Shown: positions 1 to 64,000 of the stretch, one piece after another
How positions within the stretch are numbered: position 1 is the first letter of the stretch
Layout of the letters: each line of letters begins with the position of its first letter
Source: an uncultured Phycisphaerales bacterium
GTDB lineage: Bacteria > Planctomycetota > Phycisphaerae > Tepidisphaerales > Tepidisphaeraceae
Reading direction: 5' to 3'
NCBI GenBank assembly: GCA_963758525.1
Contig: CAVWVQ010000003.1
Location: 960,001 to 1,024,000, forward strand
Length of the DNA: 64,000 nt
Made by a program: the position numbers and the translations under genes
The notes under the pieces: generated by a model
Databases searched by the model: none
What the model was told of the DNA's origin: nothing
The model's input: the letters and a program-made list of their open reading frames with translations, nothing else

Positions 1-207
1 TCTTCACCCTTGGCTCGGATGTGTCGGCCTTGCTTGGTGCAGTCTTCTACCCGCGCGTCTGACATCCGTTGCGTGAGATGGGCGAATGACTCATACCACA
101 TGGCGACGCTGGATTGAGGTTCTGCAACAAATTCAGATCGGGGTACCTCTGAAGAGTCCGCGCGCTGGGTGTAACTTTTATTTGTGGCGATTGCAGATTT
201 TGCGATC

Positions 208-275
208 GTAGGGCGGGATTCATCCCGCCGTTTTCTCAGCCGGCCAACAAATCGGCGGGATGAATCCCGCCCTAC
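208..275. repeat. REPIN-like doublet of GTAG-family REP palindromes
   Basis: GTAGGGCGGGATTCATCCCGCCG (208-230) and its exact reverse complement (253-275); starts with GTAG and each arm has an internal palindrome. Confidence 0.8.
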
Positions 276-372
276 TCGGAGCCGATCGCCACTTTCGAGC
301 GCCACACCCCGCGCGCTTCAGAGCGACGGACTTCCGTTGTCGAAGAGGAGGCGGCGAGTAGGATGTCTGGCG

Positions 373-2106
373 ATGCACGTAGCAGCCACGCAAACCACAT
401 TGCCCGACGATTTGCGGACGCCGGCATCTTCGCGGTCGGGAGAGCCCGGCGCAGCCCGCTTGGGAGCTGCCATCTTTTGGCTGGCGCTGGCGATGCATCT
501 GCCCTGGCTGGGAATCTCGCCGATCGCCGGGACGGAGGGGCACCGCATCTTCCCGGCGCACGCGATGGTGCAGACCGGGTGGTGGTCGGTGCCGATGCTG
601 TTCGGCCGGCCGCTGCTGTCGAAACCGCCACTGCACCATTGGCTCATTGCCCTGTCGGAGACGATCACGCGCCGAGGCAATGTGTTTGTCTGGCGGTTGC
701 CGTCCGCAATTAACGGGGCCGCGGTTTGCGCCGTGGCCTGCTGGTTTGCGGTGCGATGGTTCGGCCGCGTCGCGGGATGGATCAGCGGGTTTTGCGCGGT
801 GGGGCTGATCACGATCTGGGGGCAGGCGCACGTCGCCGATATTGACGCGACCAACACGCTGGCCGCGGCGCTGACGGCGCTATGCGGGATCGAGCTGTTT
901 GTCGCGCGCCGCGAAATGGTGGTGCAGGCTTCCAGCCTGCCGCGCGCGGAGCAGCCTGGAAGCCCGCACCGCAATCAGGCCGCCGCGTGGGTGATGACAA
1001 CCGGATTGGCGCTGGCCGCGACAATCATGACCAAGGGCCCTGGCGGACTTCCGATCATTCTCGGTGTCTGGGTGTATGCGCTGATCGCTGTCGGGCGCGG
1101 GCAACGTCTCGGCCTTTTCGCGTCGGCGCGTTTCTGGCTGCCGTGGGTGATTGCGATCGCCCTGTTCGGCTTATGGGTGCTTGCAGCCTGGCATGCGCTG
1201 CACGTGCGTGGATTGCCGATTGATTGGAAGGGAGTCAATGAAGGATCTCGGAAAGTGCATGCCGGTTCGTTGAAGGCGCTGGCGCAGTCGCTGGCGGTGC
1301 TGCCGCCGCAGTTGGTGCTTTTCGCGTTGCCGGTGTCGCTGGCACTGCCGCTCTATTTCCATCCGGAGGTTCGGGCCAGGTTAACTGGATCGCGCGGAAC
1401 GATCGCCAAGGCATTGGTTGGCTCGGTTCTGCTGAGCTGGGCGGTCTGTGTGCTGACCGCAATGACCAACCCCCGCTATGCGTATCCCACGTTGATTCCG
1501 CTCTGCCCGCTGGCCGGCGCCGTCGCCGTTGCTGCAGGCAGCGGGGTGCGATCGCGCGCATTGCTCGGAGCCGCCGCATCCATCAGCGCGATCTTGTTCG
1601 TCGCGGGATCGGCGGCGCTGACGAAGATGGGCTGGCCGACGGCATGGGGAAAGCCGCTGCTCGGTGTGACCTTGATCGCGATCCTGGCCGTCGCGGGCTG
1701 GACGATCTGGCAGCTGCGGTCTTCGTGGCGCGGGGCGTGGGGCCTGGCACTGCTGGCGGTGCTGGCGATCATTCCGTTCTCCGTTCACGAACAACTGGCG
1801 CGCATTGCGACCTCGGGAGTCGGCGTAGCGCCGATCCTGGAACGCGTCGTCGGGGAAAATGGCGTCGTCGCCGTTGGCGGAGCGGTGACGTCAAAGCCGG
1901 AGGCGTTTTACTATGCCAGGGTGCAGCTTCACTTCTACAAACCGGATTTCACGCCACAGGCGGTGCCGCCGGGAAGTTGGGTGGTGCTGGATCAGGCCGA
2001 GCGCAAGCGGTGGCTGGCCGTGCCGGGCGTGAGGCTGGAGCAGGACCGATTTCTCTGTAAGTGGGGGCCGACAAACTACTTCATCGCCTGGTATGCGGCA
2101 CGCTGA
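373..2106 (+). CDS. ArnT/PMT-like (GT-C) membrane glycosyltransferase
   Basis: Polytopic membrane protein with VP..FG.P.LSKPPLHHWL, WRLPSA and MTKGP motifs; ATG 373 preferred because the longer ORF start runs through a REP element. Confidence 0.8.
   Translation: MHVAATQTTLPDDLRTPASSRSGEPGAARLGAAIFWLALAMHLPWLGISPIAGTEGHRIFPAHAMVQTGWWSVPMLFGRPLLSKPPLHHWLIALSETITRRGNVFVWRLPSAINGAAVCAVACWFAVRWFGRVAGWISGFCAVGLITIWGQAHVADIDATNTLAAALTALCGIELFVARREMVVQASSLPRAEQPGSPHRNQAAAWVMTTGLALAATIMTKGPGGLPIILGVWVYALIAVGRGQRLGLFASARFWLPWVIAIALFGLWVLAAWHALHVRGLPIDWKGVNEGSRKVHAGSLKALAQSLAVLPPQLVLFALPVSLALPLYFHPEVRARLTGSRGTIAKALVGSVLLSWAVCVLTAMTNPRYAYPTLIPLCPLAGAVAVAAGSGVRSRALLGAAASISAILFVAGSAALTKMGWPTAWGKPLLGVTLIAILAVAGWTIWQLRSSWRGAWGLALLAVLAIIPFSVHEQLARIATSGVGVAPILERVVGENGVVAVGGAVTSKPEAFYYARVQLHFYKPDFTPQAVPPGSWVVLDQAERKRWLAVPGVRLEQDRFLCKWGPTNYFIAWYAAR
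919..972. repeat. REP-like inverted doublet inserted in-frame in the ArnT-like gene
   Basis: GTGGTGCAGGCTTCCAGCCTGC ... GCAGCCTGGAAGCCCGCACCGC; an intergenic copy of one arm lies at 31611-31632. Confidence 0.7.
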
Positions 2107-2177
2107 TTTCTATAGCCGGGGCAGAATTTCCGCATCGTTTGTCCTAGAATTGCTTGATCAGTTGAAAGGAACACAAG

Positions 2178-2903
2178 ATGTCCATGTATCCGAATTCAAA
2201 TCGACCGTACCCGATGGCTTACGAAGCGCAGGGCGCAAGCTCCGCTGCCATCACAACATTCTTCAATGCCGTCTACGCGTGGATGGCCGCCGGCTTGGCC
2301 CTCACCGCCGTGGTGGCCTGGTATATCTCGACGCAGCCGGACGTCATGCGGATGTTCATCGGCGGACCGCTGATGTGGATCTGTCTGATTGCCGAATTGG
2401 TTCTCGTTGCCACCGTCGCCATGGCCGTCCAGCGCCTCTCCGCCTCTGCGGCAACCGCGCTCTTCCTGCTCTACGCGGGGCTCAACGGGCTGACCCTCTC
2501 GGTGATCTTCGTGGTCTACGCCCATGCCGTCCTGGCCAGCGCCTTCATCATCACGGCAGGAATGTTCGGCGCAATGAGCGTGTACGGACACGTAACACGG
2601 CGCGATCTGACCGGCTTCGGCAGTCTGCTGTTCATGGGACTGATTGGAGTCGTTCTCGCCTCAGTCGTCAGCATCTTCTGGCACAACACGATGCTGAACA
2701 CCATCATCAATTACGTCGGCGTCTTCGTGTTTGTTGGTCTTACCGCCTACGACACCCAGCGCCTACGCCAGATCGCGATCGCCACGCAGGGGAACGCAGC
2801 GGCCGCCGCCCGCATGTCGGTTAACGGCGCACTGATGCTCTACCTCGACTTCATCAACCTGTTCTTGTTCCTGCTCCGCATTCTGGGCGACCGTCAGCGA
2901 TGA
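2178..2903 (+). CDS. Bax inhibitor-1/YccA family membrane protein
   Basis: Seven hydrophobic segments, TAYDTQRL and LYLDFINLFLFLLRILG C-terminal signature; AAGGAA RBS. Confidence 0.92.
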   Translation: MSMYPNSNRPYPMAYEAQGASSAAITTFFNAVYAWMAAGLALTAVVAWYISTQPDVMRMFIGGPLMWICLIAELVLVATVAMAVQRLSASAATALFLLYAGLNGLTLSVIFVVYAHAVLASAFIITAGMFGAMSVYGHVTRRDLTGFGSLLFMGLIGVVLASVVSIFWHNTMLNTIINYVGVFVFVGLTAYDTQRLRQIAIATQGNAAAAARMSVNGALMLYLDFINLFLFLLRILGDRQR

Positions 2904-2937
2904 TGAGCGACTTGGATTTCCGGCCGGCTTCCTGCCT

Positions 2938-2975
2938 CCTCCCCTCGTACCCGGGGGGAGGATCGAGGTGGGGGG
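2938..2975 (+). repeat. GTAC-centred dispersed palindromic repeat, copy 1
   Basis: CCTCCCCTCGTACCCGGGGGGAGGATCGAGGTGGGGGG; related copies at 15251-15289 (-) and 43458-43496 (+). Confidence 0.55.
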
Positions 2976-3059
2976 AAAATCGCGAACTTGCCTTGGCCCA
3001 CCGGGCTGATGAACCCCCGCCCAACCCCGCGCCGCAAGTAACCCGAAGCGGATTCCCCC

Positions 3060-3113
3060 GTCGCACAGCCGTCTCGGCTGTGATTTCGGCCACAGCCGAG
3101 ACGGCTGTGCTAC
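3060..3113. repeat. REPIN-like doublet (CACAGCCGTCTCGGCTGTG family)
   Basis: GTCGCACAGCCGTCTCGGCTGTG ... CACAGCCGAGACGGCTGTGCTAC, ending in CTAC (reverse GTAG); between convergent genes. Confidence 0.75.
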
Positions 3114-3171
3114 AAATTGCGTCCCCTATCAGTAGCTCAGCGATTGATCATGTTTTTCCGTGCGCGAACGC

Positions 3172-4425
3172 CTACCGTTGATACGGCGCTGCCGCCGTTC
3201 GTTCCGCGCTCGTCTCCGCGTCAACCGCAATCCGCGGTATCCGCGGCCCGATCCGGCAGAATATCTCGTACGGGATCGTCTGCTCCCACTCGGCAAGCTG
3301 ATAGACGCTGGCCGCCGACAGCGGATCATCGTCCAGCAGCGTCACTTCGTCGCCAACGCGTGCGGGCCAATCGCCCAGATCGACAGTCATCATGTCCATG
3401 CTGACGCGCCCGACGACCGAAATCGCCCGTCCATTGATCAGCACTACCGCTTCGCCGCCGAAGCGGCGCGGGTAGCCGTCGGCGTAGCCAACCGGGATCA
3501 GGCCGATGCGGGTGTCGCGCGGGGCGATCCAGCTTTGGCCGTAGCCGACGCCAGTATGTTTGGGGATCGACCGCACCGAGATCAGCGGCGCGGTCCACTT
3601 CATCACCGGGCGAAGCGGCCGGTTCAGCGACGGCCGCGACGTGGGATCGATCCCATACAGCGCCAGGCCCGGACGAACCATGTCCAGGTGTGAATCGGTC
3701 GAGAAAAAGATGGCTGCCGTGTTGGCCGCGTGGCGCAAAAATCGCCCGGGCATCGCGGCGGCGATGTCGTCGGTCGCGTGACGAAAGCGATTCAATTGCT
3801 CCTGATTGAAGGGATCGTCGGCGCGCTCCGCGTTGGCGAAATGCGTGCCCAATGCGGCCAGCCTGAGCGAAGGGCGCGACTCGATTCGATGCAGCAGTTC
3901 GTGAAGCCCGTCGATGCCCACCCCGCAGCGCGTCATGCCGGTGTCGATCATCACCTGCACCTCGGCTCGCTTCTCACACGCCAGCGCCACTCGCGCCACA
4001 TCGTCCGCGGCCGCGGGCGTCGAGACCGTCAGCACCCAGCCGTTGCGAATCGCCATTTCCAGCTTCGGGCGCTGCCGCCCGATGAACACGTTCTCAATCG
4101 GCCGGAAGATGAAGATCGTCGCCGCAAGGTCCTCGGGAAGCCGGCAGGCTTCATCGATGCTGGCAACCGCGATCGCATCAATGGCGGGGCGCGCCGAGCG
4201 TTCCGTCCCGAAGTTGCAGAGCGTGTCCGCGACAATGTTGGCATCGTGCCCGTAGGCGTCTGCCTTGATGATCGCGCAGACGCGCACGCGTTCGCCCAGC
4301 GATCGGCGAATCACCTTGGCGTTATGTATGAGTGCAGCGCGGGAAATGAGTACCCGCGGTTCCCCGAGGGAGTGCTTCGCATCCATGCGATCGGCTCCGT
4401 TCCGTGAGGGATCGTTCCGGTCCAT
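3172..4425 (-). CDS. alr: Alanine racemase
   Basis: IIKADAYGH (PLP lysine), IDTGMTR.G, THFANAE, MVRPGLALYG, VGYG, GYADGY, GRVSMD, TIPYEI. Confidence 0.95.
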   Translation of the reverse strand: MDRNDPSRNGADRMDAKHSLGEPRVLISRAALIHNAKVIRRSLGERVRVCAIIKADAYGHDANIVADTLCNFGTERSARPAIDAIAVASIDEACRLPEDLAATIFIFRPIENVFIGRQRPKLEMAIRNGWVLTVSTPAAADDVARVALACEKRAEVQVMIDTGMTRCGVGIDGLHELLHRIESRPSLRLAALGTHFANAERADDPFNQEQLNRFRHATDDIAAAMPGRFLRHAANTAAIFFSTDSHLDMVRPGLALYGIDPTSRPSLNRPLRPVMKWTAPLISVRSIPKHTGVGYGQSWIAPRDTRIGLIPVGYADGYPRRFGGEAVVLINGRAISVVGRVSMDMMTVDLGDWPARVGDEVTLLDDDPLSAASVYQLAEWEQTIPYEIFCRIGPRIPRIAVDAETSAERTAAAPYQR

Positions 4426-4491
4426 CCATTCGACGCGCGGAGTATAGCGTGCAAGGAGTCAGGAGCAAGGAGTCGGAAGACAGTCGAAAGA

Positions 4492-4812
4492 CAAGGCACG
4501 GAGGGGGAAGGCACGGAGGCACGCAGGGATAGGCACGAAGGCACGAAGGCACGAAGGCACGAAGGGGAGGACGCTTCGCGACAGAGGGTAGATCGATAAC
4601 ACGAGCAAATCGAAGAGCCGCTATGGCGCGAAGCCCGGAGTGAAGATGAGCGTCCAAGGTTCCCAACAAAAATCCCCTTCCTCCCCTTCGTGCCTCCGTG
4701 CCTCCGTGCCTTCGTGCCTTCCCCCACCCTTCGTGCCTCCGTGCCTCCGTGCCTTCGTGCCTTCCCCCACGCTTCGTGCCTCCGTGCCTTCCCCCACCCT
4801 CCGTGCCTTCCC
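4492..4812. repeat. Inverted array of 8-nt GGCACG(A/G)A repeats (MITE-like intergenic element)
   Basis: Left arm of GGCACGAA/GGCACGGA units, right arm of TTCGTGCC/TCCGTGCC units; shares AAGGCACGAAGGGGAGGACGCTTCGCG with the element near 18350. Confidence 0.8.
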
Positions 4813-4869
4813 ATGCCCTTTAACTTGAAGCCACAACCGTCCATCGACCGATAATCCCTGTGAAACCCG

Positions 4870-5352
4870 ATGAGTGATGCATTTGCCCGAAAATCGCGGG
4901 GGCGACCAAGCCGAAAGCCGGCGGAGGGGCCGGCGGATTTCGCGGCGGGATTCAGCGACTTCAATCAGTTGGCCCTTTGGACGGCCGCCACCCTGGCCGG
5001 GATGGTCACCTCCATGCTCCTGGCACGCACGCCGTTCTTCCGCAAGCTGATGAGCCGGCTGTATCCGGAGCGCCGCCCGCTCACGTTCCACCAGAGCCCC
5101 TCAAAGCGCGAGTCGCTGCCGATGCTCGCCGACGCGATCATCGGCAGCCCCAAGTGCACCATCCTCGCCGTCTTCGGCCCGCCGCGCACCGCGGTCGTCA
5201 GTGATTCTTCTGACGCCGCGGAACCGAGCTTCTGGCAGGCGCAGACTTGGTATTACGCCCTGCCGAAAAATGATCGCATGGCCATGGCGGTCCGCTTCGA
5301 CCGCGAAATGGCAAGAAGCGTCGATTTCTTCAAGCCGCCGCGAGGGGCATGA
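4870..5352 (+). CDS. Hypothetical protein with one TM segment and a possible SmpA/BamE-like C-terminal domain
   Basis: 160-aa ORF with coding-like codons, hydrophobic LALWTAATLAGMVTSMLLA, ILAVFGPP...TWYY pattern; followed by a hairpin. Confidence 0.55.
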   Translation: MSDAFARKSRGRPSRKPAEGPADFAAGFSDFNQLALWTAATLAGMVTSMLLARTPFFRKLMSRLYPERRPLTFHQSPSKRESLPMLADAIIGSPKCTILAVFGPPRTAVVSDSSDAAEPSFWQAQTWYYALPKNDRMAMAVRFDREMARSVDFFKPPRGA

Positions 5353-5384
5353 AAGCCGACGGATTGCCATCCGTCGGCATTTAG
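5352..5384 (+). terminator. Hairpin of the GCCGACGGA...TCCGTCGGC family, probable terminator
   Basis: GCCGACGGAT-TGCC-ATCCGTCGGC immediately after the stop codon; related stems near 24265 and 29545. Confidence 0.5.
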
Positions 5385-5668
5385 TGCTCTGCAGAAAAGT
5401 CCGCACTCCCGTGCGGTACTTTTCTTTGTTGATCGCATCCACGCTCTTCCGCCACAATAGGGTACGATGGGCTGGCGATGGGAATCGCCGGGGAACCAGT
5501 CAAGGCGACGTAATTGTCGTCCGTCGGGGCTTGCCTGTCGCGTTTCGGGCCATGTGCGTCCAACGCAAAGTTTTCCAACAATTCCCTGATCAAAGCGTAT
5601 TCTCTATCTGATGGACCATTCCCAGCACGGGATGGCATCACAACGCCGGCGGTATTTCGGAGGAAATT

Positions 5669-7170
5669 ATGAATCGTCAACGCACTCATCGCACCAATTC
5701 GCGCAACGCTGCAACTCGGCGTGAATTCCTCAAACACTCGGCCTTGGCCGCCGGAGCGGGTTATTGGATCGCAAACGGGCCGCGGGTTCTTGCGCTGCAG
5801 GAGCAGGCGGCCAATGATCGGCTGAACGTCGCCTGCATCGGCATCGGCGGGAAGGGAGACAGCGATTCCGAGCAGGTCGCACGGCATGCGAACGTGGTGG
5901 CGGTCTGTGACGTGGACGACAAACGGCTCGACGCCAAGATCGCCCAGGATGTGAAGGGCGTCGGCAAGGCCTTCGAAAAGGCGGGAAGATACAACGATTT
6001 TCGCAAGATGTTTGACGAGCTTGGCAAGACCATCGACGCCGTGACGATCACGGTTCCCGATCACATGCACGCCGTCGCCACGATGATGGCGATCAAACTC
6101 GGCAAGCACGTGTATACGCAAAAGCCCGTCGCGCACGATGTCTGGGAAGCTCGCCAGCTTCGGCTCGCCGCGAAGGAGGCAAAGATCGCCTCGCAGATGG
6201 GCAACCAGGGAACCGCGAGCCCCAAATTTCGCGAGGGCGTCGAACTGATCCGCGCTGGAATGCTGGGGGCGGTGACAGAGGTTCACGTCTGGACCAACCG
6301 GCCGATCTGGCCGCAGGCGCCCAAGATTATGGAGCGGCCGCCCGCACAACCCACCCCCCCGTATCTTCATTGGGACGAATGGCTCGGGACCGCGCCGAGC
6401 GGCCGTACAGCTCCGCCTATCATCCCTTCAAATGGCGCGGTTTCTGGGATTTCGGCTGCGGCGCGCTGGGCGACATGGGTTGCCATACCGCGAACCTTCC
6501 GTTCATGGCGCTCAAGCTCGGCTATCCCTCGTCCGTTGAAGGAGAAGCCGGGGATTTGAACCCCGAGACTTGCCCGTCCTGGGCGCGGGTGCGATACCAG
6601 TTCCCCGCGCGGGAAGGGATGCCGCCGGTGAAAGTGAACTGGTACGAGGGACGCAAGGATAACGTTCTGGTTCATCCTCCCGAGGACTTGGTAGCGACGG
6701 TTCTCAGCGAGTTCGCCAAAATTCCGCACGATGAGAAGAAGAGAAAAAACGGATCGGCCACACCCGAAGTCGAGAAGAAGCCAAAGCTCAACGACAGCGG
6801 ATCGATCATTGTCGGCGACAAGGGAATTCTCTATTCCCCGCACGATTATGGCGGTGCCTGGCACCTTCTGCCCGTGGAGAAATTCCGCGATTACAAAGCC
6901 CCGGCGGAAACCCTGCCGCGCAATCCGAAGGGAGACGACGAAGGGCAGAAGATGGAATGGATCGCCGCCATCAAGGGCGGCGCGCCCGCCCTGAGCAACT
7001 TCGACTACGCCGGCATGCTCACGGAATTCATCCTGCTCGGCAATGTCGCGATCAAGAGCATGGGCACCAAGCTGGATTGGGACGGCCCCCGCATGAAATT
7101 CCCCAACGCCCCCCAGGCCGAAAAGCTGCTGCGGCGCGAATACCGCGCACCGTGGTCGGCGCTGACTTGA
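5669..7170 (+). CDS. Tat-exported Gfo/Idh/MocA family oxidoreductase (apparent frameshift near 6396)
   Basis: TRREFLK Tat motif, IGIGGKG, PDHMHA, HVYTQKP, QMGNQG in ORF 5669-6559; continues WRGFWDFGCGALGDMGCH in ORF 6370-7170; one added base at GCGCCGAGC restores APERPY. Confidence 0.9.
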
Positions 7171-7655
7171 TATTGGGGCCGCAAGGTTGCGGGTCGGCGC
7201 TCCGAGGAACACCTCGGGGCGCCGGCCCCATCATTCCGACGTATACACGTCGGCGCCCTTTTTTACATGTGTCGTGAGGCCCGATCAGCATGGCGAGTGC
7301 GACCGCCAGCACGATCCCGCGCATCTCAACCCTTCGCGCCTCGGGAACGGCCGCCAATAGCTCCCACTGAAGTTCGACAACACGCCGCGCCGCGGCTTTG
7401 ACGAACTCCTTCTCGTCAGCCGTCAACTGGATGGAGGCAAGAATCTCCTTCAACTTCGCTCCGGCCTCTCGTATCGCAATGTCCGCTGGATTTTCCATAG
7501 CTCCAATCTCCAACTTATAGGACTTTGTTGCGGGCTGGTATTGATGCCCTCGGTGACAGTCCCCGCCGCAACAGATCGTCGGACTCTTCTTCTCAAGCGG
7601 CGACGGCAATCGAACGATGAATGGTGGGCTGACTCGTTCAAGGGAGACTCTGAAA

Positions 7656-8132
7656 ATGCGCCCGACCCATAAATTCATCATTCTCGCTGCTGCTGGCGTC
7701 CTTTCGACAGGATGCATTGTTCGAACGTACGAGCCCTATCCGGCGCCGCCCCCGCCGCCGCCGCAGGAGGAAGTGGTCGTGGGCGGGCCAGTCTTTGAAG
7801 GGCCGGGCGTGGAAGTGATTGAGGTCGAACCTGCGCCAGTGGAGCGGGTGTATGTCTACGACCCGGGCTATCCCCCTGGCTGCTATTTCTACGGCGGATA
7901 TTACTGGTATGGCGGATACCGCTATGAGCACGATGTTTTCATCCACCGCTATGTCACCGTGAACATCCGCGAACGCCGGTACGTCAACGTCGAACAGAAC
8001 CGCCAATACGGCCGGCAAATGGAGGCTCGCCAACGTTCTGAATTTGCCGTGAATCATGGCCAGCCCGCAGGCCGCCCCATCCGGGCGGCCGCCCGTCCGG
8101 GTCCTGCGCCGCGCCAAAGAGAACATTACTAA
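7656..8132 (+). CDS. Proline/tyrosine-rich predicted lipoprotein
   Basis: MRPTHKFIILAAAGVLSTG-C lipobox-like signal, poly-Pro linker, YYWYGGY aromatic segment; GGGAG RBS. Confidence 0.7.
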   Translation: MRPTHKFIILAAAGVLSTGCIVRTYEPYPAPPPPPPQEEVVVGGPVFEGPGVEVIEVEPAPVERVYVYDPGYPPGCYFYGGYYWYGGYRYEHDVFIHRYVTVNIRERRYVNVEQNRQYGRQMEARQRSEFAVNHGQPAGRPIRAAARPGPAPRQREHY

Positions 8133-8382
8133 AACGCCGCGGCCGGGGCGACTCTCGCTTCCCGATTCATCTATAGCGGCTGCCCCCCAAGGGCAGCCGC
8201 TTTTTTACGCGCACGATCGCAGACTGGCGCAATCTCATTAGTCAGTTATCCCTCGCGCCAATAACGATCACGGGAGGTGCTCGCAGCCGCGGATGTACAT
8301 CCGCGGCTACGGTACACTGAGCCGTCGCACTTGGACGAGGACGCCTCGAAATCGAACTACCCCAGGCGCAGTATTTGAGCCC

Positions 8383-11300
8383 TCACGTCCGCGCGACAGT
8401 GAGGGTTCCCGCCGATGCAGCCTGGCTGGTCGCGCCGGTGGGATCCGTTATCTGCATCACGAGATGGTAGACCCCGTTTGGAACATTTGCGGGGAGTTTC
8501 CTGAGTTTCACGCGAAACGATGCATGCTTGCCGGGTTTGAGCCTGATCGCGGCGCTGCTCGTCGCGACGAGGATCGAATTGGAATCGAGAGTCGTGCCGC
8601 TCGAGAGATAGAGCTTTCCGTGGGCCGCTCCATGAATGGCGCTGCCGGTGGTGTTGTCGAGCGTAATCGTTTGATGAACATTGATGGCAGGCGCGGTAAT
8701 GGCGGCCGCGGGCAGCTTGCCACTGAGAGTTGTCGTAAGGGCGCTGGAAACAGCCGGTCCGCTCACCGTGGCGACGGGCGTCGCCGTGATTTGGGAAGTA
8801 GCAGATGTCGAAGCGGCTTCCGAGGTTGCGGAAACCGCCGAGGATGTCGCGCCTCCCGCTGGTGTTTGAAAATACCAGTAGGCGCTGGGCGTCCCAGACT
8901 GCCCGTTGCTCAACACTCGAACATTCCATATGAAGGTGTCGCCGGCCGTTAACGGGGCGGACGAGGGAATCGTGAAGCTGGTCGCGGCCGCGCCGCTGAT
9001 CTGATAACTGACCGTTTTCTTCAGCGTTTCATCGTAGATGTTGATCTGGTAGCCACTGACGCCCGCCACCGCGTTCCACGTAAAGGTCGGCGTGAGACTG
9101 GTCACCACGGATCCCGGCGAGGTCGGCCCTTGCGGAGAGGTGATGACCGGAGCCGGCAGCGTGACCGGCGCGACGAATGTAAATCGGTCAGTTGTTGCAG
9201 CGGTCGAAGCACCGCCGGAGCCGCTGACGAGGATATCCACGGTTCCTGCGCCTTCGGCTGGCGCCGTGGCGGTGATAGACGTCGCGGAATTGATCTTGAA
9301 CGAAGTCGCGTTCACGGTGCCGAACCTCACTGTCGAAACTCCCGTGAAGTTTGATCCGGAAATCGTCACGACCGTTCCCCCGGCGGTGGAGCCGCTGCTG
9401 GGAGTGACCGAGCTGACGGAGGGCGAAGCGGTTGCCGCAACCGTGTGAAAATAGAGGTAGGCGCTTTCCGGCCCGGTCACACCGCCGCTGATCACGCGCA
9501 GGTTCCACACGAATTGATCTCCGGCAGAGATCGCGCCCGCAGGAAGTGTGAAACTGGTGGCAGTGGGACTGATGTCGTAGCTGAGATATTTCGCCGCCGT
9601 CGAATCATACAGGTGAAGCTGATATCCATTGATGGTCCCCGTGACGGCGTGCCAGGTGAACGTCGGCGTTAATGTGGTCAGCGACGATCCGGGCGATGTC
9701 GTGCTGCCCGGGCCGATGACGACCGGCACCGGGAGAGACGTGCGCGACGGGGTCTGGAAGTAGAGCGAGTTGCTCGACGGTCCGCTCACCGATCCGTTCA
9801 CGCCATGCACGTTCCAGACGAACTTGTCGCCCGCCGCCATCACGTCGGTGCCGATCGTATAGCTGTTGACCGAGGCGCCGACGCTGAAGGTGGAAACTTT
9901 GTTGAGCGTGAGATCGGTAAGACTGATCTGATACCCCGTCACAGAAGCGACGCTGCTCCATTGTAATACCGGTGCTGTAGAGAGCACCGGCCCCGGCTGC
10001 GCGGCGGTTCCCACTGAGACTGCGGTCGGCGCCGACAGAGCCGCGGAAGCAAACGTAAACTTGTCGGCAGTTGAGCCGGCGGATAGGCCGGCGGCGGTGA
10101 CGACATGCACATCCACGTTCCCGGCCGATTCCGCGGGCGTCGTGGCCGTGATGGAGGTAGAGGAGTTCACGGTGAACGACGCGGCGTACACCGTCCCAAA
10201 CGTAACGCTCGATGCTCCCGTAAAGTTTGTTCCAGTGATGGTGACGACCGTTCCACCGGTGGTCGGGCCGCTCGACGGCGCGACGCCTGTGACGACCGGC
10301 AGCGAAGTCGCGGCGGGCTCAGCCTGAAAAGAGAGATTGGCACTCGGCGGTCCGCTCTGCGTTCCATTGAGCCCGCGAACGTTCCACGCGTAGGTATCCC
10401 CCGCAACGAGCACGCCTGCGGCCAGCGTGTAGCTGGTGACGCTGGCTCCGACCTGATAGGAAGTCGTCGTGTTCGCCGTGCTGTTGTGAAGGTTGATTTG
10501 ATATCCCGTAACGCCGGAAACCCCATTCCATGTGAAAGTTGGTGTGTTCGTCGTCAGCGTCGGAATGGGGCTCGACGTGGTTCCCGGCCCGATCGCCACG
10601 GGCGCGGCCAGCGTGGTCGTTGCCGCATTCACCGTCACCGTGACAAGGTCCCTGATGGACAAACCCTGCGCATCCGTCGCCGCACATTGAAACAGATAGG
10701 TGCCAGGCGTAGTGAAGGTTGCAACTGTGTTCTTGGACGCGTTAGTTCCATTTACGCTGTACGTGACCGGACCGGGAATCGAGCCGACTGTCGCCCATGT
10801 ATACGTCAGGTTCGGTTCGCCGCCGTCGTCGCTGGCCAGCGCGCTGAGCGTAGTGGTGTTGTTCGTGACCGTCAGCGGAGATGCGCTGGGAGGATTGACG
10901 TAGACGGGCGGTTGATTGGTGCTCGTCGGCTCGTTGAGCATGACCTTGACGCTGTGGCCGTCCAGCACCTGCGTCGTGGCAAGATCCTGATACCCGTCGT
11001 TATTGAAATCGCCCGCGGCCGTCCAGCCCGGATAGACCGACGGGCTGTAGGTGATGGGAGCCTGGAAAGTGCCATCCCCGTTGCCCAGCAGCACCGCCAG
11101 TGAGCCTGGCTCATCGCCATCCGTGGCCTGGACGCCCCCCCGGTGTTGATGCCAACGTTGGTCACTACCAGATCGACTTTTCCATCGTGGTTGATGTCGA
11201 CGGGAATGACATCGCGGGGGTAGTTGCCGGGGTCGAAGCTCTTGGCCGGCTGGAACGTGCCGTCGCCGTTGCCCAGAAACACGTTGATGGTGTTGTCGTA

Positions 11301-12203
11301 ATCCGATTCAATGACGTCGAGCTTGTTATCGTTGTTCACGTCCGCAACCACCACATCTTCGGGATTTGACACCGCGGCGGTGTCCGTCCCGTCGGGAAAC
11401 TGCGGACTGGCGTAATGACCGCCGAGCGTGAACGTGCCGTCGCCGTTGCCCTGCAAAATAGTGAGTTCCACGTTTGCGGTGTTGCCGCTGGTGCCCTGCC
11501 CGTCCGCAATGGCCAGGTCGAGCTTGCCGTCGTGATTGAAGTCGCCAGTGGTCACCCATCGGGAATATCCCAGCACGGCCGGGCCGACGATGGCGGTCTG
11601 AAAGGTGCCATTACCATTCCCAAGCAGCACTTCGTAACGGCCGGTATTGCTCGTTTCGCTGGGAAGCGTGCATGCGATGTCGAGTTTGCCATCCCCGTTG
11701 AAGTCGCCCACCGTCCATCCGCGCGGATAATAACCCGAGTAGGCAAACGAGGATGAAGCGATGGCGGTTTGGAATGTGCCGTTGCCATTGCCCAGCATGA
11801 CGAGCGGCTGATCGAGGTTGGAGCTGATCAGCAGCAGGTCCGGCTTCCCGTCGTGATTGAAGTCATCGACAAAGACATCGCCCTGAAACGCCTGGCCGAC
11901 GGGAATCTGCACGGCTGGCTGGAACGTGCCGTCCCCGTTGCCCTTGAGGAAATAGACCGAGTTGTCGGCCCGATGCGCAACAATCAGATCAAGCTTGGTG
12001 TCGCCGTCGATGTTCGCTGACACAACGCCGATCGGTTCAGCGTTGGGGATGAAGCCGTCTGCCGTTGTCCCCGTGTTATAGCTCACCGGCGCCGACAGTC
12101 CGACCGAAGTGCTGAGCAGGACGCGCCCCTCAAGCGTTTCGGCCATCGCCCTGCGAAGCGCCCGCCCACGGCGGTCCAATCTTGCTCGATTTGTGCTGAT
12201 CAT
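8383..12203 (-). CDS. Large surface protein: planctomycete leader, FG-GAP/VCBS repeats, PKD-like, Fn3-like and IPT/TIG domains (apparent frameshift near 11133)
   Basis: ETLEGRVLLS leader; repeated DFNxDGKLDL...GNGDGTF; two IPT/TIG units (V..VxPSSGxTxGGTVVTIxGxNFTG); four PTFTW...GYQI..W(N)VR-type units; ORFs 10872-12305 and 8383-11094 join. Confidence 0.85.
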
Positions 12204-12216
12204 TGTGGTTCTTTTC

Positions 12217-13663
12217 CTATTGATGCGATTCCCCCGCCGGCGGGTGATACGCTCGGACTTCGGTTGCCACAGCGGGCCGATCCGATGCCAGAAACGCGAT
12301 CGCATGCATTCCCGCCGAAAGATCCGAAACCGTCATCACCTTCCCGCCAACCTTGAACACCGTCGCGTCGTCGAATGTGACGGTCGCCGATTTCCCGCTG
12401 AACTGCAGCGTCATCGACGTGGCGTCAACCGCGGTAATCGTCCCGTGCACGTTCTTTCTCTCGTTCTTCTGCTCCGCCGGACGCGTTTCCGGCACCTTCG
12501 GAAGATACGACCTGATTTCGCTGGCTGGTTTGCCTTGGACGACCAACGCAATGGCCCGCATGCCAACCTTCAAATCAGCGGCCGTCGCCACCTTCCCGTT
12601 CACCTTCACCACCGTGGAATTGTCGAGTTTGATGATCGCGGGGCTGGCGCCACCCGAAACCGCAAGCGTCAGCGTCCCCTCAGCAACTTCCGTGATCGTG
12701 CCCACAATTTTCCCAGCATCGGCCAAATTCCGCGAGCCGGGGGCGGGTGCGACCGGTTTCGCCGGCTCGGCAATGACTTTATAGACGCCCGCGCCGCCGC
12801 CCATCAGGATCATCACGGTGAGAATCGTCGCCGCGGTTTTGACCTTCGCCCAGAAGAGCATGTTCATCGCACGTTGTGAAAGCGCCCATGCGAATACCGG
12901 AACGGTCGATCCGGCCGACAGCTTTCCAGTGACGGCCGCCACCGCTACCTTCGTGGTCGCGGCGATAAACGTCGGCGCCGCATGGCCCGCAGCAGGCTCG
13001 GCCGCGGACGCCGCCTCCAGCGCCCTGGCAGTCGAAGCCGTTCCGTTGCGACTCAGGCGGTTTCGCAGCATCTTGCGGCCGCGGTTGAGGCGCATCGCCA
13101 CCGCGCTCACGCCGCATCCGAGCAAAGCAGCGGTCTCCTCCTGCGAACGCCCTTCCACGTGATGCAGCAGCAGCGCGACGCGATACTTCTCGGGAAGCTC
13201 GGCCAACCCCGCGTGCAACTGTTCAAGCGATAAGGCGCTGGAGTCTGTCATCGACGATTCCGTCCGCATGCGCGCGGCCTCGGTCTCGTGGCGACGGCGG
13301 ATGCCCCGGGCTTCGACGGCCCGTCGCGACACATACCACGCCACCCGGTGCAACCACCCCGCCAGCGACTGCCGGCCGCGCCCTTCGCCCGCCTTGCGCC
13401 AGCGTCAGAAACACCGCCTGGGCCGCATCCTCGGCGTCGGAGGAATTTCCAAGAACGCTCCGGCAGACGCCAACCACCATTCCTCCGTGGCGGTCCACAA
13501 TTTCAGCAAAGGCCGCTTCCTCCCGGCTGTCAGCGAAGTCCCGGAGCAGATCGCTGTCGCTCCGCCGGATCCAAGACGGTTCACTTGCAACCGGCATCCG
13601 TGTGGATATCCGTTCTGCCGGAGGCAGAATCACATTTGTGCTAGAATTTTCGGCGTGGTCCAT
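12217..13663 (-). CDS. ECF sigma-70 factor with TM helix and C-terminal tandem DUF5666/OB-like repeats (apparent frameshift near 13398)
   Basis: Sigma-2 (AAFAEIVDRHGGMVVGVCRSVLG..DAEDAAQAVFL) and sigma-4 (LPEKYRVALLLHHVEGRSQEETAALLG...RLNRGRKMLR), TM TAATILTVMILMGGGAGVY, two GTITxV...DLxxGMxA repeats; start could also be 13597. Confidence 0.88.
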
Positions 13664-13920
13664 CTGAACCGCGAAGCAGGAGCCGGCCTGCAGATCCCAT
13701 TGCAGAGCCAAAACGACCCCGCAATTGAGCGAGCCAAGCAATATCTCATTTTACGCGGAGTCCAGTTGGCGCTGGAAATGGGGGGACGAAATCGGCGCCA
13801 AGTGAACCGGTAGAACAGAGAGGGCCGCCCCAGGGCCAGCGCAATCTCGCGCGTGCCCGTACTCGCGCAGGTTTCATTCAGCTGCTGCGCAGTCCGCACG
13901 GGCGGACGCGCGGGATCAGC

Positions 13921-14868
13921 TCACTGCCCCGCGAACTGCCTGTATTTCTCCGCGATTTTCGCCGTGCCCACGTCGCCGGCGTGAATCAGCACCCGATACC
14001 GAAACGTTACCGTCTGGCCCGGCTCGATCTTCAAATCACCGGCCCCCTTGGGAAATTGCTTCGGATCGAATTCATGCAGACCAAAAGGATTAGCCGCCAG
14101 CAATCCATACTGGCGGACGTGCCAGCGGGACGGGTGCCGCGGATTGCTCGGCGCGTCGAGGATGGCAATCCCATACGGCTTGCCATCGATCGTGCCGGAT
14201 TCATCGCACCAGTCGGCCGGCTTCCCCCAGCACGCTTTCTCCCCCGTTTGACCGACGGAATTGGTGATCGTCGCCGTGTCCGAAAGCGCCTTGATCAGCC
14301 TCACCGCGCAGAGCCCCGCGTCCTTGGCGTCGGCCAGCGTGACGGCGTCCTTCGCCGGCGACAGCGCGACCGTCAGATCGATCGCCCGCGTTCCGTCCGG
14401 ATACGACGAAAAACGCACCGTCCGCGTTTCGTTCAGCATCGCCGCCCCCTGCTGATCGTCCCACTGCAAATCCTCGACAAACCCGTCGGCATCGACCTTC
14501 TCAAACCGCAGGTGCTCCTGCTTGGCCGCCGGCTTCCCCGTGATCAGCCAATGATTGACGCCGTTCACGTCCTCGTGCGCAACCCACATCGACTGATGAT
14601 GCGGGTGGTCCCCCTTGGGAACGTTGTATTGATCCGACGTAACCGGCGTCCCGTCAGACGCCAGAATCGGCAGAAAAAACGGCCGCACATAAGGCCGGTC
14701 GCCGCGCGTCCCAAACCAATAATCCGTGAAGGGGGCGCCATTGATTTCGACGTGCAGATGACTGTCATCCACGGTCGAGATCTTCACCCCCGGCACGTCT
14801 GCGCCGTACGACACGCCCGCCCACAGAAGCAGCGACAATGCGATGCAAATTGCAATGAGACACTTCAT
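13921..14868 (-). CDS. Secreted PmoA-family/DUF6807-like protein (not a methane monooxygenase subunit)
   Basis: Signal peptide MKCLIAICIALSLLLWAGVSYG; RPFFLP, DHPHHQSMW, WGKPADWCD, WHVRQYGLLAANPFG, FRYRVLIH. Confidence 0.8.
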   Translation of the reverse strand: MKCLIAICIALSLLLWAGVSYGADVPGVKISTVDDSHLHVEINGAPFTDYWFGTRGDRPYVRPFFLPILASDGTPVTSDQYNVPKGDHPHHQSMWVAHEDVNGVNHWLITGKPAAKQEHLRFEKVDADGFVEDLQWDDQQGAAMLNETRTVRFSSYPDGTRAIDLTVALSPAKDAVTLADAKDAGLCAVRLIKALSDTATITNSVGQTGEKACWGKPADWCDESGTIDGKPYGIAILDAPSNPRHPSRWHVRQYGLLAANPFGLHEFDPKQFPKGAGDLKIEPGQTVTFRYRVLIHAGDVGTAKIAEKYRQFAGQ

Positions 14869-15061
14869 GTGATGACTCCTCCGCCGGAAACGAAAATCAG
14901 ATCTCTCCAGTGACTGTCCCAATATAACGACCTATCCGCCTCTCGGGTACGAATCCATGTTTCAGCCCCGAACGTCGGCGAACGTCGGTTCCATGACACT
15001 TTCGGCGGACTCTCTTTTCCCTCCCGGAGTAACGCTCCGAAAAGAGATGTGAGAGACCAAG

Positions 15062-15182
15062 AAATGTCCAAGGCCCAATGGCCAACAAAATCCCAAATCG
15101 CAATAATCGCAATGACCAATGCGAGAACCAGCCTTGGGCCTTGGACCTTGGGGCTTTGTTGGCCATTGGGCCTTGGACATTT
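15062..15182. repeat. Inverted-repeat element with 7-nt sub-repeats
   Basis: Perfect 28-bp arms AAATGTCCAAGGCCCAATGGCCAACAAA (15062-15089) and 15155-15182; internal CCTTGG(G/A) heptamers. Confidence 0.8.
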
Positions 15183-15250
15183 GTGCCCTGAGTGGGGGCT
15201 CGATTGGGGAAAGGCGTGGAGACACGATGGAGCGCTTGCGTACCGCACAG

Positions 15251-15289
15251 CCCCCACCCCGACCCTCCCCCGGAGTACCAGGGGTGGGC
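15251..15289 (-). repeat. GTAC-centred dispersed palindromic repeat, copy 2
   Basis: Reverse complement reads CCCACCCCTGGTACTCCGGGGGAGGGTCGGGGTGGGGG. Confidence 0.6.
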
Positions 15290-15776
15290 GAAGATTTCTT
15301 GGGCGCGTCAAATACGACTAAGCGAAATCCTGAGCCGGTATCAGCGGGCGTAGTCATACGCCGTCAAGTCGCGTGCTGCCTGTGCCAGTTGCTTCAGCTT
15401 GAGTGAGACATACGTCTCCTGCGTCCCCGCAACACCGCCGGCGTCGGCCTCCACTGCTAAATGAGCCGGGGATGCATCGGGTGCTGGGAAGTTGGTGGTC
15501 GTCCGCTCGGACCGTTCCAATACCCCACGTTCGATATCGCTTCTGGATGCCATGTTGAACCCCGTCGTAAAGTCCGAAAGCCTCAGATGCCGCCACCGAA
15601 TGCAAGCGGCGCGCCGCACGTGCGGATCGACAAAAAAGAACATCGATCACCCATCGCTTATCACACTTTCTTCCACGGTTTCGATTTCTTAGGCCGGACG
15701 GTGGGCGCAGAGAGTTTTCTCTCGCCCGGCGTGGCCGTCCGTTGCGAAAGATGCTGACCTTTGCAGCGCGGTGTCG

Positions 15777-17447
15777 TTACGCCTCGATCGGCTCGGGAAT
15801 CGGCGTCTGCATGCCGTGTCTCCAGAGCAGATGCAGACGCCAGTGGGCGTCGTCGCGTTTGGGGTAATCGACGCGGTAATGTGCGCCGCGGGACTCGGTG
15901 CGATCCAGCGCGGCGGACGTGATCAGGGCACAGACCGTCAGCATGTTCTGCAATTCCCAGCCGGCGGTCGCCCCGGCGAGGCCGCGGGCGGCGTCGAAGG
16001 TCTTGTCCATGACATACCGGCTCCAGAAGGAAATGATCTCCTGGGTTTCTTCCAGACGCGGACCGCTGCGCTCGATGGCGGCGTTACGCCACATGACGCT
16101 GCGCAGGCTGCTCTTCACGTCGGTGATGTCGAGCTCTGTTTTGGTCGATCGCGGAATGCGATGCTCCAAAGACAGGGGAAAGCGCGGCGCCTCGTCCGCT
16201 GCCGCGCGGGCGGCGTCGGCGCCGGCGCGAGCGCCAAAGGCGAGCCCTTCCAGCAGGGAGTTGCTCCCGAGCCGGTTGGCGCCGTGCAGGCCGGAGCAGC
16301 CGGCCTCGCCGACCGCGTAGAGATTCGCGAGGCTCGACCGGCCCTGCAGATCGGCGTCGACGCCGCCGATCATGTAGTGCGCGGCGGGATGCGTCGGGAT
16401 CAGATCCTTGGCGCTGTCGATGTCGAATTCGGCCAGGAGCTTGGCGAGCTGCGGGAAACGCTCGCGGAATTCCTGCGCGGGCAGATGCCTGGCGTCGAGG
16501 AAGACGTGCGTGAAATGCGTGTTGCGGATCTGCTCGACGATCGCCCGGCTGACGACATCGCGCGGCGCCAATTCGGCCATGGGGTGATAGTCGGGCATGA
16601 ACCGCTTCCCATCGCGATCGACCAGGTACGCTCCTTCGCCACGGATCGCTTCGGTGATCAGCGCCCGGCTGGCGCCGGCGACGTAAAGCGTCGTCGGATG
16701 GAACTGCACCATCTCCATGTCCTGCAGCGTCGCGCCGGCGCGATAGGCCATCGCGTGCCCGTCGGCGGTGGCGATTTTGGGATTGGTCGACTCGCGATAA
16801 AGCTGCCCCGCCCCGCCGCTGGCGAGAATCGTGCGCTTGGCCCAGATGACACTGACCTGGCCGCCGATCAGCGCGAGAACGCCGACGCAGCGGTTGTCGT
16901 CGGTCAGCAGGTCGATGACAAAACTGTTCTCTGAGATGCGGATCGCCTCGCGGCCGCGGGCGGTGCGAATCAGCGTGTTGGCAAGCTCCATGCCCGTCGC
17001 GTCGCCGTAGGCATGAAGAATCCGGGCAAACGAATGCCCCCCTTCGCGGGTGAACGCCAGTCCATGGGCTTTGGACGAATCCTTGTCGAAGTTCGCGCCC
17101 CATTCGAGCAGTTCGAGAACGCGGTCGGGGCCTTCCTTGATCACGACGTTGACCGCCGAGTGATCGCACAAGCCCGCGCCGCCCAGTTCCGTGTCCTGCA
17201 CGTGGGACGCGTAGCTGTCCGCCGGCTGGAGCACCGCGGCGATGCCGCCCTGCGCGTACCAGGTATTGGATTCGTCGATCGTGTCCTTGGTGAGGACCAA
17301 TACGTCGGCCCCTTCATCCGACGCCGCGATGGCCGCCCGCAATCCCGCCACGCCGCCGCCGATCACGAGCACGTCCGTGAATCGCTGCGGAAGGCGCGGC
17401 GCCTTGAAAGGGATGAGATAGCGGCGTTGGGAGATCGACTCGGACAT
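15777..17447 (-). CDS. nadB: L-aspartate oxidase
   Basis: DVLVIGGGVAGL, SNTWYAQGGIAAV, TREGGHSFARILHA, QFHPT, LITEAIRGEGA, ELAPRDVVSRAI, GLHGANRLGSNSLLE, ESRGAHYR. Confidence 0.95.
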   Translation of the reverse strand: MSESISQRRYLIPFKAPRLPQRFTDVLVIGGGVAGLRAAIAASDEGADVLVLTKDTIDESNTWYAQGGIAAVLQPADSYASHVQDTELGGAGLCDHSAVNVVIKEGPDRVLELLEWGANFDKDSSKAHGLAFTREGGHSFARILHAYGDATGMELANTLIRTARGREAIRISENSFVIDLLTDDNRCVGVLALIGGQVSVIWAKRTILASGGAGQLYRESTNPKIATADGHAMAYRAGATLQDMEMVQFHPTTLYVAGASRALITEAIRGEGAYLVDRDGKRFMPDYHPMAELAPRDVVSRAIVEQIRNTHFTHVFLDARHLPAQEFRERFPQLAKLLAEFDIDSAKDLIPTHPAAHYMIGGVDADLQGRSSLANLYAVGEAGCSGLHGANRLGSNSLLEGLAFGARAGADAARAAADEAPRFPLSLEHRIPRSTKTELDITDVKSSLRSVMWRNAAIERSGPRLEETQEIISFWSRYVMDKTFDAARGLAGATAGWELQNMLTVCALITSAALDRTESRGAHYRVDYPKRDDAHWRLHLLWRHGMQTPIPEPIEA

Positions 17448-17458
17448 TGGCAGGCACT

Positions 17459-17686
17459 AAATTCCGAATGACGAAACCAGAAGCCAGAATCAAATCGAAG
17501 ATCCGCCGTGGCGGACCAGAATTCCGAATGACCGAATGATACGCCACGCGTGCGCCGCATCGTTTGGCTAATTTGCGTGAAAGCCCATGTGGCGGAGTTG
17601 GCTTCGTCCCGGTCCTCTCATTCGGTCATTGGACATTCGGGTTTCATTGTTTCATTCTGATTTCTGGTTTCGGAATTCTGGTTTTA
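17459..17686. repeat. Inverted array of ~7-nt repeats between nuoC and nadB
   Basis: Left AATTCCGAATGACGAAACCAGAA...CCGAATGACCGAATGA; right TCATTCGGTCATT...TTCTGGTTTCGGAATT; contains ATCCGCCGTGGCGGA palindrome. Confidence 0.7.
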
Positions 17687-17689
17687 CCG

Positions 17690-18267
17690 TCACGCTCCCT
17701 CGCGCGTGATGATCTGATAGCGTTCGCGTTCGCCCACGCCGCGAAGCGGGTAGTCCTTGCGGTGCGGATACGAGCCGAAGCCGTTCCACGTGAGGATGCG
17801 GCGAAGGTCCGGATGACCCAGGAAGATGATGCCGAGCATGTCGTAGATCTCGCGTTCGAGCCATTCGGCTCCGGCCCAGACAGGGGTCAGGCTGTCGACC
17901 TTCAGCCCGGGATCTCCTTCGGCCACGACCTTTTCATCGCGGGGCGCGGTGCCGGGAGCGGTCGTGTGCTCGGGGTCGAAGAAGACCTTGAGCCACAGTC
18001 GATCGTTTCGGGAAATCGACGTGAGTCCGTAGTTGACGCCGAATCGATGGGTGGCCCCGGGATAGTTCAGATAATCGACCCCGTTCATCTCGGCGAGCAT
18101 TTCGTAGCGCAATGCCCAATCATCGCGAAGGTAGGTGGCGACGGGCGCAGATCTTCGCGCGGAACGACGACGGTCACCATTTGGCGAAACTCGCCGACCA
18201 TGAATTTGGTCGCCGGGAACTTCTCCTTCAACGGCTTGAGCGCCGCATGCTCGATCACATGTGCCAT
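17690..18267 (-). CDS. nuoC: NADH-quinone oxidoreductase subunit C (apparent frameshift near 18142)
   Basis: GVDYL, RFGVNYGL, AEWLEREIYDMLGIIFLGHPDLRRIL, PHRKDYPL; N-terminus MAHVIEH...EFRQMVTVVVPRED in the adjacent frame. Confidence 0.9.
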
Positions 18268-18317
18268 GGCCGAGATTGTTTTCAAAATGGGGAGGGCGTC
18301 AACAGGGGAGAGGGAAA

Positions 18318-18540
18318 GGGACGGAGGGACGGAGGGACGAAGGGACAAAGGCACGAAGGGGAGGACGCTTCGCGGCGGATCATTGTTTTATCAATTCCCC
18401 TTCCTCACCCTACGTGCCGCAGTTTATCCGCCGCGGCGGATGCCTCCGTGCCTTCCGCTTACATCCCCTTCCTCACCCTTCGTGCCGCAGTTTATCCGCC
18501 GCGGCGGATGCCTTCGTGCCTTCGTGCCTTCCCCCCTTCT
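18318..18540. repeat. Second copy of the GGCACGAA inverted-array element, with an internal 68-bp-period direct repeat
   Basis: AAGGCACGAAGGGGAGGACGCTTCGCG as near 4555; CCCCTTCCTCACCCT(A/T)CGTGCCGCAGTTTATCCGCCGCGGCGGATGCCT repeated at 18397 and 18465. Confidence 0.8.
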
Positions 18541-19195
18541 TCCCATACGGACAATATTCCAGAATCGGACATTCAGTGCATTTCGGATTCCGTGCGACAC
18601 AGATCGCTCTGCCGTGGAAAATCAGCAGATGCGCCCACAGCGCCCAGTCTTCCTGTGGGACCAGCGGGATCAGATCCTGCTCGATCTTGACGGCGTCGGT
18701 GGGATGATCGGTGAGTCCGAGGCGATTGGAGACGCGCGTGACGTGGGTGTCGACGACGATGCCGATGTTTTTGTTGAAGGCATTGCCGAGAACGACGTTG
18801 GCGGTTTTTCGGCCGACGCCGGGGAGGGCGGTGAGTTGTTCGATGGTTTGAGGGACTTGGCCGTTGTGTTGTTCGACGAGGGCGGCGGCCATGCCGCGGA
18901 TGGCTTTGGCTTTGTTGCGGAAGAAGCCGGCCGACTGGATTTCCCGCTCGAGCGTCTCCTGCGGGATTTGGGCGTAATCGGAAGCCTTTGTGTATTTTGA
19001 GAAGAGGCGGCTGGTGACAATGTTGACGCGATCGTCAGTGCATTGTGCCGAAAGGATCGTTGCGACCAGCAGCTCCAGCGGCGAGCGATGATCGAGCCGG
19101 CATTGTGCCTTTGGGTAGGTGCGCTTCAGAATGGGGAGAATCCTGCTGACGCGCTCGAGGCGCTTGCGGACTTTTGCGGGCAACGGCTTGGGCAT
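18473..19195 (-). CDS. nth: Endonuclease III
   Basis: LLVATILSAQCTDDRVN, HhH LPGVGRKTANVVL, VDTHV, C-x6-C-x2-C-x5-C 4Fe-4S motif. Confidence 0.96.
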   Translation of the reverse strand: MPKPLPAKVRKRLERVSRILPILKRTYPKAQCRLDHRSPLELLVATILSAQCTDDRVNIVTSRLFSKYTKASDYAQIPQETLEREIQSAGFFRNKAKAIRGMAAALVEQHNGQVPQTIEQLTALPGVGRKTANVVLGNAFNKNIGIVVDTHVTRVSNRLGLTDHPTDAVKIEQDLIPLVPQEDWALWAHLLIFHGRAICVARNPKCTECPILEYCPYGKKGGRHEGTKASAAADKLRHEG

Positions 19196-19206
19196 CGGGA
19201 TGTCAG

Positions 19207-19791
19207 CTACTTCGCCTGGGGCTGTTGGAAGATGAGCGTCAGGCCATGCGGGACGCCCGGGGCGATGTCGGCGCTGAACAGCACCATCCCGAGCAGAAGG
19301 AACAGCAGGATCGAGAGAATCGTGACGCTCTCGCGATGGTAGCGGTCAAATTGTTCGCGCGCCGCGTTTGCCAATTCGGGCTCATCGGCGTGTTCGATGT
19401 ACTCTTCGCGATACTTGCGGATGCGCGGCCCTAGAAACCGCCAGTCATAGACGACCAGCCCCGTGGCGCCGAGAAACAGTGCCGAACGCACCAGCGAGCC
19501 GAGTTGGTTTCGATCCGCGACAAACCACTGGCCGATCATGCTGATGAACAGGGCGGCGGCACATACCAGCTCGGTGCGCAGGAGCATGGCCAGCAGTTCC
19601 GCGACAATCGAGCCGGCCAGCAGCGTGCCGTGCTGGTTTTCCAGGTTGACGCTGAGCACGGTGGGGAGAATCGGCGAGTTCTGCCTGATGATTCGGAAGA
19701 TGACCGGGGCCGACATCGCGACAAAAAGTACCCCGCCAAACCAGGTGGAAAGCGCCAGCCAGTAAACGATCTGCACGATCTGAAAGAGCAT
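19207..19791 (-). CDS. DUF4149-like four-TM membrane protein
   Basis: WFGGVLFVAMSAPVIF, four hydrophobic helices, FDRYHRES near C-terminus; ends 11 bp upstream of nth. Confidence 0.75.
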   Translation of the reverse strand: MLFQIVQIVYWLALSTWFGGVLFVAMSAPVIFRIIRQNSPILPTVLSVNLENQHGTLLAGSIVAELLAMLLRTELVCAAALFISMIGQWFVADRNQLGSLVRSALFLGATGLVVYDWRFLGPRIRKYREEYIEHADEPELANAAREQFDRYHRESVTILSILLFLLLGMVLFSADIAPGVPHGLTLIFQQPQAK

Positions 19792-19829
19792 CGCGGCATT
19801 ATAGAGGCAGCGGCAGCGACGCGGGAGTT

Positions 19830-20051
19830 TTACTTCGGAGGCGTTGGCTCCGGCGGCGGGCCGACTGGTTTGGAATGCTTTTTCTTGGCGGTGTTTTCAC
19901 GAGGCCGGCTGCGTTCCCAGACGAAGCCGTACATTCGCCCCAGGCACCCCTCGCAACGAAAAGGGCGCGAGAGGAGCAGCAACAGCGGGACTTCCCACCA
20001 GACTGGGTGCGCGCGGACGAAATTGATGCTTTTGCACTCGGGGCAACGCAT
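19830..20051 (-). CDS. Small zinc-ribbon protein
   Basis: MRCPECKS...RPFRCEGCLGR: two CxxC pairs flanking a short hydrophobic stretch. Confidence 0.6.
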   Translation of the reverse strand: MRCPECKSINFVRAHPVWWEVPLLLLLSRPFRCEGCLGRMYGFVWERSRPRENTAKKKHSKPVGPPPEPTPPK

Positions 20052-20255
20052 GTGACTGTGGCACTCAACTAGTTTCAGGCCGATTGGAGCTTCCGACGTG
20101 GTGCTCCAGTGAAAGGCCCCGACGCGCATGAACTTCGGAAACCCCGCTTGGGCCCCGCCGTCCCGACCTGGTTGCACAAGACTGAATCGCTATCACTCCG
20201 CCGGCCTCCCTTTGCCAGTACTGTAGCAACCGCACCGGTGGAAAATCCAATAAAA

Positions 20256-21841
20256 TTAAGTCACAGACGAGGAATATCGGTCTCTGCCGTCCTGGGACCG
20301 AACTGCCCGCGCGATAAAAACAAACTCATAGGCAAAGACAGAGGGGGAGAGGACCGTGAAGACCGATAAAACCCGATTCAGCGCCCGCATCGCCCAATTC
20401 CGTGCCGGGAGCCCCGCGGCTAATTCAATCGGAATGACGGTCGGCTTCTCAGCGACCCGCGCAAATCCGCACGTTTCGAGCAGTTGCCGCGCCGTCTGCC
20501 GGGTGAAAAACCTCAGGTGACGGCGATCGAGTATTCCGCGGGCGGCATACGGGAACTGCCCGAACAGCAGGGAACATCGCACGGAAATATTCGCCACGTT
20601 GGGAATTGCCGCCAGCAGCAAGCCGTCCGGCTTGAGCAGGGCCGCACATTCCTTGAGCAGCCGGTCCGGGTCCGGCAGATGTTCGAGGACGTCTTCCAGC
20701 ACGACCCGATCGAACTGACCGCTCGGCAGCTCCTCCACGCCGCTCAAACGCAATCCCGCTTCAACCCGGATATAGCGGACCAATGCGCCGGCGTGCCGCG
20801 GAGCAGCGAGCGTGTCGATGCCGACCACGCGATTGCCACGGGCCGCGAGTCGAGCGGCCAGCGCACCGTCGCCGCACCCGACCGCGAGCACCGATTGCCC
20901 CGTGCCGCAGAAGCGAAGCAGATATTCATGGCTGGAAAACCGGCTCTCTTTCAGCGGATGGCTTTGGGAATACTCGGCAAATTCGGGATAAGCGCAAGCC
21001 GTGGAGAGCGTCCGCCGATAACGCACGACCGCGCGAAATACGTCCTTCGCGTACTTGATCCCATCGACGTAGCAGAGCTCCTCGCCATAGAAAGTGGGGA
21101 TGGGAACTTCCCGGATGCGAAATCCCTGGTGCTGCAGCTTGATGATGATTTCCGTGTCGAAATGGAAATCGTCGGTCATGCGCGACAGATCGATCTTCGC
21201 CAGCGCCGCGAGGCTGTAGGCCCGGTAGCCGCTGTGAAACTCCGTGAGGCGCATTCCCAGCGATCGGTTTTCAAATGACGTCAGAATGCGATTGCCGACC
21301 AGCTTGTAGAGCGGCATCCCCCCTTTGCGCGGACCGCCGTAGTCGTTCATCATGCGCGAGCCGAACACCGCGTCGGCCTGGCCGCTGACCAGCGGCGCGT
21401 ACAGATCGGCGAGCACTTCGGCGCATATTGGCCGTCCCCGTGGAGCAGCACGACAGCGTCGAACTGCTTGTCCAGAAAATAGCGGTATCCGAGCTTCTGG
21501 TTGCCGCCATATCCGAGGTTCCGCGGATTCCGCAGCACCGTCAGCTTATCCAGCCCGGACAGCGCCTTGTATCCCACGGCCAGGGCATACGTGTCATCGC
21601 CGCTGGCATCGTCGAAAACAACAACTTCCTCCACGTTCTGCCAGACATCGCGGGGAATCCGCTGCAGGACGGTTGCCAGCGTCGTGACGGCGTTGAACGC
21701 GACGATCAGCACTCCAACGCGCTTGCCGCGATTGTCGGCCGGCGCGATCGGCCGGCGCGAAAGCGCCAGCGCCCGCTGAGCCGCGTTCGCCCCGGCGGGG
21801 AGCCGGGCGGGCGGAAGTGTTGGAGGAGTTTCGAGGGTCAT
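20256..21841 (-). CDS. Bifunctional GT2 glycosyltransferase / class I SAM methyltransferase (apparent frameshift near 21419)
   Basis: VFDDASGD, NLGYGGNQK, LHGDGQYAP, EFHSGYRAY, FHFDTEIIIK; then VLAVGCGDG, DVLEHLPDP, GILDRRHLRFFT. Confidence 0.9.
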
Positions 21842-21979
21842 GCCCGCTTCAATTGTACGTCGCGAGTGAAACGCATGCGATTCAACGACGTGAATGAAGC
21901 TGTCGCGGAAATTCGCGCCCGCTCGCTGGATGACTGCCTCGCGTTGATCCGACTAAGAAAGACGAGTAGAATTCGCCGC

Positions 21980-22212
21980 ATGAGCCCAGAAACACTGGCG
22001 GCCGAACTGGATCGGGATCCGTTTATCCCGCTGCGCATTCGTTTGACTGACAGAAGAGCGTTAGACATCAGCAATCCCGGCCTCTGCTTCATCGCTCGCA
22101 TGGGTCTCTATGCATTTGCGCCCGCCCGCACGAGGCGCTCGCCGAGGATGTGCAGGTTGTCTCCCTTGCCCACATCGTCTCCGTCGAAACGCTCTCACCC
22201 GCGCAGCAGTGA
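21980..22212 (+). CDS. Small hypothetical protein, PFxPxRIxLxD-type family seen in planctomycetes (apparent frameshift near 22116)
   Basis: MSPETLAAELDRDPFIPLRIRLTDRRALDISNP..., continuing in the next frame as HEALAEDVQVVSLAHIVSVETL. Confidence 0.6.
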
Positions 22213-22220
22213 TCGCCCGG

Positions 22221-23903
22221 CTATTTTTCAGGAGCAGTCGGCCGCGGCTCGACGACCAGGCCGATCGCGTCCATGTTCATTCCCTGCCGGCCGAAAGTTC
22301 CTATCACCCGTTCGCCGTGACCGGCCAATTGAGTTTGTTTCCCCGGCTGCAGCGCGCCGTACCACGCGCTGGTATAGCTGTCGGCTGCGTCAACTCCGTC
22401 ACCAGTTAACTTCATAAAGATCACCTGGATGCCATCGGCGCCGTCCAGGCTTTTCACCACGACTCCGCCGACGGCGTAGCCGTCTTTGGCCATGCACAAC
22501 TCGCAGCCCGATGGAACTGCCTCGGTTGGCGTCGTCCACAACGGCTCGCAACGGCCAATGGTCAGGTGCCCCGACCAGCTGCCGATCCCGATGATAAATC
22601 CAGTCACGATTCGTCTTTCCCGGTCGGTCCGGAGATACGGGCTTCCGCCATGGCCCCCAACCATCGCCGTCTCGATCGCACCCGTAGGCAACGTGTTTGC
22701 ATTCTCATCCGAAAAATGAGCGATGCCGGCGCCGCCAGGCACGCGCGTCTGCCCAATTCGCGGCTGCGATGGCGAGCCTTGAAACCGGGGAGTGTTGATG
22801 TCGGGAAGCGTGTCGACGAACTGTTGGGCAGCCGGATTCGGCAGAAACTCCACACGGCCGTCGCTGTACAGAACGTTGATCCCCTCATGGTGGTTGCTCA
22901 TCGGCTCGTACAACATGACGGGATTCCCATACAAGCGTCCTGGCGCGATCAAAACATAGTTCTCGGATTCGCCGCTCGGCGCGCTGGGGCAGCTCAACGT
23001 CTGCGGCGAGAGCCCCTCTGCCTGCGCGAGGACGTCCAGCGACGGGGGAAACGCGTTCTGGTTGGCATTTTCGTACGCCAGCAGCGCGGCGCCGATCTGT
23101 TTCATATTCGCTGCGCACTTGACGCGGTTGGCCTGCTCGCGGGCACGACTGAACGCGGGGATGAGAATGGAGCAGGAGAGGGGAATGCCCACGATTCCGA
23201 GCACGAGACCGGCGATCGCCTGCCCCTGCCCGCGCACGCCCGGCCGCCTCGACCGGATCAGTCCGATGCTCGAAAAGATGATCGCCAGCAGACTGCACAG
23301 CGGGACGCACATGAGAATCCCCAGCACCATTCCGGCTGTCGCCATCCCATTTGCCGCTCCGCGAGCGGGCCCCTGGAACACCGGCGACCGCGGGTGCGTC
23401 CCACCCGATGGTGACAACGCTGCAAATGCGCCAATCGACCCTTCGCCGACGCCGCCATCGAGGAGATACCTGAATCTGAACTCCCCGATTTCAAGCGCGT
23501 CGCCGTCGGCCAGTTCCCGCTGCGTCACGCGATGCCCGTTGATCAAGACGCCGTTGGTGCTGTTCAGATCAACGACGGTCCAGCGCGACGGCCCAAAATC
23601 CACCCGCACCAATTTGCAATGATGGCGTGAAACCTGCTTGCCCGGCAGAACGATGTTGCAGTCGGACGCCTTGCCGATCACGATCTCGGCGCCTCCCCCC
23701 AGCACATACCGCCCGACCGCCAGCGTCGATCCCGGCTCCGCGACCAACGCCGCGTCAAAGTCACCGGCGCCGGCCCACTCGGCCAACGACTCGCCGCAAA
23801 CGATCTGCAGCACCCGCCCGCATGCCGGACAATGAAGTTTATTCTCGGCGGCACTTTCGGGAACCGTCAACTTCTTCGCGGAACAGCAGCCAAGTTCAAT
23901 CAT
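22221..23903 (-). CDS. Membrane protein: Zn-ribbon + FHA + DUF4190 + H-X9-DG pilin-like module + jacalin-like C-terminus
   Basis: CPACG; IGK...VSRHHC...DLNSTNGVLING (FHA); NGMATAGMVLGI...GQGQAIAGLVLG (DUF4190); ARE.ANRVKCAANMKQIG.AL..Y and HHEGINVLYSDGRVEF; VGGHGGSPY...DAIGLV. Confidence 0.8.
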   Translation of the reverse strand: MIELGCCSAKKLTVPESAAENKLHCPACGRVLQIVCGESLAEWAGAGDFDAALVAEPGSTLAVGRYVLGGGAEIVIGKASDCNIVLPGKQVSRHHCKLVRVDFGPSRWTVVDLNSTNGVLINGHRVTQRELADGDALEIGEFRFRYLLDGGVGEGSIGAFAALSPSGGTHPRSPVFQGPARGAANGMATAGMVLGILMCVPLCSLLAIIFSSIGLIRSRRPGVRGQGQAIAGLVLGIVGIPLSCSILIPAFSRAREQANRVKCAANMKQIGAALLAYENANQNAFPPSLDVLAQAEGLSPQTLSCPSAPSGESENYVLIAPGRLYGNPVMLYEPMSNHHEGINVLYSDGRVEFLPNPAAQQFVDTLPDINTPRFQGSPSQPRIGQTRVPGGAGIAHFSDENANTLPTGAIETAMVGGHGGSPYLRTDRERRIVTGFIIGIGSWSGHLTIGRCEPLWTTPTEAVPSGCELCMAKDGYAVGGVVVKSLDGADGIQVIFMKLTGDGVDAADSYTSAWYGALQPGKQTQLAGHGERVIGTFGRQGMNMDAIGLVVEPRPTAPEK

Positions 23904-24075
23904 GAAAAACCCCTGCCATCGCGTCCGTCCTCTGCCGTCGCGTCCATCCCACGCTCACTGAATTATGCCTCGGCCGGAGAGGATTGAAAGTAACCTACAG
24001 CAGTTTTCAGATTGATGTGGCGTTGTGATTGCCTCCGGTTTCCCCTCCGCCAACGCTTCGGTCTGTTCCAGAAAC

Positions 24076-24146
24076 GTAGGGTCCGCTCGGCGGCTCCAGC
24101 GTACGCTCCGAATCGACGAAAGCGTCGAGCCGCCGTGCGGACCATT
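24076..24146. repeat. REPIN-like GTAG doublet
   Basis: GTAGGGTCCGCTCGGCGGCTC ... GAGCCGCCGTGCGGACC (one mismatch in a 17-bp arm). Confidence 0.6.
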
Positions 24147-24964
24147 CCTCGACTTCCGCGAGAATCCTCGATGGCGCTCTCCGCTTTCCATGATGAGCGA
24201 CCCATCCAAGCTGTTTCTTTCAAATTCCGCAGACGTCAATACACCGTGATTGCTTGTCTCCTAAAGCCGACGGATCCTCCGTCGGAACTGCTCTGCGCCT
24301 GGGCCGCAGCCCGATGTCTCGAACTCTGAACTCCTGGGTTCCCTCTCCTCTCCTCCGGCCCCGATTCATGCCGTGAACCTACGAAATCCCCCCTTCGCAA
24401 TGCGACGTTTCCTGCCGCCCGAATTGCAATCAGTAAGTGTCGACCTCAGCTTTATCCCGTACGATGGCACGAAATGGCACGATTTGGCACATTATTTTTC
24501 TCAACCGACAAGAGCCGTAGCTCCAAACCTGATGGATATATACCGGGACCATAATGCATCCGTACGTCAGCACGCTAGAAGTCGAGACTCTTCGGGAATC
24601 CCACCCCTGTGGAATTTCATCGGAGGGGCATTTTAGGATAATCTCTCCCGGCGGCGCGCTGCCCCTACCGCCACGCGGCCGCTTTGAGTTTGCCGGGATT
24701 GTAATCGAGGCGGGTGCGTCCAAGTTCATTCTGGTTCCCAGCTGGATGGTAATGCTCCTGAGTGCGACACCTGCGGTGCTGGTCGGTAGCCACTATTTTA
24801 CGAGAATGCATTCGCGCTGGTGCTGCCCGATGATCCAGACGCGGGCGCGACCAACTGACCCCCGCCACCCGTGGCGGGTTTTCTCACATATTCGGCGCGA
24901 TCTTCTAATTCATCGTGCTCGCCATGCTGCTACCCTCACTTCACAAACACCACGAAAGGGCTCA

Positions 24965-25786
24965 ATGATGAATCGGCGATGCTGGCTCGCAATCGTGCTG
25001 ACCCTGCTCACCGTGCACCGGGTTCGAACCACTTTGGGAGACTCGGCACGTGCAGCGTCTCCGCCGGCCGCGGTCGCAGCATCCGACGTGCCCGCTGCCG
25101 AAATCCGGCCCTTTGGAAGCGATCCCAGCCTGCAGGACTATAAGCTCAGGTTTTCCGACGATTTCAACGGTGACGCGCTGGACAAAAACACGTGGGGATA
25201 TCGCACCGACAGTAAGGCGATGAGCGCACAGCTTCCAGAAAATGTTGCCGTTTCAGGCGGGCTTCTTCACCTGGCGGTGAAGAAGGAAGACGCCGGGAAA
25301 ATGCACTACACCGGCGGCGGAATCATCAGCAAGAAAGAGTTCACCTACGGCTATTACGAGTGCCGTTTCAAAATTCCCCCGGGGAAAGGCTGGCATACTT
25401 CATTCTGGACCATGAGAGCCGGCGGCGGCAAACCCGCCGCGCAGGAGATCGATATCTGCGAGCAGGACTCGGTGGATCATCACAAGTATTCGGCGGGCGT
25501 CATCGCCTGGGGAAACCACCGCGCCGGTCTGGGGCGGAAATATCCGCACGTCGATGCCGATCTCTCCGACGATTTCCATGTCTGGGGCGCGGAATACACG
25601 CCCAACATCGTGCGTTTCTTTTTTGATGGAAAGATGACTCACGAGGCCGATATGACAAAGGTCACGCAGGGGCCGCAGAGCATCTGGCTGACTGTCATCG
25701 GTTACCCCTCAAGGGCAACAATCGACGATACAAAGCTCCCGTCTGAAGCGACCTACGACTGGGTGCGATTCTACGAGAAGCCATGA
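24965..25786 (+). CDS. Secreted glycoside hydrolase family 16
   Basis: Signal peptide, FSDDFNG, FTYGYYECRFK, catalytic EIDICE, DFHVWGAEY; the upstream part of ORF 24554 appears unrelated. Confidence 0.88.
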   Translation: MMNRRCWLAIVLTLLTVHRVRTTLGDSARAASPPAAVAASDVPAAEIRPFGSDPSLQDYKLRFSDDFNGDALDKNTWGYRTDSKAMSAQLPENVAVSGGLLHLAVKKEDAGKMHYTGGGIISKKEFTYGYYECRFKIPPGKGWHTSFWTMRAGGGKPAAQEIDICEQDSVDHHKYSAGVIAWGNHRAGLGRKYPHVDADLSDDFHVWGAEYTPNIVRFFFDGKMTHEADMTKVTQGPQSIWLTVIGYPSRATIDDTKLPSEATYDWVRFYEKP

Positions 25787-25905
25787 GCGGGACGTGCCGC
25801 GGCTGGCCGTCAGATCCTGGTGGAGCTGATCGATGAAAACGCGTGAAGTTCGGCGTTGTGGCGTCGCATTGATGGCAGTGGCCTGAGAAATGCGAAGGTA
25901 AATGG

Positions 25906-26844
25906 CTACACAACCGACGGATGTCTGATTACCTCAACCGAGCAATGCGCGTGGGCGGCGACTTCAGACGAGACGCTGCCAAGGATCAGTCGACGCAATG
26001 TGCCGATCCCGCGCGCACCGACAAAGATGCAATCAGCATTCCAATCGGTGGCTTCTTTCATCAGGACAAAGGTGGGATCACCCGTCAGAACCTGGTGCGA
26101 CGCCACCAAGCCGCCACGATGCAGATCATCGGCGGCATCGCGTATAGCGTGGCCGATCCAGGAGCGAAATTCCTCATATGTGTGCGTCGCGGAAGCAGCA
26201 TCCGATGAAGGGTCGCGGATAGTCAACGGGATGCCCGCGTCGATGACGCCGATGACGCGGGCTTCCGTTCCGGCCGGCCAGGCTCGACGGGCAACGGCAC
26301 TGACGGCTTGCGCGGCGTCAGCAGAGGCATCCACGCCGACAAGCAGGCGAATGGGTTCCGATCCTCCGCGGGCTGGGGGACGCGCGATTCGGACGGCGCT
26401 CTGGGAATGATTCAGCACATGCAGAGAGACGCTCCCCAGCATGAGCCGGCTCAAACCATGACGGCCGTGGCATCCCATCACCACCAGATCGGGCTTCCAC
26501 GATTGAATCTGCTCGACGATCATCTGGGCGGGCGTCCCGTAGGCCGTATCCGCTTCGATGGTCCACGCGGGAAACTCACTTCGCAGACGCTCCGCGGCGC
26601 CGCTGGCGATTTCCCGCGTCTGTTCCATCTTTTTGCTCGGCGCGGGCTGTGGATCCGGCTGTCGGAGCGGATACCAAGCCATCGGTGTCGAAAGGGCCTC
26701 AACCGGGTAGAGCGCCTCAGCCGGCACTTCCTCCGCCACCGTAAAGATCCGCGCGTCAACATCCGCGGGGAGTCCCGCGCGGTGCAAATCGTCCAACGCT
26801 GCGTCGGAACATTCCGACCCGTCATATGCAATAAGAAGTTTCAT
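25906..26844 (-). CDS. Tandem-domain universal stress protein
   Basis: KLLIAYDGS...DLVVMGCHGRHG..LGSVS and LLVGVDAS...CIFVGARG..LGSVS..HAHCSVEV; GGAG RBS. Confidence 0.92.
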   Translation of the reverse strand: MKLLIAYDGSECSDAALDDLHRAGLPADVDARIFTVAEEVPAEALYPVEALSTPMAWYPLRQPDPQPAPSKKMEQTREIASGAAERLRSEFPAWTIEADTAYGTPAQMIVEQIQSWKPDLVVMGCHGRHGLSRLMLGSVSLHVLNHSQSAVRIARPPARGGSEPIRLLVGVDASADAAQAVSAVARRAWPAGTEARVIGVIDAGIPLTIRDPSSDAASATHTYEEFRSWIGHAIRDAADDLHRGGLVASHQVLTGDPTFVLMKEATDWNADCIFVGARGIGTLRRLILGSVSSEVAAHAHCSVEVIRHPSVV

Positions 26845-27232
26845 GACTGTGTCTCCATTCCATGCCGCCCGCGGACGCGGACGACGATTCAATTTATTGA
26901 GACTTTGGTGCTGCCAGTGCTGCCACCTGCCAGTGCTTCCAGCCGAATTTCGCGCAACCTCGAAGCATCATGTCGTGGCGAAGTCGCGGCGCATATCGGT
27001 TTGATTCCCCGCACGCTGGTAAGGGAAAATACCAATACTCCATCAGTCGTTGGCTGGGCTAATCATCAGGTGGCTTGGCGTGACTGTCACACGTACATGG
27101 GCTGCATTGCCGAGGAAACCCCCGCCTTATGCCCGCAGCTTGCAGATCGCGGATACGGTCATCGCCCGCGAAACTGGGCTGTGGGACCATCAGACAGACA
27201 ATATCGTCCTCTTGGCGGCGAGAATGCAGGCG

Positions 27233-27541
27233 CTATCGCCCGCCAAGGGCCGTTGCACGTTCCGCAGCTTTATCCGCGATGCCGTTACAGACCAGTGAGC
27301 ACAGCCCAAAAACCAGCGGCATCTCAATGAAATAAATCACCCGGTTGCCTTCTTGCCGCCTGCCGATCACGCCGGCTGCTGCAAGAATCCCCAGTTGCTT
27401 GGACATGTTCGCCTGCTTGCTATCGCAGCGATCGACTAAATCACCCACACTCGCTTCACCGGCCTGCAAAACCTGCAGGATTCGCAGCCGGCTCGGCTCG
27501 GACAGCACGCTGAACAGCTCGGCCACTGCTTTAAGCTGCAC
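27233..27541 (-). CDS. ArsR/SmtB family transcriptional regulator
   Basis: FSVLSEPSRLRILQVL, QANMSKQLGIL, RRQEGNRVIY; true start may be ATG 27588 if one base is missing at GGCCCGTG. Confidence 0.88.
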   Translation of the reverse strand: MQLKAVAELFSVLSEPSRLRILQVLQAGEASVGDLVDRCDSKQANMSKQLGILAAAGVIGRRQEGNRVIYFIEMPLVFGLCSLVCNGIADKAAERATALGGR

Positions 27542-27606
27542 GGGCCCATCGCTTTGTGGGATTTTGCGGATAACCGACGGCCACTCATCAACTCGTTCTC
27601 CCGCGC

Positions 27607-27635
27607 TTGACTATATTACTATACAGTGATATAGT
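27607..27635 (+). promoter_or_regulatory. Sigma-70-type promoter overlapped by a putative ArsR operator
   Basis: TTGACT-17 nt-TATAGT; imperfect inverted repeat ACTATATTAC-N6-GTGATATAGT (27610-27635) in the divergent intergenic region. Confidence 0.7.
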
Positions 27636-27689
27636 ATATCCAGCACGGGGGTTGAAGGCAAGTTCTGGTCTCAAAGCATTGGAGCTGTC

Positions 27690-28064
27690 ATGGCAACGCA
27701 CGCACAGACGTACTATCAGTCCAACGCCGCGGCGATGAAAGAAGTCCGGGCCAGGATGCCCGACGTCATCAAGGGGTTTGGCGGACTCCATCAGGCCGCG
27801 ATGAAGCCCGGCTCGCTCACGCTCGTCGAAAAGGAACTGATGGCGCTGGCGATCGGCCTGTCAGTGCGATGCGAGAACTGCATCTATGCCCATCTTCGCG
27901 CGGCCGTCATGGCCGGTGCCACGCATGAGCAGGTTTTGGAAGCCGCAGGCGTCGCGGTGCTCATGCAGGGCGGGCCGACGTACACCTACCTGCCGTACGT
28001 CACCGAGGCGCTGACTGCTTTGGATGAAATCGCAAGCGCCACGCCGCAAGGGGTGGCGCGATGA
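27690..28064 (+). CDS. Carboxymuconolactone decarboxylase/AhpD family protein
   Basis: KELMALAIG..VRCENCIYAH...GAT.EQVLEA..VAVLMQGGP; GGAG RBS. Confidence 0.9.
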   Translation: MATHAQTYYQSNAAAMKEVRARMPDVIKGFGGLHQAAMKPGSLTLVEKELMALAIGLSVRCENCIYAHLRAAVMAGATHEQVLEAAGVAVLMQGGPTYTYLPYVTEALTALDEIASATPQGVAR

Positions 28065-28651
28065 ACACCATTACCATCGACCAACTCGCCGAGAAGGTGC
28101 GCGGCAGCGCGCGGCCGCGATTGCTGGACGTGCGATCGCCGGCCGAGTTCGCAGAAGTTCACGCGACGGGCGCGTGCCTCATCCCGCTGGACGAACTGAG
28201 CCCCGCGAGCATCGCCGGCCCGATTCTAAACTCCCAGGAGCCTCTGTACGTCCTCTGTCAGGCGGGATCGAGGGCCGCCGTCGCGTGCGAGAAGCTGGCT
28301 GCGATCGGCGTCGGCAATGCCGTCCGCGTTGATGGCGGAACGGTCGCGTGGGAAAACGCCTCCCTTCCCGTCACCCGTGGTGCATTCAAGACCATCTCGC
28401 TGGAAAGACAGGTGCGCATCGCCGCAGGGGCTCTGGTTTTGGTCGGACTCTCCTTGGCGTGGCTGATTCACCCGGCGTTCGCGGGACTCAGCGCGTTCGT
28501 CGGCGCGGGCCTGGTCTTTGCCGGCATCACCAACTGGTGTGGAATGGGAATGCTGATGGCAAAGATGCCTTGGAACCGGTGCGGCACAACGCCCGCCGGT
28601 GCAAGTTCGCTGCGCCATCAGAAGGGACATAACCACACCGGCCGGGAATGA
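28061..28651 (+). CDS. Membrane rhodanese with DUF2892 (YgaP-like)
   Basis: LLDVRSPAEF, CQAGSR active-site loop, GGTVAW, SLERQVRIAAG, FAGITNWCGM; ATGA overlap with the upstream gene. Confidence 0.9.
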   Translation: MNTITIDQLAEKVRGSARPRLLDVRSPAEFAEVHATGACLIPLDELSPASIAGPILNSQEPLYVLCQAGSRAAVACEKLAAIGVGNAVRVDGGTVAWENASLPVTRGAFKTISLERQVRIAAGALVLVGLSLAWLIHPAFAGLSAFVGAGLVFAGITNWCGMGMLMAKMPWNRCGTTPAGASSLRHQKGHNHTGRE

Positions 28652-29538
28652 CCCTCGGGGTGTTCGGGTTGCTGTCCAAAAGAAAGCGTGCGGCAGCGAT
28701 CAACAACCAGAGCCTGGCTACTCGAAAATTTTGATCCCCTCCATCGCCGGCGTGCTCGATGGCGCATTGCAATGCTCGCAGCGTTGGCGGCTGACGAGAC
28801 GCCGTTTCCCGCAGGATGGGCAGGGAACGGTCGCGATGCGTTGAAAAAGGGAGGCTACCAGAACGACGCCGGAAAAACCGAAGTGAAGCAGGGAGTTAAG
28901 GCTCGCGTTCCGTTGTCTGCGATTGATTCCGGAAGGACCGAGGGTGCGAGCACCCTCGGCGTTCGCCGGCGCCATCAGCTAATGGAGAATGAGCGGATCT
29001 CCGAGCCCATGAACGCCGGGCGGTGCTCGCACCCCCGGTTCTTCGCATCGAGCGAGACGGCGATCCCTGGGTTGGCCATGTCATGCACCATGGTCCGCGC
29101 CGAGCAGAATGCGAAGGGGGTCAGGCCGGTCAGGCCAGCTTCTTGGCCGTCCAGTTCCCCGGTTTACCGTGCGTTCCCTGGCTCGAAGGCTGCGATGCTC
29201 AGTCGGCGGTCAGGTCTTTCTCATGTGCTCAACCGCGCAACTGCCGGATGAATTCCAGCACCGAATCAGCGGGGACGCATATCTGTTATTGTCGCAACGC
29301 AAGCTATTTTTTGTTTTTTACACACCGCTCGAATACGTAAAATTCTGTAAAGTCGTGTAAAGCGAACCGCTGATTCCGAGCGGCGAACAAGGGTAGACCT
29401 CCCGGCGGTCACTCGCATTGTCCCGGATTGTAAAGCGGCTGTTTGCCCCCTCGCAGTCCGGGGTTCAAGTGCCGGGCGCGCCGGGACTGCTTGCGGCTTG
29501 GGGCCGGGCTCTTCGTTGTCGCACCCGGTGCACCAAAC

Positions 29539-29569
29539 AAAAAAGCCGACGGACCAATGTCCGTCGGCT
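29539..29569 (-). terminator. Intrinsic terminator of the PA2169-family gene
   Basis: Minus strand AGCCGACGGAC-ATTG-GTCCGTCGGCT followed by a T-run, about 30 nt after the stop. Confidence 0.75.
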
Positions 29570-29596
29570 CATTGTTCTCAACACGACCCTGCGGCG

Positions 29597-30040
29597 TTAT
29601 CCCTTCGTCCAGGTATCGCGCATCTGCTTCACGCGGTCGTGCGCCCGCTTCACTTCGGCGAATTGGGTGCGGACAACCGTCGCCACGTTGGCCGGGAGCT
29701 GGGCGCTCATGGCTTTTTCGTAGCTTTTCACGGCCGAATCTTCGCCGCGCTCGGCTTCATTGAGGATCGACTTTTCGCCGCCGCCCAGGGCGCTTTTGAT
29801 GTTGATCCAGCCGCGGTGTGCGGCGGCGGCAGCACTGCCGCTTACCTCGGGCTCGCCGCCAAAGGCTGCGACTTCGCTCTGCAACTCACGCGCGAAACGG
29901 GCGCGTTGTGCTGACAGCTCATCAAAGGTGGACTTGAGCCTGGCGTCTTTCACCTCTGCGCTTGCCGTCTGAAAGCCTTTCTCACCGTCCTTGAGGGTCT
30001 CGATCAGTTCGTTCAGTGCCGAAACAGTTTCCGTGGCCAT
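29597..30040 (-). CDS. PA2169/DUF2383 family four-helix-bundle protein
   Basis: LNELIETLKDGEKGF, HRGWINIKSAL, ILNEAERGEDSAVKSYEKA; AAGGAG RBS. Confidence 0.92.
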   Translation of the reverse strand: MATETVSALNELIETLKDGEKGFQTASAEVKDARLKSTFDELSAQRARFARELQSEVAAFGGEPEVSGSAAAAAHRGWINIKSALGGGEKSILNEAERGEDSAVKSYEKAMSAQLPANVATVVRTQFAEVKRAHDRVKQMRDTWTKG

Positions 30041-30562
30041 AACGATCACACTCCTTCAGAGCCGGCTTCAGAGCGGCTCTTACTGGTTGTCAATCTGCCC
30101 CCTTGCGTTGTGGTTGAGGTCGCACAACTCGTGCCGGTTGAGCAGGAAAACGCGCGGGAACATTCAAAAAGGTCAACGTCCGCAAACGAGCTCCTCCGCA
30201 TTCATTTGCCGCAAGGCAGGCTCAGGAACGCCCTGAGGTATCCGATGGGCCGAGAAGCTGGCCTCGCAAATAATTGGCGTTCTTCGAAACGGGAGGTACT
30301 CGCCACGACGCGGAAATCTGTCCGATGGCGAAAAACCGTCGCCCACTTCGACGATCTGTCGGTCGCGTCGAATGCCGGGCAGAGGCTCGGGCCCGTCCGC
30401 AAACGGCTGGGCGGTCGGGGGTTCGTTGTAGCGGATTGAATGGATCAATTCCCGCGGATTGCAATCCGTTGGCTTTGGGAGATTTCGGAAGCGGGTTTCA
30501 TGCGGCTTCAGGCGAAGCGTGCAGGCTGGAAGCGTTTGGCACAATGTTCTATCTTGCTGGCC

Positions 30563-31528
30563 ATGGGCAAGCGGTATCTCATCACCGGCGGCGCGGGATT
30601 CATCGGATCGCATTTGGCCGAGCGCCTCGTCGGGGAGGGAAATTCTGTCGTCCTGCTCGATGACCTTTCGACGGGACGCCGGGAGAATATCGAGACGTTG
30701 CTCGGGGATGCACGCGCTCAGTTCGTTCGCGACTCGGTCGAGAACCACGCGACGGTCAATATTCTGATGTCGTCGTGCGATGCGGTGTTTCACCTGGCGG
30801 CGGCCGTCGGGGTGCAATTGATTATCGATGAGCCGGTGCGAACCATCAGCACGACGATTCATGGCACCGAGGTTGTGCTCGAGGCTGCCAACCGATATGG
30901 GCGGCCGGTGTTGATCACCAGTTCATCGGAGGTGTACGGGAAAGGCACGCGGGTGCCGTTCAGTGAGGAAGATGATGTGGTGATGGGGCCGACGAAATCG
31001 AGCCGGTGGTGTTACGCGTACAGCAAGGGCATCGATGAGTTTCTCGGTTTGGCGTATCACACGCAATTCGGGCTTCCCGTGTCGATCGTGCGACTGTTCA
31101 ACACGGTAGGCCCGCGGCAGGTTGGAATGTATGGAATGGTGTTGCCGCGCTTTGTGGATCGCGCCGTGGCGAATCAGCCGTTGCAGGTGTATGGAGACGG
31201 GAAGCAGACGCGCTGTTTCTGTCATGTCAGCGACGTGGTCGACGCATTGATCCGCCTGATGAACGCGCCGGCGGCGGTCGGGCAGGTCTTCAACGTTGGC
31301 GGAGATGAGGAAGTGTCGATCAATGCGCTGGCGGAGCGGGTGATCCGGCTGACCAATTCCTCTTCCACGCTGGAGCATCTCACCTACGAGCAGGCGTACG
31401 GCCAGTCGTTTGACGATCTGACCCGGCGGGTGCCGCGCCTGGACAAGATCCGAAAGATCTTTCCCTTCTCACCTCGGATGAACCTCGAGGAGATCATCCG
31501 CTCGGTGATCAATCGCCGGGGGCAATGA
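30563..31528 (+). CDS. NAD-dependent nucleotide-sugar epimerase/dehydratase
   Basis: ITGGAGFIGSHL, FHLAAAVGV, SSSEVYG, YAYSK, RLFNTVGPRQ, GDGKQTRCF. Confidence 0.93.
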   Translation: MGKRYLITGGAGFIGSHLAERLVGEGNSVVLLDDLSTGRRENIETLLGDARAQFVRDSVENHATVNILMSSCDAVFHLAAAVGVQLIIDEPVRTISTTIHGTEVVLEAANRYGRPVLITSSSEVYGKGTRVPFSEEDDVVMGPTKSSRWCYAYSKGIDEFLGLAYHTQFGLPVSIVRLFNTVGPRQVGMYGMVLPRFVDRAVANQPLQVYGDGKQTRCFCHVSDVVDALIRLMNAPAAVGQVFNVGGDEEVSINALAERVIRLTNSSSTLEHLTYEQAYGQSFDDLTRRVPRLDKIRKIFPFSPRMNLEEIIRSVINRRGQ

Positions 31529-31820
31529 AATATCGGACCCGCGCTGTGGGAGAAAGCGGCGTGGGCGAATTTCCGGGGGAGCAGGAGCAACTGTTTTGCA
31601 CGGCAGATCTGCAGGCTGGAAGCCCGCACCACGATGTGTGTCGCCCGAAATTCGCCCACTCCCACATAAAGCGTGCCAACGGCAAGTCCGAACACTGATG
31701 GTACCGCGCGTGTACTGTCTAACAGCGTGAGTCTCCAGACGTAACAGAGCAGAAGTGGAAAGGGGGCAACCGTCCCGGCGCAACTGGCGCCTGTTATCGC
31801 AAGCATTAGAAAATAAAGCC

Positions 31821-33128
31821 ATGCTCTGGATGCTTGCCCAAGTCCCGGGGTCTTTCCCGTCCAACGACGACGTGCTGTCCAACTACATGGACGTGTTCTA
31901 CGCCGCGTTCGTGGTTTCTTTCATTTTCACGCCGATCATGCGGACGGTGGCGATTTACTACAACATCATCGATCAGCCCGACCGCGTGCGCAAGCTCCAC
32001 TCCCAGCCGGTGGCGTATCTTGGCGGATTGGCGGTGTTTCTCGGCTGGCTGACGGGCGTTACCGTCAGCCAGTATCTCACGCTCCATCGCGTCGATCCGG
32101 GCTGGCCGACAGTTCATCCGAAAGTGCATTTCAGCATCGTTCTGGGGGCGCTGATCATCGTCACGCTCGGGCTCTGGGACGACGTGCTGAAAGTGCGGCC
32201 GAAGATCAAAATACTGGGGCAGGTCGCGGCGGCGCTTTGCCTGCTGGGGGACGGTGTTGGCGCACGCTGTGGCAGCGCGCTGGTACAGCCGATCGTTCAG
32301 CGGGTGGCTTATTGGATCAGCGGAACGCAGCCGATTGTTCCCGCCTGGATTCTGACGGTCTGCAGCGCCGCGCTGGTGATCGGAGTGATCGTCGGATGCT
32401 GCAACGCATCCAATCTGATGGATGGGCTGGATGGCTTGTGCGGCGGGGTCACCGCCATCATCGCGGCGGGCTTTCTGTTCCTGGCCGTTCATCTGGCGAC
32501 GGTGGGCGGCCTGGTCGATACGAACTGGGACGCGTTGCGGATCATCCTGGGGCTGGCGCTCCTGGGCGCAGTGCTGGGGTTTGTCCCCTACAACTTCAAC
32601 CCCGCCTCAATTTTCATGGGGGACACCGGCAGCATGTTCCTCGGATTTGCCTGTGGGACCATGATTATCCTCATGGCCCAGGAACGGGCAAAGTGGTTCC
32701 TTGCCTCCATGGTGATGTTCGCGTTGCCGGTTCTGGACACGGCGCTGGCGTTCACCCGCCGATGGATCAACGAGCGCCCCCTCTTCAGCGCCGATCGGAA
32801 ACATTTTCACCATCAACTTGTCGCTCGCGGATTCACCATAAAGCAAACGGTGCTGATTAGTTACGGTCTTGCCATCTTCTTCGGAGTGCTGGGCGTGGCG
32901 ATGGTTTTTCTCAGAACCCGCTACACTCTGGCTATCTATTTGGTAGTCTTCGGGTCAATCATCGTGGCCGCGTACAAGATGGGGATGGTGCATGAGAACG
33001 GAGTCCCGCACCCCCCTTCCACGCTAGGCGATGTTGCTGCTGGTGCGTTCTCCCAGGCAGTTGACTCGGACATGGTTTTGAATGTGACGCTACCCGCCGC
33101 GGGCGGTGCCCCTTCTGTTGGGCGCTGA
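31821..33128 (+). CDS. MraY-family undecaprenyl-phosphate sugar-1-phosphate transferase (WecA/TagO-like)
   Basis: RKLH.QPVAYLGG, GLWDD, NASNLMDGLDGL, NFNPASIFMGDTGS, DRKHFHH. Confidence 0.92.
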   Translation: MLWMLAQVPGSFPSNDDVLSNYMDVFYAAFVVSFIFTPIMRTVAIYYNIIDQPDRVRKLHSQPVAYLGGLAVFLGWLTGVTVSQYLTLHRVDPGWPTVHPKVHFSIVLGALIIVTLGLWDDVLKVRPKIKILGQVAAALCLLGDGVGARCGSALVQPIVQRVAYWISGTQPIVPAWILTVCSAALVIGVIVGCCNASNLMDGLDGLCGGVTAIIAAGFLFLAVHLATVGGLVDTNWDALRIILGLALLGAVLGFVPYNFNPASIFMGDTGSMFLGFACGTMIILMAQERAKWFLASMVMFALPVLDTALAFTRRWINERPLFSADRKHFHHQLVARGFTIKQTVLISYGLAIFFGVLGVAMVFLRTRYTLAIYLVVFGSIIVAAYKMGMVHENGVPHPPSTLGDVAAGAFSQAVDSDMVLNVTLPAAGGAPSVGR

Positions 33129-33276
33129 CAATCCCCGGTGCGTCAAAACGTCGCTTTGCCCAGTTCCGACGAGGCAACTATATTGCGTGTCTGCCAAAAT
33201 CCGACCGCACGGCGCAAAAGGTACGACCGCCAGACTCCGAAATAGAAGCAGTAGTTCTTACTGATAAGGTGAATTC

Positions 33277-34629
33277 ATGGATGTAACGGTTATTGGATGC
33301 GGCTACGTTGGTCTTGTTACTGGCACCTGTCTGGCCAGCATCGGGCACTCGGTTCGCGGTGTGGAGAAGGATGTCAGGAAGCTCAAGACTCTGCAGGACG
33401 GCCACTGCCCCATCTTTGAGCCGGGGTTGCAGGAATTGATGCAGGAGCATTACGCCTCGGGACAGCTTCAATTCACCGACAATGTGAGGGCTGCGGTCAA
33501 GGAGGCGGAGGTGGTTTTCCTCTGCGTCGGGACGCCTCCCAAGCCCGACGGCACCGTCGACATGAGCTACCTCGAAGGCGCGGGCAAGGAAGTCTGCGAC
33601 GCTCTGGCCGAGCAGAACAAAGACTACATGGTGACCATCATCGTGAAGTCGACGGTTCCTGCCGGCACCAACCGCAATCTCTACAACTTCCTCAAGCAGC
33701 AAACCCGGGCGCACGTGCAGGTCGTTTCCAATCCGGAATTCCTCAAGGAAGGCACGGCAGTCAATGACTGCCTGAACCCCGATCGCATCGTCATCGGCGG
33801 CGAGTCGCCCGAGGCGTTTCGCCAGATGCGCCGCTTGTATGATCCGCTGGTGAAGCGCGAGGAAAACTTCCTGACCATGAGCTGGGAATCGGCCGAGCTG
33901 ACGAAGTACGCCGCCAACAGCATGCTCGCGGCGCGCATTTCGTTCATGAACGAGATGACGATTCTTTGCGAGCACTACGGCGCGGACATCGAGGAAATTC
34001 GCAAGGGGATCGGGTCAGACAGCCGCATCGGGCCGGCTTTCCTCCGCGCCGGGTGCGGCTACGGCGGCTCCTGCTTCCCCAAAGACGTCGCCGCAATGGA
34101 GCACATTTCGCGCATCGCCGGCCACGAAAGCCTTTTCGTCCACGCGGTGCAGACCGTCAATAAGAATCAGAAGAAGCGTTTCGCCGACAAGATTGAGTTG
34201 AAGCTGGGCCGGCCGATCGAAGGCGCGCGCATCGCCGTCTGGGGCCTGGCATTCAAAGCCGACACCGACGACATCCGTGAGTCGGCCGCGTTGGACGTCA
34301 TCCGCTATCTGCTCGACAAGGGCGCCCATGTCGTCGCGACCGATCCCAAGGCGATGGAGCACATGAAGCTGATTTTCAAGGACGAGGTGGAATGGTCGCC
34401 CGATCCCGTGCATGCCGCCGTCGGCGCCGACGCGGTCGCGCTGCTGACCGATTGGGCGCAGTACACGACGCTCCCCTTCCGAAAGATCGCCGCGACGATG
34501 AATCAGCCGATCATCTTCGATGGCCGCAACTGCCTGCACCGCGATGTCATGCGGGAGACGGGGTTCCAGTATTACCCGATGGGTCGGCCGGCGGTTGAGA
34601 ACACGCTGCGTTTGAAGCAGAAGGTGTAA
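33277..34629 (+). CDS. ugd: UDP-glucose 6-dehydrogenase
   Basis: GCGYVGL, CVGTP, KSTVPAGT, SNPEFLKEG, AELTKYAAN, GYGGSCFPKD, GLAFKADTDDIRES, FDGRN. Confidence 0.95.
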   Translation: MDVTVIGCGYVGLVTGTCLASIGHSVRGVEKDVRKLKTLQDGHCPIFEPGLQELMQEHYASGQLQFTDNVRAAVKEAEVVFLCVGTPPKPDGTVDMSYLEGAGKEVCDALAEQNKDYMVTIIVKSTVPAGTNRNLYNFLKQQTRAHVQVVSNPEFLKEGTAVNDCLNPDRIVIGGESPEAFRQMRRLYDPLVKREENFLTMSWESAELTKYAANSMLAARISFMNEMTILCEHYGADIEEIRKGIGSDSRIGPAFLRAGCGYGGSCFPKDVAAMEHISRIAGHESLFVHAVQTVNKNQKKRFADKIELKLGRPIEGARIAVWGLAFKADTDDIRESAALDVIRYLLDKGAHVVATDPKAMEHMKLIFKDEVEWSPDPVHAAVGADAVALLTDWAQYTTLPFRKIAATMNQPIIFDGRNCLHRDVMRETGFQYYPMGRPAVENTLRLKQKV

Positions 34630-34660
34630 GCGTAACGAGTTTTGCAGTCTCAAATGCATC

Positions 34661-34686
34661 GGGCCCGGCGCACCCGCGCCGGGCCC
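34661..34686 (+). terminator. GC-rich hairpin after ugd
   Basis: GGGCCCGGCGC-ACCC-GCGCCGGGCCC perfect 11-bp stem; weak U-tract. Confidence 0.5.
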
Positions 34687-34745
34687 TGCTTCGTCTGACG
34701 CTTGACATTCAACGCCCTGCGAATAAAAGATATAGGCATTCCGCT

Positions 34746-34819
<74 letters not shown>

Positions 34820-34952
34820 TTGTGCCAGCAGGACTTACGTGAGGATCGCTATTCCTGACGTAGTAATGCCAGACCTTTCAGCTGATTTCGTCGTCGGCGA
34901 GACGCCGGCACGATTGATTTGTGCGTCGTCGCGGTGATCGCTTCGTCTCTGT

Positions 34953-36209
34953 TCATGTGTTCACCGCGCAGGTCTGCCTGTAGAAATCGACGAACTGAGG
35001 CAGGACCGCCTCAAGGCTGTATCGGTCGGCGATAATCTTTTCGGCGGTCCGTCCCAGGGGACGAAACGCAGCCGGATCTTTCAGCACCTTCACCGCTGCG
35101 GCCGCAAGCCCCTCGATGTCGAAGAAATTTCGCAGCAGGCCGTTCTCCCCGTCCCGGATCATTTCTGAGACGGGAGACGTATCAGAGCCGAGCACCACCG
35201 CGCCGCAGCTTAGCGCGTCCATCATGCTCCACGACAAGACAAACGGCACCGTCAGATAGATGTGCAGATCGGTTGCCGCGAGGAGCTGACTGAGCACGTG
35301 GGGCGCCAACATTCCAACGAACTTGAATTTCGTCAGGTCATATTCATCTCTCGACAACACCCATTCGCGAAAAGAAGCGGCGCCTCCGATGTGATTTTCG
35401 TCGCCGCCGTAGCAGATCCGGTCGCTGCCGACGACGAAGAACAGCACATCGGAATATTCTTTGGAAATGCGCTGTGCGGTTTTCATAAAGATGTCGAAGC
35501 CGCGCATGCTTTCGAAGCCGCGGCCGACATAGGTCACGATCCGGGTGGAAGCCGGCACGGAAACGCCCAGAATTTCGCGCGTCGCACGCGTTGCGGGAGC
35601 CGGCCGAAGTTGCTCATCGTGGCCGTGGTAAATCGCGCGGTCGATGCCGTCAAAAATCACGCGCAGCTTGGAGCGGTACTCGGAGGGAAATCGCGAGAGT
35701 TGAAACTGCGTCGGCGTATATCCAGCGTCGCAATTTTGAAGATCAAGCAAAATCATCGCATTGCGGGCACGAGCCCGATGAAGGTGCGCATCTGGCAGAG
35801 GCCAGCCGAGGTCGCGTCGAAACCCCATATCGCAGTCCCGGCCCGACGTGTGGTAATAAAACTCGAAGAGATTGATGACGGGAACGTTCGGATATAGTTC
35901 GCGCAAAAACAGGCTGCTTCCAAACCCGCTGTGAGCCACAATCAGATCCGGCTTCACATCCGGCCGAATCCTGAGTGACTGATAAACGCCATCGCAATTC
36001 CAGATCGCATTTTCAAACGTGCGCGAGCAAAAGTGATTGCGATTGGTTGCGCCTCCGGCAACGCGATAAACAATGCGCTCCATCCCGCCCGCGTTCCCCC
36101 CGGCGGCCGCCGTTGCGAAGGTGATCTTCCAGCCATGCTCCCCCGCAAGACGCTGGCCGATGTGTCCGAATTGCGCGGGGAAGTTTGGGTGGATGTAGAG
36201 AACGTGCAT
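34953..36209 (-). CDS. Family 4 glycosyltransferase (Glyco_trans_4_3-type N-terminus)
   Basis: HPNFPAQFGH, PDLIVAHSGFG, RGFESMRGF, YLTVPFVLSWSMMDALSCGA, IRDGENGLL. Confidence 0.9.
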   Translation of the reverse strand: MHVLYIHPNFPAQFGHIGQRLAGEHGWKITFATAAAGGNAGGMERIVYRVAGGATNRNHFCSRTFENAIWNCDGVYQSLRIRPDVKPDLIVAHSGFGSSLFLRELYPNVPVINLFEFYYHTSGRDCDMGFRRDLGWPLPDAHLHRARARNAMILLDLQNCDAGYTPTQFQLSRFPSEYRSKLRVIFDGIDRAIYHGHDEQLRPAPATRATREILGVSVPASTRIVTYVGRGFESMRGFDIFMKTAQRISKEYSDVLFFVVGSDRICYGGDENHIGGAASFREWVLSRDEYDLTKFKFVGMLAPHVLSQLLAATDLHIYLTVPFVLSWSMMDALSCGAVVLGSDTSPVSEMIRDGENGLLRNFFDIEGLAAAAVKVLKDPAAFRPLGRTAEKIIADRYSLEAVLPQFVDFYRQTCAVNT

Positions 36210-36226
36210 TGGATCCCTCGGGACTA

Positions 36227-36390
36227 AGAGCCGCGAAGGCGCGAAGCCGCGAAGACAGAAGCGAAGCGGGGGGAGCAAAAATATGTGGCGCCAAGATGGG
36301 CGAGACGCCCGAAAGGAAGTGTTTGCTTATCTATTATCTGCAACATATTCATTCGCTTCAGTCTTCGCTCCTTCGCGTCTTCGCGGCTCT
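36227..36390. repeat. Inverted-repeat element built from 8-nt GCGAAG-core units
   Basis: AGAGCCGCGAAGGCGCGAAGCCGCGAAGACAGAAGCGAA pairs with TTCGCTTCAGTCTTCGCTCCTTCGCGTCTTCGCGGCTCT around an AT-rich spacer. Confidence 0.75.
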
Positions 36391-36703
36391 CTATTTCCGA
36401 ACCTGCGGATACCCGCAATTATTCGCTTGATTTCAATGCGCCCGATCTTATATTCCACCACCTTGCGTGGCGAGGCAATGGGGTCTCGTCGCCGCAGTGC
36501 TTCTCATCTCGCAAATCTTTTCTTCGAATGGGCTGTGTCGGCGCTCAGCGGGGATCGGAGGGTACCATCCAGCAGGTCGGATGGCGTGTGCCTTAGCTGC
36601 CGGCGAGGCCGCGAGAGTCGTTGCGATCCTCCGCTAGGACCTGCTGCACTTACGGGCAGGCTCCGCTCCCGAAAAACAATTGAGACAGGCGAAGGAGAGG
36701 ACT

Positions 36704-36882
36704 ATGCGGAGCACCGAGAAGCGTTCAAGCAAGCGAACGGCACGAAAACGTGCATATTTTCAAATTCAAGCACTCGAGGCCCGACTGATGCTTTCCGTCG
36801 CGGCCCACTCGGCGGTCACTGCGGCGATACGAACTTCACCACCAGCACCTCGGGGACGCTGAGCCAGACGGTGACGTCATAA
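36704..36882 (+). pseudogene. Internally deleted paralog of the downstream leader/Ig-like surface protein
   Basis: GGAGAGG RBS + MRSTEK...QALEARLMLS leader joined out of frame to a 62-bp 3' end (36821-36882) that matches 39325-39386 at 56/62 positions, including the stop. Confidence 0.8.
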
Positions 36883-36985
36883 ACATCGTGGACTGCGGGC
36901 CACGGATTGAACTCAGATCGGTCGGCATGCACGCATTCATGGTCGCACTTGGGAACCACGGATGCATCAGACAGGAGCTCCAGCC

Positions 36986-39386
36986 ATGGGAATTCTATCG
37001 CGATCCTGGCGTCGTCGATTAAAGTTGGCGTCGCCTCAAGAGGCACCCTCTTCCAAGCTCTTCGCCGCGGCACGGCACACGGTCGAGCGGTTGGAGTCGC
37101 GCCTGCTGTTGAGCGCAACAACATGGACGAACGCCGCAGGCGGCGACTTCGACACGATTGGGAACTGGAGCAACGGCGTTCCCGCCGCGGGTGTGCATGC
37201 AGTCATCGATATCGCCGTCAGCGCCTCCGATCACCAAGACGACAACTTCCACCGATACCTTCGCCGGCCTGACGTCCCATGATCCGATGGTCCTTTCGGC
37301 CGGCACGCTGAATGTCACGGGCGCAGTTTCGGAGATTGGCAGCGCGCTGACCCTCAGCGGCGGTGCGCTTCAATACAGCACCCTCCTCTTGAACTCCGAT
37401 ACCGTCAACGGCCCCGGCACCCTCACCAATCCTGCGGGCAGCACGCTCACAATTCAGAATCCGACGATCAATGCCCCGCTGATTAACAATGGCACGCTCG
37501 ATGTGATCGGCGTGAACAACTCCATCAACGGGGGATTGACCACGGCGAAGACTTCCGTGATCAATCTCGCCGACAACGACCTCAACTACCACTCGTATTT
37601 GACCGTCGGAACCAGCTTCACTAACAACGGCGCGATCAACCTCGTGAACAACTCCGCCAACATCCACCTGCCAGCGCTGACGGTCGTTGGCACGCTGACC
37701 AATGCATCGGGAGCCACCATCACCGCCAGCGGCGCCACGGGCAGCACAAGCTCCGCCAGCAGCGCCAAGATCACTGGCGGCCTGGCCAATGCCGGCACGA
37801 TCACCGTCTCCGAGGTGCGGGGGCTGACGGTCAACACCAACGGTTACGGCGGTTCCAATAGCGGAGCGATCAACGTTACCGGCGGACCGCTGACACTGAA
37901 CGAGGACGCCGATGCTTTCACGAACACTGGCTCGATCGCCGTTGCATCCGGCCAGACCCTTGACGTCCACTCCGGGACATTCGATCAGAACGCCGGCTCC
38001 ATCGGCGGCGCTGGATCGATCGTGACTTTCGATTCCGGCACTCTGAACCTCGGAACAAGTCTGAACAACGCATCGGCGTCGCTGGGCATCGACGTTGAAA
38101 CCGTCGACGGCCCCGGCACGCTCACCAACGCAGCGGGAAAGACGCTGACGTTGATCGTGGACACCATCAATGCCCCCTTGGTTAACCAGGGCACACTCGA
38201 AGTAGCTGAGGACGAAAGCTTTATCAACGGCGGATTGACCACCGCGACGTCCTCTGTCATCAACATCGCCGCCAGCAACGCCGACTTTCACACGTCCCCG
38301 GAACTGGCCGTTGGAACCAGCTTCACCAACAACGGCACGATCAACCTGATTGATGACAACACCGACTTCGGTTACCCCGCTCTGACGGTGAACGGCACGT
38401 TGACCAATGCCGCGGCGGCCAGCATCGTCGTTAGCGGGGCTGGCGGCAGTTTCTCGTCTGGGCCGCAGATCACCGGCTCATTGATCAACGCCGGCACCCT
38501 CACGCTCACCGTCGAGCCGGGACTGGTGATCGACGGCAATTTCACTCAGTTAAGCACCGGCGCTGTCAACACCCGGATCACCGGAGGAACCCCAATAGAC
38601 CTCAGGGTTCAAGGCAGCGCCAGCTTTGGCGGATCCCTGGGCATCGTCTTCAGCAATGGCTTTGTTCCCACGGCCGGTGAATCCTTCACGGTCATGAGTT
38701 ATGGTTCCACCACCGGCTCGCTGACCCTGATCAACCCCACCGGATTTGTCCTTACTGGCCAATACAACGCCAGGAGCCTGGACGTCACAGTTCACGCATC
38801 GACCCGGACCGCGTTGACCAAGAGCACGACCGCTCCCAGCACCTTCGGACAACGCGTGACGTTGACGGCCACGCTCGTCCCGATCATCTCTGGCGCGGGA
38901 ACCCCCACCGGATCTGTCATGTTCAAAGATGGATCCACTGTTCTCGGCACCAGCGCCCTCCACAACGGCATCGCCACCTTGACGACCACGGCATTCCCCA
39001 CCGGCAGCAACTCGATCACCGCTGTGTACGGCGGCAACAGCAGGTTCGTTGCCAGCACCTCCAGTTCACTCACGCAGACGGTCACTCCGTCGGCCACGAC
39101 CACCACGTTGACCAAAAATACCACCGGCGCCGTCAAGTTTGGCACGAGCGTGACGTTCACGGCGGCGCTCGCGGCAGTCAGCCCTGGCGCTGGTACGCCG
39201 ACCGGCACGGTTACCTTCATGGACGGATCGACCACGCTGGGAACCGGCACGCTCAGCGGCGGCGGCGCGACGTTCACCACTGCCGCGCTGGCGATAGGCA
39301 GTCATTCGGTCAAGGCCGTCTACAGCGGCGACGCGAACTTCACCACCAGCACGTCGGGGACGCTGAGCCAGACCGTGACCTCGTAA
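36986..39386 (+). CDS. Surface protein with planctomycete leader, passenger-like beta-repeat region and two Ig-like (Big_3-type) domains (apparent frameshift near 37221)
   Basis: ERLESRLLLS leader, W...GNWSNGVP, duplicated ~230-aa TLTN-rich unit, two FG..VT.TA....PTG.V.F.DGST.LGT...A.Y.G.....STS domains; AGGAG RBS. Confidence 0.85.
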
Positions 39387-39395
39387 TGTGAGACC

Positions 39396-40531
39396 TTGAA
39401 GTTACGACTACCTCAAATCATCAGGGCGGAGAATGACATCCTCTTTGACGAAGAGGATCATCAGGTCGTTGATTTGTTTTCTGCCAACGGGACGACCTGG
39501 CTGGGGCATTGCAATCCAGCCGTTACGGCAGCGGTGACCGCGCAATTGCAGCAGGTTTGGATCACCGGCGGTCTGCCTTCGGGGATTTACGCGGAAGCGA
39601 AATCGCTGATAGAAACCTTCTTCCCGTCTTCGCATTCGGTCGCCGGTTTGTATTCAACCGGAATGGAAGCGGCGGAGTTTGCAATTCGCATCGGACGGTC
39701 GACGACAGGGCGGAACGAAATCGTCGGCTTTGAAAGAAGCATGCACGGGAAGTCGATGGCGACAGCCCATCTCGGCTGGGACAACCGCGACGGCCTGAAT
39801 GCGCCGTGGCTGCATCGCCTGCCGTTCATTCACGGTCAAACTGAAGAGCAGGTCTTGCGGCGATTGGAACAAACCCTCGAAGGCGGTTCGGTGGCGGCGG
39901 TGTTCGTGGAGCAAATGCAGGCGACGGGCGGCGGCCATATGGCATCGCGGCGGTTCTATGAGGAGACGATACGGCTCTGCCGTTTGCATGGCGCGCTGAC
40001 GGTGTTCGACGAAATCCTTACCGGGTTCCACCGAACAGGAATGGCGTTTTTGTTCTGCGAGCTTTGTACGATGCCGGACATCGTGCTGATCGGAAAAGCG
40101 ATGGGGAATGGTTTTCCCGTCTCCGGGGTGGTGGTCCGGCGGGACATCGCCATCACCCCAGGGATGCTGCCGGGCAGTACCTTTGCGGGCAATCCCCTGG
40201 CGGCGGCGGCGGTCACAGGGACGCTGAAGCAGATGAAGCGATTAGATCTTCCGGGGATGGTCGCGGCGATCGAGCAAATCATCGTCGAGAATCTGACCGA
40301 AGTGCGGGATCTGGGAATCGCCCTTCGCGGCCAGGGAGCGATGTGGATTATGGAACTCGCTGAGTCAATGGACGCGGAGGCGATCGTTGCGAACATTTAC
40401 CGTCGGGCGCATTTGTCAGTTTTGCCGGGCGATTCATCCGAATCCTTCCCGCGGCAACGATCCGAGCGGACAACCTGGCGAACGCGTGCCGCACGGTGAA
40501 GGAGGAACTGTTGAAAGCTTCGCAAACATGA
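39396..40531 (+). CDS. Class III PLP-dependent aminotransferase (apparent frameshift near 40407)
   Basis: LGHCNP, TGMEA, HGKS, FDEILTGFHRTG, PDIVLIGKAMGNGFP, STFAGNPL; one added G gives a C-terminus FIRILPAAT...ELLKASQT ending in an ATGA overlap. Confidence 0.88.
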
Positions 40532-41673
40532 ATGAGGCAGACGCAAATCCGCCGAAGCTGCTGTTCGTTATATCCAACGACTTCGGGGAACTGTCCGGCG
40601 CGCTCTACTTCACACTGGGGGGAACGTTCGATGTGACGTTGGCGTTGCCGCCTCGTCTCTTTGCCCTGCATGCCGAACATTTGCCGATTGCAGCGTTTCC
40701 GTATCAGACGATTCAGGACGTGCTGGCGCTTGCCGATCGCGATCGGCCTGATGTCGTGCTGCTATTCTCGGGCTATCTATTCGCGGCCAACAACCTATTC
40801 AGCCTCGAAGCATTGCGAATGCTCGTAAGGCAATTCCGCGAAAGGGGCGTTCGCATCGTCACCAGCGATCCCTTTCTGGGGCTGATGGCGTACCCGAACG
40901 CCTCGGTCTTTAGCGATGAGCATCCGAAGAAAGCGCTTCTGCTGGAGCATTTTCGAAGTGTGGCCGAGACGATGCGCGGCATCGTTCATCTGTATCCCGC
41001 CGATGTTCGGACCGCGTTAAGTCATGCCGGCCATTCATTTTTTAACGAACACGTCGTCCTCACGGCCGCGGAACGGGCCGAATTCGAGGCCCGGCTGGGT
41101 CGCCGGTTGTCGCTGCGTCCTGGGAGAAAGCGATGGATGTTTGTGTTGTCTGCCGAGGACTATGGCCTTCAGATCGGGCTTCACGGACGGCAGGCGTTTG
41201 ATGACCTGCTGTTGGGCAAGATACAGGAGACGGCCCGTGCCGGAAGGCAACCGATATTGGTCGCGCCCAAGGTCTGCATAGACTCGGTCGCTCGGGCCGC
41301 CGGGACGGTTGACAGCGCGATCTTTCTCCCTTTCTGCCAATATGACTTGTTCCAAATGCTGGTTCTCGAGGCGGAATACCTTTTCTACTGGAATGTCTTT
41401 TCCTATTCGATTCTGGCACGGGTGGCCAACGGTTTTCCGGTCCTCGTCTTCGATAGCGGACACATCGCGCGCGCCGTGCCGCCGCTGCATCGGCTGGGGC
41501 TGCAAACATACTACCTCAACGCGCCGATCCCATATGTTGAGCCGGCGCGTGAACTGGACGAGCGGGCGCTTGCCGCGCTGGCGGATGCGCAGAAGTGTCC
41601 ATTGGCACAATCGATCGCAGCACTTCGCAAGCTGCCGGCTCCCGCGCAGGTGATTCGGGAGATTCTGATCTGA
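40528..41673 (+). CDS. Hypothetical protein, possibly GT-B-like fold
   Basis: 381-aa ORF translationally coupled on both sides (ATGA, TGATG); N-terminal KLLFVIS strand, DRPDVVLLFSG, GFPVLVF. Confidence 0.75.
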   Translation: MNEADANPPKLLFVISNDFGELSGALYFTLGGTFDVTLALPPRLFALHAEHLPIAAFPYQTIQDVLALADRDRPDVVLLFSGYLFAANNLFSLEALRMLVRQFRERGVRIVTSDPFLGLMAYPNASVFSDEHPKKALLLEHFRSVAETMRGIVHLYPADVRTALSHAGHSFFNEHVVLTAAERAEFEARLGRRLSLRPGRKRWMFVLSAEDYGLQIGLHGRQAFDDLLLGKIQETARAGRQPILVAPKVCIDSVARAAGTVDSAIFLPFCQYDLFQMLVLEAEYLFYWNVFSYSILARVANGFPVLVFDSGHIARAVPPLHRLGLQTYYLNAPIPYVEPARELDERALAALADAQKCPLAQSIAALRKLPAPAQVIREILI

Positions 41674-42260
41674 TGCGTATCAAAATTCAGGTTGGCTCTT
41701 TGGAGCTGCTGCAATTTTCCTTGAAGGATACGCGGGAGTTGTATTGCGTCCGCAACCATGATTCAGTGCGCCGGTACATGTCGAACCCCGAGCCAATCCC
41801 GTACAAGTCGCACGCCCGATGGGTAAAAGCACAACTACTCTGCAACAGGAACTTTCTGCTGTTCCTTGTGCGAACAAGGCCTCAAGAGCGTGCCGTCGGC
41901 CTGACCCAACTGCGGATCGAGGGCGACACCGCCGAGATCGGGGTGATGTTTCGCGAAGCGTTCCGGCACCAGATGGCCGCCTATATCTCGACGGTGGCGA
42001 TGTTGCACCTGGCATTCGAACATTTGCAGCTGCGATGGATTGTCAGCTACGTCATCCCCTCGCATGGTGCGGCGATACGCTTTAACAAGAGCTTCGGCGC
42101 ATGGGAAGAAGAGTCTGATATTCCTGGGATGGTCAAGGTTCGCCTGAGCAAAGATCGATGCATACAAAACGAGAATTTCCGACGAGTTTTCGACCGAGTG
42201 AAGCATCGACTGCACGTAGGTACGGCCGACATCGCGAGTGCGGGCCTGGTACAGGCATAG
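41673..42260 (+). CDS. GNAT N-acetyltransferase (PseH/RimJ-like)
   Basis: VRNHDSVRRYM...I...SHARW, AEIGVMF, AFEHLQL, AAIRFNKSFG. Confidence 0.75.
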   Translation: MRIKIQVGSLELLQFSLKDTRELYCVRNHDSVRRYMSNPEPIPYKSHARWVKAQLLCNRNFLLFLVRTRPQERAVGLTQLRIEGDTAEIGVMFREAFRHQMAAYISTVAMLHLAFEHLQLRWIVSYVIPSHGAAIRFNKSFGAWEEESDIPGMVKVRLSKDRCIQNENFRRVFDRVKHRLHVGTADIASAGLVQA

Positions 42261-42331
42261 ACGAGAATTTTTGATCTGACACAGCGTCCGGGGCGATGCT
42301 GCGTCTACCTGAATCGGTTTGGATACGCCTC

Positions 42332-43441
42332 ATGAAGGTTTTCATTTTAACGCTAGGCACGAGAGGAGACCTGGAAACATTTCTGATTCTTGGGCGAGAA
42401 CTGAGACGCAGAGGCCACCGGGTTCTGATCGGGACGTCGTCATTTTATTCCGAGCGGATTGCCGCTTCGCGATTGGAATGGCTGCAAATTGGTAATGGAA
42501 CTGCGGAACAGATGCAGGCCGTTCTGCGTTCCATGGCGGTTCTGGACCACCCGAAGCGGCGAACCGAGACATTCATCCAGCAATGGGTCGCGCCGCAACT
42601 GAGGCAATCGATCCGGACGATTCAGCTCTACGCGGTTAACGCCGACTATTTCATCAGCAATTTGAAGATGCACGTGCCACGCAACACAGAAGTGGTTCCC
42701 GGCGCGTTCGTTACCTACGACGTACCGGAATCACTGCAGGATCTTGCGAAGCATGGCAGCCAGCGGCATGGGGGGCGGATTATTGACCTCGTCGCCATGA
42801 GCAAGCCGCTGATCGATCGCTCAAACGCCTGGGACGTCAGCTATCAGTTCACTGGGTTCTGGCTCGACGATCAGCCCCTGACGTGGATTCCTTCGGAACC
42901 GCTCTTGCGATTTCTTTCAGAGGGGTCGCCACCGGTCGTTTTTACTCTTGGCTCCATGGCGACTCTCGAAGTCAGCGGCTTGCCAGACACGGTGATCGAG
43001 ACGCTGCGTGTCGCAGGCGGACGCGGCGTCATTCTCGGCAATTTGGCGGGAGAAAAGCGAGGTTTCGCGTTCGGCAACACCATCTATTTTGAAGGAGAAA
43101 TTCCCTACCAGTGGCTCTTCCCGAAGGCTTGCGCCGTCGTCCACCATGGCGGAGTCGGAACCGTTGCAGCGGCGCTGCGCGCGGGTGTGCCTTCCGTGCT
43201 GCTGCCTCAGATTTCGGCACAGCAATATCTGGCTCGAGTATTGCTCGACGCCGGACTGGCGACAGGAGTCTTCGAGACTCGAGCATTGGACGCAAAGAAG
43301 CTGGGGGCATCAATCCGATTGGCGGTCACCGAAACGAAATACCAGGAGACCGCCAAAGCATGGCAGGCGGAGATCGTGCGGGATTGCGGCGTGCGCTCCG
43401 CCGCGGATCTGATCGAGGAGCATTGGAAGCAACTTCGGTAA
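42332..43441 (+). CDS. GT1-family glycosyltransferase (sterol/glycolipid/natural-product type)
   Basis: LGTRGD, LRRRGHRV, PPVVFTLGSM, PYQWLFPK..AVVHHGGVGTVAAALRAGVPSVLLP. Confidence 0.9.
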   Translation: MKVFILTLGTRGDLETFLILGRELRRRGHRVLIGTSSFYSERIAASRLEWLQIGNGTAEQMQAVLRSMAVLDHPKRRTETFIQQWVAPQLRQSIRTIQLYAVNADYFISNLKMHVPRNTEVVPGAFVTYDVPESLQDLAKHGSQRHGGRIIDLVAMSKPLIDRSNAWDVSYQFTGFWLDDQPLTWIPSEPLLRFLSEGSPPVVFTLGSMATLEVSGLPDTVIETLRVAGGRGVILGNLAGEKRGFAFGNTIYFEGEIPYQWLFPKACAVVHHGGVGTVAAALRAGVPSVLLPQISAQQYLARVLLDAGLATGVFETRALDAKKLGASIRLAVTETKYQETAKAWQAEIVRDCGVRSAADLIEEHWKQLR

Positions 43442-43457
43442 GAGGCGGTTTCATTAC

Positions 43458-43496
43458 CCCTCTCCCGGTACTCCGGGAGAGGGTCGAAGTGAGGGT
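43458..43496 (+). repeat. GTAC-centred dispersed palindromic repeat, copy 3
   Basis: CCCTCTCCCGGTACTCCGGGAGAGGGTCGAAGTGAGGGT just after the GT1 stop. Confidence 0.65.
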
Positions 43497-43675
43497 GCGT
43501 GGCTGCCACGGAATGTCCCGGAAATACCTTCACCACCGGTACCTGGTCTTCCATGACCCACGCTTCTTTGTCTGCGACCGTCACCGGCCTTCCAAGCTGG
43601 CGAATGTAGATTTTACAATAAATCGATCGCCCGGAAAAGTGTTCACGCCGCCTGGAATGTTCAGAGCTTACTTGC

Positions 43676-43703
43676 TTGATTTCGTCACCAATGAGCTTAT
43701 AAC
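43676..43703 (+). promoter_or_regulatory. Possible sigma-70 promoter of the giant gene
   Basis: TTGATT-16 nt-TATAAC in an AT-rich tract, 50 nt before the ATG; AAGGAGAGG RBS. Confidence 0.35.
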
Positions 43704-43753
43704 TATTTCTCACTTCATTTCTCATTTTTGCTCAGCAAGGAGAGGCGGGCGCG

Positions 43754-46700
43754 ATGGGGCGCAGAAACAAGGCGGCCAAAAAAGGCCCAACCCGTAAAAA
43801 GCAGCCCACGACATCTTTGGGAGGCGACGCATTCAGGCGACGCCGGTTCATTGTTGAGCCTCTGGAGGATCGGTTTCTGTTGAGCGGGAGTCACGATCCG
43901 GCTCTTACAGCGGCGATCCAGGGCGCGCTCTCCACCAGCGATGCAACCGGATTGTCCGCTTGGGCGCACCGGCTTACCGACCCGACTGTTCTGGGTCAGA
44001 ACCTTCCCATCATCGGCTCCGGGCTCGAGACGGCCGTGGACCCGCAGGCGCAGCTGAACACAGTCCTCTCAGGGATCAGCGGCTCATATACCACGCTGAC
44101 CGATTTGCAGGCTGCGTTGCAGGCGACGCCGGGCATTACCGTATCCGCGGTCCGCAACAACGCCAACGATTTGGAATTGGATCTGGGCATCACCAGCACG
44201 GGCACCGCAACAGTGCCGATTGACGCGTCGCTAGGCGCCAACTTCAACGCGACAGGCTCACTGGTCGTAGCGACCTCGCTCCACTTCCAATTCACCATTG
44301 GCGCTTATTACGACACCACTGCCAGCACCGCGGTGGCATACGTGGTGGCGAATAATGACAATCTCTCCCTCAGCTTTAACGCCACCTCGGCCAGTCTTGG
44401 AGGCACTGCCCAGCTCGGGTTTGTCAACCTGCAAGTCTCACAGGCATCGGTGAATTTTTCTCCGCAATTCACTTTCACCCTGCAGCAGCAGGATGCCATC
44501 AACGGTTCGGATCGCGTGTCATTCGATGCGTTGAACGCGGATTCGCTCGGCACGTTGATGACCACTACCTTGAGTCAGTCCGCGCCTGCCACCCTTACGG
44601 CCAGCGTCAGCACTTCGTTGGCGCCGACGGCCAAGCAGATCACGCTGACGTGGGCCGATGTTACCGACGCATCGACTGTGACATCGTCCGCTACCACCGA
44701 TCCAACGCTGGCGGCGCTCAATATCCTGTCGGGCATCAGCCCGACCGCGTTCTCCTCGGGCTTGGATCAGGCAGTCGCCGTTCTCGACGCGGCTGCCACC
44801 GACAATATGACCGCCAATGTGCTGCAGACCAGCCTGCCGATTGTCGGCCAGTCATTGTCCAGCCTGGTGAATTTCACGACTTTCTATCAAACCTATCTGA
44901 CGAAGTTCACGGACTCGGTCACCAATACCACTACCAACGTCACTACGAATACTTTCAATAGCGATTCCCAGTTGTTGACGCTGCTGCAGGGCATACCGAA
45001 TGTCGGGACGGGAAACGTGAGTGAGGCCGTTTCTGGGTCACGGTTGGTGTACACCCTGACTCTCCCCGAGACTGTCACGGTCACCGAACCGCTTTCGCTT
45101 AATGTAGGTTCGGCGTTGAATCTCAACGTTGCCGGGACGGTGAACGTCAGTGTTGCGACCACCACCCAGTTCTCATTTGGCGTCGACGCCGGCACGGGAA
45201 CTTTCTTCATCGCGGCTCCGACCAAGCCGGTATTTCAGGCCACGGTTACCGCTTCCACAAGTCTGACGGCGGCGGCTTCACTGGGCTTCCTCTCGGTGAA
45301 TGTGACCGACGGCACGGTTTCGGCGACGGTGCAGGGGAGCATCTCGTTGACCGACCCCGCCACGGATAGTCCCGCAAGTCCGGGAATCATCACCAGTTCC
45401 GAGCTTGCCTCGGCGAACTTCTCGACGCTGATCGGCGTCGGGCTGAGCGGCTCGGCCTCCGCATCGTTGCCACTGAGCGTTGGCGCAGGTGCTGTCGGGG
45501 GGATCTCCCCCGGCACTCTGGCGATCAGCTGGCCGGACGTAACCAGCCCGTCGACTTTCACCGTCGACACATCGGGAATTTCGCAATTTCTGGATTTCAA
45601 TCAATTGTCTGCGTCTTCGATCCTCACTTATCTCGATGCGCTGCCCAACGTGCTCTCCCAACTCGGGGGCACCTCCGGATTGGGCCATTCGATTCCGGTC
45701 ATCGGCTCGAGCCTCGGATCTGCCATCGATTTCGGGAGCAAGCTGACCACAGCTCTGAGCGGATTGTCATCGGCCACCAGTATCCAGGACCTGGTGACGC
45801 AGCTTCAGAGCGCGCTGCCTGGCGGGTCGACGGTGACTTTTGATCCGGCTACAGACCAGTTGGATTTCACCCTTGCACTGACCGATTCGTATACGGCGAA
45901 CAGCCCCGATTCCGCCGCGTGGTCCATCGACGAATCCCTGTTGAGCGGCGCATTGGGCTTTCATGCATCCGGCACCGCGCCGCTGACGGGTTCGATCGGT
46001 CTGCGGTTCGAAGCCGGCGTGCAACTTTCGCCGGATCTGCTGAGCGACGGTACTTCGACCGCTTCGACCACCGTCGATCCCCTCAGCCAGGTGTATGTCT
46101 ACACGGGCAGCAGCACCGATCCGACCGTTGGAAGCAGTCTCTCGGCGAGCCTCTCCGTGCAGGGAACCATCAATGCGTCGGCGACGCTGGCTTTTGCCTC
46201 GATCGGAGTGAGCGCCGGTACGCTCACGATCGCGGGCACGAACAGTTCAGGGGTCGTCACTCCCGGCACCCCCGCCACCGCCAGCCTCGTGATCGGGAGC
46301 GGCGCGGCGGGCAGCAAGCAGACGCTGGCGAACATCCTGGCAAATCCGTCGTCGCTGTTCGGCGGTTTTAATTTCAACGGCGGCGCGATGGTGACGCTGC
46401 CATTGACGGGCATTCCTCGCTCCACGAATACGCCTGACGTAGCCCCGGAAATTGACGTGAGTTGGCCGAACATCACGACGGTTCCGGTGCCCAGCACGAT
46501 GGGTCTCGACTCCACCAATCTGAACCCGCTGGCGAATTTCGACGCCAGCGACTTCACGAGCGGGCTGACCTCCGTGATCGGCTTGATCACCCAGTGGGGC
46601 AACCTCCCGCTGCTCAATCAAAATATCCCGCTGATCAACGAGCCGATCAGCAAAATACTCTCGTATGCAAACGACGTGGTGAGCGTATTCAACTCGATTT

Positions 46701-49700
46701 CGTCCTCGGTCAGCTCGGGAAGCCCCTCCTCAGCCTCGGCGTTGAATACGCTGATCATGAACGCGGTGCCGGGAGACATCACACAAGGTCCTTCTTTTAA
46801 CCTGGCAAACAACGTCCTTGATTACGATTTGAACTACAGCGCAAACGTTTCCACTTCTGTTCCGTTCAACCTGGGCCTTAGCATCTTAAATGTCAATGCG
46901 AACGTGACTGCGTCGGCCGCGGTGAACGTAAAACTCGAATTTGGCTTCGACGCGGCCGACGGGTTCTACATTGTCGGCGGCTCTGATACGGCTCATCCGC
47001 AGTTGTCGGTGACGGGCACGCTGGCGCTGAACGTCGCCCAGGCGGGTCTGGTGCTCGGGCCGCTTCAGGCCGGCGTTGCCAATGGCACGGGCAACATTTC
47101 ATTGGGGTTTGCCGTCAATCTCGTTCCTCCCAGCAGCGGAAACGGAAGCAAGATTTCCGCGACGCAACTGTTGTCCGGCGCCGGGTCCATCCTGAGTCCA
47201 ACGGTGAGCGGCAGCGGAGCGCTGAACCTGCCCCTTGGCGTGCGTCTGGGCTCCGGGGGGCCCGGGGTGCTGGCAACCTTCAGCGCCAGTTGGGATCCCA
47301 ATCGTGATAATCCGCTGGAGTTCGGCCCGAACAACTCCACCGATCCGACCGACGGGTTTGGAAACGTGACATTTGATTTGGGAGAAGTTGTCGACGAGAT
47401 CGTTGGGCCGGTGCTGAACTTCATCAAGGAGTATAATCCCATTCCGCAGAGCGTGCTCGACGCGCTCAACACGCCGCTCCCATTTCCCCTGGAAGGCATG
47501 ACTGCCGGGGATGTTCTCGGCGACTACATCGACAACCCGGGCGTTAAGCTTCTGCTTCAGATAGAACAAGCCATCGGCCTGGTGGAGCAGGTGGCCAGTC
47601 TCGCTTATACGCCGATCGACCTCAGCTCGTATTTGCCGGGATCGGGCTCGAGCCAGGCCGCGGCGCAGCACAACAGCGCGGCTGCCCAATCCTCTTCCCA
47701 AACCCCCGATGATGCATCTGGTGACCCCGAGAATGGGGCCGTGCAGAACATTATCGACGAACTTAAAAACGATTTCTATCTCGACATTCCTCTGCTGGAC
47801 CATCCGACGTCCACAATCATTGCCTTGTTCACGGGCCAAAACGTCAACCTCGTTGATTTCGATCCTGGTCACGTGGAGATCAGCGAGACGTATTCAACGC
47901 CCAAGGTCTCAGTCCCGCTCTTCAGCGTTGGATTCGCCAGTGCCGAGGCGTTCGCACAGATCTCGTTCACCGCGTCGCTTTTCGCCAACATCGACATCGG
48001 CCTGGACACGCGCGGACTGCTGGGCCACTACATCTCCAGCGGCGTCTATTCCACAAGTCAGCCATCCAACGTTCTGATGGGCTTCTACATCAGTGACGCT
48101 GACACCGGCTCAGCCAACGACGGGAATTATCAGGCCGGGATCAAACTCGCGGCGGATATCATATTCGGTGGCGAGATCAGCATCCTCGGCTATGACGCGG
48201 TTGATCTCTATGGCGGCGTGGGTCCCTATGGAATCGTCGGCATTCACTTTAACGACATTTATTACAACAGCGCCGGCCAGCCTGGGGGAGTCGCTAATTA
48301 CAAGGGCAATCCGGCCGGCGACGGGAAAGTCTATTTCGACGAACTCGACTGGATTGCCGACAACTATGGTCCATTGTGCGCCGTCATGCCGGGGGGCGAA
48401 CTGGGCTTGAGCGTCACCCTCGGTGGCGATGTGAATCTGCTTCTCTGGTCGATCAGCTTCACCATTTACCAGCACGACTTCACGCTTGCGACGTTCGACT
48501 TCCCTTGCATGCTGAACCTCACCGACCTGGGCAGCATTCAAGGCCATTCGTTCGTCATGAACAATAACACTGCCACCGACGGGCGCAAAATTGAGGTCAA
48601 CATTGCCGATGACCCGAACAACAACAACGTGCCGGCGCTTCATATCAACGAAACCAACGGTAACGTCTATGAAACTGACTATATAGACCTCTCGACCCTG
48701 CAGGCCGCGGGCGTGGACACGTTAGTCTTGAAGGGCTCCGACGGCGACGACAACTTCAAGATCGATCCCGACATCACCACGACGGGACCCTTCCGACATC
48801 TGCAGGTGCTCACCGGCAAGGGAAACGATCAGGTCGACCTCTCGAATTTCCAGAACGGCACGAACGGAACAACCAACAACTCCAACCTCACCGACGTGAT
48901 CATCACGGGCGGAACCGGCGGAACGTCAGACAACGACACCATCACCGGCAATTACGCGCCCGACACGATATTTGCCGGCGACGGAGCAAATCTGATCATT
49001 CCCGGCACCGGCAACGACGAGGTCGTCGAAAGCAGCGGGGATGACACGATCAACGCCGGCGGCGGCAACGATACTGTGGTGGGCGGCACCGGCGCGAACG
49101 TGTTGATCAACACCGGCAATGGCGCCAATACGATCACCGCCGGCTCGGGCACCAACGCAATCAACGCCGGCGACGGCAACAACGTCATCCACGCCGGCGC
49201 TGGCGACGACCGAATTCAAGTGGGCCAGGGGAACAATCTCATCACTGCCGGCGCGGGACGGGAATCGATCACCGCGGGCAACGGCAACGATACGATTTAT
49301 GCGGACGCCGGCACCAGCTACATCACTGCCGGCAACGGCTCCAACGTGATTACCGCCGGCGCCGGAGCCGACCAGATCCATGTCGGGCAGGGCAACAACA
49401 CTATCAAAGCCGGCGCCGGCTCCGAATCCGTCACCGCGGGCAATGGCAACAACACGATTACCGCAGATGTCGGCGCCAGCAACATCCTGGCCGGCAATGG
49501 GAACAACGTCATTACCGCCGGCGCTGGAGCCGACCAGATTCAGGTCGGTCAGGGGAACAACCTGATCAACGCGGGGACCGGCACTGATACCGTCATCAGC
49601 GGCAACGGCAACAACGTGATTTACGGAGACACGGGCGGGAGCGACATCTTTGCCGGGACCGGCAATAACTTCATCTATGAAGACGGCGGCGCTAACGTAA

Positions 49701-52700
49701 TTTATGGTCATCCAATTGGCGTCCCCAGCGGGAATGACTACATCCAGATAGGGCCAGGCAGCACCACTCTGCACGGGGGCGAGGGCGACAACCTCCTCGT
49801 CGAAACTTCCGATTCCAGCCAGACGCTCACGGACACCACTCTCACCACCGGCCAGACCACCCTCACCTACGACGGCATCGATCGAATCATCATCAATGGC
49901 GGCCCCGAAAACGATTCATTCGATGTCAGCGGGTATTCCGCCGGAAACGTGACGATCAACGGAGGGGGCGGTTCTGACACGATAGCCTCCACCGACGACA
50001 CGAATTTCACGCTCACCAACACCACCCTCACTCGCGCCACCGGCGCGAATTTCTCGCTCAACGGCATCACCAATGCCGTGCTCAACAGCGAAACCACGGA
50101 CAACACGTTTGACGTGACCCATTTCACTGGAAATGCGACGCTCACCGGCGGCGGCGGTGTGGATACGGTCGTCTCCTCCATCCCGGCGAATTACACGCTC
50201 ACCGACTCGTCCCTCACGAGTTCCGCCGGCGGAAAATTTTCGCTGGCCGGCATTTCCCACGCCGTGCTGACCGGCGGATCTGGAAGCGATCAGATCAATA
50301 CCAGTGGTTTCTCCGGGAACGTCACGCTTCTGGGCGCTGCCGGAACTGACACGATCACCAGGGGAACCGGCGATACCAACATCGCCGGGACGACCGCCCC
50401 CAATCCACCGGCCACGCTCCTGACCGGATTTGCCGACGGTGGTCCGTGGAATGAGATGGGCGATTCCGCCTCCGGTCTGGGCGTCAGCGAAAGCACCAGC
50501 GCGGCGATCGAGCCATCGTCGGTCTATGCAGCCGCCGGTCCGTACGTTGCCTGGGCTGACAATCGGAGCGGTGTTTATCAGATTTATGTCGCACAGTACG
50601 TGAGCGGCGCCTGGGTCGAACTTGCCGGCAGCGCCCATGGCGGGGGCATCAGCAATTCGGCGTTCGGAGCCCGTCGACCGAGTATTACCCTCAATTCGTC
50701 GGGCGAACCGATCGTCGCCTGGACGCAGCAGAAGAGTGGATCGAGCGTCGGCTCGATCGACGTCGCTCAATTCAACCCTTCCGGCGCTGGCGCGTGGGTC
50801 GCGTTGCCCACGCCATCCGGAACCTCGGCCGACCAGGCCCACGTTGTCCAAACCAGCGCCGGTCCCGTGGTCGCCTGGCAGGATTCAAGCGGCGCAACCA
50901 CGAATATCTATGTCGCGCGGTATAGCGGTTCGGCGTGGGCCGCGCTGCGCCGGCGCCACCAGCGGAAGCGGCGTTTCAGCCTCCTCATCCAATGTCGCTG
51001 GAATTGCTCTTGCCACAGATGGAACCAATGTGGCGCTGGCGTGGACGCAGACTGTCAGCGGGGTTCAGCAAATTTATGCCAAGCAGTATTCCGGCACGAC
51101 CTGGAGCGCCCTGGGCGGATCGGCCTCGGGGAATGGAATCAGCAACACGACGGCGAGCAGCCAAAGCCCGACCCTGGCCTACAGCGGGGGAAGCCTTTAT
51201 GTCGCCTGGCAAGCCTCCAACGCCGGCGCGTCGGTGATCTATGCCGACAAGTACAACGGCACAAATTGGGTAGCTGCCGGAACGGGTGCAAACAGCGGTG
51301 CGGGGCTGTCGAATAGCGGCGGCGGTTCGACGCAGCCGGTTTTGGCCGCGGGAGGCAGCAATCTCTATCTGCTCTGGACCGACAACCGAATTACCAGCGG
51401 CGCCGGAAATACCACTGCTGTATACGCCCTGCAGTGGAATGGGACGCAGTTCGTCGAACAACTGCCGGGGGAGGCAACCGGATTGGGCATCAGCCCAACC
51501 GCCAGTGCACCGGTAACTCCGTCGCTGTCCGTCAGCCCTGCCGGCAATCCATTCGTCGCGTGGGGCGACACGATGAAAGGTTCACCGCAGATCGCCGCCC
51601 GCTTGAATACCGCCGCGGTCGGCACCGTTTACTATGTCAACGATGCCAGTCAGATCGGCGACGCCACCGCAACTGCCGCCGGCAGTTCTGCGAACAACGG
51701 AAAGACGCCCGCCGCGCCCGCCCTTTCGATCGCTCAGATACTCTCTGCCTATACGCTCAAATCCGGCGATGTGATTGTCGTTGACGCCGGCAATTACGCC
51801 GCGCCCGTGACCATCAACATGGCGGGCGTCACCGTCATCGCAGCCCGGGGCGCCACGGCCAATTTCCAGGGGCTCTTCTCGGTCACTTCGGCAAACAACG
51901 TTGTTTTGCAGGGTCTGATCTTTTCCGGCGGCTTGAGTGTTTCTGCCAGCTCGAATGTCTCAATCATCGGCAACCGTTTCTATGGCGGCGGATTCACCCT
52001 CACCGGCGGAAGCGGTTCGCACATTGCCGGCAACCTCATGCAGGTTCTATCCGGGGAGTCGGGCAGCGGCCTGACGCTCGCGGGAGGCGCCGATTCCACC
52101 GACATCGAATTCAACACGATCACCGGCGGCGCCAACGGCATTTCCGTGGCGGCCGCAACGAATTTGCTTATCCGCGGGAACACCATTTCAGGCGTTTCCA
52201 CCGGAATCTCGCTGGCATCCGCAACCGGCGGTACCATCTCCGGAAACGACATCTCTTCGGCCGGCACCGCTCTCAACATCGCCGCCGCGTTCACCGGATC
52301 GATCGACAGCAACGAAATCCATGACAGCGCGGTCGGTGTCAACTATGCCGCCTCGGCGCCGCTCAACGGCAATCGGATTCGCAATAATGCCACCGGGATC
52401 AACTCCACCGTTGCAGGAACCGTTGCTGGCCTGGGCTTCGTCGCCAGCACCGGCCTGGACGCCGCTTTGGCTCTGACGCCCAATCAGATCTTCGGCAATG
52501 TCACTGGCGTAGCGCTAATCGGGCAAATGCAAAATCAGCACGTGTTCGCCAATACCACGGGCGTTTCGGGATCGGGCATCCTCGGGGTGCTGACCTTGAA
52601 TACCGCCAACGTCATCGAAGCCAACACGACCGGCGTTATCTTCAACGGGCCGGTCCAGTTCAATCGTATCGACCGGAACGGTACCGGGATCGTCGCACAG

Positions 52701-55700
52701 AGCAATCAACAGATTGATCACAACCTCTTCTATCGCAATACCACTGTCGCGATTTCGCTCGTCGGCGTCTCAAACGTAAGCATCGTCAACAACACCTTCT
52801 ATTCTCCGCTGGGTGACAACATCGACGTTTCCGGCGGCTCAAGCGACATCGAGATTCTCAACAATATTCTTTGGGCGCAGAGCGGCTACGACCTGAATGT
52901 CGCCGATGACAGCCACCTCGGATTTTTCAGCGATTACAATGACCTGTATTCCACCGGCGCCGGCAAGCTTGTCCACTACTATCAGGATTTCACCGACATC
53001 CTCGACTGGCAGGATGACGTCAACAAGTTTGATCTGCACTCGATTGGCGCGACGATTGTAAATCCCACCGCGGCCCAGCCGCAGTTCGCTGATCTGGCCG
53101 TTGACAACTACAATATCAATGCGCTGACTGGCGGGCTTCGATCGACCAGTCCCACAGTCGATGCCGGCTCGCCGATTGTCGACGACGGCGTGCCACTCGA
53201 TCGAACCAATCTTCTGTCCAACCCCGGCTTTGAGAGCGGCACCGCCAGTTGGACAATTAACAGTACGGGCGGTATCGGCGTATCGAACCCCACGCCCTTT
53301 GCCGGCATTAATGACTTTGCCTCCAACGGCAGCGCCACCACGTTCGCGCAGCAGACCATCGATCTGCTCGCGGCTGGGTATACCAGCACCCAATTGGCCA
53401 GCATTCAAGATGACGACGTGGTCTTCGGCGGGCGTATCCGCTGGAACAGCAATGTCGCCGGCGACGTCGGCAAGATTCAGGTCACATTCCTGAACAGCAG
53501 CAGCAGCCAGATCGGCACGCCGCTGATTGCCTCAGCGACAAATACTGTCGACCGGTGGGAACTGGTCGGCCTGCGCCAGGCAATCCCCGCGGGAACTCGA
53601 TACATCCAATATCGATTCGAAACCGATCGCTCGTCCGGCTCCAACAACAGCGCGTTCGACGGCGCTTTCATGAATGTCCTTGACAGTGGGGTCGGGGTGG
53701 GACAAGGCGCTTATGGAAATACCACGACAGAGGATGCCCAGGAGGTGGCGTCCACCGCGCCGCGAATCGCCCTGCGGTTCCCTGACCTCTACACCAATTG
53801 GGATCTGTCCGCGCCGCACACCATCCTCTGGGATACCTATAACAATGACGCGGCATCGCCCATCCGAATCGACGTCTATCAGGACACCACCAGCGGATCC
53901 ATGCTTTTGGCCAACGTCACTCCGTCAGCGCCGGATATCGGACAATATTCCTGGATCCCGCAGAACAGCGGGCTGACCGCCGGCACGACGAACCTGCGCA
54001 TACAGGTTTCACTTGTATCCAACTCAGCCGTCTACGACCGAAGCACCGAAGTCTTCGCCATCCCCCAAAGCGGCACGACTTATTATGTCAACGATGCCAG
54101 CACCAGCGGTGACGTTTACACCACCGCCGTCGGTTCCAACCGAAACACCGGCAAACTCCCCACCGCGCCGCTCCCGCTTCTGTCAACGCTCCTGCGAACC
54201 TATGGCCTGGGGCCGAGCAACGTCGTCGATATCGATACGGGTACCTACAACGACTTCAATCCGATTGTCTTCGATGCCGCCGACGATGCGGGCGTAACAA
54301 TCACCGGCCCAACCAGCGCCAGTCACGTCGCATCGCTCAGCAGGGCCTATACCGGATCGGCCGGCACCGTCATCGACGTCAACGGCGCAGCGTCAATCAG
54401 CGTCTCCCATCTGACCCTGGTGGGTTCGCAGCGCGGCGTATGGGTTCATAACGGTGCGATCCGGTTCAACGGCGCGTATCTCACCACCTCCAACAACACC
54501 CTTGAAGGAATTCGCCTCGAATCGGACGCGACCGGGTCCACCCTGCAGAACCTTACCGTCTCCGGGAGCGGCGCCGGCGTCAGTAATTCGAACTCTGACG
54601 GGATTTACGTTGCCGCTCCCGGCGTTAGCGTCAACAACAGTCTTTCCTTCAACAACACCGGCGACGGAATCGACGTTGTGATCAGCACCACCTCGCCCAC
54701 GACCATCAGCAACAACACGGTGTATGGCAACAGCCAAAGCGGCATTTTCGCCAGCAATAGCTCCGCTACGCTCCTGACGATCGGCAATAATCTTGTCTAC
54801 AGCAACGGAAACTATGGAATTGCTGCTTCGAATGACGTGCTCGTCACTGGAAATGCCGTCTATGGTCAGTCCAACTCCAGCGCTGCCGGGATCTATATTT
54901 ATAATGACGCTAATGCAACCGGGAACGTCGTGTATCTGAACTACCGCGGCATCGTCGAGGGCAACGCCAGCGGCGCCCTGATCTCCGATAACCGCGTCTA
55001 CGCCAACTCGTCTATTGGCATCCTCTCGCAGAATGACACGGTGAGCGGAAACGTTGTTTATTCCAACGCGATCGGCATCTACGCCGGCTACTACTACGGC
55101 GGCGGCGCCGTGGAAAACAACCTTGACTACGCCAACAGCGCGGCTGCTCTGCAGATCACCAACAATTACGCCAGCTCCACCGGCGTTCAGGTGCTGAGCA
55201 ACACCTTCTACCAAACCGCTGGCGACGCCGTCGACGTGCTGGCCGGCGCCAACAGCGTCACCGTCCAGAACAACATCCTGCAGGTCAGCGCCGGCTACGA
55301 TCTCAACGTCGATCCCTCCAGCCAGGTCGGATTTGTCAGCGATTACAACGACTTCTACACAACCGGCGCCGGACAAGTGGGATACTGGCAGGGCGTGGCG
55401 CGGGCGTTGTTCGGCGACTGGCAGAACGCCTCCTTCACCGATCAAAATAGCTTGTCGGCCAACCCTCTGTTCGTGAAGCCGGCGGGCGCAAACCTGAAGC
55501 TCGGATATGTCGGCGGCGTTGACTACGGCTCCGATGACGATTTCCATCTGCAAAGCACCGCCGGCAGTCTGCACGGCGGGAGCCTCGCCCCGATACTGAG
55601 CGGCACGACCGGCCTGCCGATCGCCGCCACGGGGGCGCGGACCGCCGACTCCGCTGAATCGCCGGGCATCGACCGCGGCGCGACAAATTCTGCCTATTCC

Positions 55701-58700
55701 AGCGAACCGTCGCCCAACGGCAGTTTCATCAATCTGGGCTTCGAAGGAGATACCGCCCAGGCCTCGCTCAGCCCCGCGCAGTACGTCTCGCTCGTCACTC
55801 CCGATGGCGGCGAAACCTGGCCCGAGGGGCAGACCTTCACCATCCGCTGGCGCAGTGAGTCGACCGGCACATACAACATCGATCTGATGCAGGTCGGCAA
55901 CTCCACGCCAGTTCTCTCCATCGCCAAAAACGTGACCACCACAACCGACGAGGGCACCTTTGCCTGGGCGATTCCGACTACTGGTCTTACGCCTGCCAGC
56001 AACTATCTCGTTCGCGTTACCAAGGCCAGCAACAGTCTCACCGCTACCAGCATCCAGCCGTTTACGATCGGCGCGGTACAACACAATTATTACATTAACG
56101 ACAACTCGACTCTCGGCGATCAATACACCACCGCCGTCGGCAATAATGCAAACAGCGGATTGGACCCCGCTCATCCCAAGGCTTCCCTTCAAGCGCTCCT
56201 GCAGGCTTACAGCCTCGGCGCGGGCAACACGATCTACGTCGACACTGGCGTCTATGGTCTCACGTCAAACGTCGTGTTGTCCGCGACGAATAGTGGCGTA
56301 CACATCGTTGGGGCAACTACCAATGCTTCAGAGAGCGCCGGCTACAAGAGTTCCGTGCTGTCGAGCAGCCCGCTGGCGTACTACCGTCTGGGGGATGCGT
56401 CAGGGACGACGGCGGCGGATGCCTCGGGGCACAATCTCAAGGGAACGTATTCCTCTTCGGGCGTAACGCTGGGCAAGGCCGGGGTGCTGCCGACGGATCC
56501 GACGACGGCAGCGGCGTTTGATGGTTCGGGCGGCTCGGTTGCGCTGCCCTCGGGGTTTGCCAACCTGACCGGCGGGTTCAGCTTCGACGCCTGGATCTAT
56601 CCCACGTCCAGCGCCGGCAACCAGCAGATCTTCCAGTTGAGCAACGGGAACGGGCAGTCGGCCGGCTCCAGCGATCTGCACCTCAGTTATTACGGGGACA
56701 CGTACTACTACGGCAACACGTTGTACCTCACGCTCTATCAGGACGGGAGCAACCACCAGATCAGCGTGGGCAACGCCCTGACGCTGAACACCTGGCAGCA
56801 CGTGGCCTTCACGATCGACGCCTCGGGCAACGCCGTGATGTATGTCAACGGGCTGGCGGTCGCCGGCGGAGCGATGGCCCCGCTTGACAATCTCCCGCGC
56901 ACCCAGAACAGCCTGGCCTCGGGAACCGACGGGATTCCCTTCGCCGGGGAGATGCAGGAGGCGGCGTTGTACGGTTCGGCCCTCTCGGCCACGCAGCTGC
57001 GCGCCCATTACGACATCGCCACCGCCAAGGGAACGCTGCTGGACCGGGGCAACGCCTCGGCGGGCAGCTACGGCATCGAGCTGCAGAATGCCAGTAACGT
57101 CACGCTCGATCACCTGAACATCACCGGCGCGTACGACGCGGTGCATACCACCAGTTCGTCGCTGGCCGATGGCTCGGCGGGCCTGACGCTGACCAACTCG
57201 ACGCTCTTCGCCAACGCCGACGCCGGCCTGAACGTGGATCAGTATTCCACCGGGAGCACGCTGGGGACCGACACGGCGTACGGCCTGCCGGGCGGACCGA
57301 CCACCGCCGACGATCAGACTTACGGCTTCTACATCCAGGGCCAGGGCGCCGCCGTCAGCAGCAGCACCGCCTACGCCAGCAACACCTACGGCTTCTATGT
57401 CACCGGCGACGGCTCGACGCTGACCGGCAACACTGCCTATAACGACGCCAATGCGGGGATCTACCTCAGCGGCTCAGGCTCCTCGGCCACCGGCAATACC
57501 GTCCGCGGCAATGGCTACGGCATCCAAACCGACAACGGCGGAGCCCAGACCCTCACCGTCAGCGGCAACACCGTCTATAACAACGTCACCACCGGCATTC
57601 AGGGCAACAATAACGTTCTGATCACCGGCAATACCGTCTACGGCCAGAGCGGCGTCAACGCCAGCGGCATCTCCCTCACCAGCGGCGCCAAAGCCCTCTC
57701 CAACGTCGTCTACCTCAACTACAACGGCATCGTCGAAGCCAACGACAGCGGCGGCCTGATCCAGGGCAACCGGGTCTACGCCAACTCCAACGCCGGCATC
57801 TACTCGCAGAACGACACGGTGAATGCCAACACCGTCTATTCCAACGGGATCGGCATCTACGCCGGCTACTACTACGGCGGGGGCGTGGTGGAAAACAACC
57901 TCGACTACGCCAACAGCACCGCCGCCCTGCAGATCAGCGGCAACAGTGGCAATCCAGGGAGTGGCGTGCAGGTGCTGAACAACACCTTCTATCAGATCGT
58001 CGGCGACGCCATCGATGTGCTGGGCGGCGCCAGCAGCACCAACATCCAGAACAACATCCTGCAGGTCAACGCCGGATACGACCTCAACGTCGATCCCTCC
58101 AGCCAGGTTGGATTCACCAGCGACTACAACGATCTGTTCACGAGCGGTTCAGGCCAGGTGGCGCGGTGGCAGGGGACGGCGTATGCCACGCTCGCCGGCT
58201 GGTTCTATGCGGCCAACCACGACGGCGACAGCCTGAGCCTCGATCCGTTATTCGTCAAACCTGCCGGGAATGACGGGCTGCTGGGGTATGTCAACAACGC
58301 CGATGACGGGCAGGACGACAACTTCCATCTGCAAAGCAGTTCGCCGGCCATCGACGAGGGGAATCCCAACAGCTACTGGCTGAGCGAACCGATTCCCTCC
58401 GGCGGGCGGGTCAATCTGGGTTACGACGGGGGCACCTCCGCGGCCGCCGTCAGCGCTTCCCAGACTCTGCAGGTGGTCTCGCCCGACGGCCCGGCCAAGC
58501 TGCTGGCGGGACAGACCTACACGATCAACTGGCGTTCCAGCGGACTGCTCAAGACCAATACCGTCGCCCTGATCAACGCCGGCGGCGGAACCATCGACGG
58601 CGGGACCGCGGGCGTGTGGCTGGGCAATCAGTTCCTGACCAGTGCTCCCAACACAACCAATACCGGCTCGTTCACCACGGCGGTTGATACCAGCGGCGTG

Positions 58701-61700
58701 ACCAACCCCGCCCCGCAGGGCGTCTACCAGAACTACATTTACGCCAACGGCAGCTATGGCAGCAGCAACGACTCCCTCTCCTGGTCGCTGCCGGTGCCCA
58801 ACGGGACGTACACGATCCGCCTGCACTTTGCCGACCCCTACGCCACCGCCGCCAACCAGCGGGTCTTTGACGTGCAACTGCAGGGGGCGACGGTCAAGAG
58901 GGGCTATGACATCTACGCCGCCGCCGGCGCCGCCGACAAGGCGGCCACGCTTTCCTACACCGTTACCGCCAGCGGAGGGACGGGAATCAACCTCTCCCTG
59001 GTGGGGGACGCTTCAAACCAAAACTGGGGGCCGCTCATCTCCGGGATCGAGCTGAGCGCCGCCAATGCCGCCGGCGGCGTCACCAGCCCCAAGGTCAATC
59101 TCCAGTACTCGGGCAACGGCGGAAGCAGCTGGTCGACGATCGCCAGCAATCTGACCATGGACCGCTTCGGCCGCGGAAGCTACGCCTGGACAATTCCCAC
59201 GGCCATCGCTTCGGGCAATTACCTCATCCGCGTGGTCTCCACCGATTATCCGACGATCAGCGGAACTTCCCTCACTCCCCTGCAGATCGCCGCCGCGAGC
59301 CACAGCTATTACGTCAATGACAACTCGACTCTGGGCGATCAATACACCACCGCCGTCGGCAATAATGCCAACGACGGCAAGACCCCCGCCACCCCCATGG
59401 CCAGCCTCGCCGCCCTCATCAGCGCCTACCACCCCGGCGCCGGCGACACGATTTACGTTGACACCGGCGTCTACAACTTCTCGTCGAACTTCATCCTGAC
59501 CGCCCAGGACAGCGGCGTGCATATCGTGGGCGCGACGATCAGCGCTTCGGAAAGCGCCGCCTACAAGAGTTCGGTGCTGTCGAGCAGCCCGCTGGCGTAC
59601 TACCGTCTGGGGGATGCGTCAGGGACGACGGCGGCGGATGCCTCGGGGCACAATCTCAAGGGAACGTATTCCTCTTCGGGCGTAACGCTGGGCAAGGCCG
59701 GGGTGCTGCCGACGGATCCGACGACGGCAGCGGCGTTTGATGGTTCGGGCGGCTCGGTTGCGCTGCCCTCGGGGTTTGCCAACCTGACCGGCGGGTTCAG
59801 CTTCGACGCATGGATCTATCCCACGTCCAGCGCCGGCAACCAGCAGATCTTCCAGTTGAGCAACGGGAACGGGCAGTCGGCCGGCTCCAGCGATCTGCAC
59901 CTCAGTTATTACGGGGACACGTACTACTACGGCAACCAGTTGTATCTCACGCTCTATCAGGACGGGAGCAACCACCAGATCAGCGTGGGCAACGCCCTGA
60001 CGCTGAACACCTGGCAGCACGTGGCCTTCACGATCGACGCCTCGGGCAACGCCGTGATGTATGTCAACGGGCTGGCGGTCGCCGGCGGAGCGATGGCCCC
60101 GCTTGACAATCTCCCGCGCACCCAGAACAGCCTGGCCTCGGGAACCGACGGGATTCCCTTCGCCGGGGAGATGCAGGAGGCGGCGTTGTACGGTTCGGCC
60201 CTCTCGGCCACGCAGCTGCGCGCCCATTACGACATCGCCACCGCCAAGGGAACGCTGCTGGACCGGGGCAACGCCTCGGCGGGCAGCTACGGCATCGAGC
60301 TGCAGAATGCCAGTAACGTCACGCTCGATCACCTGAACATCACCGGCGCGTACGACGCGGTGCATACCACCAGTTCGTCGCTGGCCGATGGCTCGGCGGG
60401 CCTGACGCTGACCAACTCGACGCTCTTCGCCAACGCCGACGCCGGCCTGAACGTGGATCAGTATTCCACCGGGAGCACGCTGGGGACCGACACGGCGTAC
60501 GGCCTGCCGGGCGGACCGACCACCGCCGACGATCAGACTTACGGCTTCTACATCCAGGGCCAGGGCGCCGCCGTCAGCAGCAGCACCGCCTACGCCAGCA
60601 ACACCTACGGCTTCTATGTCACCGGCGACGGCTCGACGCTGACCGGCAACACTGCCTATAACGACGCCAATGCGGGGATCTACCTCAGCGGCTCAGGCTC
60701 CTCGGCCACCGGCAATACCGTCCGCGGCAATGGCTACGGCATCCAAACCGACAACGGCGGAGCCCAGACCCTCACCGTCAGCGGCAACACCGTCTATAAC
60801 AACGTCACCACCGGCATTCAGGGCAACAATAACGTTCTGATCACCGGCAATACCGTCTACGGCCAGAGCGGCGTCAACGCCAGCGGCATCTCCCTCACCA
60901 GCGGCGCCAAAGCCCTCTCCAACGTCGTCTACCTCAACTACAACGGCATCGTCGAAGCCAACGACAGCGGCGGCCTGATCCAGGGCAACCGGGTCTACGC
61001 CAACTCCAACGCCGGCATCTACTCGCAGAACGACACGGTGAATGCCAACACCGTCTATTCCAACGGGATCGGCATCTACGCCGGCTACTACTACGGCGGG
61101 GGCGTGGTGGAAAACAACCTCGACTACGCCAACAGCACCGCCGCCCTGCAGATCAGCGGCAACAGTGGCAATCCAGGGAGTGGCGTGCAGGTGCTGAACA
61201 ACACCTTCTATCAGATCGTCGGCGATGCCATCGATGTGCTGGGCGGCGCCAGCAGCACCAACATCCAGAACAACATCCTGCAGGTCAACGCCGGATACGA
61301 CCTCAACGTCGATCCCTCCAGCCAGGTTGGATTCACCAGCGACTACAACGACCTGTTCACGAGCGGTTCAGGCCAGGTGGCGCGGTGGCAGGGGACGGCG
61401 TATGCCACGCTCGCCGGCTGGTTCTATGCGGCCAACCACGACGGCGACAGCCTGAGCCTCGATCCGTTATTCGTCAAACCTGCCGGGAATGACGGGCTGC
61501 TGGGGTATGTCAACAACGCCGATGACGGGCAGGACGACAACTTCCATCTGCAAAGCAGTTCGCCGGCCATCGACGAGGGGAATCCCAACAGCTACTGGCT
61601 GAGCGAACCGATTCCCTCCGGCGGGCGGGTCAATCTGGGTTACGACGGGGGCACCTCCGCGGCCGCCGTCAGCGCTTCCCAGACTCTGCAGGTGGTCTCG

Positions 61701-64000
61701 CCCGACGGCCCGGCCAAGCTGCTGGCGGGACAGACCTACACGATCAACTGGCGTTCCAGCGGACTGCTCAAGACCAATACCGTCGCCCTGATCAACGCCG
61801 GCGGCGGAACCATCGACGGCGGGACCGCGGGCGTGTGGCTGGGCAATCAGTTCCTGACCAGTGCTCCCAACACAACCAATACCGGCTCGTTCACCACGGC
61901 GGTTGATACCAGCGGCGTGACCAACCCCGCCCCGCAGGGCGTCTACCAGAACTACATTTACGCCAACGGCAGCTATGGCAGCAGCAACGACTCCCTCTCC
62001 TGGTCGCTGCCGGTGCCCAATGGGACGTACACGATCCGCCTGCACTTTGCCGAACCGAGCGCCACCGCCGCCAACCAGCGGGTCTTTGACGTGCAACTGC
62101 AGGGGGCGACGGTCAAGAGCGGCTATGACATCTACGCCGCCGCCGGCGCCGCCGGCAAGGCGGCCACGCTTTCCTACACCGTTACCGCCAGCGGAGGGAC
62201 GGGAATCAACCTCTCCCTGGTGGGGGACGCTTCAAACCAAAACTGGGGGCCGCTCATCTCCGGGATCGAGCTGAGCGCCGCCAATGCCGCCGGCGGCGTC
62301 ACCAGCCCCAAGGTCAATCTCCAGTACTCGGGCAACGGCGGAAGCAGCTGGTCGACGATCGCCAGCAATCTGACCATGGACCGCTTCGGCCGCGGAAGCT
62401 ACGCCTGGACAATTCCCACGGCCATCGCTTCGGGCAATTACCTCATCCGCGTGGTCTCCACCGATTATCCGACGATCAGCGGAACTTCCCTCACTCCCCT
62501 GCAGATCGCCGCCGCGAGCCACAGCTATTACGTCAATGACAACTCGACTCTGGGCGATCAATACACCACCGCCGTCGGCAATAATGCCAACGACGGCAAG
62601 ACCCCCGCCACCCCCATGGCCAGCCTCGCCGCCCTCATCAGCGCCTACCACCCCGGCGCCGGCGACACGATTTACGTTGACACCGGCGTCTACAACTTCT
62701 CGTCGAACTTCATCCTGACCGCCCAGGACAGCGGCGTGCATATCGTGGGCGCGACGATCAGCGCTTCGGAAAGCGCCGCCTACAAGAGTTCGGTTCTGTC
62801 GAGCAGCCCGCTGGCGTACTACCGTCTGGGGGATGCGTCAGGGACGACGGCGGCGGATGCCTCGGGGCACAATCTCAAGGGAACGTATTCCTCTTCGGGC
62901 GTAACGCTGGGCAAGGCCGGGGTGCTGCCGACGGATCCGACGACGGCAGCGGCGTTTGATGGTTCGGGCGGCTCGGTTGCGCTGCCCTCGGGGTTTGCCA
63001 ACCTGACCGGCGGGTTCAGCTTCGACGCCTGGATCTATCCCACGTCCAGCGCCGGCAACCAGCAGATCTTCCAGTTGAGCAACGGGAACGGGCAGTCGGC
63101 CGGCTCCAGCGATCTGCACCTCAGTTATTACGGGGACACGTACTACTACGGCAACACGTTGTACCTCACGCTCTATCAGGACGGGAGCAACCACCAGATC
63201 AGCGTGGGCAACGCCCTGACGCTGAACACCTGGCAGCACGTGGCCTTCACGATCGACGCCTCGGGCAACGCCGTGATGTATGTCAACGGGCTGGCGGTCG
63301 CCGGCGGAGCGATGGCCCCGCTTGACAATCTCCCGCGCACCCAGAACAGCCTGGCCTCGGGAACCGACGGGATTCCCTTCGCCGGGGAGATGCAGGAGGC
63401 GGCGTTGTACGGTTCGGCCCTCTCGGCCACGCAGCTGCGCGCCCATTACGACATCGCCACCGCCAAGGGAACGCTGCTGGACCGGGGCAACGCCTCGGCG
63501 GGCAGCTACGGCATCGAGCTGCAGAATGCCAGTAACGTCACGCTCGATCACCTGAACATCACCGGCGCGTACGACGCGGTGCATACCACCAGTTCGTCGC
63601 TGGCCGATGGCTCGGCGGGCCTGACGCTGACCAACTCGACGCTCTTCGCCAACGCCGACGCCGGCCTGAACGTGGATCAGTATTCCACCGGGAGCACGCT
63701 GGGGACCGACACGGCGTACGGCCTGCCGGGCGGACCGACCACCGCCGACGATCAGACTTACGGCTTCTACATCCAGGGCCAGGGCGCCGCCGTCAGCAGC
63801 AGCACCGCCTACGCCAGCAACACCTACGGCTTCTATGTCACCGGCGACGGCTCGACGCTGACCGGCAACACTGCCTATAACGACGCCAATGCGGGGATCT
63901 ACCTCAGCGGCTCAGGCTCCTCGGCCACCGGCAATACCGTCCGCGGCAATGGCTACGGCATCCAAACCGACAACGGCGGAGCCCAGACCCTCACCGTCAG
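43754..64000 (+). CDS. Giant adhesin-like surface protein (at least ~6,700 aa, 3'-truncated): planctomycete leader, RTX-like repeats, propeller-like repeats, beta-helix units, FBA-like, LamG and malectin domains (apparent frameshift at 50948)
   Basis: EPLEDRFLLS leader; ORF 43754 reads sensibly to WAAL, then continues from 50949 (AGATSGSGVS...). The same frame holds at spot checks 53220, 54900, 56343 and 63960, and the ORF track lists no stop-terminated ORF in it. Confidence 0.88.
48930..49800 (+). repeat. RTX-like nonapeptide repeats with a 162-bp (54-aa) super-period
   Basis: AGxGx(N/D)xIx units; the GQGNN block recurs near 49223, 49385 and 49547. Confidence 0.8.
56343..64000 (+). repeat. 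Near-identical 3,219-bp intragenic tandem repeat (two full copies plus a partial third)
   Basis: Copies start at 56343, 59562 and 62781; shadow ORFs recur at exact 3,219-bp offsets (56381/59600/62819). Confidence 0.97.

Follow-up and report, generated by a model that had tools for sequence, protein, structure and literature searches.

A cassette of four genes, encoding a class III aminotransferase, an unnamed protein, a GNAT acetyltransferase and a GT1-type glycosyltransferase, lies between genes for leader-bearing surface proteins in the window (the whole stretch of 64,000 nucleotides that was analysed; Table 1). From sequence and predicted structure, we put at about even the chance that the cassette is a mobile cytoplasmic unit, likely making an N-acetylated amino sugar for a glycan of the adjoining secreted surface proteins via two GT-B-type transferases. 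Giant leader-bearing proteins are a major, nearly unstudied component of planctomycete surfaces, and a compact cassette with swappable parts, linked to such proteins, would be a direct handle on their modification. It would also offer two testable enzymes, one from the unnamed GT-B family and the other a class III aminotransferase of a subfamily that may act on nucleotide sugars.

Table 1. Features of the locus, in window coordinates.
Feature	Position	Strand	Remark
tRNA-Asp	34745..34820	+	context, outside cassette; left edge of genome-specific region
GT4, family PF12000	34953..36209	-	judged outside cassette
Collapsed leader/Big_3_5 paralogue remnant	36704..36882	+	leader and final ~70 nt of tail
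Ig-like leader gene, LEPR-XLL-like, two C-terminal Big_3_5 domains (PF16640)	36986..39386	+	frameshift near 37215
Class III aminotransferase, distinct subfamily	39396..40531	+	TTG start; frameshift near 40403
Unnamed 381-aa protein, predicted GT-B fold, candidate glycosyltransferase	40528..41673	+	structure prediction
GNAT acetyltransferase (PF13302), PseH-like	41673..42260	+	below TIGR03585 cut-off
GT1-type glycosyltransferase	42332..43441	+	PF03033, PF06722
Giant leader-bearing surface protein, ~9,300 aa	43754..64000, continuing to window-equivalent 71708	+	frameshift near 50950

Synteny with two same-genus genomes stops past a UDP-glucose dehydrogenase gene upstream of tRNA-Asp. Integration at tRNA-Asp with an att repeat was rejected, since no attR-like repeat was found at the locus. 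The earlier note had the cassette start 9 nt past the Ig-like gene, and this is the spacing we find (stop at 39386, aminotransferase TTG at 39396). Of the overlaps that it described, TGATG is likewise present, between the unnamed protein and GNAT genes (41671–41675); ATGA, between the aminotransferase and unnamed protein genes (40528–40531), exists only via a one-base frameshift near 40403. The GNAT and GT1 genes do not overlap, and a gap of 71 nt precedes the GT1 ATG at 42332. A promoter and terminator scan gave counts no higher than in shuffles.

Two leader-bearing surface genes had been described ahead of the cassette. The Ig-like gene stands, but the first is a 51-codon remnant (ORF 36704–36856) in which the leader runs into the out-of-frame final ~70 nt of a Big_3_5 tail that is 88% identical to the end of the Ig-like gene. 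The LExRxLLS motif is present in both the Ig-like gene and the giant; the leader of the former passes NF012209 by 0.2 bit (17.2 bits, cut-off 17) and that of the latter scores 17.8 on PF07595, against a cut-off of 25.5. The giant has RTX Ca repeats, beta-helices, LamG, malectin and 20 Big_3_5 stretches, and its composition is 11% S, 11–13.5% T, 7% N and 12–13% G. Leader motifs number 72 across the genome, against a single cassette. A frameshift interrupts three genes of the locus, namely the Ig-like gene, the aminotransferase and the giant; these are probably assembly errors, because the assembly also splits 13/97 genes that have orthologues in relatives. Sequence from one DNA run yielded short pieces that do not cover the frameshift sites.

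The divergent GT4 had been counted as a member of the system, and we rejected it. It is lineage-wide, occurring in 102/141 genomes of the order (a tally that includes one unpublished genome), and had no match in the 82 loci tested. In 13/20 relatives it lies beside an HTH-response regulator, and a giant was found within 5 kb in 1/20 GT4 windows. We judge that it has no dedicated role in the cassette.

The aminotransferase scored 190.7 bits on PF00202 (cut-off 30.5); its FDEILTG and IGKAMG motifs line up with those of GabT/AstC, and the PLP motif and catalytic Lys are present. ArgD and GabT equivalogs were rejected at 164.8 vs 410 (argD) and 153 vs 507 (GabT), scores obtained with the frameshift-truncated protein. 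At E ≤ 1e-100 the subfamily numbers 310 relatives or more, and among solved structures GabT/ArgD come closest rather than sugar enzymes. Sugar amination is a role usually filled by DegT/VioA/PseC. That a class III enzyme should stand in place of a DegT/DnrJ-type had seemed a puzzle. The protein has no PF01041 (DegT/DnrJ/EryC1/StrS) match at E ≤ 0.01, and there is a precedent in NeoB/GenB1, ornithine-aminotransferase-like enzymes that aminate sugar C6′ (PMC11420954, excerpt).

The GNAT protein matched TIGR03585 (PseH) with E 3e-9; its 37 bits against a cut-off of 93 led us to reject equivalog status, and PseH was also the best family for four homologues, at 29–33 bits against the same cut-off. 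For the GT1 protein, PF03033 and PF06722 (GT28_N/EryCIII_C) were above cut-off, and its GxRGD and HHGGxGT motifs are conserved across 23 rows of the alignment. Its closest solved relatives are the sterol glucosyltransferase UGT51 and GtfA/B/D of glycopeptide antibiotics; the best NCBIfam match, Rgt, was far under cut-off.

The third enzyme, listed earlier simply as an unknown protein, remains without a family match in Pfam or NCBIfam, yet now has a confident predicted GT-B fold (pLDDT 93.7). Its two Rossmann domains match those of solved GT-B enzymes along the full length of the model, and the best matches are GT1 enzymes (Z 20.1, rmsd 3.9–4.4, 329–338 residues aligned; Foldseek E 3.5e-10). 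The cassette thus has two candidate glycosyltransferases. The GT-B fold also includes epimerases and hydrolases. Profile comparison with GT1 found nothing (probability 1.8) and a PDB sequence search gave no match. Weak matches to DUF6365 were seen in 4/36 family members (best E 0.0058), and Atlas places the protein at 0.96 to a DUF6365 cluster, which is mostly Actinomycetota; the literature searched has no mention of DUF6365. The family conserves D18/G20/E21 after strand 1 and a WNxxSNS motif, which are compatible with putative glycosyltransferase activity if the motifs are equivalent to those of known enzymes. Six relatives are TPR fusions, two of which also carry a GT2.

The earlier note read the four genes as a cassette that follows the logic of amino-sugar synthesis. 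They do form a conserved unit, since all four recur together in other hosts, more than by chance. Among 60 de-duplicated unnamed-protein loci, many on short contigs, an aminotransferase and/or GT1 orthologue lay ≤ 4 kb away in 35 and both did in 19. The acetyltransferase was a GNAT in 11/60 loci, NeuD/PglB/VioB-type in 13/60 and both in 0/60, a pattern that suggests an amino sugar as the substrate. Acetylation of 4-amino NDP-sugars is known from two folds, that of PseH/WecD (GNAT) and that of PglD (left-handed beta-helix; PMC4363471, excerpt). A Pfam scan of ~250 neighbour ORFs, a subset that includes many short contigs, gave no NeuB/PseI synthase or CMP-transferase.

Accessory genes comprise an APH-family kinase (8/60 loci), a beta-hydroxylase that weakly matches OlsC/LpxO (8/60) and an SDR (3/60), and rmlABC follows the cassette in L049. 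The first three would suit a role of the cassette in the synthesis or inactivation of a small glycosylated metabolite by aminoglycoside-like tailoring with aminotransferase, acetyltransferase, kinase and GT1. AMP-binding enzymes in L059, L078, L113 and L114, the weak DUF6365 link and the NeoB/GenB1 precedent with its kinase GenP (PMC11420954, excerpt) also fit this explanation. We consider it unlikely: PKS-type genes adjoin only L059, where the cassette faces PKS and adenylation genes, the annotated loci have no recurrent scaffold synthase or exporter, and the link to giant genes would be left without explanation.

The cassette has a single copy in this genome; few relatives carry it, and its spread over phyla is patchy. 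The unnamed protein was found in 0/140 genomes of the same order and in 0/400 sampled phylum genomes (four candidates scored per genome); the aminotransferase subfamily was found in 0/400 genomes of the class and in 5/401 and 3/398 genomes of two other orders. The cassette search had no match in plasmids. Matches in MAGs titled Solibacteraceae, Rhodospirillaceae, Gammaproteobacteria, Polyangiaceae and Omnitrophota speak against the earlier supposition that the system is planctomycete-specific.

The nearest relative, L035, has 64–76% identity to the cassette. Homology starts at 39388, and the 9-nt junction between the Ig-like gene and the aminotransferase is therefore local. L035 has no giant in 8 kb upstream and its contig ends 169 nt past GT1; a methyltransferase-GT2-membrane-methyltransferase set flanks the cassette with no giant between. 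The junction not shared with L035, the lower GC3 of the cassette genes (0.66–0.70 vs 0.74–0.82), the collapsed paralogue alongside and the three frameshifted genes could mean that the cassette came in recently or is in decay, as a passenger functionally unconnected to the flanking surface genes. This seems to us quite improbable, as the frameshift rate equals the assembly background, three of the four cassette ORFs are intact and the same adjacency is seen in other hosts.

A neighbourhood search bore out the claim that the cassette lies near surface-protein genes. A giant was within 5 kb in 5/10 cassette loci with 5 kb on both flanks, compared with 0/28 host-matched paralogue windows, under a giant-composition rule set after the loci were seen and with loci that are partly non-independent. 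The figure was 0/9 for relatives' loci lacking the cassette; among loci of at least 8 kb, giant adjacency was 7/21 vs 1/36. In each of four hosts only between one and roughly four NF012206 giants were seen, and in each case the cassette shares a contig with one of these giants, 0.2–9 kb away. In the out-of-sample G1000, found via the aminotransferase, a ~21-kb leader giant stops 23 nt before GT1, and the order giant-then-cassette in the same direction is also seen in L049, L050 and L037. PEP-CTERM-like genes overlap the GT1 start in three other hosts (G582, G605, G623). In L050 the cassette sits between a giant RTX-type gene and a SecA_DEAD/HlyD/Peptidase_M50/GAF module, which this genome encodes elsewhere, not beside the cassette. 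Giant-adjacent copies are scattered within one 30-row clade, with 9 changes on a quick tree.

The other half of the both-flank loci (L114, L115, L190, L108, L116) have no giant within 5 kb. L114 and L115 are polysaccharide-type clusters, the giant of L108 is 7 kb away, and L116 has a 695-aa repeat protein with type I secretion instead. Less likely, in our view, the target of the cassette is a lipid-linked surface glycan (glycolipid, LPS or capsule), and it is found near giants because both gather in hypervariable cell-surface islands. Beyond the giant of this locus lie methyltransferases, an AglJ/DPM-like GT2, a LIC_10190 membrane protein, an ArnT/PMT-like GT-C, Wzm/Wzt and a sulfotransferase; outer-clade relatives sit in GT2/GT4/DegT/Wzm-Wzt clusters. 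These, the giant-free set around L035 and the likeness of GT1 to sterol glucosyltransferase and of the hydroxylase to OlsC/LpxO favor such a glycan. Against it, the cassette of several unrelated hosts is read in the same direction as a surface gene only 9–70 nt away; also contrary are the lack of giants at the 9 relatives' loci without the cassette, although these lie in glycan clusters, and the absence of a flippase or polymerase among the annotated neighbours of most cassette-clade loci.

If the cassette modifies the surface proteins, a keto or aldehydo NDP-sugar would come from a host dehydratase or oxidase, because this copy encodes neither (others carry SDRs or rmlABC). The class III enzyme would aminate it and the GNAT would acetylate the amine. 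Relatives of the unnamed GT-B protein are fused to TPR arrays; this protein may then place the first sugar on Ser/Thr while the giant is still unfolded and not yet exported, and GT1 would add the acetamido sugar. In a variant, the glycan would be made on a lipid carrier and transferred via the GT2 and GT-C-like genes that follow the giant. A bolder and less probable reading is an undescribed, horizontally moving tailoring of LEPR-XLL giants in which the new GT-B family would prime Ser/Thr of the unfolded giant in the cytoplasm (or, at loci with the beta-hydroxylase, hydroxylated Asp/Asn), class III would replace the DegT-type, a swappable acetylase, kinase, hydroxylase and reductase would vary the decoration by strain, and export would be via SecA_DEAD/M50/HlyD.

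Glycosylation of serine-rich repeat proteins (SRRPs) uses GtfA/GtfB with accessory Sec, or SdgA/B, and these transferases are GT4. As there, a giant Ser/Thr-rich surface protein lies beside cytoplasmic GT-B enzymes (by predicted fold for one), and some cassette loci have a second SecA-type export module. Unlike there, the transferases are GT1-type and of an unnamed family, an amino-sugar module is included, hosts are Gram-negative, the leader is LEPR-XLL-like, and Ser makes up only 11% of the giant. We rejected a GtfA/SdgA system (14.9 bits on the SdgA model, cut-off 800; 1/20 relatives with GT4 near a giant) and HMW1C/OGT-type (GT41) glycosylation, as the window cassette has no PF13844 and GT41 is present only at L120, as a TPR-GT41 between giant and cassette. 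The cassette resembles the 4-amino-4,6-dideoxy NDP-sugar modules PseC/PseH, PglE/PglD, WecE/WecD and VioA/VioB in pairing an aminotransferase with a GNAT or left-handed beta-helix acetyltransferase (for PseH, WecD and PglD, PMC4363471, excerpt). It differs in its class III, not DegT-type, aminotransferase, in a core without dehydratase, and in having no NeuB/PseI or cytidylyltransferase among annotated neighbours. With NeoB/GenB1 it shares an ornithine-aminotransferase-like PLP enzyme type and, at some loci, a kinase partner (PMC11420954, excerpt); unlike them, it has a surface-protein context and no aminocyclitol genes seen alongside, and they are absent from the 33 PDB matches of the aminotransferase subfamily at E ≤ 1e-30.

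Predicted beta-hydroxylase/sulfotransferase/acetyltransferase operons with secreted Gly-rich substrates are also mobile and proposed to modify a co-encoded secreted protein (PMC2938197, excerpt). A beta-hydroxylase occurs in 8/60 loci here. For such substrates, the excerpt mentions neither a pair of glycosyltransferases nor a class III aminotransferase. The SecA_DEAD/HlyD/Peptidase_M50/GAF locus of PMC4452313 adjoins the cassette in L050, not in this genome, and the words 'glycosyl' and 'aminotransferase' are absent from its main text. The Kuenenia S-layer is a planctomycete surface protein with a HexNAc-rich, methylated O-glycan, of another class and on another protein than the cassette giants (PMC5088730, excerpt). 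We found no description of this four-gene cassette in the open-access passages searched. If it does act on the surface proteins, the cassette would be a previously undescribed variant of adhesin-linked glycosylation.

Downstream of tRNA-Asp the genes follow the order read in the earlier note, although some details had to be corrected: the Ig-like gene does encode a leader-bearing surface protein, whereas the other such gene, which precedes it, is a 51-codon remnant. The leader motif marks the host as a probable planctomycete. The remnant's structure, a collapsed paralogue, suggests either a deletion inside a tandem array of three same-tail genes or assembly collapse. The 9-nt gap between the Ig-like gene and the cassette was found in the sequence, and both gene overlaps are present, the ATGA overlap only if a one-base frameshift is read through. 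Frameshifts affect three genes in the region, a rate in line with the rest of the assembly, where 13 of 97 orthologues are split. The giant is about 9,300 aa long; the tRNA-Val call within its ORF is probably spurious.

Features of the region in the window
Feature	Position	Strand	Remark
tRNA-Asp	34745-34820		
GT4	34953-36209	-	PF12000
Leader remnant	36704-36882		between GT4 and Ig-like gene; intact-looking leader joined out of frame to last ~70 nt of a Big_3_5 tail copy
Ig-like leader gene	36986-39386	+	Big_3_5 tail
Cassette	39396-43441	+	class III aminotransferase, unnamed protein, GNAT, GT1
Giant	from 43754	+	ends 7.7 kb past the window, in the same Big_3_5 tail
tRNA-Val call	54570-54662	-	ARAGORN, within giant ORF
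Giant, internal repeats	~56000-64000	+	near-identical, ~3.2 kb (LamG, beta-helix, malectin units), from translation and repeated shadow ORFs

The neighbourhood search proposed in the earlier note showed that cassette homologues adjoin giant frames more often than host controls do. We scored open frames of at least 1,000 aa (at least 400 if clipped by the locus end) that were K/R-poor and S/T/G/N-rich. Controls were windows around the host genomes' other class III aminotransferases; two of 40 were removed because each holds the cassette's own aminotransferase orthologue, and short ones were lost to the length rule. The test set excluded the window, used the identical, longer L190 in place of L062 and included L186. 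With 5 kb on both sides, a giant-type frame was present at 5 of 10 cassette loci (6 of 10 at looser thresholds) compared with 0 of 28 controls and 0 of 9 loci lacking the cassette; the one-sided Fisher p of 5e-4 is indicative only, because the rule postdates viewing of the loci, controls are matched to genome-derived hosts only and the loci are not fully independent. For loci of at least 8 kb the counts were 7/21 versus 1/36, and in the source genome (G000) such a frame is found within 5 kb of 6% of other bases. Manual inspection identified two more positives that the rule did not flag: L120, whose leader giant spans at least 6,800 codons, and L037, where a giant's tail precedes DUF3467 and HlyD. 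Adjoining giants carry the same leader type at L036, L057, L108, L111, L118, L120 and L185.

Four further loci were reached later through the aminotransferase. In genome G1000 the giant stops 23 nt 5' of GT1, and in G582 (identical to L062), G605 and G623 (close kin of G582) a PEP-CTERM-like gene overlaps the GT1 start, with weak PEP-CTERM matches in all three. On a quick tree all 10 giant-adjacent rows fall inside one 30-row clade (support 86) and nine changes are needed, so giant adjacency is not a single inherited arrangement as far as that tree tells. In G548:C214 and G554:C28 the cassette directly adjoins open frames with LktA-type repeats, 13,046 and 10,259 codons long respectively. At L064/L106 the tail of a HINT-domain protein (11-823), perhaps another large secreted protein, precedes its start by 62 nt.

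Judged from sequence, the cassette is a mobile unit. Each of its genes is single-copy in G000, against 72 leader motifs, and the unnamed protein was not found in 140 other genomes of the order or 400 sampled genomes of the phylum. Synteny with two same-genus genomes breaks directly 3' of the upstream dehydrogenase gene, and GC3 is 0.66-0.70 in the cassette versus 0.74-0.82 in flanking core and surface genes. Loci of the unnamed protein (50 metagenome, 22 genome) reduced to 60 once near-copies were merged; 33 hold an aminotransferase orthologue, 21 a GT1 and 19 both, in differing gene order. The acetylase is a GNAT at 11 and NeuD/PglB/VioB-type at 13, never both; known enzymes that acetylate 4-amino NDP-sugars have one or other of these two folds (passages of PMC4363471). 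Optional partners are an APH-family kinase (8), an Asp/Asn beta-hydroxylase (8) and an SDR (3). That the cassette is a passenger in G000 seems very improbable, given that its adjacency to giants recurs elsewhere.

GT4, previously counted in the system, was rejected. Of 141 genomes of the order, 102 carry it, usually as a single copy. Among 20 relatives (L084-L103) it adjoins an HTH_17-response regulator gene in 13 and lies near a giant in one, and it was matched in none of the 82 loci fetched around the unnamed protein or the aminotransferase. The G000 regulator lies apart from it on another contig (C1:303591), and PF12000 had no match in the two same-genus genomes.

The aminotransferase scores under every equivalog cut-off, is nearest in the PDB to GabT/ArgD and is one of at least 310 proteins in a tight subfamily. 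The GNAT fits PseH best, under its cut-off, and GT1 is nearest to sterol glucosyltransferase and GtfA/B/D. The unnamed protein (35 homologues in one search) matched no Pfam/NCBIfam profile; profile comparison linked it weakly to DUF6365 and not to GT1, and its predicted structure (pLDDT 93.7) matched GT-B enzymes throughout its length (Z 20.1). All four proteins are likely cytoplasmic because none has a strongly hydrophobic stretch (the aminotransferase judged from its homologue at L035, the nearest cassette relative). A SecA_DEAD/M50/HlyD module (passages of PMC4452313) is encoded in G000 (C3:3092704-3099092: GAF-HlyD, M50-HlyD, short SecA_DEAD), with no giant gene nearby (20 kb examined); it is a possible export route, hypothetical for the giant, that would permit glycosylation in the cytoplasm.

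Leaving the acceptor aside, we consider it probable that the cassette produces an N-acetylated amino sugar and transfers it; whether an acetamido sugar is thereby added to the surface proteins encoded next to it we judge evenly balanced. The unnamed protein would be the protein-facing transferase, a role assigned because of its TPR fusions. Such fusions occur at L058, L060 and L112-L115, some additionally containing a GT2 or radical SAM/SPASM domain; the surrounding clusters encode GMC oxidoreductase, DegT and AMP-binding proteins, and in several genomes there are 2-4 copies. Class III sugar transaminases are known (NeoB, GenB1; passages of PMC11420954), and therefore an oxidised C6 might instead be aminated after transfer. 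L195 (G000:C3:4985745-4988040), a TPR-sulfotransferase gene split in two frames inside a 50-kb tandem leader/Big_3_5 array, is a second candidate modifier of such proteins.

Against protein decoration, GT1-type enzymes have mostly small acceptors, and no such cassette lies at other leader arrays of G000. On the sequenced side, L045, L051, L078 and L122 have unrelated neighbours. At L035 no giant lies within 8 kb upstream of the cassette, just a 357-aa leader gene 6 kb off, with methyltransferase, GT2 and membrane genes in between; four of the latter have counterparts beyond the giant in G000, three at 74-90% identity and one at 29%. L035 homology does not extend upstream of 39388, which makes the Ig-like gene junction a local one. 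Just beyond the giant (L001:7728-20000, L002:1-3560) lie two methyltransferases, a GT2, a LIC_10190 membrane protein, a methyltransferase and an ArnT/PMT-like GT-C, then Wzm/Wzt, a sulfotransferase and a GT2-GT4-methyltransferase fusion; some of these genes also flank the cassette at L035. A lipid-linked surface glycan made in a shared island would suit these neighbours and the polysaccharide-type clusters at L114, L115, L073 and L113; set against the giant-adjacent loci, we regard it as rather unlikely. A small metabolite as product would fit L059, which faces PKS and adenylation genes, and is a distinctly poor prospect beside the same loci.

Tailoring operons that would modify co-encoded secreted proteins have been proposed (passages of PMC2938197), and one planctomycete surface glycoprotein is on record (PMC5088730); in passages of a giant-gene preprint (10.1101/2023.11.21.568195) neither "glycosyltransferase" nor "aminotransferase" occurs. 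We found no description of the four-gene cassette in the open-access literature searched, and it would represent a variant of adhesin-type glycosylation joined to a sugar module. GtfA/B and HMW1C are adhesin-dedicated glycosylation systems. Although by membership tests the cassette falls outside the GtfA/B, HMW1C, VioA/B and PseC/H-type families, it would work like those two systems combined with a sugar module of VioA/B or PseC/H type.

Follow-up and report, generated by a model that had tools for sequence, protein, structure and literature searches.

A 3.2-kb lectin-domain tandem repeat in a planctomycete giant gene: probable recent amplification and patchy recombination

The window, the whole 64,000-nt stretch of DNA analysed, closes inside a giant open reading frame (ORF) that carries a short array of near-identical repeats. 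The features at the locus are as follows.

43754..51316, + strand: upstream ORF of 2,520 aa, with an N-terminal LEPR-XLL motif and RTX calcium-binding repeats
50945..50975 (approximate), + strand: frame switch between the upstream and giant ORFs, placed by comparing the two translations by eye
50973..64000, running to 71708, + strand: giant ORF; its open frame starts at 50622 and reads as protein from about 50973
56066..56342, + strand: left boundary of the array, formed by the Ig-like part of the older unit before it, which shares 73-74% identity with the repeat unit's end
56343..59561, + strand: repeat copy 1, 1,073 aa (self-comparison, blastn)
56520..56999, + strand: LamG domain of copy 1 (Laminin_G_3, PF13385), with those of copies 2 and 3 at +3219 and +6438
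58539..59096, + strand: malectin domain of copy 1, reading HFADPY, KRG and ADK (PF11721, PDB phmmer, AF2, Foldseek)
59562..62780, + strand: repeat copy 2, at 99.57% identity to copy 1 and with both divergent patches
59810..59945, + strand: patch A, in the LamG domain of copy 2, 4 nt off copies 1 and 3 (two silent changes and a T-to-Q dinucleotide)
61758..62315, + strand: malectin domain of copy 2, reading HFAEPS, KSG and AGK (PF11721)
62021..62155, + strand: patch C, in the malectin domain of copy 2, 7-8 nt off copy 1 (two silent, the rest replacement)
62781 to about 64570 (62781..64000 in the window), + strand: repeat copy 3, partial, without a malectin domain

The giant ORF extends 7.7 kb beyond the window, and the public record annotates it at 6,788 aa. 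Older diverged units (beta-helix/NosD and Ig-like) come first and the array follows. The upstream ORF matched NCBIfam NF012209 at aa 32-45, scoring 18 bits against a cut-off of 17, and Pfam HemolysinCabind (E 6e-28). Its last ~120 aa look non-protein-like, and the overlapping frame appears to continue its repeat motif; the ORF is probably the 5' part of the array gene. The LEPR-XLL motif and the array sit on two ORFs, and continuity between them needs read-through of a frameshift, which may be real or an assembly error. From the sequence we infer a putative secreted or surface glycan-binding giant protein of LEPR-XLL type, in a Tepidisphaeraceae-like soil planctomycete.

Self-comparison at an offset of 3219 gave 99-100% identity from 56343 on. 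The repeat unit is 3,219 nt long, in-frame, and encodes 1,073 aa comprising LamG, beta-helix, malectin and Ig-like parts, confirming the near-identical 3.2-kb tandem units of the first-pass annotation. The alignment of all copies beyond the window, which that annotation had called for, located the end of the array. Copy 3 is near-identical until ~64430 (window-equivalent) and has decayed by ~64570. The array is thus not open-ended but totals 2.5 copies at ~99.5% identity, and therefore has just two malectin domains, against three LamG domains by Pfam. No further copies of the unit were found in the whole 6.47-Mb assembly by blastn and tblastn (E<=1e-5), and the same searches at this threshold returned no malectin domain elsewhere in it.

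Both edges of the array are graded. On the left, the boundary shares 74% identity with the unit end, and at the right edge identity decays across about 140 nt; on these grounds the array would have been amplified by unequal recombination between diverged homologous modules. A near-identical tract within graded, still homologous flanks is the pattern of concerted evolution. A second trace of recombination lies in the Ig array of the same gene, where recent duplicates occur at offsets 1743 and 1761; the offset-1761 duplicate comprises a 460-nt near-identical tract within 70-80% identical flanks.

Strain polymorphisms placed or polished into successive copies during assembly, with wrong copy number or phasing, could also yield such an array. 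The source genome resembles a metagenome-derived one, with 6 contigs, 90.9% completeness and 6.07% contamination; other haplotypes of the unit occur in other samples (X1, X2, P0003, P0153), and the upstream frameshift that splits the gene may itself be an assembly error. We consider an artefact of this kind very unlikely. The differences between copies are substitutions, some of them multi-base, unlike typical long-read indel errors, and the graded homology at the boundaries is as a real duplication predicts. The unit-to-unit junction is also present in an independent assembly, P0003, where malectin, Ig and the next LamG follow one another on a 3,214-nt contig. The tandem structure itself is thus real.

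Orthologues were sought for polarising the changes. The two same-genus genomes matched the unit weakly (best E 8.8e-13 and 4.6e-5), while identity to the closest relative reached 45%. The giant ORFs of relatives (8,808 and 7,349 aa) have two malectin domains each, only 71% and 35% identical, indicating that near-identity here is recent and no family habit. No 3.2-kb amplification at 99.5% identity turned up in the relatives searched, and among JGI metagenome contigs scanned with the unit, 58 pattern matches yielded no relatives by tblastn.

Between copies 1 and 2 there are 14 nucleotide differences, seven silent and seven replacement, the latter producing five residue changes:

56718-9 vs 59937-8: LamG T/Q, ACG/CAG
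58835: malectin D/E, GAC/GAA
58839-40: malectin Y/S, TAC/AGC
58901: malectin R/S, AGG/AGC
58936: malectin D/G, GAC/GGC

The GNT/GNQ, HFADPY/HFAEPS, KRG/KSG and ADK/AGK differences listed by the first-pass annotation were all located where it had placed them, and the remaining differences, which it had called silent, are silent at all seven other sites in the unit (56354, 56591, 56726, 58007, 58133, 58802 and 58838). An extra replacement (G/A) was seen at 56341, 2 nt upstream of the unit start and inside the decaying left boundary.

The differences are grouped into three short patches in which silent and replacement changes occur together. Runs of 1,280, 668 and 625 nt are free of differences, whereas two of the patches pack 7-8 differences into 135 nt and 4 into 136 nt. 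Six of the 12 mutational events lie within one 150-nt span (p = 0.0009, 100,000 permutations); substitutions are thus unevenly spread, and the earlier claim that non-synonymous differences cluster in malectin and LamG holds. In this assembly the two domains make up ~34% of the unit yet hold all five inter-copy residue changes. Silent changes co-cluster with replacements, four of seven lying within 150 nt of one (p = 0.044). The malectin patch of copy 2 has about five of six adjacent bases altered at 62054-62059, and its LamG patch has three changes in 9 nt (59937-59945).

At the LamG patch copy 3 matches copy 1, flanking silent sites 56591 and 56726 included, whilst at 56354 and 58007 it matches copy 2. 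The first-pass annotation had read the LamG agreement as a mosaic. The agreement was found, but with three copies and no outgroup the mosaic itself is not established, as changes confined to copy 2 would explain the pattern.

Other samples were then compared with the array. Three public runs from one soil study held 6-20% of sampled words and gave short contigs only, covering 14, 7 and 7 of 30 bins on copy 1 at a depth of about 2-5. Over 50000-56400 no contig from these runs reached the frame switch, and two X1 contigs were identical to the unique flank. A 222-nt soil contig matched copy 1 at all malectin patch sites except 58901, and DPY with S at 58901 was seen in both X1 and X2 samples. The P0003 protein agrees with copies 1 and 3 at the LamG patch and its malectin reads DPY...S...D. 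Copy 2 is the odd one at the LamG and malectin patches, 58901 excepted; the difference at that site is private to copy 1. No soil-run contig carries the copy-2 malectin haplotype, which at a depth of about 2-5 is uninformative about its absence. Variation is not confined to the lectin domains. A soil contig showed six replacements and one silent change within 59 nt of the beta-helix, another assembly had 10 residue differences inside unit aa 348-391, and P0003 and P0153 carry further residue variants of the unit.

The identity of the two domain types is clear. Laminin_G_3 (PF13385) scored 188.5 bits against a cut-off of 27.6 over three stretches, one per copy, and malectin (PF11721) 118.2 bits against 23 over two. 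At E<=1e-3, a set of 1.84 billion representatives holds 7,951 relatives of the malectin domain, and phmmer against the PDB returned malectin 2jwp/2k46 (E 7e-6). Its AF2 model (pLDDT 85.3, pTM 0.84) has the beta-sandwich fold, and Foldseek matched the model to 6fih_A (ANX2; E 2.5e-11, TM 0.78) and, at TM 0.67 each, to 9ikp_A and 2k46, human malectin among them.

The first-pass annotation had aligned HFA(D/E)P(Y/S) by eye to the FAEVYF loop of eukaryotic malectin, taken to carry sugar-contacting acidic and aromatic residues. HMMER supports the alignment, placing LHFADPYATAANQRVFDV on malectin LKFAEVYFAQSQQKVFDV, and the Y/S site corresponds to human Tyr131 and Xenopus Tyr116 (counted along chain 6s7t_I), a position among the malectin carbohydrate-contact residues in the excerpted text of PMC13335976. 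The acidic half of the claim finds no support in the contact list of that excerpt, from which the E of FAEVYF is absent. MAFFT had placed the Y/S column in an insertion; this was rejected, since profile alignment and HMMER both give the family Y/F column.

The contacts listed in the PMC13335976 excerpt are Y67, E87, Y89, Y116, F117 and D186 for Xenopus malectin and S80, E102, Y104, Y131, K138 and D201 for the human protein. S80/Y67 and D201/D186 lie outside the aligned stretch. In both copies the equivalent of Y104 is Y, of K138 R, of E102 Y and of F117 A; at the Y131 position copy 1 has Y whereas copy 2 has S. The R at the K138 position is invariant in the family (347 of 352 members). Among the malectin differences, only Y/S maps to a listed contact. 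Its column reads T, V, T, Y, S and N among the closest relatives. At the D/E site the family column is acidic and nearly invariant (E in 312 and D in 35 of 352 members). The R/S and D/G columns rank at the 75th and 62nd percentile of variability in the family, which is ordinary; by secondary-structure position in the model, R/S is mid-strand. With Ser in place of Tyr, module 2 would probably bind sugar more weakly or differently, and the modules would be functionally unequal.

Selection was assessed from the same differences. The malectin domain gave Nd 5 / N 418 against Sd 2 / S 146, a pN/pS of 0.87 (Fisher p = 1), higher than the 0.33 of the whole unit but not above 1. On two malectin sequences such tests are nearly powerless, leaving selection unproven but not excluded. 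Adaptive tuning of binding pockets is not supported by these data.

The first-pass annotation had proposed that gene conversion keeps the array uniform whilst selection diversifies the sugar pockets, giving a tunable multivalent lectin array. We regard this as unlikely. Recombination does act in the gene, as the 460-nt tract attests, whereas the claimed diversification comes down to one malectin pair. In its favour are the confinement of all five residue changes to LamG or malectin, the homology of Y/S to a contact tyrosine, the change in a nearly invariant acidic column, variation of the Y/S column among close relatives as a specificity position would show, and the raised malectin pN/pS. Against it, silent changes lie in the same patches, R/S and D/G fall in ordinary columns, and replacement-rich patches occur in beta-helix and Ig parts too: in the recent Ig-array duplicates three of four differences are replacements, although these domains are non-lectin. 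Relatives also keep their malectin pairs without homogenisation. Pocket tuning would be expected to leave such a pair of changes, one at a known contact position and one at a nearly invariant acidic site.

Tight multi-base clusters in ligand-binding domains might also suggest that a diversity-generating retroelement, or some other templated process, directs hypermutation to the binding loops. No template repeat was found in the assembly, blastn and 12-16-mers over the clusters yielding no informative second site. The nearest reverse transcriptase match (RVT_1) lies about 145 kb off, and four of the six matches in the assembly are identical copies. The changes are of mixed type and not exclusive to adenine positions, and the patches hold silent changes at third positions as much as 100 nt from one another. 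This explanation is exceedingly improbable, and the array was rejected as a retroelement target for want of a template repeat, a nearby reverse transcriptase and adenine specificity.

The explanation we favour, and consider probable, is recent intragenic amplification, with the differences of copy 2 derived from short recombination tracts and not from pocket selection. After amplification, two tracts, each at least about 135 nt long, would have entered copy 2 from a diverged allele absent from the assembly. No donor for either patch was found in this assembly, itself 90.9% complete with 6% contamination (blastn/tblastn of the unit; 10-16-mers over the variant clusters), and import of the tracts is therefore inferred. 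Two observations sit awkwardly with recombination tracts: about five of six adjacent bases altered plus two dinucleotide codon changes are unusual even with a 6% diverged donor, and every inter-copy residue change lies within the two lectin domains.

In a wider version, which we consider distinctly unlikely, the unit would be one cassette from a pool of diverged 3.2-kb lectin blocks shared across the population, and short-tract recombination between strains would re-sort binding-loop variants, the Tyr/Ser switch on the aromatic platform of malectin for instance, among the successive modules of one giant protein. If true, it would mean that a planctomycete carries, and keeps reshuffling, malectin modules of different glycan specificity on one polypeptide.

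Under the favoured explanation of amplification and imported tracts, the evolutionary case is ordinary, as in many large repetitive surface proteins, and evidence for adaptive tuning is too thin. The locus provides a clean natural pair of bacterial malectin modules that differ at four residues, one of them an aromatic sugar contact of animal malectin, so comparing the two would be informative on bacterial malectin ligands. Giant genes abound in Planctomycetota and have received almost no study.

A cursory literature search found no description of a bacterial malectin tandem array, and absence from print is not claimed. The repeat module shares its fold and an LHFAE-x-Y...R-VFDV core with malectin (PF11721; the animal ER lectin, PDB 2K46/2KR2 and 9IKP, and plant malectin-like proteins). 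Malectin, however, is a small ER membrane protein whilst the module sits in a bacterial giant multidomain protein, with Tyr for Glu102, Ala for Phe117 and, in copy 2, Ser for Tyr131. Diversity-generating retroelement targets resemble the array in their clustered multi-base changes in a ligand-binding domain. The LEPR-XLL giants ('LEPR-8K', NF012209) are comparable in a total of about 7,000-9,300 aa and in carbohydrate-binding and Ig-like content, and would also share the N-terminal motif seen here on the upstream ORF; same-family relatives likewise have 6,600-8,800-aa ORFs with malectin domains; here, motif and array are in two ORFs joined only by frameshift read-through. Adhesion and carbohydrate binding are predicted for planctomycete giant genes in the excerpted Fuerstia paper (PMC5177795).

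Like the array, some large repetitive bacterial surface proteins contain in-frame, head-to-tail, near-identical repeats. Streptococcal alpha C/Rib and staphylococcal Bap-type proteins have tandem repeats kept alike by intragenic recombination; their units are short, about 80-130 aa each, and numerous. The giant gene resembles them in its repeats and in its other recombination tracts, but its unit is 1,073 aa long, combines four domain types and is present in 2.5 copies.

The window compared with itself after a shift of 3,219 nt gave 99-100% identity from position 56343 onwards. The repeat lies in a giant open frame that starts at 50622 and continues out of the window as far as window-equivalent 71708, the numbering being continued into the 3' sequence (L034, in which L034:4850 is 68850). 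Of this frame, the public record annotates 6,788 aa. With the sequence past the window included, there are three copies of the 1,073-aa unit, the third partial.

Copies of the repeat unit, with blastn identities
56343-59561: copy 1
59562-62780: copy 2, 99.565% identity
near-identical to ~64430, identity gone by ~64570: copy 3, partial, 99.057% over 1,803 nt

The array thus comprises 2.5 copies, bearing out the tandem repeats described in the first-pass annotation. Pfam found three LamG (Laminin_G_3) stretches and only two malectin stretches, together with Beta_helix/NosD and Ig-like Kre9_KNH domains. No extra unit copies or other malectin domains were detected in the whole assembly at E<=1e-5. 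This assembly has six contigs totalling 6.47 Mb, the window occupying positions 960001-1024000 of a contig of 5.04 Mb, with completeness of 90.9% and contamination of 6.07%. P0003, a 683-aa protein from another assembly, shared 98% identity with the malectin domain of copy 1, used as query. Encoded on a 3,214-nt contig, this protein begins in the end of the beta-helix, passes malectin and Ig and reaches the following LamG, and so spans a unit-to-unit junction, which independently supports the tandem arrangement.

A total of 14 nt distinguish copy 1 from copy 2 within the unit: seven silent differences (56354, 56591, 56726, 58007, 58133, 58802 and 58838) and seven replacement bases, which change five residues, all exactly where the first-pass annotation had placed them.

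Residue differences (copy 1/copy 2) and the patches formed by the nucleotide differences
56718-9: T/Q
58835: D/E
58839-40: Y/S
58901: R/S
58936: D/G
56591-56726: patch in LamG, 4 nt
58007 and 58133: patch in beta-helix, 2 silent changes
58802-58936: patch in malectin, 8 nt

Difference-free runs of 1,280, 668 and 625 nt separate the patches. Half of the 12 events (six) fell within one 150-nt span (p = 0.0009), a clustering greater than expected by chance. Silent changes cluster with the replacements, 4 of 7 lying no more than 150 nt from a replacement (p = 0.044). At 62054-62059, five of six neighbouring bases are changed (GAC CCC TAC versus GAA CCG AGC). Retroelement-type hypermutation was rejected: the assembly holds no template repeat, matches to reverse transcriptase come no closer than 145 kb and the substitutions are mixed in type. 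RVT_1 (reverse transcriptase) matches were found at C1:202459, C1:207753, C2:269151 and C3:3034309, each in a 466-aa open frame and scoring 154.6-154.7 bits; our guess is that these four same-scoring matches are copies of one mobile retroelement.

We then related the malectin changes to sugar-contact residues. A phmmer search of PDB chains (2jwp, E 7e-6; 2k46; 9ikp; 6s7t_I) aligned LHFADPYATAANQRVFDV with malectin LKFAEVYFAQSQQKVFDV, agreeing with an earlier by-eye alignment to the FAEVYF loop. Numbering along 6s7t_I, the human chain of full length, makes the Y/S site equivalent to human Tyr131 (Xenopus Tyr116) and the Arg of NQRVFDV to human Lys138. The contacts given in the available part of PMC13335976 are Ser80, Glu102, Tyr104, Tyr131, Lys138 and Asp201 for human malectin, and Tyr67, Glu87, Tyr89, Tyr116, Phe117 and Asp186 for the Xenopus protein. 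One of the four malectin changes, Y/S, is therefore at a contact listed there. The D/E site pairs with the Glu of FAEVYF, which is absent from that list. Both copies have Ala in place of Phe117 and Tyr in place of Glu102, indicating that the pocket is not identical to that of animal malectin.

Of 352 family domains, 312 have E and 35 have D in the D/E column. In the Y/S column, 144 have Y, 59 have F and 20 have S; this column has its entropy at the 69th percentile and reads T, V, T, Y, S and N in the closest relatives. The R/S and D/G columns lie at the 75th and 62nd entropy percentiles. An AlphaFold2 model of the malectin domain, built from an 18-row alignment (pLDDT 85.3), matched plant malectin-like ectodomains at TM 0.78 and human malectin at TM 0.67. 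In this model residues 99 and 101 begin the loop following strand 89-98, residue 121 is in the middle of a strand and residue 133 is at the end of the loop preceding strand 134-144.

Replacement and silent changes between copies 1 and 2 were counted by the Nei-Gojobori method, with a Fisher test.

Nei-Gojobori counts, copy 1 versus copy 2
Whole unit: S sites 803, N sites 2416, Sd 7, Nd 7; pN/pS 0.33; Fisher p 0.055
Malectin domain: S sites 146, N sites 418, Sd 2, Nd 5; pN/pS 0.87; Fisher p 1

No replacement excess was found in the unit or in malectin, two malectin sequences giving almost no power either way. Adaptive tuning of the binding pockets, as first proposed for the array, gains no support from these ratios (0.87 in malectin, 0.33 in the unit), and we consider it unlikely. 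The earlier interpretation is partly supported: it holds for the unit array and for recombination in the gene, and its adaptive part is unsupported by the counts.

Sequences from other samples were also compared, those from soil being short contigs of one study. At the malectin sites P0003 reads DPY, S and D, and its residue at the LamG site is T; it has three additional replacements (A756S, A868T and G92D). A 222-nt soil contig matches copy 1 over the malectin patch but carries the copy-2 base at 58901, as does a second run of the same study. By these sequences, it is copy 2 that stands apart in the LamG and malectin patches, and the Arg at 58901 is private to copy 1. Mis-phasing of a strain mixture during assembly is a possible alternative origin of the differences between the copies. 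P0153, in the same 90% cluster as P0003 and also on a 3,214-nt contig, spans the beta-helix and has 10 residue differences in unit aa 348-391. Within 59 nt of beta-helix, another soil contig shows 8 changes, with 6 residues replaced and 1 silent change. Replacement-rich patches therefore occur outside the lectin domains too.

The rest of the gene carries further duplications. About 20 Big_3_5 Ig-like domains lie 3' of the window, among which window-equivalent ~68850-69930 and 70593-71673 (L034:4850-5930 and 6593-7673; offset 1743, ~1.08 kb) are recent duplicates with two differences, both replacements (Q/E, A/V). At offset 1761, a ~460-nt core (L034:2271-2733 versus 4032-4494) has two differences (S/G and one silent) and flanks only 70-80% identical, which at the sequence level is a conversion-like signature. 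Together these indicate that intragenic recombination is active throughout the gene. In these non-lectin duplicates, 3 of 4 differences are replacements. The gene may also extend further upstream.

43754-51316: upstream ORF, 2,520 aa, with RTX repeats; LEPR-XLL motif at its N-terminus (NF012209, 18 bits, cut-off 17)

This ORF and the giant ORF share ~700 nt (50622-51316). Its last ~120 residues look non-protein-like, and the giant frame carries the repeat motif on from ~50973. This passage of the motif between frames suggests that the two are probably a single ~9,300-aa gene interrupted around 50945-50975 by a frameshift, which may be genuine or may stem from the assembly. The soil-study sequences gave no coverage of this point. 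The RTX-repeat part also holds a 162-nt tandem repeat (49106-49674; 3.1 copies, 74% matches).

We propose that the block was amplified when homologous but diverged modules recombined unequally, given the 74% identity between its left flank and the end of the unit and the gradual decay at its right edge. Copy 2 would then have acquired two short tracts of a diverged allele missing in this assembly. Malectin module 2, left without the platform tyrosine, would be predicted from its sequence to have altered or weaker sugar binding.

For one housekeeping gene of the window, the relatives are from metagenome-derived genomes of Tepidisphaeraceae and other Phycisphaerae, at no more than 83% identity. 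The window also encodes a DUF1559 protein (Pfam), which we take to fit Planctomycetota. Sugar-nucleotide and glycan-synthesis genes flank the giant gene (window 30440-43441 and L034:9395-15703), including those for an epimerase/dehydratase, UDP-glucose dehydrogenase, several glycosyltransferases, a PMT-type mannosyltransferase and a GH16 protein (24554-25786). Additional large secreted-type proteins are encoded nearby (37158-39386 and 8383-12305), namely a protein with Big_3_5 domains and a TIG/fn3/PKD protein adjoining an FG-GAP repeat protein.

The unit had some match in 17 of 41 genomes searched, its own included, with only weak matches in the two same-genus genomes (best E 8.8e-13 and 4.6e-5). 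Three same-family genomes have malectin-bearing giant ORFs of 8,808, 7,349 and 6,618 aa, two with a malectin pair. These pairs are only 71% and 35% identical, indicating that the near-identity within the window's array is recent. We read the array as an intragenic amplification of recent date in a giant planctomycetal protein that probably binds glycans; it gives a natural pair of modules for learning the ligands of bacterial malectin domains. Giant genes with predicted adhesion or carbohydrate-binding roles are described in Planctomycetes in the available part of PMC5177795.
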